A stretch of DNA of 64,000 bases from a bacterium (GCA_965261085.1 OZ253442.1:2432001-2496000); one strand, 5' to 3'. Shown: positions 1 to 64,000, counted from the first letter of the stretch. The notes: a model not told the origin generated them from the letters alone. Translations and numbers: made by a program.

Positions 1-1255
1 CCTTGATGCGCTTCGCCATCTCTCCCCAGGTGGAAACGTCCGCGAGACCATCGGCCAGCCCGAACTCCGTGCGCAGCAGTTCATCCACCGACCGGACGAT
101 GTAGGAGACCACAGGACGCGGCGTGTAGAAGACACCACGCTGCATGCGCTTCTTGGCGTCGTACTCCTTCAGAAACAGCTCGTAGAAGTGGATCACCGGA
201 TCTTCGCGAGGGTTGCGGTCGCCGAAGTCTTGGATCACGGCCTCCATATTGGCGTCGTCGAGCAGTTCCACGACCTCGGCAACGCCCAATTCATCGAAAT
301 CGATTCCGACTCCGTTCGTTTTGCTCTGCCTCCCTCCTGCATGGATAAATGTCTCCATCAGGTCGCGGAGGAATGGGTTAGTGCGCATGTGGCCGGCGAA
401 GTCGTCTGCCGTCTTCCTGTTGGGGTCGGCAATGCGTGCCGAGAGCAGGCCATAGGCGATGGTCTGAGCGTACATATCAGCGAAGCCATCAGCGTTCAGG
501 TCGTGCACCAACGCTTCCTTAAACGCCTTCATGAGCTTGGTGATACGCCCGTCCTCGGTTTCTATGGCGAGTACGGTCTGGATACGGTCGCGGATGGCAC
601 GAGCCAATTCCGCCAAGCGAATCGAGAGATCACGCGAGGTGGTAATGACTTCCCGATGGCGCAGCGTGAAGGCCGCGCGCCACTGTTTGCGCCACGCGTC
701 GGCGTCGTCCTCATCATCAGGCCATGCCAGTTGTTCGGTCAGTTCCTTGGCAACGGCGTCGAGATGCATCGCCGCATCACGGTTGTCCCAGCCAAGCACT
801 TTGAGGGTGCGCAGGTCGCGGCCATCCTTGGGCGTCGCAAAGTGTGCGATGCTAATCTGGCGTGAATCTCCCTGGCCGTAGTTGGAAACGAAGAGGAGAT
901 CTTCCTCTGCCCACGCTCGTTGCTCGGTACTGTTGGCCGACGCGCGTTTCTTGAGCACCACCTGACCCAGAATGCGGCGCAACGCTACGACAGGGAGCTG
1001 CTTGGGCTCGAACTTGACGAAGAAGATGCCCCAGGGCTGGTTCGAAGCGAGAGGACGTAGGCGCTTGATTTCTTGGATATTGGCCGCGTTTGTTACATTG
1101 ATGCCGAGCTCATCGGCGGTGAAGTCGTAGAACAAATCGTCTACGTCCTCGAACGAGTCCCGCGCGATCGGCCAGCCCATCTCGTCACGCAGATAGACGA
1201 TCAACTGGTCGAAACGTTTGATGTTGGCAAGTACAGCTCGGTGGTCGGTTGGCAT
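1..1255 (-). CDS. N6-adenine DNA methyltransferase / type ISP- or IIG-like restriction-modification enzyme (5' part; runs off the left edge)
   Basis: Not in the ORF track because it is open at the window edge. Manual translation from ATG at 1255 gives MPTDHRAVLANIKRFDQL...FADMYAQTIAYGLL...DPVIHFYELFLKEYDAKKRMQRGVFYTPRPVVSYIVRSVDELL, the motif preceding the MTase domain of type ISP/IIG enzymes. It starts 5 bp after the helicase stop. Confidence 0.85.
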   Translation of the reverse strand, partial: MPTDHRAVLANIKRFDQLIVYLRDEMGWPIARDSFEDVDDLFYDFTADELGINVTNAANIQEIKRLRPLASNQPWGIFFVKFEPKQLPVVALRRILGQVVLKKRASANSTEQRAWAEEDLLFVSNYGQGDSRQISIAHFATPKDGRDLRTLKVLGWDNRDAAMHLDAVAKELTEQLAWPDDEDDADAWRKQWRAAFTLRHREVITTSRDLSIRLAELARAIRDRIQTVLAIETEDGRITKLMKAFKEALVHDLNADGFADMYAQTIAYGLLSARIADPNRKTADDFAGHMRTNPFLRDLMETFIHAGGRQSKTNGVGIDFDELGVAEVVELLDDANMEAVIQDFGDRNPREDPVIHFYELFLKEYDAKKRMQRGVFYTPRPVVSYIVRSVDELLRTEFGLADGLADVSTWGEMAKRIK

Positions 1256-1260
1256 CGGCC

Positions 1261-4200
1261 TCAGCCCTCGTTAAGTTCCATCCAGCATTTGAGCGACGGC
1301 TTCACGCCTATGGGGGCGTCAACTCGCTTGAGATACGTGTTTTTGATGTGCTTCTCGACCATCGTGCGGATTTCAATGAGCGTTTTCTCCTCCATAATGC
1401 ACTTGCGAGGCGTCTTAGGCTTGGAGCGGATGCATGCGAGGATCTCGCCCGGATCTTCGAGTATCACGTCCCGGTCGAGATCGTAGAGGTACCAGCGCGT
1501 AGTCCCCGCCTCCTCGGTAAATTCGCCGGCTTCCTTGTCGAGGGCCGGAAGCGCATAGCAAAGAAACACTCCGCGCATGCCCTCGGTCAGTCGTTTCCGA
1601 CCGCTGAAAATAGCACCTGGCAAGCATTTGAGGTGGACCTCCAGTTCCGGATCGGCCTGCAGCAAGGCTTGGTATTCGAGGTGCATGTCCTCGACCGCCG
1701 TGCGCGTACCCTCGTAAGCGTGGTTGAACTCCTTGAGCGCGTCGAAATCATCGTCGGGCGTCAAGAGCTTCTTGCCTTCGATCCCGAGCGTCTTCGAAAT
1801 CAACAGGGTTTTCTGAGTTACCTTCGTGTAAAGCGTGAGGATGGCGTTCAGCTCATCGGGTGGCAGGAAATTCCAGAAGCTCACTTTGCCACGAGAGGGG
1901 GCGACTTCTGGGTGTTCGGCGACGAGCCGCTTCTCGACCTCTGGGTTCATGCGCCGGTCAACGCGGCCGATGCGCTGCATCAGCCGCACCGGGTTCCAGT
2001 GAATGTCGTAGTTGATCATCCGCGACGCGTCCTGGAGGTTCAGTCCTTCTGAAAGGACATCGGTGGAGATGAGGACGCGAATCTCCTTGCGGCCGGCATC
2101 CGAAAGCGCGGCCGAGGAGCGGCCATTGTAGAAGGGCGAGAAGCGCTGGATCACCTCCGCCCGGTTGCTCCCGGAGGCGCTGTCCAATTGAGCCACATCT
2201 ACGATGTCAGCATCGTCGAGTTGGCGTTTGAGGTAACGCGCCGTGTGAGCGAATTCCGTGAAGACGAGGACTTTCTGCCCCGCAAGCTCCTTGGACTTGA
2301 GCAGGCGGATGAATTTCTGGAGCTTGTCGTCGTGCTTGGGCTCGAACCTCCGGGCCTCATCGAGAAACTGTACGATCTGGTCGAGGTCTAGGAAGGTCTC
2401 GGATATCATCTCCTCGACCTCATACTCCTCGCGGCCGAGAAGCTCGACAGCGTCTAGCATTTCTACCTGCACGATGTCGTCGTCCTCGGGTTCGTCGTCT
2501 TCCTCGCCCCAGAGATCCATCTGCCGTGTCATCGTGTGGCCGAGAATCTCTGCGTTCTGCGCCTTCCACCGCTCCAGCCGCCGCTTCTCACTGTCCGTCT
2601 TGCTGTGAACTTCGACGAATGCCAGCAGCTTTTTTAGAAGACGAGCGCAGGAGAGTTCGAAGGACACAACGGAACTCTCGAAGCGCTTAAGAAAATTCGT
2701 TCTGATCAGACCCACAACTTGCCGCTGCCGGTTCTGTTCAAAGGGGTCAATGTCTTTATCTGGGCCTTTGTACCAGTGGAGCGGGTAGTACATTGGAAGT
2801 GTGAATAGTGGGTTCTCCCGCGTGAAAGCCTTTTCGAACAGATCCAGAAGGCGACCATAGGACTTACGGATCGAATAGGCGGCCACTTGCGGCGCCTTAC
2901 GTTCGGGAAACGCTTTAGCCTCGCCGGTCTCGCGGATCTGGCTCTCCCGTGCGTAGTTGCGACTGCGCTGGACCACGAGTTGGCGAAAGATCGCGTCTGT
3001 GGTCAGTATCTCCTGGGCTTCGTTCATCTGCTCGGCGACATCGGTCACGGTGTGACCCACGCGCTGGCGAAAGGCCTGCTCCATCCGATTGACGTGGACT
3101 CTCAGGTTGTTGACGCCCAGGGTCCTGGCGAAGTAGGCCTCGTCCCGGCGCGTAAACAACTCAGTCATGTGGCGGAAGTCGCTCAGCCGGTTGTTGATTG
3201 GGGTTGCGGTAAGCATGAACAAGGTCTTGGGCCGCACCACGTTGTCGAGGAGATCGTACAAACGGTAGTAGCGAGACGGCTCTCTGCCGTTATCGCCACC
3301 TCGCGTACCTGGGTTCCGGAAGTGATGCGCTTCGTCGATAATCACGACGTCGGCTAACTCGGCAATACGATGGAACCGCTCGGGAAAATCCCCTTTCCTG
3401 TGCAGATCAGTGTGGCTGAAAACGGCCAAGTTGCTAAAGTCAGCACCACCACCGACGCCTCCAATGTGAGGCAGCCACTCCCGCAGGTGCGGTTCCCAAA
3501 CACCCTCTTTGGTAGCCTTGGGAGCGAAAAGCACGACGCGCTTGCCCTCGTGGAGAATTAGGCGCTCAATGAGCATCAGGCCGACAAATGTCTTGCCGAG
3601 GCCCACACCGTCGCAGAGGAATGCTCCACCGTGCTGACGAGCAATCTTCATGAGGGACCAATACGCTTCCTGTTGGTAGCGGTCGAGTTGGAGAAACATC
3701 CTCGACCTGGTTTCGTCCCACTCGGTTGCGGTCAGTTCGTGGCCACGGAAGAACTCCTGCAGCGCTTTCGCATACACATCGAACGGTGAGTAAAGGCGGG
3801 TGTGCCGTTCGACCGTCTCAATTACCGTATCGGTGATTTCTTTAGCTTCGTTCCAATGCGCCTCGAACCAATCCTGGAGCTGGGCTACCTCACGCGCACT
3901 CTGGACTTGAACGTTGAGTTCGATGTTCTCCGTGAGTCCCGGTTTCGTGAAATTGCTGGACCCCACCAATGCCTGCGAACCAACGACTTCGAGCTTGGCA
4001 TGGGTAATGTACGTCTTCGCGTGAAACTTGCCCTTGTCGTACACGCGGCATTCGATCTGACCGCTGCGCAGCCCTTCGAGAACGGCTGACACCCCGTGCA
4101 AGAAGGGATTGTCTTGCTTGTCAGCCTCGATGCTCTGATCAAGGGTTTCCGCCGCCCGGCTACGTACGGATTCGAGAAGTGCCTTTCGCGTGCGGTGGGT

Positions 4201-4407
4201 TGTTTCGGCACCCATCAGCACGCGGATTTTCTCGAGGCCTTGCCATTTTCCGTCCAGAGCGAGCAGCGCGCCGATCTCGAAGAACCCCGTCGCAACGTCG
4301 AAGGCCCTAGCGATGCCGGCCCACTCTTCGAGATATCGCAGCCCGGTCCAGCCAGTGGCGCTGTTGTCGACGATGAAGAGGCTGCGGCCCGTGGAGTCAG
4401 TGTTCAT
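1261..4407 (-). CDS. PLD-nuclease domain + SNF2-family helicase (RM/DISARM-type accessory helicase)
   Basis: N-terminal PLD-like HAKTY...GSSNFT...N.E motif. Helicase motifs DGVGLGKT, DEAH, LTATP, STDVLSEGLNLQ and QRIGRVDR. Confidence 0.9.
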   Translation of the reverse strand: MNTDSTGRSLFIVDNSATGWTGLRYLEEWAGIARAFDVATGFFEIGALLALDGKWQGLEKIRVLMGAETTHRTRKALLESVRSRAAETLDQSIEADKQDNPFLHGVSAVLEGLRSGQIECRVYDKGKFHAKTYITHAKLEVVGSQALVGSSNFTKPGLTENIELNVQVQSAREVAQLQDWFEAHWNEAKEITDTVIETVERHTRLYSPFDVYAKALQEFFRGHELTATEWDETRSRMFLQLDRYQQEAYWSLMKIARQHGGAFLCDGVGLGKTFVGLMLIERLILHEGKRVVLFAPKATKEGVWEPHLREWLPHIGGVGGGADFSNLAVFSHTDLHRKGDFPERFHRIAELADVVIIDEAHHFRNPGTRGGDNGREPSRYYRLYDLLDNVVRPKTLFMLTATPINNRLSDFRHMTELFTRRDEAYFARTLGVNNLRVHVNRMEQAFRQRVGHTVTDVAEQMNEAQEILTTDAIFRQLVVQRSRNYARESQIRETGEAKAFPERKAPQVAAYSIRKSYGRLLDLFEKAFTRENPLFTLPMYYPLHWYKGPDKDIDPFEQNRQRQVVGLIRTNFLKRFESSVVSFELSCARLLKKLLAFVEVHSKTDSEKRRLERWKAQNAEILGHTMTRQMDLWGEEDDEPEDDDIVQVEMLDAVELLGREEYEVEEMISETFLDLDQIVQFLDEARRFEPKHDDKLQKFIRLLKSKELAGQKVLVFTEFAHTARYLKRQLDDADIVDVAQLDSASGSNRAEVIQRFSPFYNGRSSAALSDAGRKEIRVLISTDVLSEGLNLQDASRMINYDIHWNPVRLMQRIGRVDRRMNPEVEKRLVAEHPEVAPSRGKVSFWNFLPPDELNAILTLYTKVTQKTLLISKTLGIEGKKLLTPDDDFDALKEFNHAYEGTRTAVEDMHLEYQALLQADPELEVHLKCLPGAIFSGRKRLTEGMRGVFLCYALPALDKEAGEFTEEAGTTRWYLYDLDRDVILEDPGEILACIRSKPKTPRKCIMEEKTLIEIRTMVEKHIKNTYLKRVDAPIGVKPSLKCWMELNEG

Positions 4408-4644
4408 TCAGTCCTCCCGGCTGGAGCGCGACGGCTTCACGTCATCGTTGTCCGGTTGCACGCCAGCAGCATTGGTCTTCACCTTGATCCAAGAATCGAT
4501 AGCCGTTCGACTGAACCGCCACTGGCCGCCGACTTTGAAACCGGGCAGATCACCTTTATGGACGAGGCTGTACACGGTCTTGTCCGCCACCTTGGGGAGG
4601 CTGGTGACGTCGGCGATGGTGAGGATGTCATCTTGGCTTGTCAT
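4408..4644 (-). CDS. Excisionase-like HTH_17 DNA-binding protein, probable regulator of the RM operon
   Basis: 78 aa with ILTIADV...KTVYSLVHKGDLPGFKVGGQWRFSRTAIDSWI, typical of HTH_17 proteins leading MTase operons. It abuts the helicase. Confidence 0.8.
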   Translation of the reverse strand: MTSQDDILTIADVTSLPKVADKTVYSLVHKGDLPGFKVGGQWRFSRTAIDSWIKVKTNAAGVQPDNDDVKPSRSSRED

Positions 4645-4908
4645 AGCTACCCCATCGGAGCGAAAATCGAGAAGATATTTCCAGAATATAGTAAAATATG
4701 GAGGATATGGGAAAGTGTCAAGGAATATTGAGCCACGGGAACTGACCCGTTGTGGCGGGACAAAAATAATTGCGAATGGGGAAGATGCGGGATGATTTTT
4801 GTCCGGCTACAGAGGCCGACGTTTATCGCGCGCTAAACATTCTGGAGTCTCCGTGGCCTCGCCGGGAAGAAATCATGTTGCGGACTTGGTTCGACACTGA
4901 GGAACATG

Positions 4909-5235
4909 TGACCTGCCCCCAATAGTGGTTCCACTCCCTATGTTACCTCAGAAGCCAATGCTGGAGGGCGAAGCGTAGCGAAGCCCGGAGGCATTGACTC
5001 TATCGTCTCAGCTGCCGGTGGCCTGTAACCGAGCGCACTGTGAGGCTTGATGTGATTGTATTCATTCTGCCAGCGCTCCACTAAGACTTTTGCTTCTTCC
5101 AGCGTATCGAATCTCTCCAGATTCAACAGTTCATCCCGGAGCTTTCCATTAAAAGATTCGACGTATCCATTCTCCCAAGGGCTTGCAGGTTCGATGAAGA
5201 GCGTCCTCACTCCCAGACGCGAAAGCCAATTCCTC
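4909..5235 (-). mobile_element. IS3-family remnant: C-terminal integrase-core fragment plus one terminal inverted repeat
   Basis: The minus strand encodes WLSRLGVRTLFIEPASPWENGYVESFNGKLRDELLN...YNHIKPHSALGYRPP. The terminus TGACCTGCCCCC at 4909 is IS3-like. Confidence 0.85.
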
Positions 5236-6476
5236 ACCCGGAGGGATGTGAACTCAGCGAAGTGGTGCGCCACGGCGCGCAGCGAATCATCCGCCAGGCA
5301 GTGGAAGCGGAGTTGCATGCCTTTGTGGAGGAGCATTCGGCCGAGCGCGACGGTCGGGGACGCCGGTCGGTCGTTCGCAACGGCTACCTGCCATCGCGGG
5401 AGGTGTTGACGGGCATCGGCCCGGTCCGTGTCCGGGTTCCCCGGACCCGTGACAGGTCCGGCGGGGGACATTGTTTCCGATCGGAGTTGTTGCCGCCCTA
5501 CCTGAAGAAGACGAGGCGGGTGGAAGCGGTGGTGCCGTGGCTGTACCTGAAAGGGGTTTCCACGAATGACTTCGAGGAAGCCTTGCGCGCGTTGTTCGGC
5601 GAGTCGGTGAAGGGATTGTCTGCGGCGACGATTCCGCGGCTCAAGGGCGGATGGGAGCGCGAGTACGCCGGGTGGCGCGAGCGCGACTGGGGCGGCGAGG
5701 AGTTCGTGTATCTGTGGGCGGACGGGATATACGTGAACGTGCGCGGCGAGGAGCGGCGCTGCCTGCTGATGGTGGGCTGCGACACGCGTGGCCGCAAGCG
5801 CTTCCTGGCCCTGGAGGCGGGGTTCCGTGAATCGAAAGAGAGTTGGAAGGCGGTGTTGTTGAGCCTTCGGGATCGGGGGGTGAAGGCGGCGAAGCTGGCG
5901 GTGGGCGACGGGGGGCTGGGGTTGTGGTCGGCCCTGGCCGAAGTGTATCCCGAGACACGGGCGCAGCGTTGCTGGGTGCACAAGACGGCGAACGTGCTCG
6001 ACAAGCTGCCCAAACGGGTTCAGGGCGAAGCGAAGTCGATGCTGCATGAGATATGGGGGTCCGACACCCGAGCAAGCGCAAAGAAGGCGTTCGAGCGCTT
6101 CCTCGCCACCTGGGAGGCGAAATACCCCAGGGCCGCCGACTGCCTGGCCAGGGATCGGGAGACGCTTCTGTCCTTCTACGACTTCCCAGCGTCTCACTGG
6201 CAGCATCTTCGCACCACCAACCCCATCGAGTCGACCTTCGCCACCATTAGGCTGCGAACGGCGAAGACCAGGAACTGCCTGAGCGAGAAGACGGCGCTGA
6301 GTCTCGTGCACCAACTCGCCATGAGCGCCCAGAAACTCTGGCGTCGGCTACGCGGTTTCCGCCAACCGGCCTGTGTGGTCGCCGATGTGAAGTTCATCGA
6401 TGGGGTAGACGAAAGAGAAACGGGCAGGAAGGCCGCTTGATTCACGACGGCCATACACCAGATTTGACAGTAACTC
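5236..6476 (+). mobile_element. IS256-family element, 5'-truncated (transposase ORF 5262-6440)
   Basis: Motifs RNGY, YLWADGIY, AVGDGGLG, QRCWVHK and RTTNPIES. The right end ACACCAGATTTGACAGTAACTC (6455-6476) is IS256-like, and no left IR is visible. Confidence 0.9.
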
Positions 6477-6493
6477 GGTTTAACTCCTAGAAC

Positions 6494-7024
6494 TCACATT
6501 TCTTTGGCCCCAATTTCTTCTATAAACTCTCTTCCTTTATTGGTAATTACTAACTCCTCTGGACTAATTTGCATACCCCCAGCAAATACGCTTCCCCCAC
6601 GCTGAGATAATTGGACAAGGCCAGCATCGCATATCCGCTTGACCAAAAGTCGCATAAATGAAGGCCACTGAATAGATTTCCCTGGCTCACAGGAGTTTGC
6701 TTCAAAAAGTACATCAATTTCCAATTGAGAAAATTTATCGTGCATAGTACGCAAATTAAGCTTGTATATCCGCAGGCTTTTTCTGTCGATATCTCCATTG
6801 TCAGCGCGACGATGACAGTTAGGACAAAGCGCGATAAGGTTCTCGTATTCGTGTTTCTGAGATTCTTTCCACGGAATAATATGATGAACGTCAACATCTA
6901 TGTGTCTACAAGTCGGAATCGCACATCGGTGACCTGCCTCTACCAAGACTTTCCGCCTGATATCAGCGGGGATAGGCGGACGCAGATTACTTGATTCTTC
7001 AGACATAACGCTCGCTCCAAACAT
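6494..7024 (-). CDS. HNH endonuclease
   Basis: RCAIPTC...VHHIIPW...NLIALCPNCH motif. Confidence 0.9.
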   Translation of the reverse strand: MFGASVMSEESSNLRPPIPADIRRKVLVEAGHRCAIPTCRHIDVDVHHIIPWKESQKHEYENLIALCPNCHRRADNGDIDRKSLRIYKLNLRTMHDKFSQLEIDVLFEANSCEPGKSIQWPSFMRLLVKRICDAGLVQLSQRGGSVFAGGMQISPEELVITNKGREFIEEIGAKEM

Positions 7025-7357
7025 TCTTCAGACTCATGCGGGCCAAATCCTATTTTCTAACAGCGCATCATAACCTTGCCACATGACTTAATTGCCAGTT
7101 ACGCAATCGTACTGGCGACTTCTTCGATAACTCTATGATAGCGCAATGGCCGAGAAATATTCTCCACGCGGGAGGAGAGCTCATCGACCAGCGTTCATTC
7201 CGTATTCAGGCCGAGGCGAGCATGGCTGTAGCACCGGAGTAAAACTGAGAGCGACCGACTGACGTTGTTCTACGTTCGCACATCACCCTTCTGAATTCAG
7301 TGGGATCAATATATCCGTATGCGGACTGGGACCAAACCAACACGTCGAACAAGACCA

Positions 7358-9823
7358 CTACGCTGCTCCCTCATCTTCGAGACTCTCAAGCGCAAGAAAC
7401 AAAGCGATCGGTACCAACTCTATGTAGTTCGTTCGCCCAGAAGTGATAAGCAACCGATGGACGCTGTTCATGCCAAAGCCGACCTCCGGCGCGGAAAACT
7501 CGATGCGCCGTCGAAATCGCGCGGACGGACCCGTTGTTGTTGTGCACGTATCCCACTCGATTTCCGCTTTCAGTCTAGCGTTCTCCAGGCACGCCGCGAG
7601 GTGTCTCGCAAACTCATCCACATCGGCACCCTCGTCGAGTGTCAGAGCCGCATTCCAAATGCGCCGGAAGGCCCGCCTCATTCGGCCTAACTTTCCGGCG
7701 TACCTAGTCTCCAAATTGATCAGCGGATCGGCTTCAATCATAAAGGTTAGGTTCTCCAATTTTTCAGTGACCGGCGCCAAACGAGAACGTTGACCTGCAT
7801 GCATAGGTGCGCTCGCTTGTTCGTGAAGTTGCCTCCAACAACCCGGTTCGTCAGTATAGATGGCAGACCCAGTCAAATGGGCGACGAACAGAGCCAACTC
7901 AAGACTTATGCCGCGAAGCATTTGAACTTCCCCACCGTCTATGCCAGCTGGAACGGGTTGGAGTAGCGCTAACTGATCGCACGCCAACTCCTCCTTCATG
8001 TACTCGATTGTAAGTTCAAGTAACTCTGGATTGATGTCGGGTTGACTATGGCGAACTCGCCGCCTTAACTGTTCCTCCGGCTGCCGCAATGTCACTCGTT
8101 CGAATTCATCTCTGAGCAAGGCTTCTCCCAGTTGCATTTCTTCCTTCTTCAGTTCCCAGTCCGCCCCGCGCTTTTTGATCATTGCCATCATAGAGCGCCG
8201 AAAATCGGTGTTGAATTCCATTGGATCTGGAACTAGATGGACAAGGCCAGCATCGATAAACGGTTGTAGCGTCAACAAAACGCTCACGTTCTTGAGCATC
8301 TGTGATTTGTGCTGTGCCGGCGATTGCGTGGGACTATATTCGGGATCGATGTACACCGGGTTCGGGAATGGGTTCATAATCACGATCTCGTCGAAGTAGG
8401 CGAGAGAGCTGATCACACTCAGAGCAATCGTTCGCGGATCAATAAGCCCCATGTAGACGGTTCGAAACACCCTCCTGTCCGGCCGTGGAAGCAGATCGGC
8501 GATGTTGGTATCCTTCGGCCACAGCATTTCCAGCTTCTCGTGGACGCTCTTCACTTGGTCATTACTCAACTCCCGCCGCACGTCCTCCCAAGTCTTCCCC
8601 TTGTTCAGTCCGAGAATGTCAACGACTGCATTGCAAAACATTAGGTTACGGTCGCGAATGCTATAGACATCCCACGGCGGCCGATTTTCAATCGCCATGC
8701 CACTGCAGCACTTCTTGTATCTGCGCCCACTACCGCAGCCGCACGAATCGTTCGGCGCAGGTGCTGTCCGCAAGGGCTTCTTCAGAAACCTGTGACTGGC
8801 ATCGGAGCGACCGAACGCATCTTGATATTGCGTTGAGCCGTCCTTATAGCCTATGTAGAGTTCCCCACCGAATTGCCAAAGCATATCGCTGGGCGGCAAT
8901 AAGACCCTGCCTATGTCCTCCCACGCAATCAACCCGGATTTTTCCGGAAATAGCCACGCCTCCTCGTACGCTGCAAGATACTGCCGCGACCTTGCCTTTA
9001 ACAGAGAATTGATCGAAACAACTTCGTCGGGCGTTAGCATCCGCGTCCGAATCATCGCGTCCGTACGAGCCAGGTTCGAGCTGGAGTATCGCGCATTCTG
9101 CCGTGGAGCAAGCAGATCGACGCCAGTTGGATCCTGGGCGTACTCAAGGTTGGTCAGGATGAGGCAATGATCAGGGTCTAGAGCGAATACCGTCTGCGTG
9201 CCATTCAGACATATCGATGGATCCTCGGGATACTGACAGGCCGAGGACGCGGGCGCGCAGGCAGAATTATAGGCCGTAACTGGATGATCGGTCACGATGA
9301 ACTTCACATCTGATTTCTCGGCCGATACGATCTCGCGCACGCACTCGACCCACATCGTACAATGCATCTGCCGTAGATGCTGCAATTCTAGCATCAGGTC
9401 AATCTGTGTCAGACTCGGATACCTGCTTTTGATCCAATCGAGACCCTTCGGGGTTCTAAGTTTCTGCGCGTTTAGATACTCAAAAAACCGCTGGAAATAT
9501 TCGTGGATTACTTGCAGATCACTACCGGCGAAAGCACGGACCGCGGATGCGCCGCTCGTATCTATCGCTCCAAATAGAAACTTCTCGATCTCGTCATTCA
9601 ACGTGCGTCCAAACCGAGTTGTATAGAGATCCCCCTCTCGAAAACTCCGCTTCGGTGAACGGAGTTCAAGCTCCTTCCCGATGATTGTGCGGCCATTAGG
9701 AATTTTAGTCTTCGGAGGATCGAGATCTAAGTAGTGGAGAGTGCTCCTCGGCCCGAGAATAAATCTCTTCTGATACCACATTGGGACATAGTGGTTCTGA
9801 CGTGCAATTCGCGTTTGGTTCAT
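7358..9823 (-). CDS. DUF4238-like protein with SEC-C metal-binding motif
   Basis: N-terminal NHYVPMWYQKRF and FIVTDHPV (DUF4238-like). PNDSCGCGSGRRYKKCC is a SEC-C motif. Confidence 0.75.
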   Translation of the reverse strand: MNQTRIARQNHYVPMWYQKRFILGPRSTLHYLDLDPPKTKIPNGRTIIGKELELRSPKRSFREGDLYTTRFGRTLNDEIEKFLFGAIDTSGASAVRAFAGSDLQVIHEYFQRFFEYLNAQKLRTPKGLDWIKSRYPSLTQIDLMLELQHLRQMHCTMWVECVREIVSAEKSDVKFIVTDHPVTAYNSACAPASSACQYPEDPSICLNGTQTVFALDPDHCLILTNLEYAQDPTGVDLLAPRQNARYSSSNLARTDAMIRTRMLTPDEVVSINSLLKARSRQYLAAYEEAWLFPEKSGLIAWEDIGRVLLPPSDMLWQFGGELYIGYKDGSTQYQDAFGRSDASHRFLKKPLRTAPAPNDSCGCGSGRRYKKCCSGMAIENRPPWDVYSIRDRNLMFCNAVVDILGLNKGKTWEDVRRELSNDQVKSVHEKLEMLWPKDTNIADLLPRPDRRVFRTVYMGLIDPRTIALSVISSLAYFDEIVIMNPFPNPVYIDPEYSPTQSPAQHKSQMLKNVSVLLTLQPFIDAGLVHLVPDPMEFNTDFRRSMMAMIKKRGADWELKKEEMQLGEALLRDEFERVTLRQPEEQLRRRVRHSQPDINPELLELTIEYMKEELACDQLALLQPVPAGIDGGEVQMLRGISLELALFVAHLTGSAIYTDEPGCWRQLHEQASAPMHAGQRSRLAPVTEKLENLTFMIEADPLINLETRYAGKLGRMRRAFRRIWNAALTLDEGADVDEFARHLAACLENARLKAEIEWDTCTTTTGPSARFRRRIEFSAPEVGFGMNSVHRLLITSGRTNYIELVPIALFLALESLEDEGAA

Positions 9824-10688
9824 TACAGTTTTTGGTTTTCCGACGCCAATTTTGGCTCGCTAATTCAACTCAATCTCTAGCTTAGTTAGTGTTCGCCTTC
9901 GCCCTAAAAGGGTATCGCTCCCACCATGATGCGCATGGTCCAGCTTTGGGTCTGATCTCATCGTAACTCCAACTCTGCAAAATCAGCAAGAGCTACCGAA
10001 TGCAGCCCGGGAGGGGTTTCTGAAAGCTGAGGAAAAGACAGGGCTCAACGCCGTGCTCGCCCGCGACGAATTCTGGTGACCGCGCATCGTCGCCACCACC
10101 CGCCCGCTGGTGCTCGCCCGCCCCTCGCGATCCGCTTTGCGGCGTGTGGAAAGGACCGGGAGCAAGCGTGAAGGTGGGTCCAAAGCGAAGCGCTCGAGAC
10201 GATCCAGCAGGCGGCGTCATACTCAAAGAAGCGTTTCCCCACCCTTTTCGGATACGGGACCATAGCCGTCCGAGGAGAACAGGCGCGCCATACAGGTCGA
10301 TTTAGACAAAAATTTCCCAGTCAATTACGCGCTGCGAAGCGACTGGGTAGACATGCTCTAGCGCCGAGTGGACGATGATTTTCTTAATCCGATGACGTCC
10401 TGGGACAATTGCTCTTCGGAGGAGCGCTGCATAATGGTCCCGACGCGGGAAATTATTCGGCCGGGCCGAAATAGAATGTACCACAGCATCGGCTTGGTCG
10501 AGCTTGACGGCGGGTTCACGAACATGATGACTAGGTTGAGAATGCTAGTCGTGTACCGTAACCACTTGATTCTCCTCTCCTGCCGCCTTTGAATTGCGAA
10601 GGCACCGAGCCAATCCGACTATGGTCGGGCAGACCACAGAAACGACGCTGGCCTCCACGACGTCATCACCTCACGAACGAACGTTCAC

Positions 10689-10867
10689 CCGACACGGGCT
10701 CGCCTGTATGCGCAGGCGTTATAATTGCTCCGCTTTCGATTTGATTACGGATGCCAGTAGGCGGATTCCGGACAAAACTGGGAGTAACGATTATTTCCCA
10801 ATGATATCAACAGGATATAAGGATTCCTTCGCCGATAAAAAAACTTCTCCGCCTCTATGCGGGCGAG
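10689..10867 (+). repeat. ~179-bp dispersed conserved element, copy 1
   Basis: CCGACACGGG...ATGCGCAGGCGTTATAATT..CGCTTTCGATTTGATTAC...AATGATATCAACAGGATA...GCGGGCGA. Aligns by eye with eight other copies. Confidence 0.9.
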
Positions 10868-10938
10868 AAGTGCTTTTTTTGAATGTGCTAATCTGACAAA
10901 TCCTGAGCACTGGATAGCAAGTATGTAAGTAACAAACC

Positions 10939-11200
10939 ATGAGCGATGTATTCGTCTTAGGCGCGGGATTCTCCAAAGCCACCTAAGAAGCAATGCCAAT
11001 AATGGACGAGTTAAGCAACGAGGCCCTCGGACGCCTTGGAGAGCTTGACTCATCTGTACCGCATTCATTGGAGAAACTTGGCAATAATGCCGAGCTTTGG
11101 ATGACCTATTTATCCAAGCCCAGCCTTGGCTTAAAAATTACGATAATGATCGTAATCGCTCGATTGCTAGCCGGATTCGTCAACAGATAAAAATACATTA
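10939..11200 (+). pseudogene. SIR2-like gene 5' remnant
   Basis: MSDVFVLGAGFSKAT*EAMPIMDEL... contains the SIR2-type GAGFS motif. There is an in-frame TAA at 10984-10986, an apparent frameshift before QPWL, and then truncation. Confidence 0.6.
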
Positions 11201-11325
11201 TCTCGTTCACCTAACCTTCGCCGTTGCTAACGCCCTCGGCGGCGCCATCCGAACCACCGGCCTTGAACTCAACCAAGAACAAGCCAATCCCCATCTTTGT
11301 GACAACCCAAAAATCGCTGCTTAGA

Positions 11326-12090
11326 CTAAATAGACCGACCTTCCCCCGGGCCTGTGCCTGATTTTGATCCATCAATTTTCTGGTGTTCTTCTTGTTTCTC
11401 TACCGAATGTCGGTTCATGGGTTGCCCGAAGAGTTTCCGATAACCCGGGAGGCAGGTACAGTCTCTTGCCCGTTCGCTGCCGAGGAGATTAATTATGTGC
11501 TCGGTGCTTTCGACGGGGACGCGCATTCTCCCATTGAGAAGCGCCAGATACAGAGCTTCGATAGCAGCAGTGTTCCCCAAGGCAGAAGTTACAGAGGCAT
11601 GGCAGAATAGGTCGATGGACCAGCCCGGTTTTCGCCCACACAGGACTTGGATGGCTTGTGCTCGCCCCTTTCGATCATCTATTAGTGGAAGGAACTGGCG
11701 TTTGGCCCCAATCGCAATCGTCGCGGCTTCACCATCGTCGAGGGATGGGGAGCCGGAGGTGAGATTGGCGAAGAGTGCATTCTCCTGGTCAGACATTTCG
11801 CCGAGCGTCACCTTACCTCCGGCTATTAGGCCATGTAAAAAACCGTGTTCGCCCTTATTGCGGCTCGTTTCGTGTTCGAGCTCCGCGGCTACGACCTGCG
11901 GAACAATGATGCCGTTGGGAATAGCCGCTAGAATACGCTCGCCGTAGCTACAGGCGTAGAGGTTAATCAGAACACTCGTATCGAGAACCAGCGGTCTAAG
12001 GTCATCAGCCAGGGAGTTTGAGTAGGTCATCCGTCTCGCTATCCTCAAGCTCGATCTGATCGATGATATTCCGCAGTTCGACGCGACCAA
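11326..12090 (-). CDS. PIN-domain ribonuclease-like protein (true start probably ~12030, MTYSNS)
   Basis: LVLDTSVLINL, LDDGEAATIA and IDDRKG motifs. It overlaps the end of the upstream HTH-ImmA gene. Confidence 0.8.
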   Translation of the reverse strand: MVASNCGISSIRSSLRIARRMTYSNSLADDLRPLVLDTSVLINLYACSYGERILAAIPNGIIVPQVVAAELEHETSRNKGEHGFLHGLIAGGKVTLGEMSDQENALFANLTSGSPSLDDGEAATIAIGAKRQFLPLIDDRKGRAQAIQVLCGRKPGWSIDLFCHASVTSALGNTAAIEALYLALLNGRMRVPVESTEHIINLLGSERARDCTCLPGYRKLFGQPMNRHSVEKQEEHQKIDGSKSGTGPGEGRSI

Positions 12091-13195
12091 CCTTAAGTAG
12101 TTCCGTCAGTTGGCCTTCTGACATGAGGCCACGTTTCCAGGCGGCATGGACCATCAGGCTCATCCGGTGGGAAATCGGACGGTCGGCGTCGGTCTTAGCA
12201 GGGTCAGGTCGATTGGCCATCTCGCCAAGCACCTCCCGCACGTGAGCCTCCGTAATGCTGCCGTTCTTCTCAAACCACTCCCACGTCCCTTTTTTCGTAA
12301 TGCCAAGCTCCTCCAGACGTAGTACGCATGCCTGGCGGGAGATATTGTATTGCTGGGAAAGTAGAATGATCAGCCGTCGGGTGGTCTTGCCAGTGATCTC
12401 TTTCAATTGCCGGAAGCTTTCTTTGAAGCTCTCGGCGGGCGTCAACAATGCGCGACCAAAGGCATTGGCGTAGCGCTCGTCGCGAGACAAAAACCTCTCG
12501 TCCTCTTTAAGTATTTCTGGAGTGTTGCGGGTCCCGTAGAAGTGGCCGAGTTCGTGCGCGGCCGACTGGATACGCCGAGGCAGTGGATGGTTGGCGTTAA
12601 GAAGAATACAGGCGCCAACGGTATCATCGTAAGTGAACAAACCCGCCACTTTTGATTTGGATGATAGGCGGCGTTGATAAAGACGAATGTCGAGACCCAG
12701 CTCTATGATCGAGAATATGTCGGCAATCGGCCCTGGACCGAGACCCAACCAGTCGCGAAACTCTTGGGCATGATTCTCGGCCAAAGTCAAAACGTTGCCC
12801 TCATTGATGCCGCGGTCCGGCGGATAGTTCCGGCGCCGCTCAATGCCGAGCATATTTTCCAACTCGACGTTCGCCTTAATCAGGTCATTGAAAAGCTGAA
12901 TGGCTTCAGCCTGATGCTTGTCCTCCGTTTCCCGCAGTCTCCGGAAGCGGGGCACGAGATCCGTATGAACGGCCTCGCGGCGGAGGAGGGCGTTCACCGA
13001 TACGCCGTAGTGGCGGGCCAACACTTGGAGCTCCTGAATACGTACACTGCGCGCCCCCTTCTCAATCGAGACCAGGGTCGGTCGTGACATGTCAATGAAC
13101 TGGGCTGCATCATCCTGTCGTATGCCCGCGTTCTCGCGCGCCAGCCGAAGGCGGCGGCCGATTTCCTGGGCGCTCAATTCATTCAGATCGGCCAT
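12005..13195 (-). CDS. XRE-HTH fused to ImmA/IrrE (HExxH) metallopeptidase
   Basis: N-terminal IGRRLRLARENAGIRQDDAA HTH, plus SAAHELGH and ERYANAFG. Confidence 0.9.
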   Translation of the reverse strand: MADLNELSAQEIGRRLRLARENAGIRQDDAAQFIDMSRPTLVSIEKGARSVRIQELQVLARHYGVSVNALLRREAVHTDLVPRFRRLRETEDKHQAEAIQLFNDLIKANVELENMLGIERRRNYPPDRGINEGNVLTLAENHAQEFRDWLGLGPGPIADIFSIIELGLDIRLYQRRLSSKSKVAGLFTYDDTVGACILLNANHPLPRRIQSAAHELGHFYGTRNTPEILKEDERFLSRDERYANAFGRALLTPAESFKESFRQLKEITGKTTRRLIILLSQQYNISRQACVLRLEELGITKKGTWEWFEKNGSITEAHVREVLGEMANRPDPAKTDADRPISHRMSLMVHAAWKRGLMSEGQLTELLKVGRVELRNIIDQIELEDSETDDLLKLPG

Positions 13196-14567
13196 AACGT
13201 CCTCCCTCCATCCAGCTCTTCAAGAAGCTTTGTTCTCCTTGGGCGGATAAAAATGCCCGCCATTCTTCCGCATGCTTCACCAGTAGAGTTCTCAGATTCT
13301 TCAGAGTATCTTGAAAGGTCGCACCGGTTGCTGCCGCGATTTCCCATACATGCACACGGAGTTCGTCATCTGGCAGAACTGCCATATCGGCTAGATGTTG
13401 CAAATGCCGCGCACCGACGCTGCCATACTCGACCATAATGTTCCGGTCGGCATTCTGCGGGATGATGGATAAGGCCTTGGTCACATCCGAAGTACTCAGA
13501 TCAGAAACCAAGTAGGTGGCTGGCATCTCGGTGACGGCGGCTGCGTGCAGACTCTGGCGTCTGAGCAGGCAGGCTGCGCATAGGCCGCAATGCTTCTTGC
13601 TGCCCCCGCTGTTCACGATTCGGCGGTTTTGCCAGCAGGAGCGCGTGCTGGTGAGGTCGTGTTCGCGCTTACCAGGAAGGTCCAGAAATGCCTGTAGCGT
13701 CTGGCCTTTCGTGTACCATAGGCGAGGCTGTTCGTAATAGACCTGATGGCGTAACAGCGTCTCAATGAACCGCTCCATCTTCCGGAAAAACGTCGGGTAG
13801 TTGCGGTAATCAGGGTAGATATTGTGAAGAGGCAGCAACACTGGGCCTAAAGCGCTCTGACCGCTCTCCGAAACCGTGATTCGGGTTACATTCGACAAGT
13901 GAGCGGCAATCGTCGTTACTGCCGCAAACTGAAACCCACGAGACCGGAAACTACTCTCGTTGCTCCGGTGTCCATGAACTTTGAATGGGATCTGAGAAAA
14001 GTAACTGTCACCGGTCTTCCTACGTTGGCGAAATTTTGTGAGCCGGATGCAAAGTGCTTCATCCCTATCCCCACTCAAAGCAGCGACTGCACGCGAGTCC
14101 AATCCGTCACTATAGGCGATAGCGAAGGTCTTAGTGTTCGGGAAGTTTAGAGCGCCTTGGCGCTCGCCAATCGGAGATGGGTTTTTCGCCTGCACGAAAG
14201 TCAATTTCCAATCATCACACGTAAGGTGACGTAGCACGTTATGGAGGCTCTCCTGCACTTCGTGATTTTGCCAAGTCTCAAGGTCAATAACCGGAACCAT
14301 CACGTGCAGGTTGCGATTCCAGCCCCGTGGGCGCTTCCAGCGACGGTCGGCAAACTCAATGGCCGCGCACAATACCAACAGGTCGTAGTGCACCGGCAGA
14401 AAACCCTTTACATCGAAGGTATCGAGAACAGTCGCGTTGAAGGTGATTTCTCGGCTAACCATAGCCGTCTCTACATCTTTCGGGCAGATATGGTCGGGCC
14501 TTTGGCCTTTCTCAATGACGTGCAGACGCTTGGCTTTCGTTTGTGAACCATTTAGTTCGGTGCTCAT
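13179..14567 (-). CDS. QueC-like (7-cyano-7-deazaguanine synthase / QatC-like) PP-loop protein
   Basis: PP-loop variant AYSDGLDS, SFRSRGF, YTKGQ, and the Zn cluster SCW...HCGLCAACLLRR. Confidence 0.8.
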   Translation of the reverse strand: MSTELNGSQTKAKRLHVIEKGQRPDHICPKDVETAMVSREITFNATVLDTFDVKGFLPVHYDLLVLCAAIEFADRRWKRPRGWNRNLHVMVPVIDLETWQNHEVQESLHNVLRHLTCDDWKLTFVQAKNPSPIGERQGALNFPNTKTFAIAYSDGLDSRAVAALSGDRDEALCIRLTKFRQRRKTGDSYFSQIPFKVHGHRSNESSFRSRGFQFAAVTTIAAHLSNVTRITVSESGQSALGPVLLPLHNIYPDYRNYPTFFRKMERFIETLLRHQVYYEQPRLWYTKGQTLQAFLDLPGKREHDLTSTRSCWQNRRIVNSGGSKKHCGLCAACLLRRQSLHAAAVTEMPATYLVSDLSTSDVTKALSIIPQNADRNIMVEYGSVGARHLQHLADMAVLPDDELRVHVWEIAAATGATFQDTLKNLRTLLVKHAEEWRAFLSAQGEQSFLKSWMEGGRYGRSE

Positions 14568-15139
14568 TCGTCGGGGCCCTCATCCACGCCCACTTTCATT
14601 CGAGTGACTTGCCTGAAGGCGCGTCCGTTGTCGGAGACCAGGGCGTCGCAGAGCTCGTTTGGTCTTATGGCACCAAAGGCTTCGTGGTTGCGCTCGATTC
14701 CTTTACGATAGTTCTCATGGTTCATGTCGCCGAGGTCACGAGCACGGATGCACTGCTCATCGAGTCGATTCTTGGTGATGCCGATCGAGTCCGTAACGGC
14801 GCTCAATATCGCCTGCCCCAGTGCTCTCTCGCCAGGAATCTGTTCTCGGAGGTTGGCAATCAGGTGTTTCTGGAGGATATTAGTTAGAGGCGGTTTCGCC
14901 TGGCCGTCGAAGATGGCCTCGACTGAGGAAATCGAGTCCATATCCATCTGTGGCCGCTGAGCGTGTGCTTTGAGTTCGTTCAAGAGCGCGCCAAACGCTT
15001 TCATGTCCACATTGCCGAGCATGCTGTGGCACGCCTGGGCGGCTCGTTCTTCCGAACTTACAGCGTCGTTCACGAGATCTTTGCCATACCGCTTCCATCG
15101 GCTGCTCAGCGCAGCGTTTCTGAACGGTCCATCCGTCAT
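14564..15139 (-). CDS. Hypothetical helical protein, first gene of the QueC operon (possible QatB-like partner)
   Basis: ORF track 14564-15151. A GGAGG SD favours the ATG at 15139 (MTDGPF...). It overlaps the QueC-like gene by 4 bp. Confidence 0.7.
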   Translation of the reverse strand: MTDGPFRNAALSSRWKRYGKDLVNDAVSSEERAAQACHSMLGNVDMKAFGALLNELKAHAQRPQMDMDSISSVEAIFDGQAKPPLTNILQKHLIANLREQIPGERALGQAILSAVTDSIGITKNRLDEQCIRARDLGDMNHENYRKGIERNHEAFGAIRPNELCDALVSDNGRAFRQVTRMKVGVDEGPDE

Positions 15140-15148
15140 CACAACCTC

Positions 15149-15187
15149 CATTGTCAGTATATTATTTTAATATACTGACAATGTCAA
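15149..15187 (-). promoter_or_regulatory. Sigma70-type promoter overlapped by a perfect 16-bp inverted repeat (operator)
   Basis: The minus strand reads TTGACA (15187-15182)-17 nt-TAATAT. The palindrome CATTGTCAGTATATTA-ttt-TAATATACTGACAATG spans 15149-15183. Confidence 0.8.
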
Positions 15188-15313
15188 TATTTAAATTCAA
15201 GAACTGATATATTTTCACGCGGGACGTTCTAAATCGAGCGCTGGTCACTCCGAGGTCCAACAAGGGATTCCGAGGAGTTTGTCCCGGTATGTACGAGGCG
15301 CTCATGATAATGA

Positions 15314-15565
15314 GAACGGACCGTCGAGCACGACCTGCCGGGAGAAGTCTCCTTCCTGAGGCGCTACGATGCGTTTCGCAGGGAGCTGAACCTGGTGGTC
15401 GACATACCGGAGAGGTTGTCTGACCTTCTGTTCCGGTTCCTGCACCGCAATGGCGGCAAACTAATCCGCCGAGGCCAGGAAAAGGAACTCGCCGCGCTGA
15501 CCGATGACGAGGCAGCGCGAATCGAAACGATTTACCGCGAGGTGTTCGCCGATGCCGGGGCTTGA
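15314..15565 (+). pseudogene. Fic-family protein C-terminal remnant
   Basis: RTVEHDLPGEVSFLRRYDAFRRELNLVVDIPERLSDLLFRFLHRNGGKL...LTDDEAARIETIY* resembles the C-terminal wHTH of Fic proteins. It has no start codon and ends 60 bp before repeat copy 2. Confidence 0.6.
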
Positions 15566-15625
15566 AACAGATGGCCTTGTGACCGGTCTACCCAGCCGGC
15601 CGAGCGGTAGTGGCTTCGGTAGACG

Positions 15626-15804
15626 ACGACACCGCCTCGCCTGGATGCGCGTGAGTTTGAATTCGCCCGCTTCCGTTTTGATTACTTATTACAGATAAGC
15701 GAATCCCCAACGAAGCTCCCAAAAACAAATATCCATAACAGTCTCAAGAAACTACAAGGACTTCAGAGCCGTTGGATACACCCCACCGTCTCTAAACGGG
15801 CGAA
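15626..15804 (+). repeat. ~179-bp dispersed conserved element, copy 2
   Basis: ACGACACC...GGATGCGCGTGAGTTTGAATTCGCCCGCTTCCGTTTTGATTAC...AAACGGGCGAA. Confidence 0.9.
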
Positions 15805-16022
15805 AGAGGGCAAAAATAGTCTTTCAGCGATTGACGTTCTGCCTGAATCACTCGGATGCCGATGAATATGACAAACAACCGAGTGCTGCGTCCGTATCCA
15901 AAGAGCGGGAATGGCTACTGGGGACGGATCCTAGGAAGGCACTGAAGCCGAAGGCGGTAAGTAGCGAACTTGGGCAGTATAGAAGCGGTTTTTTAATGTG
16001 GCACGCTAATGGAGCGTATCCT

Positions 16023-16985
16023 TTAGCTAAAGTTTGCGAAGAACGGCATGACCACCCTCTTGGTAGTCAAGGCTCTTTCTGGATAGAGCAAGATTAGGAT
16101 GTTGTAGGTCGTATCAAACGCTTCGGCGACACACTCATGTTGCTCACCGTTAATGTCGGTAATCGGGAGCGAAACGGGTTTTGTCATTCTGCGGCCAACC
16201 GGAAGCACCTGCCATAGAAAATGATCTGGCGTGACTGCATCGACAGTAGGTCGTCCGAATTGGGCAAGAAAAGCGGGCGAGGGTTCAATGCGTCGCACTG
16301 GCGCCCGGAACCCGGAACCTTCAATGTTCTCCATTGGGTCTAGAACAAAAACGACGCACGCTCTGTGGCTGGTGCGGGCAAATTCGCGTGTGGAGGCATA
16401 AATCGAGGCCCCAAATGTCCTGGCGAGTCTGATCGGTGTCTTGATCTCGAATGGGCAATCGGCGGCTTGTTTGGCGAAGGTGTTGCCCTTGAATAGTACA
16501 AAGCGCGCATAGTTGTTGGCTTCACGCTCAAATTGGTCGGCGACCTCGGGCTCTAGAGTCCTTTTGCAGTCCTGGAATATTCGAAACATCTTGCGGTGGG
16601 TCGGCATATCGTGATGTCCGGTTTCATGAAGCTTGAGAAAGGTCTGTTTTGATTCGACTACGGAATTATCAATATGGATGACGGTCTCACCCGCATCATA
16701 AAGCCCGAAAACCTTGCTTATCGCCGACTTGATTCGAACAGTAGTGTCGACGGTCTTGGCTTTAAGGTAAGAGAGTATGGCATCGGGGTCGAAAGCATTA
16801 GTGGGGACAATACCGACCTTTGCTGCAGTAAGAATGTCGTCGATTGGGGCCGGGAACCGGTTCCAGGCATCCGCGCGGTCGAGGAGTTGTCTAGCTCGCC
16901 CCTCGACCACGCGGAGATCCTCCGGGTCGAGAGCGCTGTCATCAGGTCTTGTCACGCGCCCGCCTCCTGCTGCGCAAGAACTCAA
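16023..16985 (-). CDS. ImmA/IrrE-family metallopeptidase (CapP-like)
   Basis: FLKLHETGHH and FEREANNYA. It lies directly downstream of a small HTH gene. Confidence 0.85.
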   Translation of the reverse strand: MSSCAAGGGRVTRPDDSALDPEDLRVVEGRARQLLDRADAWNRFPAPIDDILTAAKVGIVPTNAFDPDAILSYLKAKTVDTTVRIKSAISKVFGLYDAGETVIHIDNSVVESKQTFLKLHETGHHDMPTHRKMFRIFQDCKRTLEPEVADQFEREANNYARFVLFKGNTFAKQAADCPFEIKTPIRLARTFGASIYASTREFARTSHRACVVFVLDPMENIEGSGFRAPVRRIEPSPAFLAQFGRPTVDAVTPDHFLWQVLPVGRRMTKPVSLPITDINGEQHECVAEAFDTTYNILILLYPERALTTKRVVMPFFANFS

Positions 16986-17307
16986 GGTACTCCATCAACT
17001 CGGATTCTTCTTCGGGCGTCAAATTATACTCGGCGAATGTCGCCACCCGGCCGTGACGGTCATCGTCTGTACGTTTGGCCAACGACATGAGATAGCCAGC
17101 CTTATCCATGAGGTTCTCAAAGCTGACCACATAGATTTCGGCCAGGGAATGAAGGATGTTGGGAGAAGGTTTCCGGATTTTGTCATTTTCGATCTGGCTG
17201 AGATAGGCATTCGATACCCGCTTGTTAGTCGCCTCCTCGACTTCGCGCAATGTCATTTTGCGATCTGTACGAATAGAAGCGAGGTATTGTCCTAGTGTTG
17301 GCTTCAC
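16942..17307 (-). CDS. XRE-family HTH repressor (CapH-like)
   Basis: LGQYLASIRTDRKMTLREVE...SNAYLSQIEND...PSPNIL. It is divergent from the Ubl operon. Confidence 0.85.
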   Translation of the reverse strand: MKPTLGQYLASIRTDRKMTLREVEEATNKRVSNAYLSQIENDKIRKPSPNILHSLAEIYVVSFENLMDKAGYLMSLAKRTDDDRHGRVATFAEYNLTPEEESELMEYLEFLRSRRRARDKT

Positions 17308-17689
17308 GTTGCTCCCCTCCGTAGCGGGGCGGACATAGCTTCAACTCCCTGAAATGAATTGATAGTTAAAATTCTAGCTTCGATCGCTGGGCGAGTCAAG
17401 CGTGCTCGATTATTGCTTGATAAATATAGCACGCTGTGGAATAATAGCACCATGCCTGAACCATGGTGGTGCAGGTAGTGACTCTTCAAGGAGATAAACC
17501 ATGGAAATATCTCCTGATCTTGCCGTATCTGGGAGCGAAAATATCGAACAGGAGCCAGCATAATATGTCCTCTTTCTCTCTGGACCACATGTGGTGCCCT
17601 CCAATGAATTTTATCCAATTACTTGAATGTCGGCAGAACGTGCCCAAACAGATTACGGTGACGCATAGCCATAGGAAAGGAACACAGCC

Positions 17690-17977
17690 ATGAATGATAA
17701 GCCTGAATACCCAATTAATAAGCCTGTCGAGCCCGGCAAGACGGTTACGATCATCGTAAACGGCGTCGAAAAACCGGTGGAAGCAAGGTCTGAGCTGAGC
17801 TTCGACGATCTTGTTTTGCTCGCTTTCAACGAAAAACCGGGAAACCCGAACATCGTATATTCGATCACTTATACGAAGGCTGAAGGTGCCCAAGACGAAG
17901 GTTCATTAGCCCCTGGTAAGAAGGTTAAAATCGTAGATGGAATGATTTTCGATGTCGACAGAACTGATAAATCTTAA
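17690..17977 (+). CDS. Multiubiquitin-family ubiquitin-like protein
   Basis: VTIIVNG...LSFDDLVLLAF...YSITY...GSLAPGKKVKIVDGMIFDVDRTDKS is the multi-ubiquitin beta-grasp pattern. An AGGAAAGG SD precedes it. Confidence 0.85.
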   Translation: MNDKPEYPINKPVEPGKTVTIIVNGVEKPVEARSELSFDDLVLLAFNEKPGNPNIVYSITYTKAEGAQDEGSLAPGKKVKIVDGMIFDVDRTDKS

Positions 17978-19148
17978 TCCGGACCTCAAGAAACTCAGAG
18001 ATGATGGATACAATATCGAAATACGGGAGGGGCATCTACTTGTAAAGGATGTCTCGTATCTGGATGACACCGGTGCAATTAAGCGGGGAACTTTGCTCTC
18101 GCCGTTAACTCTCGCTGGGGATCGAACGGCTCAACCGGAGCGCCACACGGTATTGTTTACCGGTGAGTATCCCCACTCTAGTGATGGGAAACCCCTTACA
18201 GGGATTAAGTGTGGTGAGCGGAATAAGCGAATAGTCGCGGGGCTGATGGTTTGCTACGAATTTTCGGCTCACAAACTCGATGACCAAGGCAATAAAGTTC
18301 GCTATAAAGACCATTACGAAAAAATGACGTCTTATGTGCGTCGGTTGTCTCATCCGGCCGCGTCTGTTGATCCCGGTGCCACAGCACAGACGTACAGAGT
18401 TCTGGAACCCGTGGACGAGGATTCCCCCTTCGAATACCTTGATACTGCGAGTGCGCGCGCTGGAATTACCGAGATGCAATCGAAACTTACAGAATGCCGT
18501 CTCGGAATTATAGGCGTAGGAGGAACTGGCAGTTACGTTCTTGACTTCGTCGCGAAAACGCAGGTTCTTGAAATTCAGATTTTTGATGATGACCTCTTTC
18601 TCTCCCATAACGCTTTTCGAGCCCCGGGAGCTGCGTCGAAAGCAGAGCTTCGGGCCCAACAACACAAGGTCGAGTATTTTCGGAAAAAGTATAGCGTTCA
18701 AAGACGAAGAATTATTGCTCACCGTGAACGAATTACGAGCGAAAATCTGAAATTATTGGATGTTCTGGATTTCGTCTTTATTTGTCTCGATTCTGGAAAT
18801 GGGAAAGAAGAAATTATCACGCACTTGGAAAAATTGGAAAAACCTTTTGTCGATGTCGGCATGGGAATTACTTCTGTGAACGGAATGCTTCGGGGAACGG
18901 TGCGTACAACCACCAGTACTGTTTCACACCGGGATCATATAAGGGAAAATAGCCGTTTTTCGCTGGAAGGTGATCCGGTCGAGGATGAGTATTCAAGCAA
19001 CACTCAAATTGCCGAGCTAAACGCGTTAAATGCTGCCTTGGCTGTTATCAGGTGGAAGAAGATTTACGGGTTTTATTTAGATCAGTTAGGTGAACATCAT
19101 TCGGTCTACCTTATTGGTCAGAATCGAATAGTGAACGAAGATGCATAG
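17952..19148 (+). CDS. E2-like (DUF6791-type) N-domain fused to ThiF/E1 adenylyltransferase
   Basis: ThiF motifs GIIGVGGTGS, FDDDLFLSHNAFRAPG, FICLD and DVGMG. The N-terminal ~150 aa domain is typical of Ubl-associated ThiF proteins. It overlaps the Ubl gene. Confidence 0.85.
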   Translation: MSTELINLNPDLKKLRDDGYNIEIREGHLLVKDVSYLDDTGAIKRGTLLSPLTLAGDRTAQPERHTVLFTGEYPHSSDGKPLTGIKCGERNKRIVAGLMVCYEFSAHKLDDQGNKVRYKDHYEKMTSYVRRLSHPAASVDPGATAQTYRVLEPVDEDSPFEYLDTASARAGITEMQSKLTECRLGIIGVGGTGSYVLDFVAKTQVLEIQIFDDDLFLSHNAFRAPGAASKAELRAQQHKVEYFRKKYSVQRRRIIAHRERITSENLKLLDVLDFVFICLDSGNGKEEIITHLEKLEKPFVDVGMGITSVNGMLRGTVRTTTSTVSHRDHIRENSRFSLEGDPVEDEYSSNTQIAELNALNAALAVIRWKKIYGFYLDQLGEHHSVYLIGQNRIVNEDA

Positions 19149-19159
19149 AGGCCTAAACT

Positions 19160-19591
19160 GTGAAATGGGAACACATTTTTGTTGACACAATTCCAGCACA
19201 AATTGCGCCTCGTGTGCTGTACGTGTCAATCCGTTATCGGACTGCGAAACATTTATGCCCATGCGGTTGCGGTAGCGAGGTTGTAACGCCGATCCGGCCA
19301 AACAAGTGGAGTATCAGGTTTAACGGGAGATCCGTTTCGTTGTACCCGTCGATCGGTAACTGGAGCCTGGAGTGTAAATCTCACTACTGGATCAGAGAGA
19401 ACGAGATAGAGTGGGCAGAGGCGTGGAGCGATGCGCAAATTGAACGGGCTCGATCGAAGCAGCGTGTTGCGGACGCAAAATATTTTCGATCAGTGGATGC
19501 CGGTGAAGAGTGGAGTGAGCAGACGGTACCTATGAAAACTGTAGCGGCTTGGTTATGTAGAGTAGGAAGGTTCTTTCGTAGCAAGAAGTGA
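19160..19591 (+). CDS. DUF6527-family protein (putative Ubl-system peptidase)
   Basis: HLCPCGCG...VSLYPSIGNWSLECKSHYWI. It is the third gene of the Ubl operon. Confidence 0.8.
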   Translation: MKWEHIFVDTIPAQIAPRVLYVSIRYRTAKHLCPCGCGSEVVTPIRPNKWSIRFNGRSVSLYPSIGNWSLECKSHYWIRENEIEWAEAWSDAQIERARSKQRVADAKYFRSVDAGEEWSEQTVPMKTVAAWLCRVGRFFRSKK

Positions 19592-20130
19592 CGATGAGTA
19601 TGGTGACATTACGGTGTTGGCGTAGAGGTTAAGGGATAGCTCGGTTTGAACAGAAAGGAGGTGCATGGCATGCCCTCTAAAACGAACGTCTCAGCCCGCA
19701 AACTACGGAAACGTACTCCGGTATTTTGGGGGAATTTTCACGCAGCCTGTCGCAATGTACCAAGGCTCTCCCGATAGAAGATAGACTGATATCTTCGCAT
19801 CAGTTGCCCTTGCTCTTGAACAAGTTCTCGGCGTTCACTTCGCACATCTCAATGTCAAAGTGGTGTTGATCGTCACGACAGAACTCTGTCTCCGAATCGA
19901 CGCCGTTAAACTCGAAGCGATGCATCGAAGTACGCCCGACTGTTGTCGGTCAGGATAGTCTGCCCTCCTATCCCCAAAGCCTCGTACGAGAGTAAGACGT
20001 CACTGTGAACCACCGCAGTTGCGTGTCCAGGCACCCCATGGGAAGCGAACCGGTGGTCCCTGAACCAACGTCGCGGGACCCCTAGCATGCCTACAAGCAA
20101 GCTGTTGCGGGCCAGACTTTAGGGGACGCT

Positions 20131-20308
20131 CCGACACGGACCCACTGGGATGCTCGGGAGTTGTAATGAATCCGCTTCCGTTTTGATTACTTACTGCAGA
20201 AAGCGATTCTCGAACGGGATCAGGAATTATGAATCTGTCCTAATAATATCAACGGAATAAGTGGATTTCACAGCCGTTGGAAATCGCCTAGTGTCTCTAA
20301 GCGGGCAA
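20131..20308 (+). repeat. ~179-bp dispersed conserved element, copy 3
   Basis: CCGACACGGA...GGATGCTCGGGAGTTGTAATGAATCCGCTTCCGTTTTGATTAC...AATAATATCAACGGAATA...AAGCGGGCAA. Confidence 0.9.
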
Positions 20309-20712
20309 AGAGACCGCCAAGGACCTGATAATGTTAGGCTGCTGTAGAGCAAGGGCCGCCGCACTCTTCCGCAATCGAGCCCGTATGGTTGTCTGGGTTG
20401 AACAAGCCTGCATCTTGAAAGTAAGGGCCACACGGAAAGGAGGGAGACATAAGTCAGGAAGCGACTTACACAAGACATAAAGTTCGACGGCCTTGGCCAG
20501 TTAACGAGTCGCTTATCGCGCATGGCAACTCAGAGAGGGCCGAACTAGGCGAAACCTTATTAAACAGCTATGAGTCATGCTTTCCAAGAAGACCTATGCT
20601 TCAGGTGTCTATTGGTTGACAGACACCTTTCTCGATGGGGAATCTAGTCTCGTAGCCTAAACTTGTCTGTCGGTCAATAAAATTGTCCCCAAATCGTGTT
20701 GGAGTGTGAACT

Positions 20713-21768
20713 GTGACTAGCCAAGACTGGCATAAGATATCTCGGTTTGAATCTCACGACCTCGTGAAGGCGTGGTACCTCAGAACTCATGAAAGAGAAC
20801 CAAACACTGCCAAAATCTCACAAGTCAACGCCTTCTTTACACAAGGACGCGAGTATTTCAGGAATGCGAGCTTAGCAGACATGAGTGTCAAGCCACTCTT
20901 GCTTTACTACGGATCATTGTCTTTGTCTCGTGGTGTGATCCTGCTCAAGGACCCTTCGAAGAAGGAGGAATCACTCAAGCAAAGCCATGGTTTGGAGGTT
21001 GTGGACTGGCAAGAGACTTTGAGTGGCGGAATTAAGAATGTCCTCAAATTACAAGTTAGGGCGACCAATGGCACGTTTCGTGAACTGGTGAATGCTTGCC
21101 CAAACAAACATAAAGAACAATGCTTCAACAGCCCGAGAAAAACAAAAACCGTAGTGGATCATGACCTTGGTGACATCAAATTTTCTGCTGACGATAGCCT
21201 GCTGCATTTGGATGACTTACTCTCGAGGCTGATGCAAACCACGTTCGACTATCAAGGAATCACTGGCAGGAAGTCCAAGTGGTTTCCTGTTGTAGTTACA
21301 GCCCATTCAACAGAAACGCACTTTGCACTGCTGTCCCCTCATGTAATTCCTGATTTGCAACATCTGGTAGATGAGAAATCCGTGTTCTTAAAATCTACAC
21401 CTCAATCGAGGCCAAACTTACCAATCGACACTATTCACCAGTCTAGTCTGGTGTTCCGGCACGAGGTTGATAAAACCCACCAGAAGAAATTTCCTGTTTT
21501 CCACCATACCGATGGTCACCAATTGATGACTGGTATTTTGGATTTTCCCAATGGGGACAAATTGAGTGAGTTCTTCAAACTTTACCTGACTTCATATATA
21601 TTGGGAATGCTTGTCCGCTATTATCCATCCAGGTGGATGAAGTTATTGCGCAATAGTCCAGGCGATTTTGCCCGACTGCTATTGTTAAAGGCCATTGAGG
21701 CGATTGAATCTGACTTTCCTGGGGAACTCTCACGGCAAGTGCCTCAGCACCCTGAAAGGTTAGGCTGA
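20713..21768 (+). CDS. YaaC-family protein
   Basis: QGREYF...KPLLLYYG...SHGL and the C-terminal YILGMLVRYYPSRW are YaaC-like. Confidence 0.7.
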   Translation: MTSQDWHKISRFESHDLVKAWYLRTHEREPNTAKISQVNAFFTQGREYFRNASLADMSVKPLLLYYGSLSLSRGVILLKDPSKKEESLKQSHGLEVVDWQETLSGGIKNVLKLQVRATNGTFRELVNACPNKHKEQCFNSPRKTKTVVDHDLGDIKFSADDSLLHLDDLLSRLMQTTFDYQGITGRKSKWFPVVVTAHSTETHFALLSPHVIPDLQHLVDEKSVFLKSTPQSRPNLPIDTIHQSSLVFRHEVDKTHQKKFPVFHHTDGHQLMTGILDFPNGDKLSEFFKLYLTSYILGMLVRYYPSRWMKLLRNSPGDFARLLLLKAIEAIESDFPGELSRQVPQHPERLG

Positions 21769-22189
21769 TTACTCTCAAGAAAGTGGTAAGGTCGGTTGAT
21801 TGTCGTTGGCGGAGACATGTTGGACCAGTGGGGTGTCGTTGTTCAGGATAAATATCCAGCTAACTGGCCTGAAGTCGACACGCCTTTGTGGACACCTGAT
21901 CCTTTGAGAAGGAGGTATCCACCATGCTGACACCTTGGCCGTTCCCCGGGAAAGGTTGCACAACCGCTAAGAGTTGCCTGGCAGCTTTCTCGGCCTCGCA
22001 CCGACCACTTTGGGGCGTCCTTAGAACTACGGCCGTCTTCTCGAAGCAATTTACAACCAAGATTGATATCGCCAATCGACTCCGAGGAACGTGCGTGAAC
22101 GAACGCTCTTTTGGATGCTAATCGCTCTGCTGGACTGTTTCGTAAGCAAGCGTTTACGGCCTGATTTTAGAAGTGGGTTACACAATGGT

Positions 22190-22368
22190 CCGACATAGAC
22201 CCGCCGAGATGCGCAGGAGTTATAATTCGCCCGCTTGCGTTTTGATTACATTCTGCGGAAGGTGGATTCTGGACAAAACTGGGAGTAACGATTATTTCCC
22301 AATGATATCAACGGGATAACAGGATTTCAGGGCCAGTGGAAATAACCTAATGCCTCTAAGCGGGCGAT
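22190..22368 (+). repeat. ~179-bp dispersed conserved element, copy 4
   Basis: CCGACATAGA...GATGCGCAGGAGTTATAATTCGCCCGCTTGCGTTTTGATTAC...AAGCGGGCGA. Perfect 10-bp IR at 22227-22236 / 22358-22367. Confidence 0.9.
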
Positions 22369-22750
22369 GGGTATTTCGGCGAACCGGCTCCAAGTATGGC
22401 GGTAACGTGGATGCGTGAATTACTTGGGACATCGCGGCCCGGTTCCATATGATTGACCATAGAGCAAAAGTAACCATTAGAAGTTGGGACCCTGTTCTCA
22501 GGGTTGATTTTTCTCTCTGGGTTCTAGGTTGTAAATCAAGCGACTGGGTTATCGCTCGGCAGATACGAATTTCATCGAAGGGAAAGCGCTTTTCGCGGAC
22601 AAGACGCTCGGAGAGTAGCGAGTAGCTGCAGCGCGGCAGGCGTAGGCAGCCAGATCCTTGCGAACAGCTTCGACTTAGCCGTAATCATGCCTGGCCATCC
22701 TCGTGGAAGTGTGCCACATTGCTTTTCCTCTCGCGTCCCCTTGACCGTCA

Positions 22751-23587
22751 TTACTCCCCATTTCCCTCGCTCTTATTGCCGTCCTTCCACGGTTCGCCTG
22801 ACAATCGCCCCAACAGCCTGGAGCGAACGATTTCCGCAGCCTCTTCGCCATCCCAGGAAAATCCAGTGGCCAGAAGCGGGCCGATATCGGAATTAAATTG
22901 CGCATCGCGCAGCTTCGCTTCGATGTTCTGCTCAAACCGGGCACGCGTCACGTCGTGGCTGCCTCGCTCCATATACTTCGAAAACGCGGCAACAACCCGA
23001 TCCGGATCGAGCGCCGTTTCCTCGAGTGCGACCGCAAGATCGAAAAGGTCACGGCCTTTACGGCGCTGATAGAGAGCCCGCAGCTTGGTGGCCAGCAACT
23101 CTTCCAGCGTATACGTGGAGATCTCGCTGCTGCCCTCGAACCAGCGCGAAGAGACGGTGAACGGCAGCTGCGTGTATCCGTAGACCGCAAAGTGTTCCCT
23201 CGAATTGATCTCTACTTTCAGCCGGAGCGGAAGGGGCGGGACATCCTCGGACTCGAAGCGGTAATTGAATGTCACACGTCCTTCGGTCTGTTTATATTGT
23301 GGTTTCCCAAGCCAGGGATCGAGCACTTCCCGAACCGCGTCCATCATCGGCCCGGCCGGCTCGGCTCTGACCTGTACAAGGTCGATGTCTTCGGAATAAC
23401 GGGCCGGGGGATGAATGTGTAGTTTGTAGAGCGCCGTACCGCCCCGGAAGGCCAGCGCTTCTTTAAGGAGCGGGTGATTGAAAATCGCAATCAACGCCCG
23501 GCTGATGACGAGGTCTTGTTCGACCTGGAAATCCTGCACCCAGGGCACCCGCGCCCGCCACTCGGTGATAAAGTCGCGCGGGATCAC
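22751..23587 (-). CDS. abiEii: AbiEii/AbiGii nucleotidyltransferase toxin (type IV TA)
   Basis: QVEQDL...FRGGTALYK...RYSEDIDL...KLRALYQR..GRDLFDL. Confidence 0.9.
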   Translation of the reverse strand: MIPRDFITEWRARVPWVQDFQVEQDLVISRALIAIFNHPLLKEALAFRGGTALYKLHIHPPARYSEDIDLVQVRAEPAGPMMDAVREVLDPWLGKPQYKQTEGRVTFNYRFESEDVPPLPLRLKVEINSREHFAVYGYTQLPFTVSSRWFEGSSEISTYTLEELLATKLRALYQRRKGRDLFDLAVALEETALDPDRVVAAFSKYMERGSHDVTRARFEQNIEAKLRDAQFNSDIGPLLATGFSWDGEEAAEIVRSRLLGRLSGEPWKDGNKSEGNGE

Positions 23588-24393
23588 AGGTCCGGCTCCA
23601 CGACGGCGTTGATCAGGAGCTTCCAGTCCGCGTCGCGGGGCGCTTCTTCGCGGGACGCACTAGGGATAAGCGGAACCGTTCGCCGGGCTTCACTCTCGAC
23701 ATAGGCTTTCAGAGGGACGATCTGTTCACGGGCATTGACAAGCGCGAGCAGGTATCCAAGCCTCTGTGCCCACGTAATCGGCGCGTTTTGCGCGGCCATC
23801 ACCAGTTTTTGCGGATCGATTTGCTCTGCGAGCTCGGAGAGGATGGTCGCCACCTGGTCAAGCCCACCTACGTGGTTGTAATAGCCGACGAGATCAACGG
23901 CCGTTGCTTCCGGCGTCGAGACCCTGACCGTGCCGCGAGGCGTGTTGAAGGTTTGTACGGATACATTCTGAAGGCGCTTGCGGACGATGAATACCACGCG
24001 CACCCGGCCACAATGGATCGGCCGACGGGCCTTGTCGAGCAGAACCTGAAATTCTTGGGGCCGGTGATGGGCTGCGCCATGATATTGTGCGGCTGACAAT
24101 AGCCCAGCATAATAGGGTTGCTTTAGCCGCTGCATTAACGCTGGTATGAACTGGTTCGCTGGTAGACATCCAAGAGTGCGGTATTCGGGCGGGACTATCA
24201 CATAAAAGCCACGCCCGGGCTGTGCAACGAGGTTTTGCCGAGCTAGCCGTTTCAGAGCAACCTTTGCAGCGTTGGCGGACACACCAAGCGCCTCAACAGC
24301 GTCACTTGATGTGAAGTGATATCTCCCAGCAGAAGCAAGGTTGCCAATGTAGTTATTTGCACTTAGTCGACGATAATCAATTTTCATGCGCAC
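23584..24393 (-). CDS. abiEi: AbiEi antitoxin (type IV TA)
   Basis: GFYVIVPPEY, YYAGLLSAAQYHGAAHHRPQ and STPEATAVDL. It overlaps abiEii by 4 bp. Confidence 0.9.
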   Translation of the reverse strand: MRMKIDYRRLSANNYIGNLASAGRYHFTSSDAVEALGVSANAAKVALKRLARQNLVAQPGRGFYVIVPPEYRTLGCLPANQFIPALMQRLKQPYYAGLLSAAQYHGAAHHRPQEFQVLLDKARRPIHCGRVRVVFIVRKRLQNVSVQTFNTPRGTVRVSTPEATAVDLVGYYNHVGGLDQVATILSELAEQIDPQKLVMAAQNAPITWAQRLGYLLALVNAREQIVPLKAYVESEARRTVPLIPSASREEAPRDADWKLLINAVVEPDL

Positions 24394-24677
24394 AAAGTAA
24401 CACTATATGATCCTTTATGCAATCGATTTATATTATTGTGATAGCAGTACAAGGCTGACGCTGACGACGAGAAAGATGAGACTTTATCCAGGTAGCGAGC
24501 AGCAGATTGAGCTTCCCGATATTAAGCTTTGATCTTGTTCCCTTTTTTTAGGTTAAGGATTTGCTCGGATCGGAGCTACTAGTATTTATTCTGTAATGTA
24601 CATTGAACTCTCTGGACTTGACTTCTGCTCAACCCTAACCAACTTTCAGCTATAGTTTCTGGGTAAAACGAGATGCA

Positions 24678-25847
24678 TCAATATTTCTCGTGTTCAGGTT
24701 CTTCGTGAAAAAATGGTGCAACATATCCAAAATCCACTTCAATGTTTTCCTTTACCACCTCCACCTCAACGACTTGCGGTTCAGTGTCAAAGTCACGCAA
24801 AATGGTGATTACAAGCTGGGATATAATTTCCTTGTCAACTGTATAAGTATCAGAGCCAACCTCAAAATAATCTCTGTCAATGCTATCTCTCACGTAAAAG
24901 CTGCAATCCGCTTCAAAGGCGACTAAAGATTCGACATCTATGGTGAATGTGACGGTGTTCTTGTCTGCAGCAATAACAATAGGAACACTGGCAGTGCCGC
25001 TATCCACACTTAGCAAATCAGCACCAATGGGCATAAACTCAAATATCCGGTCGGACGAGCCATCCGGATAAAAACCAGTGTTGTGAAGCCATCGCTGAAA
25101 AGCTCGTTCTACTTGTTCAGCCAGTTTGGGAGCTTTTTCATCCTGCCACATGGCGACAGTCCGGTTGGCTACATTTCTACCTGACTCGTTAAAGTACGAA
25201 AGAGCCAACTCTAGCTTAGGTACGCAAACAAGAAAATCCGACTGCTCCGCAAAGCTCTGCCAGCCTTTGTCGGGGCTAACGCAAAGGAGCAATCGGTTTT
25301 CCTGCCTAGCAATATCCTCAAGAGAAAGCAGCGCGAACGCATCCGGAAACTCGTATTTCTTGTTCTCGCTAAACCCAAAAGGCGGTTCCGTGGCATAATA
25401 TCTGCGCAACACTTCTACCGACACATCGTTTTCCCCACTTGCGGGCACGATTTCACCGTCGACATCATTGAGATAGTTTTGCACCTGTTCTTCTGCAGCT
25501 TCTTCTGGATTGCGGGAGATGGCCAATTCATCTGGTAGTGCCGCAAGGTCAAAATTTAATTTCCAACGCTTTACCTGTTCTTTAATTGCATACTTGAGTT
25601 GGTTTTGTGTTCTTTTGGCTTTGTCTGCGATATGAGCTTTGATTTCATTCGTGACAATTTCTGAAAAGATTACCCTGATCGGTCCACCTGAGAACTGATC
25701 AAGTTTATAGAGAACCGGAGAATCGAGGAGATTATCCTCGGGTTTTCCAAAAACGGCAGTATCAAGAGAAATCGCAAAAATAGAGCCATCTGCGATGTTA
25801 TCCTTTACTTCATCGTCAGTCATTTTTGGCATTCGAATTCCAACCAC
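24678..25847 (-). CDS. PIN-like domain protein (DUF4935/PIN_12-like)
   Basis: ISLDTAVF, PPFG..KKYEFPDAFALLSL and VSPDKGW. Confidence 0.7.
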   Translation of the reverse strand: MVGIRMPKMTDDEVKDNIADGSIFAISLDTAVFGKPEDNLLDSPVLYKLDQFSGGPIRVIFSEIVTNEIKAHIADKAKRTQNQLKYAIKEQVKRWKLNFDLAALPDELAISRNPEEAAEEQVQNYLNDVDGEIVPASGENDVSVEVLRRYYATEPPFGFSENKKYEFPDAFALLSLEDIARQENRLLLCVSPDKGWQSFAEQSDFLVCVPKLELALSYFNESGRNVANRTVAMWQDEKAPKLAEQVERAFQRWLHNTGFYPDGSSDRIFEFMPIGADLLSVDSGTASVPIVIAADKNTVTFTIDVESLVAFEADCSFYVRDSIDRDYFEVGSDTYTVDKEIISQLVITILRDFDTEPQVVEVEVVKENIEVDFGYVAPFFHEEPEHEKY

Positions 25848-25934
25848 TTGCGGTAAGCATTTCGGAAATTTACTTTCCCTGAGATGCGGAACTGCTCAAT
25901 CAACATTAAGCGGAGAACGGTATTTTTCTGAAAC

Positions 25935-27269
25935 TCATGAAAGTTGTTCTGGGTTCAAATCTGCCTCTGCGCTAACCCGCTGGGTCTCGATCGTCCTTTC
26001 GTGCATTAAATCAAAGACACAATTTTGCTGGACGTGCCATTGCCCCTTCTCACTCGGCATAGCCACATCACCGACTTCGTTATGTCTAAACGCAGTTATC
26101 CGGAATTTTCCCGCAACTTCGGTCTTGAGGGTTTTGCCTTTCATAAAGACAATCGCATCTGCTCTCGCCACAGTGCTTTGCCGAACAGAGTGTATTTCAA
26201 ACTCCGTTAGATCAATAAATTCTGCGTCCCTGCGCATCTGTCCAGCTAAATTGTTGAGCGGGGTTTGGGTAATGTTCACTGCTCGTTTGGCCATATTGCC
26301 AAAGTTTCGTTCTTTCCAGCTGGTCAGAAAATCGACAAATGCGTAGTCGGCTGAATTTACATCCAAACTTTCATCGAAGGGCCCGTGGTTTTCCTTAGGT
26401 TCAAATGCTTGTATTTCACGCTTATCAGCTTCTAATTTGACTCTGCTAGTGATCATGTCCCTAAAACTGAAATTAGCCTTCTTTTCTTGTTTGAGAATGC
26501 GTTCTTCTTCACTCGATTTGTCGCAAGCCCAATCAACTAGTGCGATCATTAGAAGCCAAGCTTTCATGCAAACAGTGCGATTTGCGTAACCCAACGACCT
26601 GCCATGTAAAATACCGTGACGAAGAGGTAGTGTTAGGTCTTCGTCGGACGATTTACGAATGCCCTTCGTTACCAAACCAATCAGAAATGGCAATGAATTC
26701 GGGTGTCCAGTGATAGAGTCGAATGCTGTGAGGTCAGCGTCTTTTTCAAATGGACTAGTTCCTATTACGTCTGAGGCAAAACCATCACATGCAATGAGGA
26801 TCAATGGTACGGCGGATAGATACCTCTCTTCAATTGTAAGCTCAAGCGCTTCTCGTAGTTGATCCCATCTAAGCTTGGCCTTATTGAATCTTTTCGCTCG
26901 CACAATCGCGAACTGGTTGATTGTGTCCTCTTTGAGCCAAGAAATTATTTCATTTTCTGCTTCCTGTTCCTTGCCAGCATCGTGGAATTCAAGAGCTTTC
27001 CGCATGGTATCGACAGACATAGAGCCAGTAGCTATCCACCCACTTTCCGAAAAAGCATCGTTAAACCGATCAGGTAAATCCAGGATGCTCGATTGTCCAA
27101 TTAGATCTGAAGCGGTTTGGTGAATTTTATCGATCTTTTCGTTCTCAATTCCCAATTTTTGGGCTAGTCCAGAAATTGACTTTGCCAGCTTGACCACTGG
27201 CATCACATCAGAAATTTCCTTTGCAGAAGGATTGTTAGCGATGCGCGGGTTTTTCGTCTCGTTGTTCAT
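25935..27269 (-). CDS. Hypothetical protein with HEPN-like RxxxxH motif
   Basis: 444-aa ORF. YLSAVPLILIACDG followed by LRHGILHG (R-x4-H). Confidence 0.55.
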   Translation of the reverse strand: MNNETKNPRIANNPSAKEISDVMPVVKLAKSISGLAQKLGIENEKIDKIHQTASDLIGQSSILDLPDRFNDAFSESGWIATGSMSVDTMRKALEFHDAGKEQEAENEIISWLKEDTINQFAIVRAKRFNKAKLRWDQLREALELTIEERYLSAVPLILIACDGFASDVIGTSPFEKDADLTAFDSITGHPNSLPFLIGLVTKGIRKSSDEDLTLPLRHGILHGRSLGYANRTVCMKAWLLMIALVDWACDKSSEEERILKQEKKANFSFRDMITSRVKLEADKREIQAFEPKENHGPFDESLDVNSADYAFVDFLTSWKERNFGNMAKRAVNITQTPLNNLAGQMRRDAEFIDLTEFEIHSVRQSTVARADAIVFMKGKTLKTEVAGKFRITAFRHNEVGDVAMPSEKGQWHVQQNCVFDLMHERTIETQRVSAEADLNPEQLS

Positions 27270-27717
27270 TCCTGTTCCCTAAACATTTATATGTAAATAC
27301 AAGCTAAGCCCGGTATTAGGTGATGGGTGATCCATCGTCGTGATTTGGGTGTCAGCTTCCTGCACGCCGTTTCGGAATCTCGCATCTTTGATGTTCTTAT
27401 GCAACTAATTTCCGGGCGAAAGAAAAAGGTCTTAATACTGTCAACCGCAACTTTGATATCGAGACTCGCATGGTGATCTTCGAATTCATCAAAGGTTGTT
27501 CAGTCCGAAACACCGACGCTCTTTCTAGTGTAAGCCCTATGACTTCGAACAGAATACGGAGGAGGCTATGCCTTTGGTCGAACGTCTTATTCAGAAGCGC
27601 ATTGTCGATATGTTCGGCTACGCTACAGACACAAATCGGGCACCGCCATAGGTAGCCGAAACATGACCGCAATCAAGCTGCTACGAACCGGACTTTGGAG
27701 GTCAGTTGCAAGACTGT

Positions 27718-27895
27718 CCGACAGGAACGCTCCTGACTGCGCGGGAGTTGTAATTCGCCCGCTTCCGTTTTGATTACTTTCTGCGTAAAAAAATTCCAGC
27801 AAGAGATTCGAAAAACAAATACCTACAATAGTTTCAACAAACTACAAGGATGTCACTGCCGTTGGAAATCCCCTTCCGCCTGAAAGCGGGCGGAA
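27718..27895 (+). repeat. ~179-bp dispersed conserved element, copy 5
   Basis: CCGACAGGAA...TGCGCGGGAGTTGTAATTCGCCCGCTTCCGTTTTGATTAC...AATAGTTTCAACAAACTAC...AAAGCGGGCGGA. Confidence 0.9.
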
Positions 27896-28126
27896 ACGAT
27901 CAAAAAATTCTATCGAACTGCCAAAAGATGAATTCGTTGTGGTGCCGGTGGTTATATCTCAAAACTCGTTGGAAGACACGATTTCCAAAAGGAATCCAAC
28001 GCAAGCATCAAATGGCTCCAATCTTTCTTGCATCCATAAAACAAGAATTCGTATAGTTCCAGTTCATCGGGCATAGTCGTCGCCGTCCAGATAATTCGCT
28101 CGAAATTGCAAATTCGGAGTTGGCCA

Positions 28127-29629
28127 ATGACAACCCCTGTTACCGCCACAATGCTCTATGACCTTATAGCTTGTCCACATCGCGTAACGATGGACCTGTT
28201 TGGCGATCCCGACGAACGGAACAGCCCGAATCCCTTTGTCGAATTGCTCTGGAAACATGGCATCCTTCATGAGGAAAAAATCATGAAGGAACTCGATTTT
28301 CCTTTCATCGATCTTTCTTCTTTCCCAGACGATGAAAAAGAAAGACGGACGATCGAGGCAATGCGACAAGGGGAACCTCTGATCTATAGTGGCCGCATCC
28401 AGGTCAACGGGCTCCTGGGCAATCCGGACCTTCTTCGCAAGGAGAATGGCGGTTACATCGCCGGTGACATCAAATCAGGCGCCGCAGAAGAAGGGCCGGA
28501 GGATCTGTCAAAGCCGAAGAAACACTATGCCGTGCAGCTGGCTTTGTACACCGATATCCTAGAGCGCAGAGGGCTGTCCGCAGGGCGTCGCGGCTTCATC
28601 TGGGACGTCACAGGCAACGAGGCGATCTACGACTTCGCCGAGCTGTACGGAAGTCGAGACCCACGCACTCTCTGGCAGGATTATCAGGAATGTCTCGCCA
28701 AGGCGCAGGCTATTGTTGCAAGGAGGGCAGAAACGCTTGCGGCTTTCAGCGGGGTCTGTAAACTCTGCCATTGGCATGATGCCTGCCTCGATGGCTTGAC
28801 GGTAGCGAACGACCTTACTCTCATCCCAGAACTAGGCCGCACCAAGCGGGACGCCATGCTCGACCATCTGGCGACCATCAGGGATTTTGCTGCGGCAGAT
28901 CCGGCGCACTATATTAAAGGCTCCAAGACAGTTTTTCCGGGAATTGGTCTAGCAACGCTTGGTAAGTTATATGCCCGCGCCAAGCTGATCACCGCAGGCG
29001 AAGACGCCACACCTTATCTCCGAAAACCGATCCTGCTGCCCACTGCGAACCTGGAGTTGTTCTTTGATATCGAGGTCGATCCCCTCCGCGACATCTGTTA
29101 CCTCCACGGCTTCGTCGAGCGGTGCAGCGGTGAGAATCAAACGGAACGTTTCGTCGCCTTTTTCGCGGAGGAACTGACAGAAGAAGCCGAACGGAAGGCG
29201 TTTGCCGACGCATGGCGATACATGCAGAACGATTCTTCTTGCATCATCTATTATTATTCGAAATACGAGCGGACCATCTATCGGAAGCTTCAAGAGAAGT
29301 ATCCGGACGTTTGCAGCGTGCAAGAACTTGAAGCGCTGTTCCACCCGACACGCGCTGTGGATTTGTATTTCGATGTGGTGCTTAAAGCAACGGAATGGCC
29401 AACAAGGGATTTCTCAATCAAAACTCTTGCTGGTTTTCTCGGTTTCAAGTGGCGGGATACTCATCCTTCGGGAGCGGCTTCGATTGAATGGTTTCACAAG
29501 TGGATAGAAACTCGAGACCCCGAGGTGCGGCAGCGCATCCTTGATTACAATGAGGATGACTGCCGAGCGATGCGGGTTCTTCGCGATGCGCTCCCCAGCC
29601 TTCCAATCATGCCGGGGAACTCCCCGTGA
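28127..29629 (+). CDS. TM0106-family RecB-like nuclease with C-terminal RNase H-like domain
   Basis: CPHR, GNPDLL, GDIKSG, QLALY and CKLCHW (RecB/Cas4-like). FFDIE, FSIKTLA and YNEDDC (RNase H-like). The ORF track starts at 28106, and the ATG is at 28127. Confidence 0.85.
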   Translation: MTTPVTATMLYDLIACPHRVTMDLFGDPDERNSPNPFVELLWKHGILHEEKIMKELDFPFIDLSSFPDDEKERRTIEAMRQGEPLIYSGRIQVNGLLGNPDLLRKENGGYIAGDIKSGAAEEGPEDLSKPKKHYAVQLALYTDILERRGLSAGRRGFIWDVTGNEAIYDFAELYGSRDPRTLWQDYQECLAKAQAIVARRAETLAAFSGVCKLCHWHDACLDGLTVANDLTLIPELGRTKRDAMLDHLATIRDFAAADPAHYIKGSKTVFPGIGLATLGKLYARAKLITAGEDATPYLRKPILLPTANLELFFDIEVDPLRDICYLHGFVERCSGENQTERFVAFFAEELTEEAERKAFADAWRYMQNDSSCIIYYYSKYERTIYRKLQEKYPDVCSVQELEALFHPTRAVDLYFDVVLKATEWPTRDFSIKTLAGFLGFKWRDTHPSGAASIEWFHKWIETRDPEVRQRILDYNEDDCRAMRVLRDALPSLPIMPGNSP

Positions 29630-29792
29630 ACAGTCTGGCTGAAATGCAGAACGCACATACGTTTATGGGGAACTGTGTAAGCACAATATAAGCACATGAC
29701 GTTAACTTGATCTATAAAAGTAAATTAGAGTCTTCTGGTGTTCCTAGCGATTGACTCGGAAAATCGACTCATAGAAGACAGGAGGTGGAAAC

Positions 29793-30327
29793 ATGAATTT
29801 TAAAAATTTACGGGCCTTTCGACGTTCCTATGGAGGAAGGACAATCAAAAAAGACGATTGATAAGAAAGACATCTTTTATTTCTGGAAAGATGTTGAGAG
29901 TGGCGAACATGGATTGTCAAAAGCGTGTGGTTGTTACGTTTTCGGATTAAAAACGGATAAAGGCGCAAAGCCATAGTATGTCGGAAAAGCAGAGAGGCAA
30001 ACTTTCGAAGAGGAATGTTTCACACCCTCAAAGCTAAACTATTACCATAGCTCTCTCCTTCATAGCACAGGGTCTCCGGTGATGTTTTTTGTTGCAAAGT
30101 GTTCTGAAAAGAAAGGGAAATTCTCTCGTCCAACAAAAGCCGAGTACGAGGATGTGCGGTTTGTGGAAAAGATGTTCATCGAGTTGGCTTTTCGCAAAAA
30201 CGGAAAACTTTGGAACAAACAACACACTAAAAATGTGAAAATGCTCTCAGTAGAAGGGTTCTATAACTGTGGAGATGGTCGCAGGAAATCCGTCAAGGAG
30301 ATGCGAAACCTGCGGGGCTTGACATAG
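29793..30327 (+). pseudogene. GIY-YIG-like nuclease pseudogene
   Basis: A GGAGGT SD and ATG at 29793 begin a frameshifted reading ...SKACGCYVFGLKTDKGAKP*YVGKAERQTF..., with TAG at 29974-29976 where Trp would be expected. It continues into ORF 30079-30327. Confidence 0.55.
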
Positions 30328-30664
30328 AACCCTAATTCTTATGCAAGTGCCTATCCTGCACCAATGATTAGGCACATTCTCTTAATAACTTTCGGTCGAC
30401 ATATTTTGTATTCACTGCCGAGCTCAGAAGTTTTTTTTAACTCGGGCCTAGTTTCCATTTAGGGCTGTTCAAAACACCGTGAAGATTTATAATCTAGCGG
30501 AAGGATGTTTGCGGCGCTGTCGTGCCGGTGCTTGGTAGAGTGCTAGCCGAATGATTCAGAAATTGCTGAATCGATGTCGGGAAATTGCCCCTTCCACTGG
30601 AACAAGAAATTGTAAAGGGCAAAGGTCAGAAATACGGACTATCTCCTAAAGACAAACCTGCTTA

Positions 30665-31270
30665 TCAGTTACGAGTCATATCGATTCCTAGCGAACGAAT
30701 TCTAATAGTATCGGAAAATTTTTCTCTAGGTAAATTTGATATGAAAATAGTTTTCCCACCAAAAATAAATTCTGATGGAAATTTGACTCCAATTCTACCA
30801 TCAGAAGATTCGCGTAATTCTTGATCGACTTTATCGTTATAAGCTTCCTTGTCTTCTCGACTCATCTCGAAAACGTCCCGAGTTCTCTGTGAAAGCCAGC
30901 CAACAGTACGTTCATCATAAGCATCCAACGCTGGTTTAAGCATATCGACAACTCTTTGATGGTTCCAAATAGATTCCACATGATCAAAAACTACAACATG
31001 TCCTTTTCGGTGCTTGAACAGAATTTGATAAAGCATGAAAGGCGTAACTTTGCCCTCTATCACAAACCAGTCTGTATTTTGAACACGGCCCACTTCAGTC
31101 AAGGTTTCAGAAACTGTTTCCATTGCCTCGGCGCTGGCACCGCCAAGAACAATCAGTGATTTTATTTTTGTTTTTGCTATGACTTGTACTAACCGTTTCA
31201 AATAATGAATCAAGGTACTTCGATCTTTTGAGTTTGGAGTGACTTGATTCGGGTTTTTCTCCATTCTCAT
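30665..31270 (-). CDS. Phage-type P-loop/AAA-like protein with degenerate Walker A (possibly truncated)
   Basis: SLIVLGG..., VVVFDHVE (Walker B-like), MLKPALD and FGGKTIFISNLP. Confidence 0.45.
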   Translation of the reverse strand: MRMEKNPNQVTPNSKDRSTLIHYLKRLVQVIAKTKIKSLIVLGGASAEAMETVSETLTEVGRVQNTDWFVIEGKVTPFMLYQILFKHRKGHVVVFDHVESIWNHQRVVDMLKPALDAYDERTVGWLSQRTRDVFEMSREDKEAYNDKVDQELRESSDGRIGVKFPSEFIFGGKTIFISNLPREKFSDTIRIRSLGIDMTRN

Positions 31271-31640
31271 CTCAAGAGCGGGATCATATTCAATAATGAA
31301 TCCCCGCGTCTTCCTCCCTCCTAGATGCGGTCTTGTGTTTTGCAGGCGTTCTTATGCCTTGCAGACTATGCTGCAACTGGTTGATCCGTGGACTTCCGGG
31401 CGAAGGATTATCCTAGAATGGGCTGATTGAATTTGTCAATATCTAGCGCATAGTTGGTTTGACCCGAAATCCCCCTCACTGTCTAAATCACTTCTAAATA
31501 TCCCATATGGGAGACATTATGTCTGAATTATTCCATTATATCGTTATATATTAGCGATATTATAAGAGTTATTCCATTTAATATCCCAACTAAATAGGTG
31601 TATATTGTCTTCAAGGTTATAGAGGCTACCAACTTTCAGT

Positions 31641-32639
31641 TTGAGGTTAATCAATATGAGGATACACCCTGAAACATTGAAAAAACTGCGTAAGGCGCAG
31701 GGATGGAGCCAGCAGGAACTGGCCGATAAAGCGAAAATCGAAAAAAAGACAATCGGCCGCCTTGAGGGCGAAAGTGGAGGAGAAGCGCGCGAAGCCACAG
31801 CCCGGCTACTCGCCGGCGCCCTGCGCCTGGGGAATCCCCGAATCCTGGCTCAGGACCCCGAATCAGAAGCGGTGTTGGACGAAGTGTCCCGCATCAACTT
31901 CGACTCAGGCGGCTCTGGACTCAGGGTTCACTTGGACAGCGAAACCACCCTCGCCTACGACCTGGTGGAGGAGCACTACGGGGTGGACATGCACAGACTC
32001 ATCGAAGAGGCTCCCACCCTCTTCACCCTGCTTGCGGAAGCAAGCCTCGCCGAGCGCTGCCGCCGGGTCGGGGATGCGAAGGCGGCATTAGAGGAGTTCA
32101 ACCGAGCCCTGCCCGAGCATCTGGCCGAATCCGTCTGGGCCTATCGTGGGGAGGAGGAATCCATCGAGCGGCGCGACCTGTTCCGCCACCCCGGAGACCT
32201 CGAGTGGGACGACCCCAGCTGGGAAGAATACAGGAAAGACGGCAATCCCTTCACCAATTTCCTGAAAAGATTGGCGAAAAATATCGAGGCCGACAACGGG
32301 GCACTCGACCCCGCAGACATCGAGTTCGACCCCGATATGGTTTGCCGGGGCGATCTTTTCCCCGAACGCCGCGCGCGCTTAACCTGCGGCTCACGGCGCG
32401 CCGAGTGGTCTCTTTCTCATGGATATGCGCGCCTGGGCCAGATCCCTAAACGCCTTCGAGGCGAAGGCGAAGACGTCGACCGCGAGCGTGTGGAATGGCT
32501 GGAGGCGCAAATCACTGACGATGAATGGGCCGCCTGCGAAGAGATGATGGCCGCCGCAGTGAAACTCGGGAAAATGTTGACGGGTAAAACTGACCCCGAT
32601 GAGGCGGACGAACAGGGGAGCCAATATAAAGATGAATGA
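31641..32639 (+). CDS. XRE-family HTH protein
   Basis: LKKLRKAQGWSQQELADKAKIEKKTIGRLE followed by a long C-terminal domain. It is preceded by an AT-rich region. Confidence 0.75.
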   Translation: MRLINMRIHPETLKKLRKAQGWSQQELADKAKIEKKTIGRLEGESGGEAREATARLLAGALRLGNPRILAQDPESEAVLDEVSRINFDSGGSGLRVHLDSETTLAYDLVEEHYGVDMHRLIEEAPTLFTLLAEASLAERCRRVGDAKAALEEFNRALPEHLAESVWAYRGEEESIERRDLFRHPGDLEWDDPSWEEYRKDGNPFTNFLKRLAKNIEADNGALDPADIEFDPDMVCRGDLFPERRARLTCGSRRAEWSLSHGYARLGQIPKRLRGEGEDVDRERVEWLEAQITDDEWAACEEMMAAAVKLGKMLTGKTDPDEADEQGSQYKDE

Positions 32640-32802
32640 AACGAAACAGAACAATATTCATAAAGAGGCGATGGTATGGGTGAATGAGATTGCGAAGAAT
32701 TGGATTCAGGAAGGGCTCGACCTCGAACAAATCTTTAACAGGGCATGGTTGCGTTATGGACTCGTGGCGTATCGAGTAAACAATACAGCCAAGAAAGGAT
32801 GA
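32632..32802 (+). CDS. Small hypothetical protein
   Basis: MNETKQNNIHKEAMVW... overlaps the HTH gene stop in an operon-like arrangement. Confidence 0.4.
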   Translation: MNETKQNNIHKEAMVWVNEIAKNWIQEGLDLEQIFNRAWLRYGLVAYRVNNTAKKG

Positions 32803-32806
32803 AACG

Positions 32807-32971
32807 ATGGCGAATGATTCTGTCTTTACCAGTGCGGAAAAAGTGGCCCTCCTAGCGGCATTCAACAGGATGGGCGCAATCAGCGATTCGCTAGAAAGAA
32901 TTGCCGACGCTTTGGAGCGGGCATATCCTCCCCCGCCAAAGCCTGAGAAGAAGGGCTGGTTCAAATCGTGA
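32807..32971 (+). CDS. Small hypothetical protein (54 aa, below the ORF-track cutoff)
   Basis: AAAGGA SD, then MANDSVFTSAEKVALLAAFNRMGAISDSLERIADALERAYPPPPKPEKKGWFKS*. Confidence 0.5.
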   Translation: MANDSVFTSAEKVALLAAFNRMGAISDSLERIADALERAYPPPPKPEKKGWFKS

Positions 32972-33014
32972 AGCCGTGTTTTCTTTCAACCAGGCAGATG
33001 AAGAAGGAGAAAAA

Positions 33015-34025
33015 ATGAACGCCGAATGTTTGATTCAGTGGAACTGCCTGAAAAAAGAAGCAGCCGAGGGTTTTCCACTGGAAAAACTCGAAGGCTGTAT
33101 AGGAGAATACCTGCGCGAAAACCCCGAAAAAGGGGAGAACAACGTGCGCGCCGTACTGAGGTCTATCAGAGAGGCCCTTCGATGTGAAGAGCTCGAAGAC
33201 GAGGTTGTAAAGCACAAGGCCAGGAAACTCCTCAAGAGTTGCCGCCATACATTCGATGAAGTCTGCAAGAATGCAAGTCATTTCAGAAAGGCATTGACCG
33301 AGGCCAGGGAGAGGAGTGCCGAAGAAAATGCCGCTCCCAGAATCATCCCTCTTTGCGACGATTTCAGGTTCGAAGAAGTAGTGTCCATTAAAATGCTCAT
33401 GACAATCGGAAAAACTCTCGAAATCTGCGTCGGAAAACGCGAGGATGCACAGAGTTATTGGAAGGAAGCTGAGTCCGGTGAATCCAGGCTCTGGTTGCTC
33501 TTGAAGGGAGAGGAACCATTCGCTCTACTGAAAATCGATTTGGAAGAAAATAAAGTAGTGGAATTCTCCACCCACGATAACGACGACCCCAAAATTTCAT
33601 TCGAACTGGCCATGAAGATTCTGCATGAGCTTGACGTTACCGCCGACAACGAAACCTCATTCGCAAGTGTCGGGGCATTCGGCAGGTTCAAGGGCGGCCG
33701 GCCCGAGGTCGAACCCCTTCGCGTCGGCGATCAGGAAATGTGGATCTGGCTGTATGAGCACGAACTCATTGTGGCTATGGAGGAGCATGCTGACGGGAAA
33801 CTCTTCTGGTCCCGCTTTGTATTGGAACTGAATAAATATAATCCCTACGCAGACCCCAGGGTGGGTCCTTGGGGTATCTTCACTCGGGGGGAGTGGAAGG
33901 AGGATTCCAGTAACCACCTCAGCCTGGGGATGCTGTTCGAGGTTGTCCGGCGACATCCCCATGTTCTGAAAAATCTAAGTTCACCCGCTTTCCCAGAGTC
34001 GGCTCTTGCCAAAATAGCGGCCTGA
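33015..34025 (+). CDS. Hypothetical protein
   Basis: ORF track 32901-34025. An AAGGAG SD supports the ATG at 33015 (MNAECL...). Confidence 0.6.
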   Translation: MNAECLIQWNCLKKEAAEGFPLEKLEGCIGEYLRENPEKGENNVRAVLRSIREALRCEELEDEVVKHKARKLLKSCRHTFDEVCKNASHFRKALTEARERSAEENAAPRIIPLCDDFRFEEVVSIKMLMTIGKTLEICVGKREDAQSYWKEAESGESRLWLLLKGEEPFALLKIDLEENKVVEFSTHDNDDPKISFELAMKILHELDVTADNETSFASVGAFGRFKGGRPEVEPLRVGDQEMWIWLYEHELIVAMEEHADGKLFWSRFVLELNKYNPYADPRVGPWGIFTRGEWKEDSSNHLSLGMLFEVVRRHPHVLKNLSSPAFPESALAKIAA

Positions 34026-34942
34026 GCGCGCTTGTCCTTATTTGAATTATCCTTGAGAAACCATCTCACCAAATCGGCTACACCCTGTATTCGTCCTGGC
34101 TCAACGCTAGGCTAATAGCTACACCGGATGCTGGTGCACAACCCGCGGTTGCTGGTCGTGGTTGCGCGGTTCAATCGAATGTTGCGCATCACCTTAGCGC
34201 TGTGAAGAACAATAATATCTATCGGAAGCTGGTTCTGGCTGTATGAATGTCAAGCCTGTATAAACGCAGGGAATGTTAGCAAGCTGGTGTGTGGGTCAGG
34301 GAAAACAATCCACGAGATGGAATTAGAAAAACCAGTGTTCAACCAGCAGTTCTTGATGAGGTAGCACAATAGTTGGACAGAGATTCGCTTGGATACACGG
34401 GAGATTGAATTGCTCCGTTTCTTCCTTGATTGCATCTCATGGAAAGCGAATTCCCAACATGCTTTAGAACAATGAATCTGTCCCAACAGTATCAACAGGA
34501 TAACTGTATGTCACACGCTAAAACCCCTCTTCCCAAACCGTTAGGACAATAGATTAACGTAATTTCATTCATGGCAAAACGAAGTGGTGGCTGATCCGAT
34601 TCCAGCCGACCCACATGTTATGCCGGAACGAGAGATACCAAGACGCTTTTAGGAGCATTGTTGGATGTTTCACAGAGGTGCTCCGCGTCCAGCGGTACTA
34701 GTTCAGGGCCTGTTTCTGTTAAAAAGTCACTGGGATATTTGGATATGCGGTCAGAGTAGCGAAAGGCCGTATTCGGTAAGATCTCAGTGTTCAGTATATT
34801 GACGCACGTTGTCCTTCTGCTATCTCGGCCGATTCTAGCTGGACGCCCAATATAGCAATTCCTCCAATGGCGAGAGTTCCTCTATTCTGGCATCAATTTG
34901 TGAAAATCAGCTTGCAACCCTATGTTAAATTAACTCAATATT

Positions 34943-37651
34943 TTATGCTGAAATCAGTTCTTCACCTTTCGCAGCTTGCAAGGACAACTGCCGTCCGCCG
35001 ACTCCTTCGAAAAGCTGCTCCCGGCATGTAAGCACAATGATCTGAACATGGCTGGCGACCATGTTCAGAATGTCGAACATCCGACCCATTCTGTGGTCGT
35101 CTGAAAACACCAGCGCGTCATCCAGAATGACGGTTGCAGGGTGTCCTTGTTCGACAAGCATCTCAGCAAAAGCGAGGCGCACTAGGACGGCGATCTGCTC
35201 CTGCGTCCCCATACTCAGGTGGTGAAAAGCCTCCTCATAGCCCTCCTGCCGCACGACGCCGACGATATGCAGGTTTTCGTCAATTGTGATTTCCGCGCCA
35301 GGAAACAGAAGCTGAAAGTATGGATGTGCCCGGCTCAGAACCGGAGAAAGATAGCGCTCTTTAGCGTCGCTCTCGGCAGAGCGAAGTGTTGATAACAGCA
35401 GAGAAAGCACTTGTACTTCTCGCTCGTACCGCTGGAGACGATCTTCGGTCAACTCGACTTCGCGAGCTTTTTGCTGAATAGCTTCGTCAAGCCCAGCACC
35501 TTCAAGCGCTTCAATATGCGACCGGAACCCGGCTATCTTTTCGTTCAACGCAGAACGCTTGTCGTGTCTATCCTTAACCGCCTTTTGCAAACGAGAAATC
35601 CGCGCTTCCAACTGCAGAAGCGTCTCGCCCTCACGTTGCGCCTCAAGATCAGAAATCACCTTCTCCCGATCCACCAACTCTATTTCAGCGGCAGAAACCG
35701 TCGCGCTCAGCTCATCTTCAGAACCTTGTTGTTCGGCGTCAATAAGGTCGCTCTTGAGTTTATCCAGGCGCACTATCCCGTCCTCGAACCTTGTCTTCAC
35801 TGCTCCCAATTTGGTCTGTATGTGTCCGAGCTCCTCTTCCGGGCCAGCAAGGGAGGCCCCGGCGGCGGCGAGCGTTTCTCTGACATCCTGCGCACTATTC
35901 TGCGCATCAAGCAGTGCTTCCTCGGCTTCTTTTTCCGTTGGCAAATCCTGAACGCTAAGCTCGCTCAGTTCGCGTTCCAGGAACGTCTTCAGCCCTTCAA
36001 TGTGATTGGCTAACGGTTCCGCACCGGCGTCATAATCTTCTGACGAGGGCGCGTGCAATTCAGCCTCTTGCCGCGCAAATTCAGCGTTTTGAAGCAGTTT
36101 TTGGCGCTTAGAGAGCTGTTCCTCGGCTGTATCAAGCGAGTTGACCCCGCACTTTTCCAGCTCAGACTTAAGTGCATCACTCGCCTCGCGTTGCTGGGTA
36201 AGAAGCTTGTCACGATCCTTGATGGCGGGCTGAACGGAAATACTGCCGTAATCAGGAATGACAATCGTAGTTGCCTCGACCGCTCGTACTGCTGTGTGAT
36301 CGGCCGAAAGCGCCACGCCATCCACTTCGATTTTCGACAACCGGTCCGATGGCATTTCAAACGAGACGAGTGTGGCGGCGGCAGAAAGACGTGAGCGTGC
36401 GCTTTCCAACGCTTTGGCCGCGCACCGTATTATTTCTATGTTCTCATCGTTAACTAAAACGGCGGCTGCACCCTGTAGCGCAACCCTTCGTTTCTTCTCA
36501 GCCTCGTGCGCTTTCTCGTAGCGTCCCTGGAGTTCGCGTATCCGGACATCACGTTGAACTGCGTTGAGAACACGGCGCGATAACGAAACTGTCTCATCCG
36601 CTTGGGTTACGGTATTCTCTGCTTCCTTTACATCTTTTCGAAGTTGCTCAAGGTTCGACCGTAGCTCCTTTTCTTGCCCGCGAACCTCGTCGAGGCTCTT
36701 CTTCGCCAGTTCAGCGGTTTCCGTGTCGGTTTCGATCTGGTCCTTCAGACTGCGACGCTCGGCAAGAGCTTGTTCCGCTTGTTCCAAGTTGCGGTTCTTT
36801 AGTTCAACGTCTGTCGCGGCCGCCTCGATGCGTGTTTCGAGCTTGGCGAGTTCTGCATGTCGCTTCCGCGCGGCGTCCAGCTCCTCCTTGTCTGAATGAT
36901 CACGCTCTCCAGATGAAAGACGGGTGAGCGTTTCCTGTGCTTCTTCTAGGTTTTTTAGTACCTCGGATAGCCCCTGGCGACGGCTCCGCAACTCTTCGAG
37001 TTCCGACTGGATCGTCTCGACTTCTTCAATTAGTTCCTTGTAGTCGCCGCGTGGTCTGTCGGTGCTTGTGACCAACTCGGAGAGCTGTTTTTCTACTACA
37101 CCCAGCAAGGCCCTTCCACGCTTGCCACCGAGAACCGCACCCACTTCCGATTCCAATGCGCTGTGCAGGTTCGAGCGTGCGCTATCGGGAAGATCAAGGG
37201 AGCCGAAGGATTGGCCTTGTTGAACCCAGAGGACATTCCACATGCCGAGAGCTTCAGGTTTGGCACCCGGCTTCCCTGGCTCATCGAACCCGAGCAGAGC
37301 ACGTAGTGCATCTTCTGATTCATCGCCTTCGAGCTTGCGTCCGTCTGGACAAAAAAGGTGGGCATAGGGCTTCTTTACGAACCGCTTTCTGATCCGATAA
37401 ACCCCTTCATCAACTTCGAACGCCAGTTCAACAACCGGCGCAGCTTGGTTGCGGTCATTCTGCAATGCCGTAATCGATTGGGCCTTCGAACTGTGCTTTT
37501 CGAAAAGAACAGCACGCAGCGCATCTAGCAGAGTGGATTTGCCCATCTCGTTGGGACCGACAACGACGTTCAAGCCGTCGCCGATGTCGTTCAGACATAT
37601 CGGCGTCGTAAATTTCTTGAACTGATTGATAGCGAGAGATCGAATCTTCAT
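34943..37651 (-). CDS. Rad50/SbcC-like (YhaN-type) ABC ATPase with coiled coil
   Basis: Walker A GPNEMGKST, a long coiled coil, signature LSMGTQEQ and Walker B ILDDAL. Confidence 0.9.
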   Translation of the reverse strand: MKIRSLAINQFKKFTTPICLNDIGDGLNVVVGPNEMGKSTLLDALRAVLFEKHSSKAQSITALQNDRNQAAPVVELAFEVDEGVYRIRKRFVKKPYAHLFCPDGRKLEGDESEDALRALLGFDEPGKPGAKPEALGMWNVLWVQQGQSFGSLDLPDSARSNLHSALESEVGAVLGGKRGRALLGVVEKQLSELVTSTDRPRGDYKELIEEVETIQSELEELRSRRQGLSEVLKNLEEAQETLTRLSSGERDHSDKEELDAARKRHAELAKLETRIEAAATDVELKNRNLEQAEQALAERRSLKDQIETDTETAELAKKSLDEVRGQEKELRSNLEQLRKDVKEAENTVTQADETVSLSRRVLNAVQRDVRIRELQGRYEKAHEAEKKRRVALQGAAAVLVNDENIEIIRCAAKALESARSRLSAAATLVSFEMPSDRLSKIEVDGVALSADHTAVRAVEATTIVIPDYGSISVQPAIKDRDKLLTQQREASDALKSELEKCGVNSLDTAEEQLSKRQKLLQNAEFARQEAELHAPSSEDYDAGAEPLANHIEGLKTFLERELSELSVQDLPTEKEAEEALLDAQNSAQDVRETLAAAGASLAGPEEELGHIQTKLGAVKTRFEDGIVRLDKLKSDLIDAEQQGSEDELSATVSAAEIELVDREKVISDLEAQREGETLLQLEARISRLQKAVKDRHDKRSALNEKIAGFRSHIEALEGAGLDEAIQQKAREVELTEDRLQRYEREVQVLSLLLSTLRSAESDAKERYLSPVLSRAHPYFQLLFPGAEITIDENLHIVGVVRQEGYEEAFHHLSMGTQEQIAVLVRLAFAEMLVEQGHPATVILDDALVFSDDHRMGRMFDILNMVASHVQIIVLTCREQLFEGVGGRQLSLQAAKGEELISA

Positions 37652-38790
37652 TGGCTCCTCGTCTGCAATTTCATGTGCTCAACATATAACCGCTGGAGCG
37701 CTAGTGCGGCGATCTCGTGTTTCGGATCGTTCATGTCTTCAGACTGTAGTTTCAGGACATCAGCGGCGGCACGTACAAATCCGCCCCGGTCGATTTGGTC
37801 GAGGTCCTCTTCACTCGAGTTCGGGAAAAGTCGCGCGTCATCGACCCGGAGATAACATAAAGCCGCGGAAACCTGCTCGACGACCTCCTCCTGAAAATAC
37901 TGCCGCTCCTGTAGCGAAACAGCGCCTTCGACAACAAGGCGCACCAAAATCAGATTCAGGCCATCACCGCAGCCACGAAGCTTACTGACAAGGGCGTCAA
38001 TGTCGTCATGGCTGTTGACTTGCTCACGGAATGTCATCCATCGATAGTGACCAGTCTCAATTGGTGTAATGATGGGAACTGCATCAACACTTTCGATTTC
38101 CACCAGGAGCGCCCGTCCACCACCTTCGACATCAAAAGCGTCGGTCTCGGGCGTACCGCTATACCAGACCCTGTTATTAATCTTTTTCTGCCCGTGCCAG
38201 TCGCCCAGGGCCAGATAAGCAAGGCCCGCAGCTATTGGCCGATTTGGGTTGATGTAATTCGGAAAATCCTTGTCATCAGAGCCGAACCCCGTGACCGTAC
38301 CGTGCGCGAGTCCTACGCGGATAATCCCCGCCGGAGTGTCGACTTCATCCATGTACGCAGTAGGGTCCTGAAGCGTACGGCGGTAATGGAGCGGTGCTGG
38401 CAGAATTGCGAAGCCATCGCTTTCAAAAATCCTTGGTTTTGACGAAACGTGAATTATCACGTTGTCCGGCATGCCCCTTCGTGAAAGTTGGTCCCAAAGT
38501 CTATTTGGGCGATGCGGATCATGGTTTCCGGGTAAGAGATGCCATTGGACCGCATTGAATTTCCGCATACGTTCTAGCGGCTGATTGAGAGAACGCGGAG
38601 AAAGCGCCTCCATGTCGTACACATCACCGGCAACCAGAACATGACCAGCGCAATGTTTTACCGCCAACTCGCCGAGCCGAGTTATCGCAGCCAAGCGCGA
38701 TTCCTGAAGCAAACCCATCGTTCCGTCATCAACAAAGCGAAAAACTTTGCCAACCTGCCAGTCCGATGTGTGTAGTAACTTCAGAGCCAT
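37648..38790 (-). CDS. Mre11/SbcD-like metallophosphoesterase nuclease
   Basis: HTSDWQVG, AGDVYD, PGNHD, AHG, LGDWH and YSGTPE. Confidence 0.9.
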   Translation of the reverse strand: MALKLLHTSDWQVGKVFRFVDDGTMGLLQESRLAAITRLGELAVKHCAGHVLVAGDVYDMEALSPRSLNQPLERMRKFNAVQWHLLPGNHDPHRPNRLWDQLSRRGMPDNVIIHVSSKPRIFESDGFAILPAPLHYRRTLQDPTAYMDEVDTPAGIIRVGLAHGTVTGFGSDDKDFPNYINPNRPIAAGLAYLALGDWHGQKKINNRVWYSGTPETDAFDVEGGGRALLVEIESVDAVPIITPIETGHYRWMTFREQVNSHDDIDALVSKLRGCGDGLNLILVRLVVEGAVSLQERQYFQEEVVEQVSAALCYLRVDDARLFPNSSEEDLDQIDRGGFVRAAADVLKLQSEDMNDPKHEIAALALQRLYVEHMKLQTRSQ

Positions 38791-39163
38791 AGGTAATCAT
38801 CGCAGCATTCTACGAAGATACATCCTTCAAGAAGTTGGAAAATTTTGACTTCCATCAGCAACTCTAATTCTCCTGCTGGCGTGTAGTCATTCAATTCAAT
38901 AGCGCCGGAAAGGAAATCCAAGACCTGACGCTTGTATTCACTATCTAGATTGTTGAAGTTTCTGTCAAATCTGGGGGCATGGTCGTCCTGAATCAAGCGT
39001 GTATGGACGCGCATATAGGGCTACACGATGCTCCGACAAGGTAAACATTCAGTCGTCGGGTGAGATCGTCGCTGGCGCCAGAGGCAGTTGTTGATATTGC
39101 GAGGCGTAGTCGGTTTGGGCTGGTGCTTTCTTGACCGCCATCACCCCACAATTGAATGTTTAC

Positions 39164-39342
39164 CCGACAGGGACGCTCCGGGATGCGCGGGAGTTTGAAT
39201 TTCCTCGTTTCCGTTTTGATTACATGCTGGAGGAGGGGGATTCCGAATGAGGTTCTGATAAACCATTTTTCGGCAATAGTTTCAATAAACTACAAAGATT
39301 TTACCGCTAATGGAAATACCCCAACGCCTGTAAGCGGGCGAA
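39164..39342 (+). repeat. ~179-bp dispersed conserved element, copy 6
   Basis: CCGACAGGGA...GGATGCGCGGGAGTTTGAATT...CGTTTTGATTAC...AATAGTTTCAATAAACTAC...AAGCGGGCGAA. Confidence 0.9.
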
Positions 39343-39432
39343 AGACATTTATGTGCGGTCCGTAAGGAGGAACACTTCCTGCCGCTCGCGCCACCTTGTC
39401 GCCGACGGGATGCGGACACGAACTAGGGAGCA

Positions 39433-39993
39433 TTATCCGGGACGACGGCGCCGGCGTCCCGTCCGCACCACCCACAATACCTTGTCGCGGATATGGACGT
39501 CTTCTGCGCGGCTGGGGGCGTGGCCGTTGTGGGCGGGGATGAGCCTCAGGCGTTCGTCCTCCTCCGCATCGCCGGGCATCGCCTCGACTTGTCTGGTCAT
39601 CAGCCTCTCCCCGAGCCTGAGCAGGAACGCGCCTCCCGCCTCCGGGAGCCGGCTCGCGAGGTCGATCACGACCCAATCGCCCTCGCGTATCTCCGGCTCC
39701 ATCAAGTCGCCCTCCACATCGAGGATGCGCAGGTTCCCGGGCTCCCCGGCGTCGTCGTGATACGTCACCCGGAAAGGGTCGCCGATGTCGGTGTCTCCAA
39801 TCTCCCGCGGCGGGACCCGGCTCGATGGGGTCGTCGAGAGGCTCTCGTAATCAGGCAGATCGATGATCGCGCCCGCGTTGTCCGTAGTCGCCGATGTCGT
39901 ACCCGACCCGGCGGATGCGAAGTGGGCGCTCACCGTCCCTACGGGACGGCGCTCCCGCGCCAGGGTTGCATGGCGATATCGCCTCTGCTCCAT
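39433..39993 (-). CDS. S24 (LexA/phage repressor C-terminal) peptidase-like protein lacking an HTH, likely degenerate; start uncertain
   Basis: LRILDVEGDLMEPEIREGDWVVIDL...LRLIPAH. The catalytic Ser position (DSM) reads DLM. Confidence 0.6.
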   Translation of the reverse strand: MEQRRYRHATLARERRPVGTVSAHFASAGSGTTSATTDNAGAIIDLPDYESLSTTPSSRVPPREIGDTDIGDPFRVTYHDDAGEPGNLRILDVEGDLMEPEIREGDWVVIDLASRLPEAGGAFLLRLGERLMTRQVEAMPGDAEEDERLRLIPAHNGHAPSRAEDVHIRDKVLWVVRTGRRRRRPG

Positions 39994-41546
39994 GCCGCTT
40001 CGGTCGCCTTGATCGCGGCGGCCACGCCCGCCAGCGTCGGTGTTTCCGGCTCGGCCGGCAGGATATCGGCGCCGACGGCGAGGAATATCCGCCCGAAGCT
40101 CTCCTCTACCTCGGCAAGGCTGAGGTCACGCGCCAGCAGCGCGCGCAATGCTTCGATCTCGCCGCGAATCGTTTGCAGGCGGTCGACCGTCCCGAAGCGC
40201 TTGCTCGAACGCAAGACATCGAGAATGCGCCGTTCGATATCGACGATCCGGCCCACCGTCTTATGACGCGCCCGGGCTTCCTCGAAGCTCGCCAGCGCCA
40301 CATAGAGCTGCGTGAGCACCGCCATGCTCAGCGCCTCCCGCCGCGCCACCGCCAACCCGCGTCTCGCCCGCGCCGCATCGATGGCAGTGGGCGCAATGAA
40401 CATTTTGGTCAGGTTGACCGAGACCGCCGCGCCGAGTGAGATCCAGTCGTTGTTCACCAGAAACGAGTTGCCGTCCTGGTAGGCGCCTCCCGTCAACTCG
40501 AGGCCCGGAAGAAGCCTAAGCATGGCCTTCTTCACCTCGTCGGCCGCGATGCGTTCGCCGAGTTGTCCCTCGCGAAGCTCCGGACGATGGGCGAGCGCCA
40601 GCGCCGCTAGTTCATCCGCATCGAATGCGAGCGTGCGCGGCTCGGGGGCGGACGCCGGAATGGCGAGCGTGAAATCCGCCCCAGGCGGGAGACCGGCGAG
40701 CGCAGCGAGTTCGATCTTCGCAAGCCGGCTCTCCAGCCTCTGCTTCTCGAGATCTTCCACGGCCTCGAGCAGCGCCCGCTGGTAGCGCAGCGCCAGGATC
40801 GGCGACTGCATCTGACGGGTCGCAAGGCGCGCGCTGTCCGCAAGCGCCGCGCGAACCCGCGCCAGCAAGGGAGCGAGCCGGGCCAGAGCCCGCTCGCCCG
40901 CTACCGCTCGCCACCAGGCGCGGCGCACTTCCGCGACCACCCCTTGCACGGCCTTGCGGCGGCGCTCAAACGCGATGAGCGCCCGGTCCGACTGTTGTTT
41001 CGCCCCGTACCAGGAGACCCCGAAGTCCAGCACATGCCATACCGCGGCCAGGTTGCCGGAACGGCGGGTCCGATCGCTCGAGGTCGATGCGCTCAGCGAT
41101 TCCCGGCCCGTGCGCACCGAGCGGCTCGAGGAGGCCTGTACGTTGCTGCGCGCATCGACGCCGTAGCGGGCGCTCAGCCCAGGCAGCAGCCCGAGACGGG
41201 CCAGGCCGAGTTCCCGCATCGCCAGGCTCTGCTCCATGGCCCCCACGCGCGCGTCGAGATTGTGGAGCAGCGCGCGGGCCATCGCGCCGTGCAGGGTGAG
41301 CGGCCCGTCGAGGAGAGGCTGGTTGGCGGCCAGTCGCGCGAGGTCGGCCTGGACGCGACGCGAGGTCTGCCCGGGGGTGAGCGGCCGGGGATTCACGGTG
41401 CAACTCGCGAGCACCGCCGGCAATAAAAGACCCACGGCGAGCACGCGAGAGAGAAGCCGTTCCGGGATCCGCCGGGACTTCCCTCGCCCACCATATGGTG
41501 AGCGCCTGTGCGTACCGATTCGTTCGTCGGCCCGGAACCGTGACAT
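39939..41546 (-). CDS. TolC-family outer-membrane protein
   Basis: Lipobox-like VLASC, AMARALLHNLD, WHVLDFGVS and ALAHRPEL. It lies downstream of the T1SS ABC and MFP genes. Confidence 0.85.
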   Translation of the reverse strand: MSRFRADERIGTHRRSPYGGRGKSRRIPERLLSRVLAVGLLLPAVLASCTVNPRPLTPGQTSRRVQADLARLAANQPLLDGPLTLHGAMARALLHNLDARVGAMEQSLAMRELGLARLGLLPGLSARYGVDARSNVQASSSRSVRTGRESLSASTSSDRTRRSGNLAAVWHVLDFGVSWYGAKQQSDRALIAFERRRKAVQGVVAEVRRAWWRAVAGERALARLAPLLARVRAALADSARLATRQMQSPILALRYQRALLEAVEDLEKQRLESRLAKIELAALAGLPPGADFTLAIPASAPEPRTLAFDADELAALALAHRPELREGQLGERIAADEVKKAMLRLLPGLELTGGAYQDGNSFLVNNDWISLGAAVSVNLTKMFIAPTAIDAARARRGLAVARREALSMAVLTQLYVALASFEEARARHKTVGRIVDIERRILDVLRSSKRFGTVDRLQTIRGEIEALRALLARDLSLAEVEESFGRIFLAVGADILPAEPETPTLAGVAAAIKATEAAWSRGDIAMQPWRGSAVP

Positions 41547-41552
41547 CTCCCT

Positions 41553-43040
41553 CTATTCCTCCTTCAGCGCCCGCGAGAAGTAGTCCGTGAGCGGTTTGGC
41601 GAGATAGCTGAGCGGCGAGCGCTCGGCGAGGCGGATGTAGACCTCGACGGGCATCCCGGGCGTGAGGACGAGGCTCTCCGCAGGCTTGGGCTCCCCGCCG
41701 GTTCCCTCCGCTTCCGGGAGCGCGCGCGGCGACCAGTTCGCCGGGCGCCAGTTCTCGGGGATCTCGGGCAATCTGCGGGAGATGATTTCGGGCAGGGCCG
41801 CCGCCCAGGCGAAAAACCCCATATCCGTTTCGGGCTCGATGGCCTCGCCTATGGCGACCTCGACGTCATACCATGTCAGGCCCCTTCGCGGGTCCTGCAC
41901 CGCGTCGGCCGAGACGCGGACGATGCGGCCCTCGAACCTCGGCGTCACCCGCGCCGGGAAGGCCGAGAAGCGCAAGGTCGCCTCCTGGCCCCGGCGCACC
42001 TGGTCCACGTGGATGGGCTGCAGCTGCGCCCTCACCAGGAGTTTCGCGTCCTTGGGCACGATGCGCAGGATGGGTTCCCCCGGGCGCACCACCTCGCCCA
42101 GCGCGAAGACCTGCATCCCGAAGACCTCGCCCGCCAGCGGAGCCCGGACTTCCATCCGGCCCAGGCGCCCGCGCAGCGAGAGGAGTTTCTCGCGCACTTC
42201 ATTCTCCCGCGCCTGCGCCTCGCGCGCCCCGGCCTCCGCCTCCTCGACCCGTTCCGCGCCGATCTGGAGGATCTGGATCTCGATCTCCGCAATCCGGCTG
42301 CGCGCAGCGGCGATCCTCGCCTCGATGTCGCCCGTCTGGCCGTCGAGGCCGGCCGCCTCGCGCTCCAGCGCCAGGAGCCGGTGCAGTTCCGTCAGGCCGT
42401 CCTTGAAGAGTTGCCGCTCGGCCTTCAGTTCCCGGGTGACGAGGCCCCTCTGGCGCCTGACCGCCCCGACCTGGGCCTCGAGGCTCGCAACCTGCTTGCG
42501 CGCCTGTACGATCCGCTTGCGAAGCTGCGCTTCCAGACCCGCCCTCGAAGCCCGCCGGGCCATGTAGAGACGCTGCTGGCCCTCCAGGATCGTCCTGACC
42601 GCGGGTTTCGCCTCGGCGCGCCGGGCGAGCGCCGCATCCCAGGCGATGGCGCCGGAACCGCGGAACTCCGCCTCCAGGCGGTTGCGCCGCGCCACCAGTT
42701 CGGCATGCGTCCCCGCCAGGATCGACTCCTCCGAGCGCATGAGCCTGTCGTCGAAGCGCAGCAGGACGTCGCCCGCCTTTACCGCGTCGCCCTCGCGGAC
42801 GAGTATCTCCCGCACCGTGCCCCCGTCGATGTGCTCGACCACCTGGTCGCGGGTCTCGACCTCGACCCTGCCGACCGCGATCACCGCCCCCGAGATCGAG
42901 GCGAATGCGCCCCACCCGAACAGGCCGCCCCATAGCAGGAACAGGGTCAGGAGGCCCAGCACCACCGGGCGGCGCGCGTTGAACATCCTCTTCCGGGAGG
43001 TTCCGGCCGCTTTCTCCCGACGTCGGCCCCAGACGCTCAT
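41553..43040 (-). CDS. HlyD/PrtE-family type I secretion membrane fusion protein
   Basis: N-terminal TM segment, VEHIDGGTVREILVREGD, VRAPLAG, and PGMPVEV...LSYLAKPL. Confidence 0.92.
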   Translation of the reverse strand: MSVWGRRREKAAGTSRKRMFNARRPVVLGLLTLFLLWGGLFGWGAFASISGAVIAVGRVEVETRDQVVEHIDGGTVREILVREGDAVKAGDVLLRFDDRLMRSEESILAGTHAELVARRNRLEAEFRGSGAIAWDAALARRAEAKPAVRTILEGQQRLYMARRASRAGLEAQLRKRIVQARKQVASLEAQVGAVRRQRGLVTRELKAERQLFKDGLTELHRLLALEREAAGLDGQTGDIEARIAAARSRIAEIEIQILQIGAERVEEAEAGAREAQARENEVREKLLSLRGRLGRMEVRAPLAGEVFGMQVFALGEVVRPGEPILRIVPKDAKLLVRAQLQPIHVDQVRRGQEATLRFSAFPARVTPRFEGRIVRVSADAVQDPRRGLTWYDVEVAIGEAIEPETDMGFFAWAAALPEIISRRLPEIPENWRPANWSPRALPEAEGTGGEPKPAESLVLTPGMPVEVYIRLAERSPLSYLAKPLTDYFSRALKEE

Positions 43041-44899
43041 GAACGGTCCTCCTCCTCGATGTCCATGTTCCCCGGAAACGGGGGAGACACGATCCGGACC
43101 GCGCGGAGCGGCGCGCTCTCCGCCTCCGGCGGGGGTTGCCGACCAGGCGGCGGGCCGGGCAGCGCGCGCACCGCCACGGGCGCCTGCGCACCCCCGGCCT
43201 CAGAATGCGCCTCGCGCGCCGCAGGCGGCAGCGCCAGTTGGGTCGGGTGGTTCCGTCCGCCCTCCATCAGGTGCACCACGTCGCACTCGGCAAAGGCGCC
43301 GGGACGGTGGGCCACTATCACCGCGGCGCCGCCGCGGGCCTTGAGTTCGGCCACCGCGCGGCCCAGCGCCTCAGCGCCCTCCGTGTCCAGGTGCGCGTCC
43401 GGCTCGTCGAGCACCACGACGACGGGGTCGCCGTAGAACGCCCGGGCCAGCGCGATGCGCTGGCGCTGTCCGCCCGAGAGCGCGGCGCCCCCCGCCGCCA
43501 CCTGGTAATCGTAGCCGCCGGGCAAGTCGAGTATCATCTCATGCGCGCCTGCGCGCTCCGCAGCCAGGACCACCGCTTCCGCGTCCGGTTCGGGGTCGAG
43601 CCGCGCGATGTTCTCCGCCACCGTCCCCTCGAACAGCACCACATCCTGCGGCAGCCAGCCCACGTGGCGCGCCAGCGTTTCCTCGCCGTACTGATCCAGT
43701 TCCGCACCCCCCAGCGTCACCTTGCCCGCCACCGTCGGCCATACCCCCGCCAGCGCGCGCGCCAGCGTCGACTTGCCCGATGCCGAGCGCCCCGCGATGC
43801 CCACCGCCTCGCCCGGCTCCACGCGGAACGAGACGCCCCGCACCGCGGGGACTACCGCTCCCGGCGCCGCCACGACGGCGTTCTCCACCTCCAGGACGGC
43901 CCGGGGCCTGGGAAGAGGCGTCCGCAACGGGGGCTCGGGCGTCTCGGAGAGCAGCTTCGCCAGGGAGCGCCGGGCCTCGAGCGCGCGCTGAAGTACCGGC
44001 CACTGCCCGACCGCCTGGTCGATCGGCGCCAGCGCCCGGCCCAGGAGGATCGAGGCCGCTATCATGATCCCCGGCGTCACCACGCCGCGGATCGCCAGCC
44101 ATGCCCCCAGGCCCAGCATCATGGACTGCAGGAACAGCCTGAGCGTCCTGGAGATGACCGCATAGGCGCCGCCGCGGTCCGATGCGACGATGGTCTTCGC
44201 GAGCGCCGTGTGGCGCAGCCCCTCCAGACGCGCGAGAACGGCGCCCCGCATCCCCAGCCCACGCACCGTCTCCCCGCCCGCGCGCGTCTGCTCCACGAAG
44301 TGCCACGCCCGCGCCGATGCCTCGCCCACCTCGGCCTGCACACCTCCCGTGCGCGCCGAGTTCACCAGCGCCAGCACCACGATCAGGACGCCCGAGAACA
44401 CCGCCAGCACGCCCAGCATCCAGTGGAAGGTGAACAGCGCCAACAGGAACAGCGGCGTCCAGGGAGCGTCGAAGAACGCGAACGGACCCGGGCCCGACGC
44501 GAAGCGCTGCATCGCCTCCAGGTCGCGGAGCCCCGTCGCGGGCGCAGAACGCGCTCCCGCCGAGCGGCCCGCATGCGTGAGGATGGCCCCCAGAACACGC
44601 CCGTCGAGACGCGCCTGGAACCGCGCCCCGGCACGCGCCAGTACACGAGCCCGGAAATGGTCCAGAAAACCCATCGCCAGGAACAGGAACGCAACGATGC
44701 CCGCCAGTGCCGCCAGCGTCGCCTCCGAGCGTGAGGACAGTACACGGTCGTACACCTGCAGCATGAACACAGGACCCGTCAGCATCAGCAGGTTCACGAA
44801 CGCGCTGAACAGCCCGATCACGAAGAACAGCCGCCGGCTCTCCGACAACGCCGCGCGGATCTCCGCCTGCCCGCTCCTCTCGTCCCTGCGATCATTCAT
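43037..44899 (-). CDS. PrtD-family type I secretion permease/ATPase
   Basis: FMLQVYDRVLSSRS, FFDAPW, GRSASGKST, LSGGQRQR and LDEP. Confidence 0.93.
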   Translation of the reverse strand: MNDRRDERSGQAEIRAALSESRRLFFVIGLFSAFVNLLMLTGPVFMLQVYDRVLSSRSEATLAALAGIVAFLFLAMGFLDHFRARVLARAGARFQARLDGRVLGAILTHAGRSAGARSAPATGLRDLEAMQRFASGPGPFAFFDAPWTPLFLLALFTFHWMLGVLAVFSGVLIVVLALVNSARTGGVQAEVGEASARAWHFVEQTRAGGETVRGLGMRGAVLARLEGLRHTALAKTIVASDRGGAYAVISRTLRLFLQSMMLGLGAWLAIRGVVTPGIMIAASILLGRALAPIDQAVGQWPVLQRALEARRSLAKLLSETPEPPLRTPLPRPRAVLEVENAVVAAPGAVVPAVRGVSFRVEPGEAVGIAGRSASGKSTLARALAGVWPTVAGKVTLGGAELDQYGEETLARHVGWLPQDVVLFEGTVAENIARLDPEPDAEAVVLAAERAGAHEMILDLPGGYDYQVAAGGAALSGGQRQRIALARAFYGDPVVVVLDEPDAHLDTEGAEALGRAVAELKARGGAAVIVAHRPGAFAECDVVHLMEGGRNHPTQLALPPAAREAHSEAGGAQAPVAVRALPGPPPGRQPPPEAESAPLRAVRIVSPPFPGNMDIEEEDRS

Positions 44900-44956
44900 C
44901 GCTCGTCGCCGCCCTCCCGGCCAGGCATGTCCGCAACCGCTGGTTCCGTCGCGCCG

Positions 44957-45305
44957 TCACATGCCGTCGACGACCTCTTCCACCGACAGAGTGTAGGAAC
45001 CCACGTTGTTGCCATAAGCGCCTGCCGACACGTAGTAGGTGGCGCTCTCATCCGGCGTGAAATGCACCCAACTGTCGCGGCTGCCGCCGAAGTCGTCGTT
45101 ATAGTTGCCCGATTGGTAGCGCCCCTCGCTGTCGGAGATGCCGCGCAGGAAGGTGTCGCGGAGCGTCCCGCCGCCGCTCGGGCGGCCCTGCAGGTCGAAC
45201 TGGTACGTCTTGTCCGCTCCAACTCGACCGCGAACCAGTCCCGGTCACTTGGGGGTTCCGATCGTGCCCGTGGCCGAGCCGCCGACCACAACCGTCCCGA
45301 CCCCT
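44957..45305 (-). pseudogene. Frameshifted C-terminal PPC-domain remnant of a second T1SS substrate
   Basis: Across frameshifts it reads GTVVVGGSATGTI..DRDWFAVELE..KTYQFDLQG...TYYVSAGAYGNNVGSYTLSVEEVVDGM*, paralleling the adhesin C-terminus YTLSFQEVVDAI*. Confidence 0.75.
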
Positions 45306-45400
45306 GACCGACCGCGTTGTCACGACCTGTCACTTATCGGCCGGATATCCGGAACCCTTCTCATCGGGGCGCTCGAAGCGAAACGGAAACAAGCGATGGG

Positions 45401-48400
45401 TCAGATAGCGTCCACCACTTCCTGGAACGAAAGAGTGTAGGTACCAAGAGACCGGCCGTGGGAATCTTCGGCCTGCGAGTGCCCGCCGCTTCCCGCAACC
45501 ACGTAATAGGTGGCGTCCTCGTCCGGCGTGAACGTCACGCGACTATTGAGGCCCTCGCCACTGTCACGGTCCCAGCTACGCATTATCTCGTTACCATCAG
45601 TATCGTGCATACCGTAAAGAAGCGGATTTGCCAGCGTTCCGCCGTCCGTTGCTGATCCCTCCATGTCGACTTGGTATCTCTTGCCCGCCTCGAGGATAAC
45701 GGCGAACCAGTCTTGGTCGCCCTGAGCCTCGATCTCGCCGACAACGGAGCCACCGACTTCGACCGTGCCGGTCGTGTCGACATCGTCCCTGAAATCGTCA
45801 ATCGATACTTGCACCGTGTAGGTGCCGACATCTTCGTCGCGGTAACCGCTCAGGTAACTCCCCGCCGCCACGTAATAGGTGCCGTCCTCATCGGGCGTGA
45901 AATACACTTGGCTGTCGGAACGAGGGCCGCTGGAGTAGTCGGTTGTGTCGGAAATAAGGCGACCGTCGGGATCGTGGATTCCGCGAATATAGGGATTTGT
46001 CAGCGTTCCACCTCTACCACGCACTCCCAAGAGCTCGACCTTGTAGGTTTCTCCCGCAGTCAGCTCGACGGCAAACCAGTCGCGGTCGTCTTCATACTGG
46101 ATTTCGCCGGTGGCGGTACCGCCGACCTCTACCGTGCCGGTCGTGTCGACTGTCGCCGGCAAATCGTCCTCGATTTCCGTCACCCGCACAGTGTAAGTGC
46201 CGGTTTTGTGGGTACTGAAAGCGTCCACCGCCAGGTAGTAGGTGCCGTCCTCGTCCGCCGTGAAAAATGCTTGTTCATCTTCCCCGGCAAATATTTGCGT
46301 TAATTGACCGTTAATGTGAGTGTATGTCCCTGCGATGATTATTGCGTCAGATATTCCAGTGGCATAGCCGAGGGCCAGGTGTGGGCGGTTCATCGTTCCA
46401 CCGCCCGTCAGGACCCCACCCACGTCGATCTGGTACGTCTTGCCAGCCTCCAGCTCCACCGCGAAGTAGTCGTAGTCGCGCGCATATTGGATTTCGCCGG
46501 TGGCGGAGCCGCCGACCTCGACCGTGCCAGTCGTCCCCCAGCTATACGACGCGAAATCGTCTTCCCACACCCTCACCTCATAGGTGCCCAAGCTAGTGAC
46601 AGCGCTATCCGCCGCGATGTAGTATGTGCCGTCCGTCTCCGCGGTGAAGTGCACCCGGCTTGTGCCGCCGCCCGTGTGGCGGTCGACCGTGCCGGGTATT
46701 TGGTTGCCCTCAGCATCGTAGATGCCGCGCAAATAGGGGCGGTCCAAGGAGGTGCCGTCATTCGTCGAACGGCCTTTCAGATCGATTTGGTAACTTTGGC
46801 CCGCTGCCAACTCGACCGCAAACCAGTCCCAGTCGGTCTCATACTCGATTTCCCCGGTGGCGGTGCCGCCGACTTCGACAGTGCCAGTCGTGTCGACTGT
46901 CGCCGGAAAATCGTCCTCCATTTCCGTGACCCGCACGGTGTAAGTGCCGGTGCTGGTGAATTCGCCGTTGCTTGCCGCCACGTAGTAGGTGCCGTCCTCG
47001 TCCGGCGTGAAAAATACTTGGTCATCATCTACTCGGACACGTTGATTGTTTGGTCTCTCATAGATTCGATATCGGTCATATACGTTAGGAATACTATTAC
47101 CGTCGGCATCGTAAACACCGTGCAGGCGTCCGCTCGGCAGCGTTCCACCGCCCGTCCGGACCCCGCCCGTGTCGATCTGGTACGTCTTGCCCGCCTCCAG
47201 CTCCACCGCGAACCAGTCGTGATCGTCCGCAGACTCGATTTCGCCGGTGGCGGAGCTGCCGACCGCCACCCGGCCGGTTGTGGAGGTGTCGTCCGGGAAG
47301 TCGCCGCCGTCCGGCTCCGACGGATCCTCGGGATCCGGGTCCGGCGCCACGATCGGCGGCGAGGTGTCCGTCACCTCGACCTCGTAGGTGCCCCGGCCGG
47401 AAAAGATCCCCGCCGCGCCCGCCGCGATGTAGTGGGTCCCGCTCCCGGTCGCCGTGAAGGTCACCCGGCTGTTGTAGCCTTGGCCCCCGTCGTCGTTCGT
47501 CGTACGCGCAATGAGATTGCCGTCGGAATCGTGGATGCCGCCCAGATAGGGATCGCTCAGCGTGCCGTCGTCCGTGGGGCCGCCTCTCAGATCGATGACG
47601 TAGGTCCGGCCCGCCACCAGCTCCACCGCGAACCAGTCGCGGTCGCCGTTGCTCCCGACCTCGCCCGTGGCCGTGTCGCCGACCGCCACCCGCCCGCTCG
47701 TGGAGGCGCCCGCCGAGAAGTCCTCTCCGGAAGGTTCCGATACCGTCTGCGGCGTACTCTGATCCGGTTGCGCAACAGGCGGATCGACCTCCACCGGCTC
47801 ATCCACGTCGGTGACGCTGACGGTCGCGGTGGCATCGGTCGTCTGATCGCCGTCACTCGCCCGGACGGTCAGCTCGAAGCTGGTGGAACCGGTCTCGTAG
47901 TCCTCGCCCCCGCCCGTGTAGAACAGTTCGCCGCTGGCCGCGTCGATCTCGAACAGCTCCGCCGCGTTGCCGCCCTCGATGCTGTAGGCCACTGAACCGC
48001 CGTCCGGATCCGTCGCCGAGACCGTGCCCAGCGATATCCGGTTCGCGCTGCCGTCCGTGTCCTCCGCCAGATCGAAGCCGTAGCCCGCCTGCCCAAACGC
48101 CGGTGCTTCCGCCACGTCGGTGACGTTGACGGTCGCGGTGGTGTCGGTCGTCTGATCACCGTCACTCGCCCGGACAATCAGCTCGAAGCTGGTCGAACCG
48201 GTCTCGTAGTCCTCGCCCCCGCCCGTGTAGAACAGCTCGCCACCGGCCGCGTCGATCTCGAACAGCCCCGCCGCGTTGCCGCCCTCGATGCTGTAGGTCA
48301 CTGAACCGCCTTCCGGATCCGTCGCCGAGACCGTGCCCAGCGATATCCGGTTCGCGCTCCCGTCCGTGTTCTCCGGGAGTTCGAAACCGTAGAACTCAGA

Positions 48401-50986
48401 GCCGAATGCCGGTGGCTGCTGCTGAACCTGCTCCTGTTCCTGCGCCGATAACCGCTCCGCCTCCAACCGCGCCACTTCGGCCGGGTCCGCGTCGCCCACC
48501 CCGTAGCGGAATACATACGCGTTCGCACCCGCCTCCTGCGCCTCCACCCGTACGTAATACGTCCCCGCCAGCAGCGTCTCGCGCATCCACTCGTTCGCCG
48601 TGCCGCCGTTCGCGCCGCTGTGCAGCACGTTGCCCTCTGCGTCCTCCAGCACCAGGTCCGCATCGGCGTCCTGGCGCCGAAGCCCAAGCGCCACCTCGCG
48701 CGCCTCGCTCAGCGTGAACCGGTACCACGCCACCCCATCGGCGCCGCCGTCCAGCGTACCCAGCGGGAACCGCGGCGCCGCCAACCCCGTGATGTCCCCG
48801 AGATCCTCGGCCGCCGCGCGCGCCGGGTCCGGCTCCGCAACAGGCGGATTGCCCTCCACCGGCTCATCCACGTCGGTGACGCTGACGGTCGCGGTGGCAT
48901 CGGTGGTCTGATCGCCGTCACTCGCCCGGACAGTCAGCTCGAAGCTGGTCGAACCGGTCTCGTAGTCCTCGCCCCCGCCCGTGTAGAACAGTTCGCCGCT
49001 GGCCGCGTCGATCTCGAACAGCTCCGCCGCGTTGCCGCCCTCGATGCTGTAGGCCACTGAACCGCCGTCCGGATCCGTCGCCGAGACCGTGCCCAGCGAT
49101 ATCCGGTTCGCGCTGCCGTCCGTGTCCTCCGCCAGATCGAAGCCGTAGCCCGCCTGCCCAAACGCCGGTGCTTCCGCCACGTCGGTGACGTTGACGGTCG
49201 CGGTGGTGTCGGTCGTCTGATCACCGTCACTCGCCCGGACAATCAGCTCGAAGCTGGTCGAACCGGTCTCGTAGTCCTCGCCCCCGCCCGTGTAGAACAG
49301 CTCGCCACCGGCCGCGTCGATCTCGAACAGCCCCGCCGCGTTGCCGCCCTCGATGCTGTAGGTCACTGAACCGCCTTCCGGATCCGTCGCCGAGACCGTG
49401 CCCAGCGATATCCGGTTCGCGCTCCCGTCCGTGTTCTCCGGGAGTTCGAAACCGTAGAACTCAGAGCCGAATGCCGGTGGCTGCTGCTGAACCTGCTCCT
49501 GTTCCTGCGCCGATAACCGCTCCGCCTCCAACCGCGCCACTTCGGCCGGGTCCGCGCCGCCCACCCCGTAGCGGAACACATACGCGTTCGCACCCGCCTC
49601 CTGCGCCTCCACCCGTACGTAATACGTCCCCGCCGGCAGCGTCTCGCGCATCCACTCGTTCGCCGTGCCGGAACGCTCGCTGCTGTGCAGCACGTTGCCC
49701 TCTGCGTCCTCCAGCACCAGGTCCGCATCGGCGTCCTGGCGCCGAAGCCCAAGCGCCACCTCGCGCGGCCCGCTCAGCGTGAACCGGTACCACGCCACCG
49801 CATCGGCGCCGCCGTCCAGCGCGCCCCGCGGGAACCGCGCCGCCGCCAACTCCGTGATGTCCCCGAGATCCTCGGCCGCCGCGCGCGCCGGGTCCGGCTC
49901 CGCAACAGGCGGATTGACCTCCACCGGCTCATCCACGTCGGTGACGTTGACGGTCGCGGTGGTGTCGGTCGTCTGATCCCCGTCACTCGCCCGGACAGTC
50001 AGCTCGAAGCTGGTCGAACCGGTCTCGTAGTCCTCGCCCCCGCCCGTGTAGAACAGTTCGCCGCTGGCCGCGTCGATCTCGAACAGCTCCGCCGCGTTGC
50101 CGCCCTCGATGCTGTAGGCCACTGAACCGCCGTCCGGATCCGTCGCCGAGACCGTGCCCAGCGATATCCGGTTCGCGCTGCCGTCCGTGTCCTCCGCCAG
50201 ATCGAAGCCGTAGCCCGCCTGCCCAAACGCCGGTGCTTCCGCCACGTCGGTGACGTTGACGGTCGCGGTGGTGTCGGTCGTCTGATCACCGTCACTCGCC
50301 CGGACAATCAGCTCGAAGCTGGTCGAACCGGTCTCGTAGTCCTCGCCCCCGCCCGTGTAGAACAGCTCGCCACCGGCCGCGTCGATCTCGAACAGCCCCG
50401 CCGCGTTGCCGCCCTCGATGCTGTAGGTCACTGAACCGCCTTCCGGATCCGTCGCCGAGACCGTGCCCAGCGATATCCGGTTCGCGCTCCCGTCCGTGTT
50501 CTCCGGGAGTTCGAAACCGTAGAACTCAGAGCCGAATGCCGGTGGCTGCTGCTGAACCTGCTCCTGCGTGACCGGCGGATCCTCGGAATCCGGGTCCGGC
50601 GCCACGATCGGCGGCGAGGTGTCCGTCACCTCGACCTCGTAGGTGCCCCGGCCGGAAAAGATCCCCGCCGCGCCCGCCGCGATGTAGTGGGTCCCGCTCT
50701 CGGTCGCCGTGAAGGTCACCCGGCTGTTGTAGCCTTCGCCCCCGTCGTCGTTCGTCGTACGCGGAATGAGATTGCCGTCGGAATCGTGGATGCCGCGCAG
50801 ATAGGGATCGCTCAGCGTGCCGTCGTCCGTGGGGCCGCCTCTCAGATCGATGACGTAGGTCCGGCCCGCCACCAGCTCCACCGCAAACCAGTCGCTGTCG
50901 CCGTTGCTCCCGACCTCGCCCGTGGCCGTGTCGCCCACCGCGACGGCGCCCGTGGTCTGTACGTCGGCCGTATAATCGTCAGGCAT
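45401..50986 (-). CDS. Large acidic repeat protein with PPC and cadherin-like domains (probable T1SS-secreted adhesin)
   Basis: 1861 aa. It has repeated DWFAVEL..G.TY PPC domains and cadherin-like units (SATDPEGG...FEID...DYET...VRASDG). It has no signal peptide and lies upstream of the T1SS genes. Confidence 0.88.
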   Translation of the reverse strand: MPDDYTADVQTTGAVAVGDTATGEVGSNGDSDWFAVELVAGRTYVIDLRGGPTDDGTLSDPYLRGIHDSDGNLIPRTTNDDGGEGYNSRVTFTATESGTHYIAAGAAGIFSGRGTYEVEVTDTSPPIVAPDPDSEDPPVTQEQVQQQPPAFGSEFYGFELPENTDGSANRISLGTVSATDPEGGSVTYSIEGGNAAGLFEIDAAGGELFYTGGGEDYETGSTSFELIVRASDGDQTTDTTATVNVTDVAEAPAFGQAGYGFDLAEDTDGSANRISLGTVSATDPDGGSVAYSIEGGNAAELFEIDAASGELFYTGGGEDYETGSTSFELTVRASDGDQTTDTTATVNVTDVDEPVEVNPPVAEPDPARAAAEDLGDITELAAARFPRGALDGGADAVAWYRFTLSGPREVALGLRRQDADADLVLEDAEGNVLHSSERSGTANEWMRETLPAGTYYVRVEAQEAGANAYVFRYGVGGADPAEVARLEAERLSAQEQEQVQQQPPAFGSEFYGFELPENTDGSANRISLGTVSATDPEGGSVTYSIEGGNAAGLFEIDAAGGELFYTGGGEDYETGSTSFELIVRASDGDQTTDTTATVNVTDVAEAPAFGQAGYGFDLAEDTDGSANRISLGTVSATDPDGGSVAYSIEGGNAAELFEIDAASGELFYTGGGEDYETGSTSFELTVRASDGDQTTDATATVSVTDVDEPVEGNPPVAEPDPARAAAEDLGDITGLAAPRFPLGTLDGGADGVAWYRFTLSEAREVALGLRRQDADADLVLEDAEGNVLHSGANGGTANEWMRETLLAGTYYVRVEAQEAGANAYVFRYGVGDADPAEVARLEAERLSAQEQEQVQQQPPAFGSEFYGFELPENTDGSANRISLGTVSATDPEGGSVTYSIEGGNAAGLFEIDAAGGELFYTGGGEDYETGSTSFELIVRASDGDQTTDTTATVNVTDVAEAPAFGQAGYGFDLAEDTDGSANRISLGTVSATDPDGGSVAYSIEGGNAAELFEIDAASGELFYTGGGEDYETGSTSFELTVRASDGDQTTDATATVSVTDVDEPVEVDPPVAQPDQSTPQTVSEPSGEDFSAGASTSGRVAVGDTATGEVGSNGDRDWFAVELVAGRTYVIDLRGGPTDDGTLSDPYLGGIHDSDGNLIARTTNDDGGQGYNSRVTFTATGSGTHYIAAGAAGIFSGRGTYEVEVTDTSPPIVAPDPDPEDPSEPDGGDFPDDTSTTGRVAVGSSATGEIESADDHDWFAVELEAGKTYQIDTGGVRTGGGTLPSGRLHGVYDADGNSIPNVYDRYRIYERPNNQRVRVDDDQVFFTPDEDGTYYVAASNGEFTSTGTYTVRVTEMEDDFPATVDTTGTVEVGGTATGEIEYETDWDWFAVELAAGQSYQIDLKGRSTNDGTSLDRPYLRGIYDAEGNQIPGTVDRHTGGGTSRVHFTAETDGTYYIAADSAVTSLGTYEVRVWEDDFASYSWGTTGTVEVGGSATGEIQYARDYDYFAVELEAGKTYQIDVGGVLTGGGTMNRPHLALGYATGISDAIIIAGTYTHINGQLTQIFAGEDEQAFFTADEDGTYYLAVDAFSTHKTGTYTVRVTEIEDDLPATVDTTGTVEVGGTATGEIQYEDDRDWFAVELTAGETYKVELLGVRGRGGTLTNPYIRGIHDPDGRLISDTTDYSSGPRSDSQVYFTPDEDGTYYVAAGSYLSGYRDEDVGTYTVQVSIDDFRDDVDTTGTVEVGGSVVGEIEAQGDQDWFAVILEAGKRYQVDMEGSATDGGTLANPLLYGMHDTDGNEIMRSWDRDSGEGLNSRVTFTPDEDATYYVVAGSGGHSQAEDSHGRSLGTYTLSFQEVVDAI
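47770..50566 (-). repeat. Intragenic tandem repeat, 1065-bp (355-aa) unit, ~2.6 near-identical copies
   Basis: Shadow ORFs recur at a 1065-bp offset (47869/48934/49999). CTGAACCTGCTCCTG occurs at 48422, 49487 and 50552. Confidence 0.9.
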
Positions 50987-51085
50987 GTCGTAATCTCCTC
51001 CTCAAACGGTGAAATTCCGTATCTCCAGTCTGGCTTGGGCATTGCACGCGCATACCGCTCGCAGCGGATGAGGCTCCCCATGGAA

Positions 51086-51303
51086 CCCGCACGGGCCCGG
51101 GCGATGCGTCGAACGACACGGAGCCGGCTCGTAGTACGGAACCGGGCGCCTCCAAGCCAAAGTCTGAGCACTTTCTAGGATAACCGATTCGGACACATCT
51201 TGTGAAACTCTAAATTCGAGGCCTGAGCAATAATTAAATTTGTGCAAATGCGGGGCCCTTGCGGGGTGACGTTTCACGGGCCTTACAGCCGGAAACGAAG
51301 CCC
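51086..51303 (-). promoter_or_regulatory. Duplicated ~220-bp upstream region, copy A (upstream of the adhesin)
   Basis: Near-identical to 56228-56446, including TTGTGAAACTCTAAATTCGAGGCCTGAGCAATAATTAAATTTGTGCAAATGCGGGGCCCTT. Confidence 0.7.
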
Positions 51304-51450
51304 TCTGGCCACAGGCGAGGGGAGGAGACATGAGATGTCGAAGCCCCCAAGCCGCAGGAACACGGCGCTACGCGAGGCGATGGCGAAAGGCGAAACAGGA
51401 CGGAGGCGCGGTTGCGTAGTGCGGGTGGAAGGGGAGCCGGGATGGTTCCG

Positions 51451-51629
51451 GCGACTCGGACCCGCCAGGATGCGCGGGCGTTTGAATTCGCCCGCTTTCG
51501 TTTTGATTGCATGCTGGAGAAGGTGAATTCCTAACGGGATCGAGGAGAATGAGTATTTCTAAATGATGTCAATAAGATAAAGAGATTTCACGGCAGATGA
51601 GAACACCTCTATTCATCAAAGCGGGCGAC
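51451..51629 (+). repeat. ~179-bp dispersed conserved element, copy 7
   Basis: GCGACTCGGA...GGATGCGCGGGCGTTTGAATTCGCCCGCTTTCGTTTTGATTGC...AAAGCGGGCGAC. Confidence 0.9.
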
Positions 51630-51698
51630 AGACGGTATCGTCGGGCTCGTTATCCTGCCGGTCCACTTCAGGTACTGGAACGTTGTCCACCCTCGAGG

Positions 51699-52063
51699 TC
51701 ATGATCGCCCCCTCCCTCCTTCGTCCGACGTCGAGACCCGCCGGAGCGCCGAGGCCCACGCCTCCACGTCTGCGAGCAGGTAGCGCACCCGGTCGAGCGT
51801 CCTGAGCCGCGGCGAGGACCCCGTCGCAGCCTTCCTACGAAGGAGGGGTTGCCCGCTGCCTCCTCGCCCAGCACCGAGGGCTTGGTCCCGGTCACGGCCA
51901 AAAACGCCTCGACCTCCTTTCGAAACGCCGGACCCAGCGGCGCGCATCCCATGAAAGCCAGCAGGCGGTCAGCCGTCGCCAGCCGCACCGAACGTTCCCG
52001 TATCTGCGAGGCCACGAAACCCGGGTCGCCCATCGCGTCCACCCCGAAACGCCGGGCGCTCAC
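51699..52063 (-). pseudogene. Phage Cro-like tandem-HTH protein, frameshifted/truncated
   Basis: SARRFGVDAMGDPGFV...VRLATADRLLAFM and EVEAFLAVTGTKPSVLGEEAAGNPSFVGRLRRG continue as SPRLRTLDRVR in another frame. Confidence 0.55.
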
Positions 52064-52223
52064 GCCGTAGCGCGACCTGCTCCGGATCAGGCCAGGGGAT
52101 CAGTTTCGACGCATCAGGCTCGAAGCCGGCTTCACAAACCGTAGCGCAGTCTCGCCACCGCTCCGTACTTCGCGAGTTGTCCCCGGGCGTAGCACCACGG
52201 CATGGCGGCGCAATGAACAAATA

Positions 52224-52246
52224 TTATTTGGTCAATGGCCAAATAA
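52224..52246. promoter_or_regulatory. Operator-like palindrome upstream of the Cro-like gene
   Basis: TTATTTGG-tcaatgg-CCAAATAA (8-bp arms) in an AT-rich patch. Confidence 0.45.
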
Positions 52247-52422
52247 CATTATTTTTGAATGAGTTGCAAGGATTTGGTATGATGTGGTCCATGGCAATCA
52301 TTGGTGGATACGACAGGGTTCGAGGCGGTTGAAGGACGTCTCGTTGCGGGCTGGGCTGCGGAGGATATCAGCACAATAAGCCGACACGGGTAAAGGTTCG
52401 GCACCCCACAACCGGACTCTCA

Positions 52423-52601
52423 CTGACAGGAAGGCTCGAGTATTCGCGGGAGTTATAATGAATCCGCTTTCGTTTTGATTACATACAGCGGAAGGCGAAT
52501 TCTGAACGTGAGTGGGAACTACACATGTTTCCCAATGATATCAGCAGGATAATAGGATTACAGGGCCGACGAGAATGCCTCTCCGCCTCAATGCGGGTGG
52601 A
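52423..52601 (+). repeat. ~179-bp dispersed conserved element, copy 8
   Basis: CTGACAGGAA...TTCGCGGGAGTTATAATGAATCCGCTTTCGTTTTGATTAC...AATGATATCAGCAGGATA...ATGCGGGTGGA. Confidence 0.9.
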
Positions 52602-52718
52602 AAAAACTTATGCAGAGTTTTTTTCGTCTGCTATTTGTTCTTTCCATACTAGCCACTTGCCAGAGGACGTTTCTTCATTTTCTTGATGCCCGAGAGGGCC
52701 CACGAGGGAGACATTGCG

Positions 52719-53744
52719 ATGAAACAGTACTTGGCCACCGTAGTATGCGCGATTGTTGTCTTGGTAATGACCGCAAGCGCCGCGTTCGCCGCCAGCGCGA
52801 CGCTGGAGACGGTGAAAAAGCGCGGCAATCTCATTTGCGGCGTCAACACCGGCCTCACGGGCTTCTCCTCGCCCGACGACAAGGGCGTCTGGAGAGGTTT
52901 CGACGTCGATTACTGCCGCGCCGTCAGCGCCGCTGTTTTCGGCAATCCCGACAAGGTGACCTACAAGCCGCTGACCGGCAAGACGCGCTTCCCGGCGCTT
53001 CAATCGGGTGAAATCGACGTTCTCTCCCGCAACACGACGTGGACCTTCAAGCGCGACGTGAACCTGGGCTTCGAGTTCGTGGGCGTGATGTATTACGACG
53101 GGCAGGGCTTCATCACCCGCAAGTCCCTCGGCGTCAAGAGCGCCATGGAGCTCGACGGCTCTTCGGTCTGCATTCAGACGGGCACCACGACCGAACTCAA
53201 TCTGGCCGACTATTTCCGCAGCAACAACATGAAGTTCAAATCGGTCGTCGTCGAGGACGCGGCCGAGGCGCGCCAGAACTACGCCGCCAACCGCTGCGAC
53301 GCCTACACGACGGACCGCTCCGGCCTCGCGGCCCAGCGCTCCGTGCTCAAGAACCCGGACGCGCACGTGGTCCTGCCCGAAATCATCTCGAAGGAGCCCC
53401 TCGGCCCCGTCGTGCGCCACGGCGACAACGTATGGGGCGACATCGCCCGCTGGGTGCGCAACGCGCTCATCGTCGCCGAGGAACTCGGCCTCACTTCCAA
53501 GAACGTCGACGCCATGAAGAAATCGAACAACCCCGAGATCAAGCGCTTTCTCGGTCAGGAAGGCGACTTGGGCAGCATGCTCGGCCTCTCGAAGGACTGG
53601 GCCTACAACGTCATCAAGGGCGTGGGCAACTACTCCGAGATCTACGAGCGCCACATCGGCCCCAAGACGGCCATCGGCCTCGCGCGCGGCTACAACAACC
53701 TGTGGACGAACGGCGGCATTCTCTACTCGCCTCCGTTCCGCTAG
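52719..53744 (+). CDS. aapJ: General L-amino acid ABC transporter substrate-binding protein (AapJ/BztA)
   Basis: Signal peptide, then GFDVDYCRAV, LSRNTTWT, YYDGQGF, ISKEPLGP, VGNY.E.YER and GGILYSPPFR. A GAGGGAG SD precedes the ATG at 52719. Confidence 0.9.
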   Translation: MKQYLATVVCAIVVLVMTASAAFAASATLETVKKRGNLICGVNTGLTGFSSPDDKGVWRGFDVDYCRAVSAAVFGNPDKVTYKPLTGKTRFPALQSGEIDVLSRNTTWTFKRDVNLGFEFVGVMYYDGQGFITRKSLGVKSAMELDGSSVCIQTGTTTELNLADYFRSNNMKFKSVVVEDAAEARQNYAANRCDAYTTDRSGLAAQRSVLKNPDAHVVLPEIISKEPLGPVVRHGDNVWGDIARWVRNALIVAEELGLTSKNVDAMKKSNNPEIKRFLGQEGDLGSMLGLSKDWAYNVIKGVGNYSEIYERHIGPKTAIGLARGYNNLWTNGGILYSPPFR

Positions 53745-53778
53745 GCTGCTTCTGCAACCGGTAACATGAACCCGCTCC

Positions 53779-53801
53779 GCCCTCGGGGATTTCCCCGGGG
53801 C
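53779..53801 (+). terminator. GC-rich hairpin after aapJ
   Basis: GCCCTCGGGGA-tt-TCCCCGGGGC. There is no clear U-tract. Confidence 0.35.
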
Positions 53802-53841
53802 CGGGCGGCGCGTTTGCAATGAGTGGATCGGTCGTATAATA

Positions 53842-54028
53842 GCGACGCGTATTCGCCGGGATGCGCGGGAGTTTTAATTGCTTCGCTTTCGTTTTGATTA
53901 CATACAGCGGAAGGCGAATTTAGAAAGAGACTGGGAACGATGAAAGCTTCCTAATAATATCAACTGGATAAATGGATTTCACAGCCGATGGAAATGCCCT
54001 AACGCCTCTTCGCCTCTAAGCGGGCGAA
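53842..54028 (+). repeat. Dispersed conserved element, copy 9 (187 bp owing to an 8-bp internal duplication)
   Basis: GCGACGCGTA...GGATGCGCGGGAGTTTTAATT..CGCTTTCGTTTTGATTAC...AACGCCTCTTCGCCTCTAAGCGGGCGAA. Confidence 0.9.
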
Positions 54029-54109
54029 AGGCATTCATGTGCGATCCGTAAGGAGGAACACTTCCGGCCGCTCGCACCAACATGGCGCCGACCCGATGGC
54101 GGACACGAA

Positions 54110-54586
54110 CTACGGAGCATCATCAGGGACGCCGGCGCTTCGTCCCGTCCGGACCACCCGCCGCACCACCCACAACACCTTGTCGCGAATATGGACGTCT
54201 TCTGCGCGGCAGGGGGCGTGGCCGTTGTCGGCGGGGATGAGCCGGAGCCTCAGGCGTTCCTCCTCCTCGGCGCCATCGTCGTGGGCCGCCTCGACTCGTC
54301 TGGCCACGAGCCTCTCCCCGAGCCTGAGCAGGAACGCGCCTCCCGCCTCCGGGAGGCGGCTCGCGAGGTCGACCACGACCCAGTCGCCCTCGCGTATCTC
54401 AGGCTCCATCGAGTCGTCCTCCACGTCGAGGATGCGCAGGTGTGTGGTCTCTTCGCCTTCGTCGGTGCAATACGTCACCCGGAAAGGCTCGCCGGGCTCT
54501 TCATCTCCCGTGGCGGGACCCGGCTTGATGAGGTCTCCGGCCTGGGCCTCCCCGCCCGCACCGCCGTTGATGATGCAGTCCGTCAT
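54110..54586 (-). CDS. S24 peptidase-like protein lacking an HTH
   Basis: LRILDVEDDSMEPEIREGDWVVVDL. It is a paralogue of 39433-39993. Confidence 0.7.
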   Translation of the reverse strand: MTDCIINGGAGGEAQAGDLIKPGPATGDEEPGEPFRVTYCTDEGEETTHLRILDVEDDSMEPEIREGDWVVVDLASRLPEAGGAFLLRLGERLVARRVEAAHDDGAEEEERLRLRLIPADNGHAPCRAEDVHIRDKVLWVVRRVVRTGRSAGVPDDAP

Positions 54587-54735
54587 GGGAGTCTTTCTTG
54601 CGGGTCATCCAGGCAATCGGGAACTCCGCCACGACATCCACCGTCACACGGTTCCCGGCCATCCGTTCATGGCCTTGCGGCTTCGCGGGAGGGGCCGCTT
54701 TCCTCTACCGGCGCAGGGCGTCAGGCGCCTGTTCC

Positions 54736-55230
54736 TCACGGCCGCTTGACCTCCCACTCCACCTCGCCGAGGACCTCGACGTCTTCTGCGAAGCAGGGGG
54801 CGCAGGCGGGGTTGGCGGGGATGAGCCTCAGGCGTTCGTCCTCATCCGCGTCGCCGGGCATCGCCTCGGCCCTTCTGGCCACCAGCCTCTCCCCGAGCCT
54901 GATCAGGAACTTTCCTCCCGCCTCCGGGCGCCGGCTCTCGAGGTCGACCACGACCCAATCGCCCTCGCGCAACTCAGGCTCCATCGAGTCGTCGCACACC
55001 CGCACGATGCGCAGGTGCGTGGTCTTCACGCCTTCTTCGGTGCGATGCTCCACCCAGAAAGGCTCGCCGATCTCGTTGTCGTCATCTCCCGTGTCGGGGA
55101 TCAGCTCGACGGGTTCAATGAGCATGTCGTTCCCGTTACGGCCCGCTTTGGTGTCTTCCGTCATGGTGATATTCCTTTCCGGTAATCCGGGGAACCCGGT
55201 CCCCGATGTTCCGCGGGCCCTCGCCCGCAT
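54736..55230 (-). CDS. S24 peptidase-like protein lacking an HTH (start possibly ~55164)
   Basis: VRVCDDSMEPELREGDWVVVDL...LRLIPANP...VEVLGEV. Confidence 0.7.
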   Translation of the reverse strand: MRARARGTSGTGFPGLPERNITMTEDTKAGRNGNDMLIEPVELIPDTGDDDNEIGEPFWVEHRTEEGVKTTHLRIVRVCDDSMEPELREGDWVVVDLESRRPEAGGKFLIRLGERLVARRAEAMPGDADEDERLRLIPANPACAPCFAEDVEVLGEVEWEVKRP

Positions 55231-55299
55231 CCTTTCGCTTCACGTTCACGATTCCAGGAGGCGCGCACGGGATTGCCCCGGCAACCTCCCGGTCCACCG

Positions 55300-55640
55300 C
55301 TACCAGCGCTTCGAGCCCCTCAGGACGAGTCCGCTTGCGGGCTCACCGTCCCCTTCGGGTTCGGTGAGCGTGGCCTCGAGATTCAAGTCGAGCGAGGGGC
55401 CGAGCCGGAAGCGCGCTCCCGCGCGCCAGGTCTCCCCGCCCCCGGTGAGCGCCACGCCCGTATAGGGCGTCAGCAGGCCGCGCATCGCGTCCAGTCCGTA
55501 GCCCACCTCGGCTTCTAATCGCGCGTCGGGGTCGAAGCTCCCCCCCGCCACCGCGCGCTGCGACCAGAGGCGCTCCGTCCCGCCCGAGGCCGCGCCCCAG
55601 GCGGAGCCCACCCGCATCGAGAGGCCCAGGGAGAACCGTC
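55300..55640 (-). pseudogene. Autotransporter-like beta-barrel C-terminal remnant
   Basis: SAWGAASGGTERLW...RLEAEVGYGL...LTPYTG...WRAGARF...GSKRW* ends in an aromatic residue. The upstream part of the ORF is not protein-like. Confidence 0.6.
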
Positions 55641-56227
55641 CGATGGTCCGGGAACCCGCACGGCGGGCGCGTGATGCGGGCGGGACGGGAGGCGAAGCGG
55701 CCAGCGCGCGTGCGGAGCGGAGGAGACCGCCCGCAAAGCGGCGCCGAAGTCCGGAAGGGGAGCCGTGATGCGCTCTGGAACCGTCGTTCCCTGGAGACGA
55801 AGCTTTCACGGATGCCGTCATTGTCTCACCTTTCCTTTCATGTGGTGCGCCGCCGTCCCGCTACGGCCGCAAGACCGGCATCCGGGTCGTCCATGACTCA
55901 TGCTTGTCGGTGGGGGATTAGCTGGTATTCGCCGCCAGGGGATGCGAAACGCCCCTTCGGGCCGCCGGAATGCTCGCTTCCGGGCGCATCTGTGGCGCAG
56001 ATGCGCCCAAAAAGGCGCAAAACCCCGCCCGGACGGGCAGGGCCGTGATCGTTTCGGCACCCCAAGCCGGGCCGAAGGCCCGACTCCCGATCTAATCTTG
56101 AGGCTTGATGCGCTCAGTATATGACGACCCGGCGTCTCACGCAAATTCAGGCCTGTCGCCAACTTCCCTTGATATCCCATTCGTTCCCGTTTCTTCTTAC
56201 GTTCGTTTCACGAGGCGCCGCATAAAT

Positions 56228-56446
56228 CCCGCATGGGCCCGTACGACCAAGTCGAACGACACGGAGCCGGCCCGTGGTACGGAACCTGGCGCCTCCTGGC
56301 CAAAATATGATCACTTTCTAGGATAAACGATTCGGACACACCTTGTGAAACTCTAAATTCGAGGCCTGAGCAATAATTAAATTTGTGCAAATGCGGGGCC
56401 CTTGCGGGGTGGCGTTTCACGGGCCTTCCAGCCGGAAACGAAGCCC
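56228..56446 (-). promoter_or_regulatory. Duplicated ~220-bp upstream region, copy B
   Basis: Near-identical to 51086-51303. It lies between the LysR stop and the autotransporter remnant. Confidence 0.7.
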
Positions 56447-56456
56447 GGCGGACGGT

Positions 56457-57347
56457 TCAGGCCTCCTTCCGTATCCATTCCCGGAATACCCGGACTCCCG
56501 GATTGCGCCTCGACTCGGCCGTCGTGATGAGGCAGCACCGAGCGGGCGCTTCGGCCTGCCGCTCGAACAGGGGGACCAGTTCGCCCCGTTCCATCTCCCG
56601 CTCGATCACCCGCGAGTGTCCCATCGCCGTCCCCATGCCACCCACCGCGGCGGCGACCACCATCGAGTAGAGCCGGTAGCCCGACGCGCGGGAGAGGTCC
56701 GGCGAGGGTTTGCCCTGGCGCGCGAACCAGTACGGCCAGTCCGTGTCCCATCCCAGGTCGTACAGCAGGGGCCACTCGTGCAGGTCCACCGGGTCGGTGG
56801 GCCTCCCGCGCGCCTCGATGAGGGCCGGGCTGCAGACCGGAAACAGATCCTCCTCATAGAGCGTCTCCTCGTACAGCCCCTCCGGACGCGGCGCGGCGGT
56901 CTCGCCGACGTATGCGATCCAGGCGTCGAAATCGCGCGCCGCAGTGTCGACGCCCCGGTGGTTCGTCTCCAGCTCGATGACGACGCCGGGGTGGGACGCC
57001 TGGAAATCCGCGAGCCTCGGCATGAGCCACTTCTCGGCGACGGACTCGACCGAAACCAGTTTCAGCCGCCGTGTCCCCGAATCGCCTCGGCGGCGTTCCG
57101 TGACGGCCCCGAGCTCGGCCAGAATGCGCTGGACGTCCTTCAGATACGCCTTGCCGCGCCCGTTCAGGCGCACCCCGCGATGGCCGCGCTCGAACAGCGC
57201 GCCGCCGAGATGCGCTTCGAGCACCTTGACGCGGTAGGCGACGGCCGAGGGTGTGACGCTGAGTTCCGCCGCCGCCTTGGCGAAGCTCTCGCGGCGGGCC
57301 GCGACTTCAAAAAAGCGCAGGCAATCGAGCGGCGGAATGGGTGGCAT
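56457..57347 (-). CDS. LysR-family regulator (GcvA-like)
   Basis: PPLDCLRFFEVAARRESFAKAAAELSVTPSAV...LFER...WLMPRL. Confidence 0.9.
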   Translation of the reverse strand: MPPIPPLDCLRFFEVAARRESFAKAAAELSVTPSAVAYRVKVLEAHLGGALFERGHRGVRLNGRGKAYLKDVQRILAELGAVTERRRGDSGTRRLKLVSVESVAEKWLMPRLADFQASHPGVVIELETNHRGVDTAARDFDAWIAYVGETAAPRPEGLYEETLYEEDLFPVCSPALIEARGRPTDPVDLHEWPLLYDLGWDTDWPYWFARQGKPSPDLSRASGYRLYSMVVAAAVGGMGTAMGHSRVIEREMERGELVPLFERQAEAPARCCLITTAESRRNPGVRVFREWIRKEA

Positions 57348-57541
57348 GGTCGCGTAACTCCCAAGGGGAATGGTCGTCAGTTTGATCGGCTATCAGGATA
57401 AGGGTATTTCACGGGAGTTGTGAAACGCGATATTTTATGGCTACGGGATATTATAATTTGGGCAAATTCGGGGCCCTCACAGCGGGCGATTCCCCGCGCG
57501 TATTCCTGGAACGACCGGACGTGCCCAACGGACGCTTCCCC

Positions 57542-58618
57542 TCAGCGCCCCGGCGCTTCGGGCGCCTCGGAGAGCCAGGACCCGAGCTTCCCGGCATAGG
57601 CGAAGAGCGCCGGCTGGCCGCCGGTGTGGATGAAGAGCACCCGGCTACCCGCGGCGATGCGCCCCGCGCGCACATGGGCGATCAAGCCCGCCATCGTTTT
57701 GGCTGTGTAGACCGGGTCGAGGAGCAGCGCCTCGTGGCGCGCCGCCAGCGCCATCGCCTCGCGCGCCGCCTCGCCCAGCCGGCCGTAACCCGGCGCGAGT
57801 GCCCCGTCGCACACCTCGACGTCGCCCGCATCGAACGCCGCAGGACGGCCGATCATCGCCGCGAGTTCCGCCGCCAGCTTCGCCACGCGGGCGCCCTGGC
57901 TCGCGGCGTCGCGCCGCACGCATATGCCGAGAACCGGCGCCGTCCCGCCCAGCGCCCGCAGGCCGACCAGCAAGCCGGCGTGGGTGAGCGCGCTGCCCGA
58001 GGCGCAGACCACCGCGTCGAACCCGATGCCGAGGGCGCGGGCCTGTTCGGTAACCTCGCCTGCGGCCACCACGTAGCCGAGCCCGCCTAGAGGCGGGTGA
58101 CCGGGAGCGGAATGGATGACGTAGGGCCTGCGGCCCTCCTCGGCGAGCATCTCCCCAAGCCGCTTAAGCGCTCCATCCGCCGCCGCCTCGTCCTCGCCCA
58201 CCGGAAACGGGTGCAATGTCGCGCCGAGCACCCGGTCGAGCAGCAGGTTGCCCGAGGCGCGGTAGAGTTCGCCGCCCTCGGCCACGCGTTCTTCGAGCTG
58301 GACGTGAGCCTCCATCCCGAGAAGGCGCGCGCCGGCGGCGGTGAGGCGGACCAGGTTCGACTGCACCGCGCCGGTGACCAGCACGGTGTCCGCGCCGCGC
58401 GCCTGCGCCTCGCCGAGATAAAACTCGAGCTGGCGCACCTTGTTGCCGCCAAGAGCGAGGCCGGTGCAGTCGTCGCGCTTGACCCGGAGCTCCACCCCGA
58501 GCGCCGCGCCGAGATTCGGGGCGGCGTCGAGCGGCGTCGGCGCGTGGCCGAGCCGGACCCGCGGGAAGCGGGCGACCCCGGCAAGGGGGCCGGTCATGTC
58601 GGAGGGTTTCGGTGGCAT
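57542..58618 (-). CDS. D-cysteine desulfhydrase / ACC deaminase-family PLP enzyme
   Basis: PTPL, KRDDCTGLALGGNKVRQLE, GAVQSN, LDPVYTAK and FIHTGG. Confidence 0.9.
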   Translation of the reverse strand: MPPKPSDMTGPLAGVARFPRVRLGHAPTPLDAAPNLGAALGVELRVKRDDCTGLALGGNKVRQLEFYLGEAQARGADTVLVTGAVQSNLVRLTAAGARLLGMEAHVQLEERVAEGGELYRASGNLLLDRVLGATLHPFPVGEDEAAADGALKRLGEMLAEEGRRPYVIHSAPGHPPLGGLGYVVAAGEVTEQARALGIGFDAVVCASGSALTHAGLLVGLRALGGTAPVLGICVRRDAASQGARVAKLAAELAAMIGRPAAFDAGDVEVCDGALAPGYGRLGEAAREAMALAARHEALLLDPVYTAKTMAGLIAHVRAGRIAAGSRVLFIHTGGQPALFAYAGKLGSWLSEAPEAPGR

Positions 58619-59063
58619 GCATATTCCCTTTCCGGGGTGTGTCCCGCGCCGGAGGACTTTCGGTATGCGGGACCATATCGCAACCGGCCGGTTCGGCTCC
58701 AGGGTGAATTCAAGCAGATGCCGGGTGCGCGCGCAAGGGTCGCTCCCGCCGCGGCCGGCTGCTGATCGCCGCTCCGACGTAGGGGGCGCTCTTTCGGGCC
58801 GTCAACCGATCGGGCCGGATGCGGTGCGGGCGCCTGACGAGCGCAGGCGCCTCTCTGGTCGAAATGCAGGTCGCCGGGCGACGGCGTTCGCCGGCCATGC
58901 CGGAACCCTACACGCAGGGGCAACTCGCGGAACAGGGCGCCGCGGCGAGACTCCGCTACGGCTCGTGAGCGCGAGCGTAATGACCTTGCCGGGTCGATGG
59001 CCGGCATCATTTTTCTTTTATCATTCCTGATAATTTTGGTCCGGGGAGATTGGAAGCGGGTTT

Positions 59064-61919
59064 CTACATCCCGATCCCGCGCGACGCCGAGCCCTTCTCC
59101 GTCCCCGGCGTCCGCCCCCTGGACTCTCGCGCGGAGTCCTCCCGGTCGAGATCGCGGGTCATTTTCGGTCCGGCCTCGGGCGCCTTCTCCGGCGCGATCG
59201 CCTCGAGGGCCGCGATACGCTCCCCGGTCGTAGCCTCGAGCCGCTCCCGCAGTACCTTTGCATCGTCGGTCACGAGTTCCGCCCGGTCCCGGGCGCGGCT
59301 GATCTCCACGTAGAGCGTCTTCTGGTTGGTGAGATTGGGGTGGTTCGCCTCCATCGCGGCGATGACCGTATCCACCGTCCGGCCCTGGAAGGCGTGCACG
59401 GTCGAGGCCCAGGCGCGGTCGATATGGCGCAGTTGGGGATCGCCGGAAGTCATGTCGAGGGTGCGCCCGTCCTCGAGGCGGAAGCTCACGCGACCCTCTT
59501 TCACGCTTGACACCTCGGCGGTCTGGCTGTTGACCAGGCCGAGGTCCTTATCGTTGCGGGTCCAGCGGACCCGGTCGCCCCGGCGAAGTTCCATTTGCTC
59601 GACCCTGTAGACCTCGACCCCGCCGCTTCGCGCCGCGAGACGACCCGGCGCCCAGAGGACCGAGCGCCCGTCTTTGCTCTCGAGCCTTACCGCGCCGTCC
59701 GCGTGATCGACGCCTGATACGCGAAGTTCATCTCCCTTCTCTACGTCGAGACGCTTGTAGGGACGGTGGAAGGCCACCACGTCGCCAGGTGCGTAGTTCG
59801 CGGATAACGATTTCTCGGCGTGGGTGTAGCCGCGGGAGACGAGTCGTTCGGACTTCATGGCCGGGCCATGGACTACGCCGTCCCTGATCAGGCGCTCGCG
59901 CACGATGGCATTGATTTGCTCACGGATCGCATGGCTCGGCGCCATCAGTCCGGCCTTGGCGCGCGCCTCTGGGGAAAGCCCGAGCCAGCGCGCGGCGGCG
60001 GCGCCCGCAAGGTTGTCCGGTCTCACTTCGGCGACGTTGGAACCGAGCTTCTCAAAAGCGCGCTTCACGTCGCCGGCGAGGCTCGCCTCGACCGCGGCTT
60101 TGAGCTCCGGGTCGCGCTGGCGCATGATCTCTTTCATGACCGCAGTCTTCATGCCCGCTCCTTGTAGCTGCGCGAACGGCTTGCCGGCGTCCACGGCGTC
60201 GAGTTGTTTCGCATCGCCGACCAGCACGACCCGGGGCAATCGCAACACGTCCGTGATCTTGAGCAGTTCGCGGACCTCGCGCGTGGAGGCGAGGGAACCC
60301 TCGTCCACCACGAGGGCGGTCTTCCTGTAAGCCGCGCGCATTTGCTTCTGGGTCTTTTTCGTGAGGCGGCCCTGGGCTAGACCTGCGTTGCGCGCGAGGA
60401 AGCGCTGCAGCGTCTCGCTCGGGATCCCGGCTTCGGCTTCCAGTGTCCGCGCGGCCGATGCCGAGGGCGCGAGACCCTTGACCTCGTAGCCGCGCTTCTC
60501 CAGAAGTGCGCGGGCGCGGTTCAGCATGGTGGTCTTGCCGGTCCCGGCGTAGCCCTGCACACCGACGGTGCGGTCATATTCTGAGAGAATGAGTTTGACC
60601 GCGTCCCTCTGGCCCACTGTGAGCGGACCTTTTCGGAGCGCCTTGTCCACGGCGCGGGCGCGCATCGCGGGAGAACCCCGTCCCCGGCCGGCCTCGAGCA
60701 GGGCGATCGTCTCGCGCTCTGCGGCAACGGCCCTGTCCGTGGTGAGTACGTCCTTCGCTCCGGGCAAGTCCGCAGCGTGCAGGGTTCCCGCCTTCTCCAG
60801 CCTGGCGACTTCGCGTTCGGCCTCCGCCATCGATACGGCGCCCGGGTCCCAGGCGAGCGCGCCGGCGAGGAGACTGGCGCGGGAGAAGACCGCCTCGCGC
60901 TCGGCGAGATGCGCCACGGCCCATTCCACGGCTTCGCGGGCGGGTCCGGCAGTCTCGTCCGCGCCCCGTCCTGCGTCCCTGGATACGGCGCCCCTCGACA
61001 TGGCTTCGGCGGCGAGGGTTTTAGGGTCGAAGCCCAGGTCTGCGGCTTGCTTCTCCCAGGTGGCTCTGAGAGTCGTCTTGTCGACCTCGCGCTTGCGCGC
61101 CCGGGTCATGAGCGCCGCGCGCTGGGCCAAGCGCTGGTTCTCCGCCGTCGCGCCCGCGCCCCGCTCCGCCACCGCCGCCTCGATCTCAGCCCTTCGGGTC
61201 GAGAACGCCTCGATCACGTTGCGCGGTACGCCCGCGATCTCGAAGCGCCCGTCGGCGTGGGTCTTTTCTGTCCTGTAGCCGAACACCTCGAGTTCGCGCG
61301 CTAGTTCGCTCCGGTAGGCGGCGCCGATCAGCATCTTGTGAGCATAGAGTTTTTCGTTGGACATGGCGCGCCACTTGCCGTCAGCACCCCGGACCATGTT
61401 GGCGATCACCGAGTGGGTGTGGAGCAGGGGGTCCATGTTGCGCGAGGCGTCGTGCCGGAAGGTCGCGACGACGCTCTTCTGATCGCCTGCACGGACGATC
61501 CCTCCTGTCCTGGGGTCGCTCATGCGGGTCTCGGCGACGTTCCTCTCGACCCACGTGAGAGTGCGCGCGACGGCCGCATCATGCGCCTTTATCACGCGCG
61601 CGTCGCCTCCCACGAGTGCGAGAAGGGAAACGGATTTAGGGGCCGAGAAGGTGAGGTCGCGTCCGGGCCGGTGATGGATGCCGCCGTCCTTGCCCCGGCG
61701 GCCGAGCCTGCGGCCGGAGCCGTCGGGCACCTCTCCTTCCAACACCGCGCGGAAGACGTCCGGGTCGACCGGGCCCGAGAGGCCGAGTTCCTCGGCGCCC
61801 TTTCCCGCCCAGGCGCTCGCCTCCTTATGCGCCGGGTCGTCCTTCGCGTAGTAGCCGTCCCGCTCGTAATAGGACGCGCCCTGCGCGGGAGCGGCGACGG
61901 CGCCGATCGATGCGACCAT
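59064..61919 (-). CDS. MOBF conjugative relaxase-helicase (TrwC/TraI-like)
   Basis: YYERDGYY, DLTFSAPKS, HDASRNMDPLLHTH, Walker A GYAGTGKT, DEGS, and the C-terminal YVEISRAR. Confidence 0.95.
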   Translation of the reverse strand: MVASIGAVAAPAQGASYYERDGYYAKDDPAHKEASAWAGKGAEELGLSGPVDPDVFRAVLEGEVPDGSGRRLGRRGKDGGIHHRPGRDLTFSAPKSVSLLALVGGDARVIKAHDAAVARTLTWVERNVAETRMSDPRTGGIVRAGDQKSVVATFRHDASRNMDPLLHTHSVIANMVRGADGKWRAMSNEKLYAHKMLIGAAYRSELARELEVFGYRTEKTHADGRFEIAGVPRNVIEAFSTRRAEIEAAVAERGAGATAENQRLAQRAALMTRARKREVDKTTLRATWEKQAADLGFDPKTLAAEAMSRGAVSRDAGRGADETAGPAREAVEWAVAHLAEREAVFSRASLLAGALAWDPGAVSMAEAEREVARLEKAGTLHAADLPGAKDVLTTDRAVAAERETIALLEAGRGRGSPAMRARAVDKALRKGPLTVGQRDAVKLILSEYDRTVGVQGYAGTGKTTMLNRARALLEKRGYEVKGLAPSASAARTLEAEAGIPSETLQRFLARNAGLAQGRLTKKTQKQMRAAYRKTALVVDEGSLASTREVRELLKITDVLRLPRVVLVGDAKQLDAVDAGKPFAQLQGAGMKTAVMKEIMRQRDPELKAAVEASLAGDVKRAFEKLGSNVAEVRPDNLAGAAAARWLGLSPEARAKAGLMAPSHAIREQINAIVRERLIRDGVVHGPAMKSERLVSRGYTHAEKSLSANYAPGDVVAFHRPYKRLDVEKGDELRVSGVDHADGAVRLESKDGRSVLWAPGRLAARSGGVEVYRVEQMELRRGDRVRWTRNDKDLGLVNSQTAEVSSVKEGRVSFRLEDGRTLDMTSGDPQLRHIDRAWASTVHAFQGRTVDTVIAAMEANHPNLTNQKTLYVEISRARDRAELVTDDAKVLRERLEATTGERIAALEAIAPEKAPEAGPKMTRDLDREDSARESRGRTPGTEKGSASRGIGM

Positions 61920-63869
61920 TTAATAATTCCTGAGATGGTCTTGATACGGCTCCCGTTGCGGCTCCTCGCACCCGGACGCCTCGTTACCGCTTATCTCCCG
62001 AAGCGGGAGGGCAGAAGCGCCTTCGGCGCCTGTTCCACCCTCATCGCTTGGATCCGTTTCCTCATTCCGGGGATCGACCCCGGTTTCCTGCGCCACGGCC
62101 TCCGCGCCTCCCCCCTCGGGGAGGGAAGCATCGTCTCTCGGCACGAAGCTATCGGCCGCCTTGGGCCTTTTCACGTAGGGAAGCCTGATCCGGGCCACGG
62201 GCCAGGGGCCGGGGAATTTGAGGTAGCCGCATAAATTCTCGAGGCGCATGATCTCGGACGGCAGGGCCAGGGGCCGCATCTCGCGGCGCTGGGTGAGCGA
62301 GACCCCGTCCCGCATCGCGCTCGCTCCGTAGCTCAGGCCCTGCGCGTATTCCGTGACCTCGCCGCGTCCCAGGCTCTCGGCCGACCAGCGCGCGGTCTCC
62401 TGATCAGGCGCCGCCAGCACCACCCGGGTGCCGCACAGCCCCGATACGGTCTCGGCGCCGTTTCGCCCATACAAATCGCGCAGGGCGGAGAACACCTGGA
62501 TCCCGAGCACGAAACAGCCGCCGAACTGGCGCGATTCGGCGAGTCCGGGCTGGAGACTCGGCACCTGGTGTAAGGTGGGAAGTTCGTCGAGCACCACCCA
62601 GACCCTGCGCGCGTCGTCCCGGCCGAGGGATAAGAGCGCGTTGACGGCGATTTCGAGCCAGGTGGAGATGAGACCTCTCAAGCTCGCGTGCTGGTCGCCG
62701 CGTGAGGTCAGGAACAGGAAGCCTGATTCATCCTCGCGTTCCACCCACTCTCTTATCGAGAAGGGTGCGCCCGTGTCGGGCAGGAACTCGAGCGCGCTCA
62801 AATGCGCGGTCAGCATGGCGCGTACCGAGAGTGCGGTCTTCGGGTTTTCCGGGTCCACGATGGACTGGGCCACCGTGCCCTCCATGGCCTGGGCCAGGGC
62901 GGTGAGTTCGGTCTTGAGCAGGTGATCGACCAGCACCCGGTTCTCGGTCACGCCCCGTTTCCAGAGGACGCCGGCGCCGTTTGAGAACAGCTGCCGCGCG
63001 GCCGTGACCCAGAAGGGGTCCACCGTGTCCTTCTGCTGGGGGATAAGAGCGGCGGCCATCGTGTCGAAGTCACGCGGCGTCCTCGCCTCGAAAAAAGGCG
63101 ACCAGCGCGGCGCCCGGGCGTCGAGTGGATTCATCAGAACGTCGCGGGCGGGGTCGAAGAAGGCCCCCGTATAGCTTCCCATCTTGTCGTAGAGGATGCA
63201 GCGCTCGCCCCGGGCGCGGATTTGGGCGACCAAGTCCGAGATCAGGACGGTCTTGCCCGAACCGGTGGTGCCCGAGACGATGGTGTGCTGGGTCTCGGCG
63301 CGCGCGGGCCAGGGGATCCCTGCGATGCGGCAAGACGCCCGTCGAGCGGCCGGGAGCAAGGCTTCGGCCAGGCGGGAGGAGAGAGGCTGCACGCGCCTCC
63401 CGAGCGCACCGGCGGATGTCATCTCGGCGCCCCGGACCCTCTGCGCGCGGGCCAGGCGCCGGCCCAGGAGCCAGAAGATGCCCGCGCAGAGGACGCCGCC
63501 GCCCAGGCCGATCCACAGCCCCAGCCACGCCCCGGCGTAGACGGTCGCGAGCAGGCGCCTCCTGATCCGCTCGATCCGGGGGTCAGCCGCGATGAGGGCG
63601 ATCCGCTCGCTCGTCCGCTCGCCTTCTCGCCACTCGTAAGCCTGGCCCGAATCGGGAGAATATCCCAGGCCGAGCTTGGCCTCGGCCAAGACGCCCAGGC
63701 CTACGACCCGCCACTCGTGGGCGCTCGTCGTGGTGAATACCGATACGGCGGGGACCAGAACGATCGTCAGGAGGAGTCCTATAATCCCCCAGCGGACGAG
63801 CTGGCCCCACATATGGACGTCGTGCAGGAGGGTCTGGCCTCCTCTCAAGGTTGCGTTTCCGAAGGTCAT
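61920..63869 (-). CDS. traD: Type IV coupling protein (TraD/TrwB-like)
   Basis: Two N-terminal TM segments, GTTGSGKT, NPLDAR, LDELPTL and ESRQFGG. It abuts the relaxase. Confidence 0.92.
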   Translation of the reverse strand: MTFGNATLRGGQTLLHDVHMWGQLVRWGIIGLLLTIVLVPAVSVFTTTSAHEWRVVGLGVLAEAKLGLGYSPDSGQAYEWREGERTSERIALIAADPRIERIRRRLLATVYAGAWLGLWIGLGGGVLCAGIFWLLGRRLARAQRVRGAEMTSAGALGRRVQPLSSRLAEALLPAARRASCRIAGIPWPARAETQHTIVSGTTGSGKTVLISDLVAQIRARGERCILYDKMGSYTGAFFDPARDVLMNPLDARAPRWSPFFEARTPRDFDTMAAALIPQQKDTVDPFWVTAARQLFSNGAGVLWKRGVTENRVLVDHLLKTELTALAQAMEGTVAQSIVDPENPKTALSVRAMLTAHLSALEFLPDTGAPFSIREWVEREDESGFLFLTSRGDQHASLRGLISTWLEIAVNALLSLGRDDARRVWVVLDELPTLHQVPSLQPGLAESRQFGGCFVLGIQVFSALRDLYGRNGAETVSGLCGTRVVLAAPDQETARWSAESLGRGEVTEYAQGLSYGASAMRDGVSLTQRREMRPLALPSEIMRLENLCGYLKFPGPWPVARIRLPYVKRPKAADSFVPRDDASLPEGGGAEAVAQETGVDPRNEETDPSDEGGTGAEGASALPLREISGNEASGCEEPQREPYQDHLRNY

Positions 63870-64000
63870 CGTGTCCTCCCGTTCGAGGTTGTGTGGACGG
63901 CTGCGCTCCGGGCGCCGCTTTGTCGTATTGCGCCGGTCAAGAGGCGGAGGAAGACGGGGGCGGAAGGCGCGGGAGCAGGTTCCGGAGAGAGTTTATGGCA

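Follow-up and report, generated by a model that had tools for sequence, protein, structure and literature searches.

The Correia repeat enclosed elements (CREE) of Neisseria and the ERIC/IRU and BIME/REP repeats of enterobacteria are non-coding sequences of 100-180 bp that occur between genes in tens to hundreds of copies. Promoter and terminator signals as well as sites for protein binding are found in them, and they coincide with points of rearrangement. For CREE, the generation of promoters at their own ends, the binding of IHF and the control of adjacent genes are among the properties described in PMC2649163. Repeated intergenic sequences also serve as landing sites, with insertion of DEDD-type insertion sequences (IS) at one position and in one orientation among the cases reported (PMC1525189, PMC12288879, PMC11187229), including the targeting described for ISPpu10 in a 2026 bioRxiv preprint on that element, and a member of IS110 is described as forming modular circles that carry its non-coding neighbour alone (PMC12288879).

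In the window, the 64,000-nucleotide stretch of a bacterial genome (G000) analysed here, an earlier note had picked out nine co-oriented intergenic stretches of ~179 bp and read them as the sites of an integron-like or tandem-att gene-capture system. All nine are present (E1-E9, Table 1), they align over 178-187 nt with a mean column identity of 76% and lie on the plus strand, and the consensus drawn in that note is essentially correct against the nine-copy alignment. A tenth, partial copy in the window had been overlooked, and an eleventh plus-strand copy lies 30.8 kb to the right of E9, beyond the window. Ten copies were thus observed in a span of 43.3 kb, against 0.49 expected by chance.

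Table 1. Element copies, predicted promoter sites and neighbouring genes (positions in the window unless stated).
Feature	Position	Strand	Remark
E1, full copy	10689..10867	+	Preceded by a C'-type module (length ~275 bp), an IS-end-like mini element
Four-gene module left of E2	11326-15151	-	Middle two genes HTH/M78 ImmA-like and QueC-like
E2, full copy	15626..15804	+	
E3, full copy with type-B left motif	20131..20308	+	
E3 promoter-like site	20271..20243	-	Predicted
E4, full copy	22190..22368	+	
E4 promoter-like site	22330..22302	-	Predicted
Gene run left of E5	22751-27672	-	Pfam supports 3 of 5: AbiEii, AbiEi, PIN_12
E5, full copy	27718..27895	+	
Tenth copy, partial	34376-34515	+	G000 2466376-2466515; model positions 3-142
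E6, full copy	39164..39342	+	Type-C mini element (~121 nt) on left
Peptidase_S24 gene of the R1 module right of E6	39433-39993		Convergent
E7, full copy	51451..51629	+	Type-A module (length ~383 bp) on left
E7, right side			33-bp remnant of integrase-bearing right module
E8, full copy	52423..52601	+	Left border of extra aapJ-like copy
Extra SBP_bac_3 (aapJ-like) core gene with short flanks	52629..53814	+	
E9, full copy with 8-nt internal duplication	53842..54028	+	
E9 promoter-like site	53982..53954	-	Predicted
R1 module at E9	54029..55230	-	Peptidase_S24 genes 54110-54586 and 54736-55230, convergent on E9
TrwC relaxase (MOBF transfer)	59064-61919	-	Strand opposite to elements
TrwB/TraD coupling protein (MOBF transfer)	61920-63869	-	Strand opposite to elements

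The island is one part of a genome-wide family. An nhmmer profile built from the nine window copies returned 48 matches in the 4.27-Mb genome at E ≤ 1e-3, 29 on the plus and 19 on the minus strand; 38 of them lie outside the window on both strands, their commonest setting is between convergent genes (a convergent pair surrounds 13 of 29 copies), and singletons often lie between convergent core genes. Adjacent copies <15 kb apart share a strand in 21 cases and differ in none, those <35 kb apart in 24 and two, and 37 of all 47 adjacent pairs are on the same strand (permutation p ~1e-4), counts in which one pair sits in a 100% identical duplication and hence is not independent. The co-orientation claimed earlier therefore holds among neighbours, but not across the genome, and a cluster in the related genome G008 (five minus and three plus copies, with two head-to-head pairs) shows that it is not universal. 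Identity is no higher among the copies in the window (66.7%, 45 pairs) than between these and the copies elsewhere in the genome (66.1% over 300 pairs), and for seven of the ten the nearest relative lies outside, so that local tandem duplication is not the origin of the array. A search of 41 related genomes found the family in 21 (17 of 22 in the genus, three of seven in a second family of the same class), its identity within a genome (~66%) is not above that of the best matches between genomes (70-80%), and orthologous copies are retained in G008 at at least four of 17 loci, with the caveat for the spread of the family that a clean presence or absence of the element alone was seen at 0 of these 17. 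Against plasmid and phage records no sequence similarity was found. The family may, as a part of the explanation that we tentatively favour below, be old, lineage-wide and a component of the flexible, ICE-associated gene pool of an uncultured genus.

Folding of the element is not conserved. RNAalifold placed 0 base pairs on either strand of 38 copies, with no covariation, hand-picked helices were 67.1% paired against 66.8% after shuffling, and terminal and long-range pairings reached 78.5% against 78.8% in shuffles. A search of Rfam, in which a match to a known RNA was held by the earlier note to speak against its own reading, gave 0 matches at the gathering threshold and 0 at E ≤ 1; a structured small RNA or riboswitch family was accordingly rejected, there being neither covariation-supported pairs nor a match to a curated family. 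No open frame is kept in more than six of 38 copies, and 3-periodicity is absent. It is duplex DNA sequence and spacing that are conserved, and not a fold.

Nearly every copy has on its minus strand a motif of the sigma-70 extended -10 type ((A/G)TGAAA, 17 nt, TGnTAnnnT), which faces outward across the 40 bp of highest conservation and the 5' edge of the element. The TG, -11A and -7T positions hold a single base in ~90% or more of 46 copies, 42 of which carry TGnnAnnnT and 24 TGnTAnnnT. The motif has a fixed place in 39 of 46 copies in G000, 25 of 30 in G008 and 19 of 20 in G030/G032/G028, the distant copies in this comparison being mostly from G030 (9-10), near-identical and so not independent, and a consensus promoter scan selects the same site in E3, E4 and E9. 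Transcription from this putative promoter would start near element position 105 on the minus strand, cross the best-conserved block, from position 60 to position 21, and exit over the 5' edge. In RNA contigs, which cover only the aapJ gene and do not resolve transcript starts, no transcription of the element was seen. The nearest gene downstream is directed toward the element at 21 of 33 copies and away from it at 12, directions that come from a crude gene caller which misses many island genes; together with the frequent convergent setting, this argues that the promoter is not generally that of the next gene. A distinctly unlikely alternative is that the element is a small-RNA gene (~100 nt or longer, with its own promoter) or a terminate-and-restart insulator whose position at module borders is secondary. 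A conserved extended -10 promoter upstream of the most conserved 40-nt block would suit such a gene, as would the outward-facing terminator-like hairpins at both ends of some copies (E1, E7, E9) and the Peptidase_S24 matches, 10 of 13 of which end <2 kb from a copy (nine <1 kb), yet conserved secondary structure is absent on both strands, Rfam holds no relative, no intrinsic terminator follows the putative minus-strand transcript, and terminator-like sites occur in only three of nine window copies on the plus strand and one of nine on the minus strand, while their totals over the regions scanned are not above those of shuffles (20 vs. 22.4 and 11 vs. 10.0).

The gene content of the modules between copies is largely as the earlier note had listed it, with the outer two genes of the module left of E2 giving no Pfam match. 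In G004, G006 and G008, the genomes nearest to G000, the cargo is missing with few exceptions, namely element copies, weak T1SS matches (66-72%) and a few 200-430-nt matches (68-89%) beside E1, E2 and E6, which supports the claim that the elements border coherent modules, acquired independently. At six of the 17 loci examined, the synteny of G000 with its close relative G008 is lost no more than 31 nt from an end of the element. The R1 module adjoins the 3' end of five further copies in the genome (four, if both members of the 100% identical duplication are counted once). The extra aapJ-like gene shares 98% identity with its core counterpart at G000 1262915-1264100, close to which no element lies; there are two such extra copies, each between two different elements and with the same linkers at both loci, and this part of the earlier picture also holds.

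The elements themselves are mosaics. Identity linked to the flanks ends inside the element at ~7, 20, 58-62, 87 and 127; for example, E7 follows the type-A lineage to ~position 63 and then that of the copy at G000 1163455, and an 11,170-bp duplication (100% identical) begins at element position 21. Break points this variable (7 to 127) fit homologous recombination or gene conversion, and do not fit a single fixed crossover. Our preferred explanation, held tentatively, is an old family of promoter-bearing intergenic repeats that are targeted by IS and act as homology patches between modules. The patches would be portable because dozens of copies, 65-80% identical, lie between gene modules; exchange between copies, probably through the homologous pathway of the host, would produce mosaic elements and would reassort, duplicate or delete the intervening DNA. 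In the island every independently acquired cargo module is bordered by a copy. A circle with one copy that recombined with a resident copy would always leave two direct repeats, which would explain the local co-orientation without a dedicated integrase. Homologous exchange between 179-bp repeats of 65-80% identity should be inefficient, and the sharp junctions at the element extremes (R1 at a position of at least 161, the aapJ unit at 9/10 and at the 3' end) are unexpected for a homologous crossover and need whole-element gene conversion or another mechanism.

The proposal of the earlier note, in which the element is the site of a dedicated recombinase and circular modules enter and leave by crossover at one fixed point, in the manner of integrons or of tandemly accreting integrative elements, seems quite improbable. 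It would account for the 21 of 21 co-oriented neighbours <15 kb apart, for the unrelated modules bordered by copies, for the aapJ unit with identical linkers at two loci, for an inverted repeat at positions 11-28 (around an 8-nt spacer), and for three junctions located in the interval from position 9 to position 21; a P4-type integrase (Arm-DNA-bind_3, SAM_3 and Phage_integrase) also lies convergent to two copies, ~240 bp from their 3' ends, a 33-bp remnant of this integrase module is left beside E7, and tRNA-Ser(GGA) borders with its 3' end directly on one copy. That integrase, however, adjoins only two of 48 copies, the break points range from 7 to 127, a conserved fold is absent, and most copies (38 of 48) are found away from the island, in many cases singly and flanked by convergent core genes. 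No integron integrase (TIGR02249) was found in the whole genome, the best match scoring 84.4 bits against a cut-off of 265 and the top matches being Xer-like. A G008-specific segment of 24.9 kb with a copy at its end carries transporter genes, with no integrase among the 10 of ~22 ORFs scanned, and isolated short att fragments were not found, the nine genome matches to the 3' end motif being a number that the copies alone would give. An att fragment of a tRNA gene was rejected for want of identity to the 3' part of a genuine host tRNA: the 5' 75 nt of the element match 0 of 52 tRNA genes, and the sole exception among ARAGORN calls is a doubtful call on the element itself.

The 5' edge of the element is the insertion point of IS1111/IS110-type IS and their miniature derivatives. 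Three of four full IS copies abut element position 1 at a distance of 7-9 nt, joined by one remnant (0-9 nt overall), the transposase gene of the abutting IS is always on the strand opposite to the element, and comparison with a paralogous site without the IS shows the insertion to be 1,610 bp long, with an overlap of 9 bp, a position- and orientation-specific insertion by a DEDD-transposase IS as expected of IS110/IS1111 target repeats. Landing there places the transposase gene co-directional with the putative promoter. The IS occurs in 13 genomes, all within the 21 element carriers, and in 0 of 20 non-carriers. TrwC shows the same restriction (15 genomes, all element-positive, and 0 of 20 element-negative), which links the family to the mobilome. 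The element as oriT of MOBF (TrwC) systems was rejected, as it lies directly upstream of the accessory-gene/TrwB/TrwC operon at one of four independent TrwC loci, with no core match upstream of the other three even at E ≤ 10.

Movement of the 179-bp unit (or of the unit and its neighbour) in trans by a transposase, as a non-autonomous hitch-hiker of an IS1111/IS110-type element, like ssr9 of ISPpu9, or of an IS256-type element, is an unlikely reading. Copies are discrete, of fixed length and sharp-edged against varied flanks, they adjoin an IS110-family element and co-occur with the mobilome, and G030 holds at least nine near-identical 586-bp units, scattered over different loci and in either orientation, in which the element is joined to the 3' end of a Mutator/IS256 transposase gene. 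Against this, the abutting ISs are 95-98% identical to each other and their adjacent elements 63-68%, therefore the elements did not travel with the IS, and many copies persist where the IS was not found (15 matches in G013 and eight in G015). Terminal inverted repeats and a target-site duplication of the element's own were not seen, an element-alone empty site was found at 0 of 17 G008 loci and no family of empty targets was found, and an IS200/IS605 transposase is absent. The scatter of copies in both orientations that the earlier note would have expected of a MITE is observed, without the target-site duplication; a MITE was rejected, the ends having no mutual similarity, 40 full copies inspected having no flanking duplication, and element-alone polymorphism being nil in the limited sample of a single genome pair, G000 and G008 (17 loci). 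REP/REPIN with a RAYT was likewise rejected, the single Y1 gene (L095 251-763) being a RAYT with its own unrelated REPs, GGACAGGTCGCGACCTGTCC-type palindromes, at its flanks. A long shot is a cassette-exchange platform without an integron, carried on MOBF-type integrative conjugative elements, with the element as junction module. Cargo and one promoter-bearing element would be excised as a circle and re-inserted at any other copy, by an RNA-guided IS1111/IS110 recombinase recognising the 5' edge or by an element-specific integrase, and this would create co-oriented, self-expressing gene arrays for defence and host interaction that could also pick up core genes such as aapJ.

Set beside described systems, the array resembles integron attC arrays and CALINs in that gene units which are self-contained, or look promoterless, are set apart by repeats of common orientation, and in that these repeats form clusters at several places in the genome and are targeted by IS1111-type elements. 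It differs in having no R''/R' core pair, conserved folded bottom strand or IntI, in its units of 0.8-12 kb, multi-gene and on both strands except for the aapJ unit, and in the singletons between core genes. Like ICE/CIME arrays and tandem tRNA islands, it has direct repeats between unrelated cargo modules next to conjugation genes, with a P4-type integrase beside some copies and one copy at a tRNA 3' end, but the repeats are full-length, ~66% identical and mostly without an integrase, break points are not fixed, and none of the genome's real tRNA genes is matched by the 5' part. The DEDD-type IS at the element edge (three of four copies) recalls ISPpu9, ISPpu10, IS621 and the IS1111-attC group, whereas the target here is a 179-bp unit without a conserved stem-loop and not a REP hairpin (35-40 bp) or an attC. 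With CREE and ERIC the family shares multiple copies, a non-coding, intergenic nature and conserved signals of a putative promoter. In contrast to CREE, ERIC and REP it has no terminal inverted repeats, TA-type duplication or overall palindromic fold, the predicted promoter is internal and conserved where that of CREE is made at the insertion junction, and copies are strongly co-oriented in islands and linked to an ICE-borne gene pool. We class the element as a variant of the REP/ERIC/Correia-type intergenic repeats with an additional role as recombination junction.

The ~179-bp intergenic repeat claimed for nine places in the window (copies E1 to E9) is borne out as a family, as the nine copies align over their whole length with a mean column identity of 76%, all on the + strand. 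A profile built from them gave 48 matches (29 plus-strand, 19 minus-strand) in the 4.27 Mb genome that contains the window (G000, 58.7% G+C), of which ~40 are full-length copies; ten of the matches fall inside the window, where chance would give 0.49 copies for a 43-kb span. Copies in G000 are clustered and co-oriented inside clusters. The co-orientation seen by the earlier note holds locally (adjacent copies <15 kb apart: 21 pairs on the same strand, 0 opposite; neighbours <35 kb apart: 24 same, 2 opposite), but both strands are used genome-wide. Over all neighbouring copies, 37 of 47 pairs share a strand (permutation p ~1e-4), with one co-orientation pair non-independent because two of the clusters are inverted duplicates at 100% identity. 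Orientation set by replication was rejected, as it tracks neither replichores nor, cluster by cluster, local GC skew (graded by eye, roughly 7 clusters agree and 4-5 disagree), and in G008, one of the three closest genomes, one cluster is of mixed orientation. Window copies share 66.7% pairwise identity compared with 66.1-66.2% for any two copies in G000, and the nearest relative of 7 of the 10 window copies lies outside the window, so the array did not arise by local tandem duplication.

Conservation along the element, numbered from its 5' edge, is uneven: positions 21-60 are nearly invariant, and a second near-invariant set of bases occupies positions 112-122 and 136-141. Read on the minus strand, this second set gives (A/G)TGAAA, 17 nt and TTGATATTAT, which, from established knowledge of extended -10 promoters, we take to be a promoter. 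Roughly 9 of 10 copies retain each of TG (-15/-14), A (-11) and T (-7); of 46 copies, 42 have TGnnAnnnT and 24 have TGnTAnnnT. The motif keeps a fixed place in 39 of 46 copies in G000, 25 of 30 in G008 and 19 of 20 in a second family of the class (G030, G032, G028), where 9-10 of the 20 copies are near-identical and are not independent instances; a consensus promoter scan selects the same site in E3, E4 and E9. Transcription from the putative promoter would start near element position 105, pass through the 60-to-21 block and leave across the element's 5' edge. The gene downstream of it faces the element in 21 of 33 cases, and the element lies between convergent genes in 13 of 29; both counts come from a crude gene caller, and many island genes escape it. 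Four runs were compared with the window: RNA contigs extend over 52773-53814 alone, the aapJ-like (SBP_bac_3) gene between E8 and E9, and continue into the flank of the core locus of that gene. They leave the element uncovered, a result uninformative as to its transcription, and the joints in the DNA run are cross-mapping between repeat copies.

A small-RNA gene, in which the element itself would encode the transcript, is kept as a rival to a promoter-bearing repeat. Rfam gave zero matches to the element, at gathering thresholds or at E<=1, and a structured RNA or attC-like folded strand was rejected, as RNAalifold, applied to 38 copies, found 0 consensus pairs on both strands. Parts of the consensus are palindromic, but its variation is non-compensatory: pairing in hairpins picked by eye, in an inverted repeat at positions 11-28 and in a long-range closing stem is no commoner than after shuffling (67.1% vs 66.8%, and 78.5% vs 78.8%). 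Several other identities fell away. A small protein was set aside, the reading frame not being kept across copies and three-base periodicity being absent, as was a general terminator role, for which a scan placed sites in a minority of copies with no excess over shuffles. The tRNA-Pro called by ARAGORN, a candidate tRNA-derived att core, consists of a type-A flank plus the element, and the 5' part of the element matches none of the genuine tRNA genes. The position of the element would suit an oriT of the TrwC relaxase modules at only 1 of 4 independent TrwC loci. Mobilisation by an IS200/IS605 or RAYT enzyme was likewise rejected, as the sole Y1 transposase gene of G000 is of RAYT type and has REP palindromes that differ from the element; this 170-aa gene, between inverted GTAGGGAC...GGACAGGTCGCGACCTGTCC REP-like sequences, forms a second repeat system in G000 unrelated to the element. 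Plasmid and phage collections held nothing similar to the element.

The flanks of the element are recurrent on both sides. Left flank type D is an IS110-family insertion sequence (IS; DEDD_Tnp_IS110 plus Transposase_20) of IS1111 type, its inverted repeats being subterminal. In 3 of 4 full IS copies and in one remnant, 0-9 nt separate the left end of the IS from element position 1. At the abutted copies the transposase gene is always on the strand opposite to the element, and thus points the same way as the proposed promoter. Identity is 95-98% between the IS copies and 63-68% between the elements beside them, which argues that the element is the target of the IS and not a part of it; a paralogous site without the IS defines a 1,610-bp insertion with a 9-bp overlap. 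Matches to an empty target, CCGAC...GCGGGCGA, were at chance-like level. Types C and C' contain inverted copies of the IS right end, with a CCGAC-like 9-mer ahead of them in 5 of 6 cases, and are read as miniature derivatives of the IS, and four loci in G008 match a 2.5-kb module located beyond the IS in G000. In the literature (PMC1525189, PMC11187229, PMC12288879, PMC11208160 and a 2026 bioRxiv ISPpu10 preprint), IS110/IS1111 members are reported to insert into REP and other conserved intergenic repeats and into attC sites, and the transposase of one IS110 member is reported to circularise a non-coding neighbour separately from the IS. A trans-mobilised element, moved by an enzyme encoded elsewhere, is kept as a second rival; clean presence or absence of the element alone was found at 0 of 17 loci compared between G008 and G000.

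On the right, the commonest neighbour, R1, has six copies including those at E6 and E9, two of the six lying in a 100% identical duplication, and consists of one or two Peptidase_S24 genes that point towards the element; 10 of 13 Peptidase_S24 matches in G000 are within 2 kb of an element copy. A P4-type tyrosine integrase is found ~240 bp from the 3' end of two copies, and E7 retains a 33-bp remnant of such an integrase module. One copy abuts the 3' end of a tRNA-Ser(GGA) gene, the two being tail to tail with a few-base overlap, an arrangement shared with G008. Directly right of the copy at 195931 lies a 160-bp repeat, present in one or more copies in most genomes of the genus.

The element is present in 21 of 41 related genomes, comprising 17 of 22 in the genus, 3 of 7 in the second family of the class and 0 of 11 other related genomes searched; related genomes are non-independent samples in these counts. 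The IS (13 genomes) and TrwC (15 genomes) occur only among the 21 carriers and are absent from all 20 element-less genomes, whilst G013 (15 matches) and G015 (8) have the element with no detected IS. All five TrwC genes of G000, two of them inside the duplication, lie near an element cluster on the strand opposite to the nearest copies. From this co-distribution, among genomes and at the TrwC loci, the element, the IS and the MOBF modules (TrwC relaxase plus TrwB) are one mobile gene pool. Near each TrwC region of G000 there are also adjacent pairs or trios of tyrosine recombinase genes, which could represent the integration modules of ICEs or else elements of the recombinase-in-trio type; of these groups, the trio at 2.395 Mb is 36-46 kb left of the first element of the window. 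In G030, 9 or more loci carry near-identical copies of a 586-bp chimera with a sharply defined end, in which element positions 1-168 are joined to the 3'-terminal 117 codons of a Mutator/IS256-family transposase gene; its multiplication in G030 is recent.

The cargo at 9-46 kb of the window is without counterpart in the three closest genomes (G004, G006, G008), apart from copies of the element, T1SS genes (66-72% identity) and a few further 200-430-nt matches (68-89%) adjoining E1, E2 and E6. In the window, DUF6791+ThiF (E1-like) and DUF6527 genes stand beside small unassigned genes and may form a ubiquitin-like conjugation defence system, as first suggested in the earlier note, and an 1861-aa cadherin/PPC-domain protein gene follows an HlyD, ABC and OEP type I secretion set; a pattern repeating every 1065 bp in the ORF table suggests that this gene contains long tandem repeats. 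Left of the array are a PLD-nuclease/SNF2-helicase fusion (1048 aa), an HNH endonuclease gene and an rve_3 DDE transposase gene. The core aapJ-like copy is syntenic with all three close genomes and has no element nearby. The two extra copies in G000, 98% and 97% identical, each lie between two elements. Their linkers are common to both loci, reaching the left element at its 3' end and the right one at its position 9, whilst the elements themselves differ between the two loci.

Coordinates of the features, in G000 unless marked as window or as another genome
Feature	Coordinates	Remark
Tenth window copy of the element, partial	window 34376-34515	profile match
Eleventh copy	30.8 kb right of E9	+ strand
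Extra aapJ-like loci	267756-269476; window, E8 to E9	
Core aapJ-like copy	1262915-1264100	
Inverted duplication	1155939-1167108 and 3711538-3722707	outside window
Tyrosine recombinase groups	217974/219158; 1092552/1093744; 2394808/2396000/2396571; 3742313/3743264/3744452	
tRNA-Ser(GGA) gene and element copy	995989-996250	locus L099
160-bp repeat	196105-196264; 951649-951808	
RAYT-type Y1 transposase gene	484942-485454	locus L095 251-763
CGATAAAT/CACGGGGTTTTT motif, examples	1291938, 2852035, 3306700, 3464696	
586-bp chimeric unit, example	locus L177 1569-2154	G030
DUF6791+ThiF and DUF6527 module	window 16023-19591	
Cadherin/PPC-domain protein gene	window 45401-50986	
PLD/SNF2 fusion and HNH genes	window 1261-7024	
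rve_3 DDE transposase gene	window 4938-6314	

Among the 17 element loci compared between G008 and G000 (94-97% identical in shared DNA), an orthologous copy is present in G000 at 4 or more, a deletion-truncated copy at one, and synteny breaks within 31 nt of an element end at six. To the left of its orthologue of the 195931 copy, G008 contains a further 6.2 kb that includes an additional co-oriented copy; the G000 deletion at this site starts inside a gene. A 24.9-kb G008-specific segment ends in an element copy; it was rejected as an integrative island, having no end direct repeats and no integrase in the 10 scanned of ~22 ORFs, which encode mostly transporters plus a peptidase, an RTX-repeat protein and a TbpB-like protein. 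A ~40-nt motif of two CGATAAAT repeats around CACGGGGTTTTT, at ~22 places in G000, recurs at synteny break points, substitutes for the last ~20 nt of an element sub-family and marks sites where G008 has extra DNA. Within G000, flank-linked identity tracts end at element positions 7, 20, 58-62, 87 and 127, E7 is a mosaic of two element lineages, and a 100% identical inverted duplication of 11,170 bp begins at position 21. This duplication is either very recent or an assembly artefact of the single-contig genome, and holds NikA-like, TrwC and TrwB genes, a 256-aa gene, two S24 genes, part of a Calx-beta protein gene and one element copy.

Break points that vary in this way agree with homologous exchange or gene conversion. 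The element is most simply explained as an intergenic repeat of REP/ERIC/Correia type that bears a promoter and belongs to an ICE-linked gene pool; one IS lands on it, and its copies would recombine with one another. Whole-copy conversion would account for flanks 90-98% identical around elements ~65% identical, and a circle with one copy recombining with a resident copy would leave two direct repeats, which we propose as a route to co-oriented arrays without a dedicated enzyme. This account has weak points, as repeats so short and so diverged should seldom undergo exchange and junctions at the extreme ends of the element are not expected for crossovers. A site-specific recombination system, in which the copies would be its sites, is kept as the third rival; all three are retained on account of the convergent neighbours, the rarity of exchange, the end junctions and the mixed G008 cluster, among other weak points. 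The integron-like gene-capture reading put forward earlier holds only in part. The bordering of modules by copies and the link to the extra aapJ copies stand, but the data disfavour both a fixed recombination site and a dedicated integrase, and an integron integrase is absent from G000.

Short intergenic repeats are commonly dismissed as junk or as REP-like terminators. Here, one unit from a poorly known, uncultured lineage unites three properties: it has a conserved predicted promoter, an RNA-guided recombinase of the IS110 type uses it as a specific landing pad, and it borders the defence and cargo modules of conjugative elements. Were the promoter active, each module border in such islands would double as a transcription start, and an IS landing there would be expressed from the element promoter. 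If copies exchange, they would offer a simple, integrase-free way to reshuffle defence islands and to draw core genes into the mobile pool. The element profile is an annotation marker for the flexible regions of these genomes. The element is new as a sequence family and, in kind, a variant of known intergenic repeats; what is unusual is the combination of a conserved promoter-like internal pattern, IS110-type targeting and co-oriented arrays in conjugative islands.
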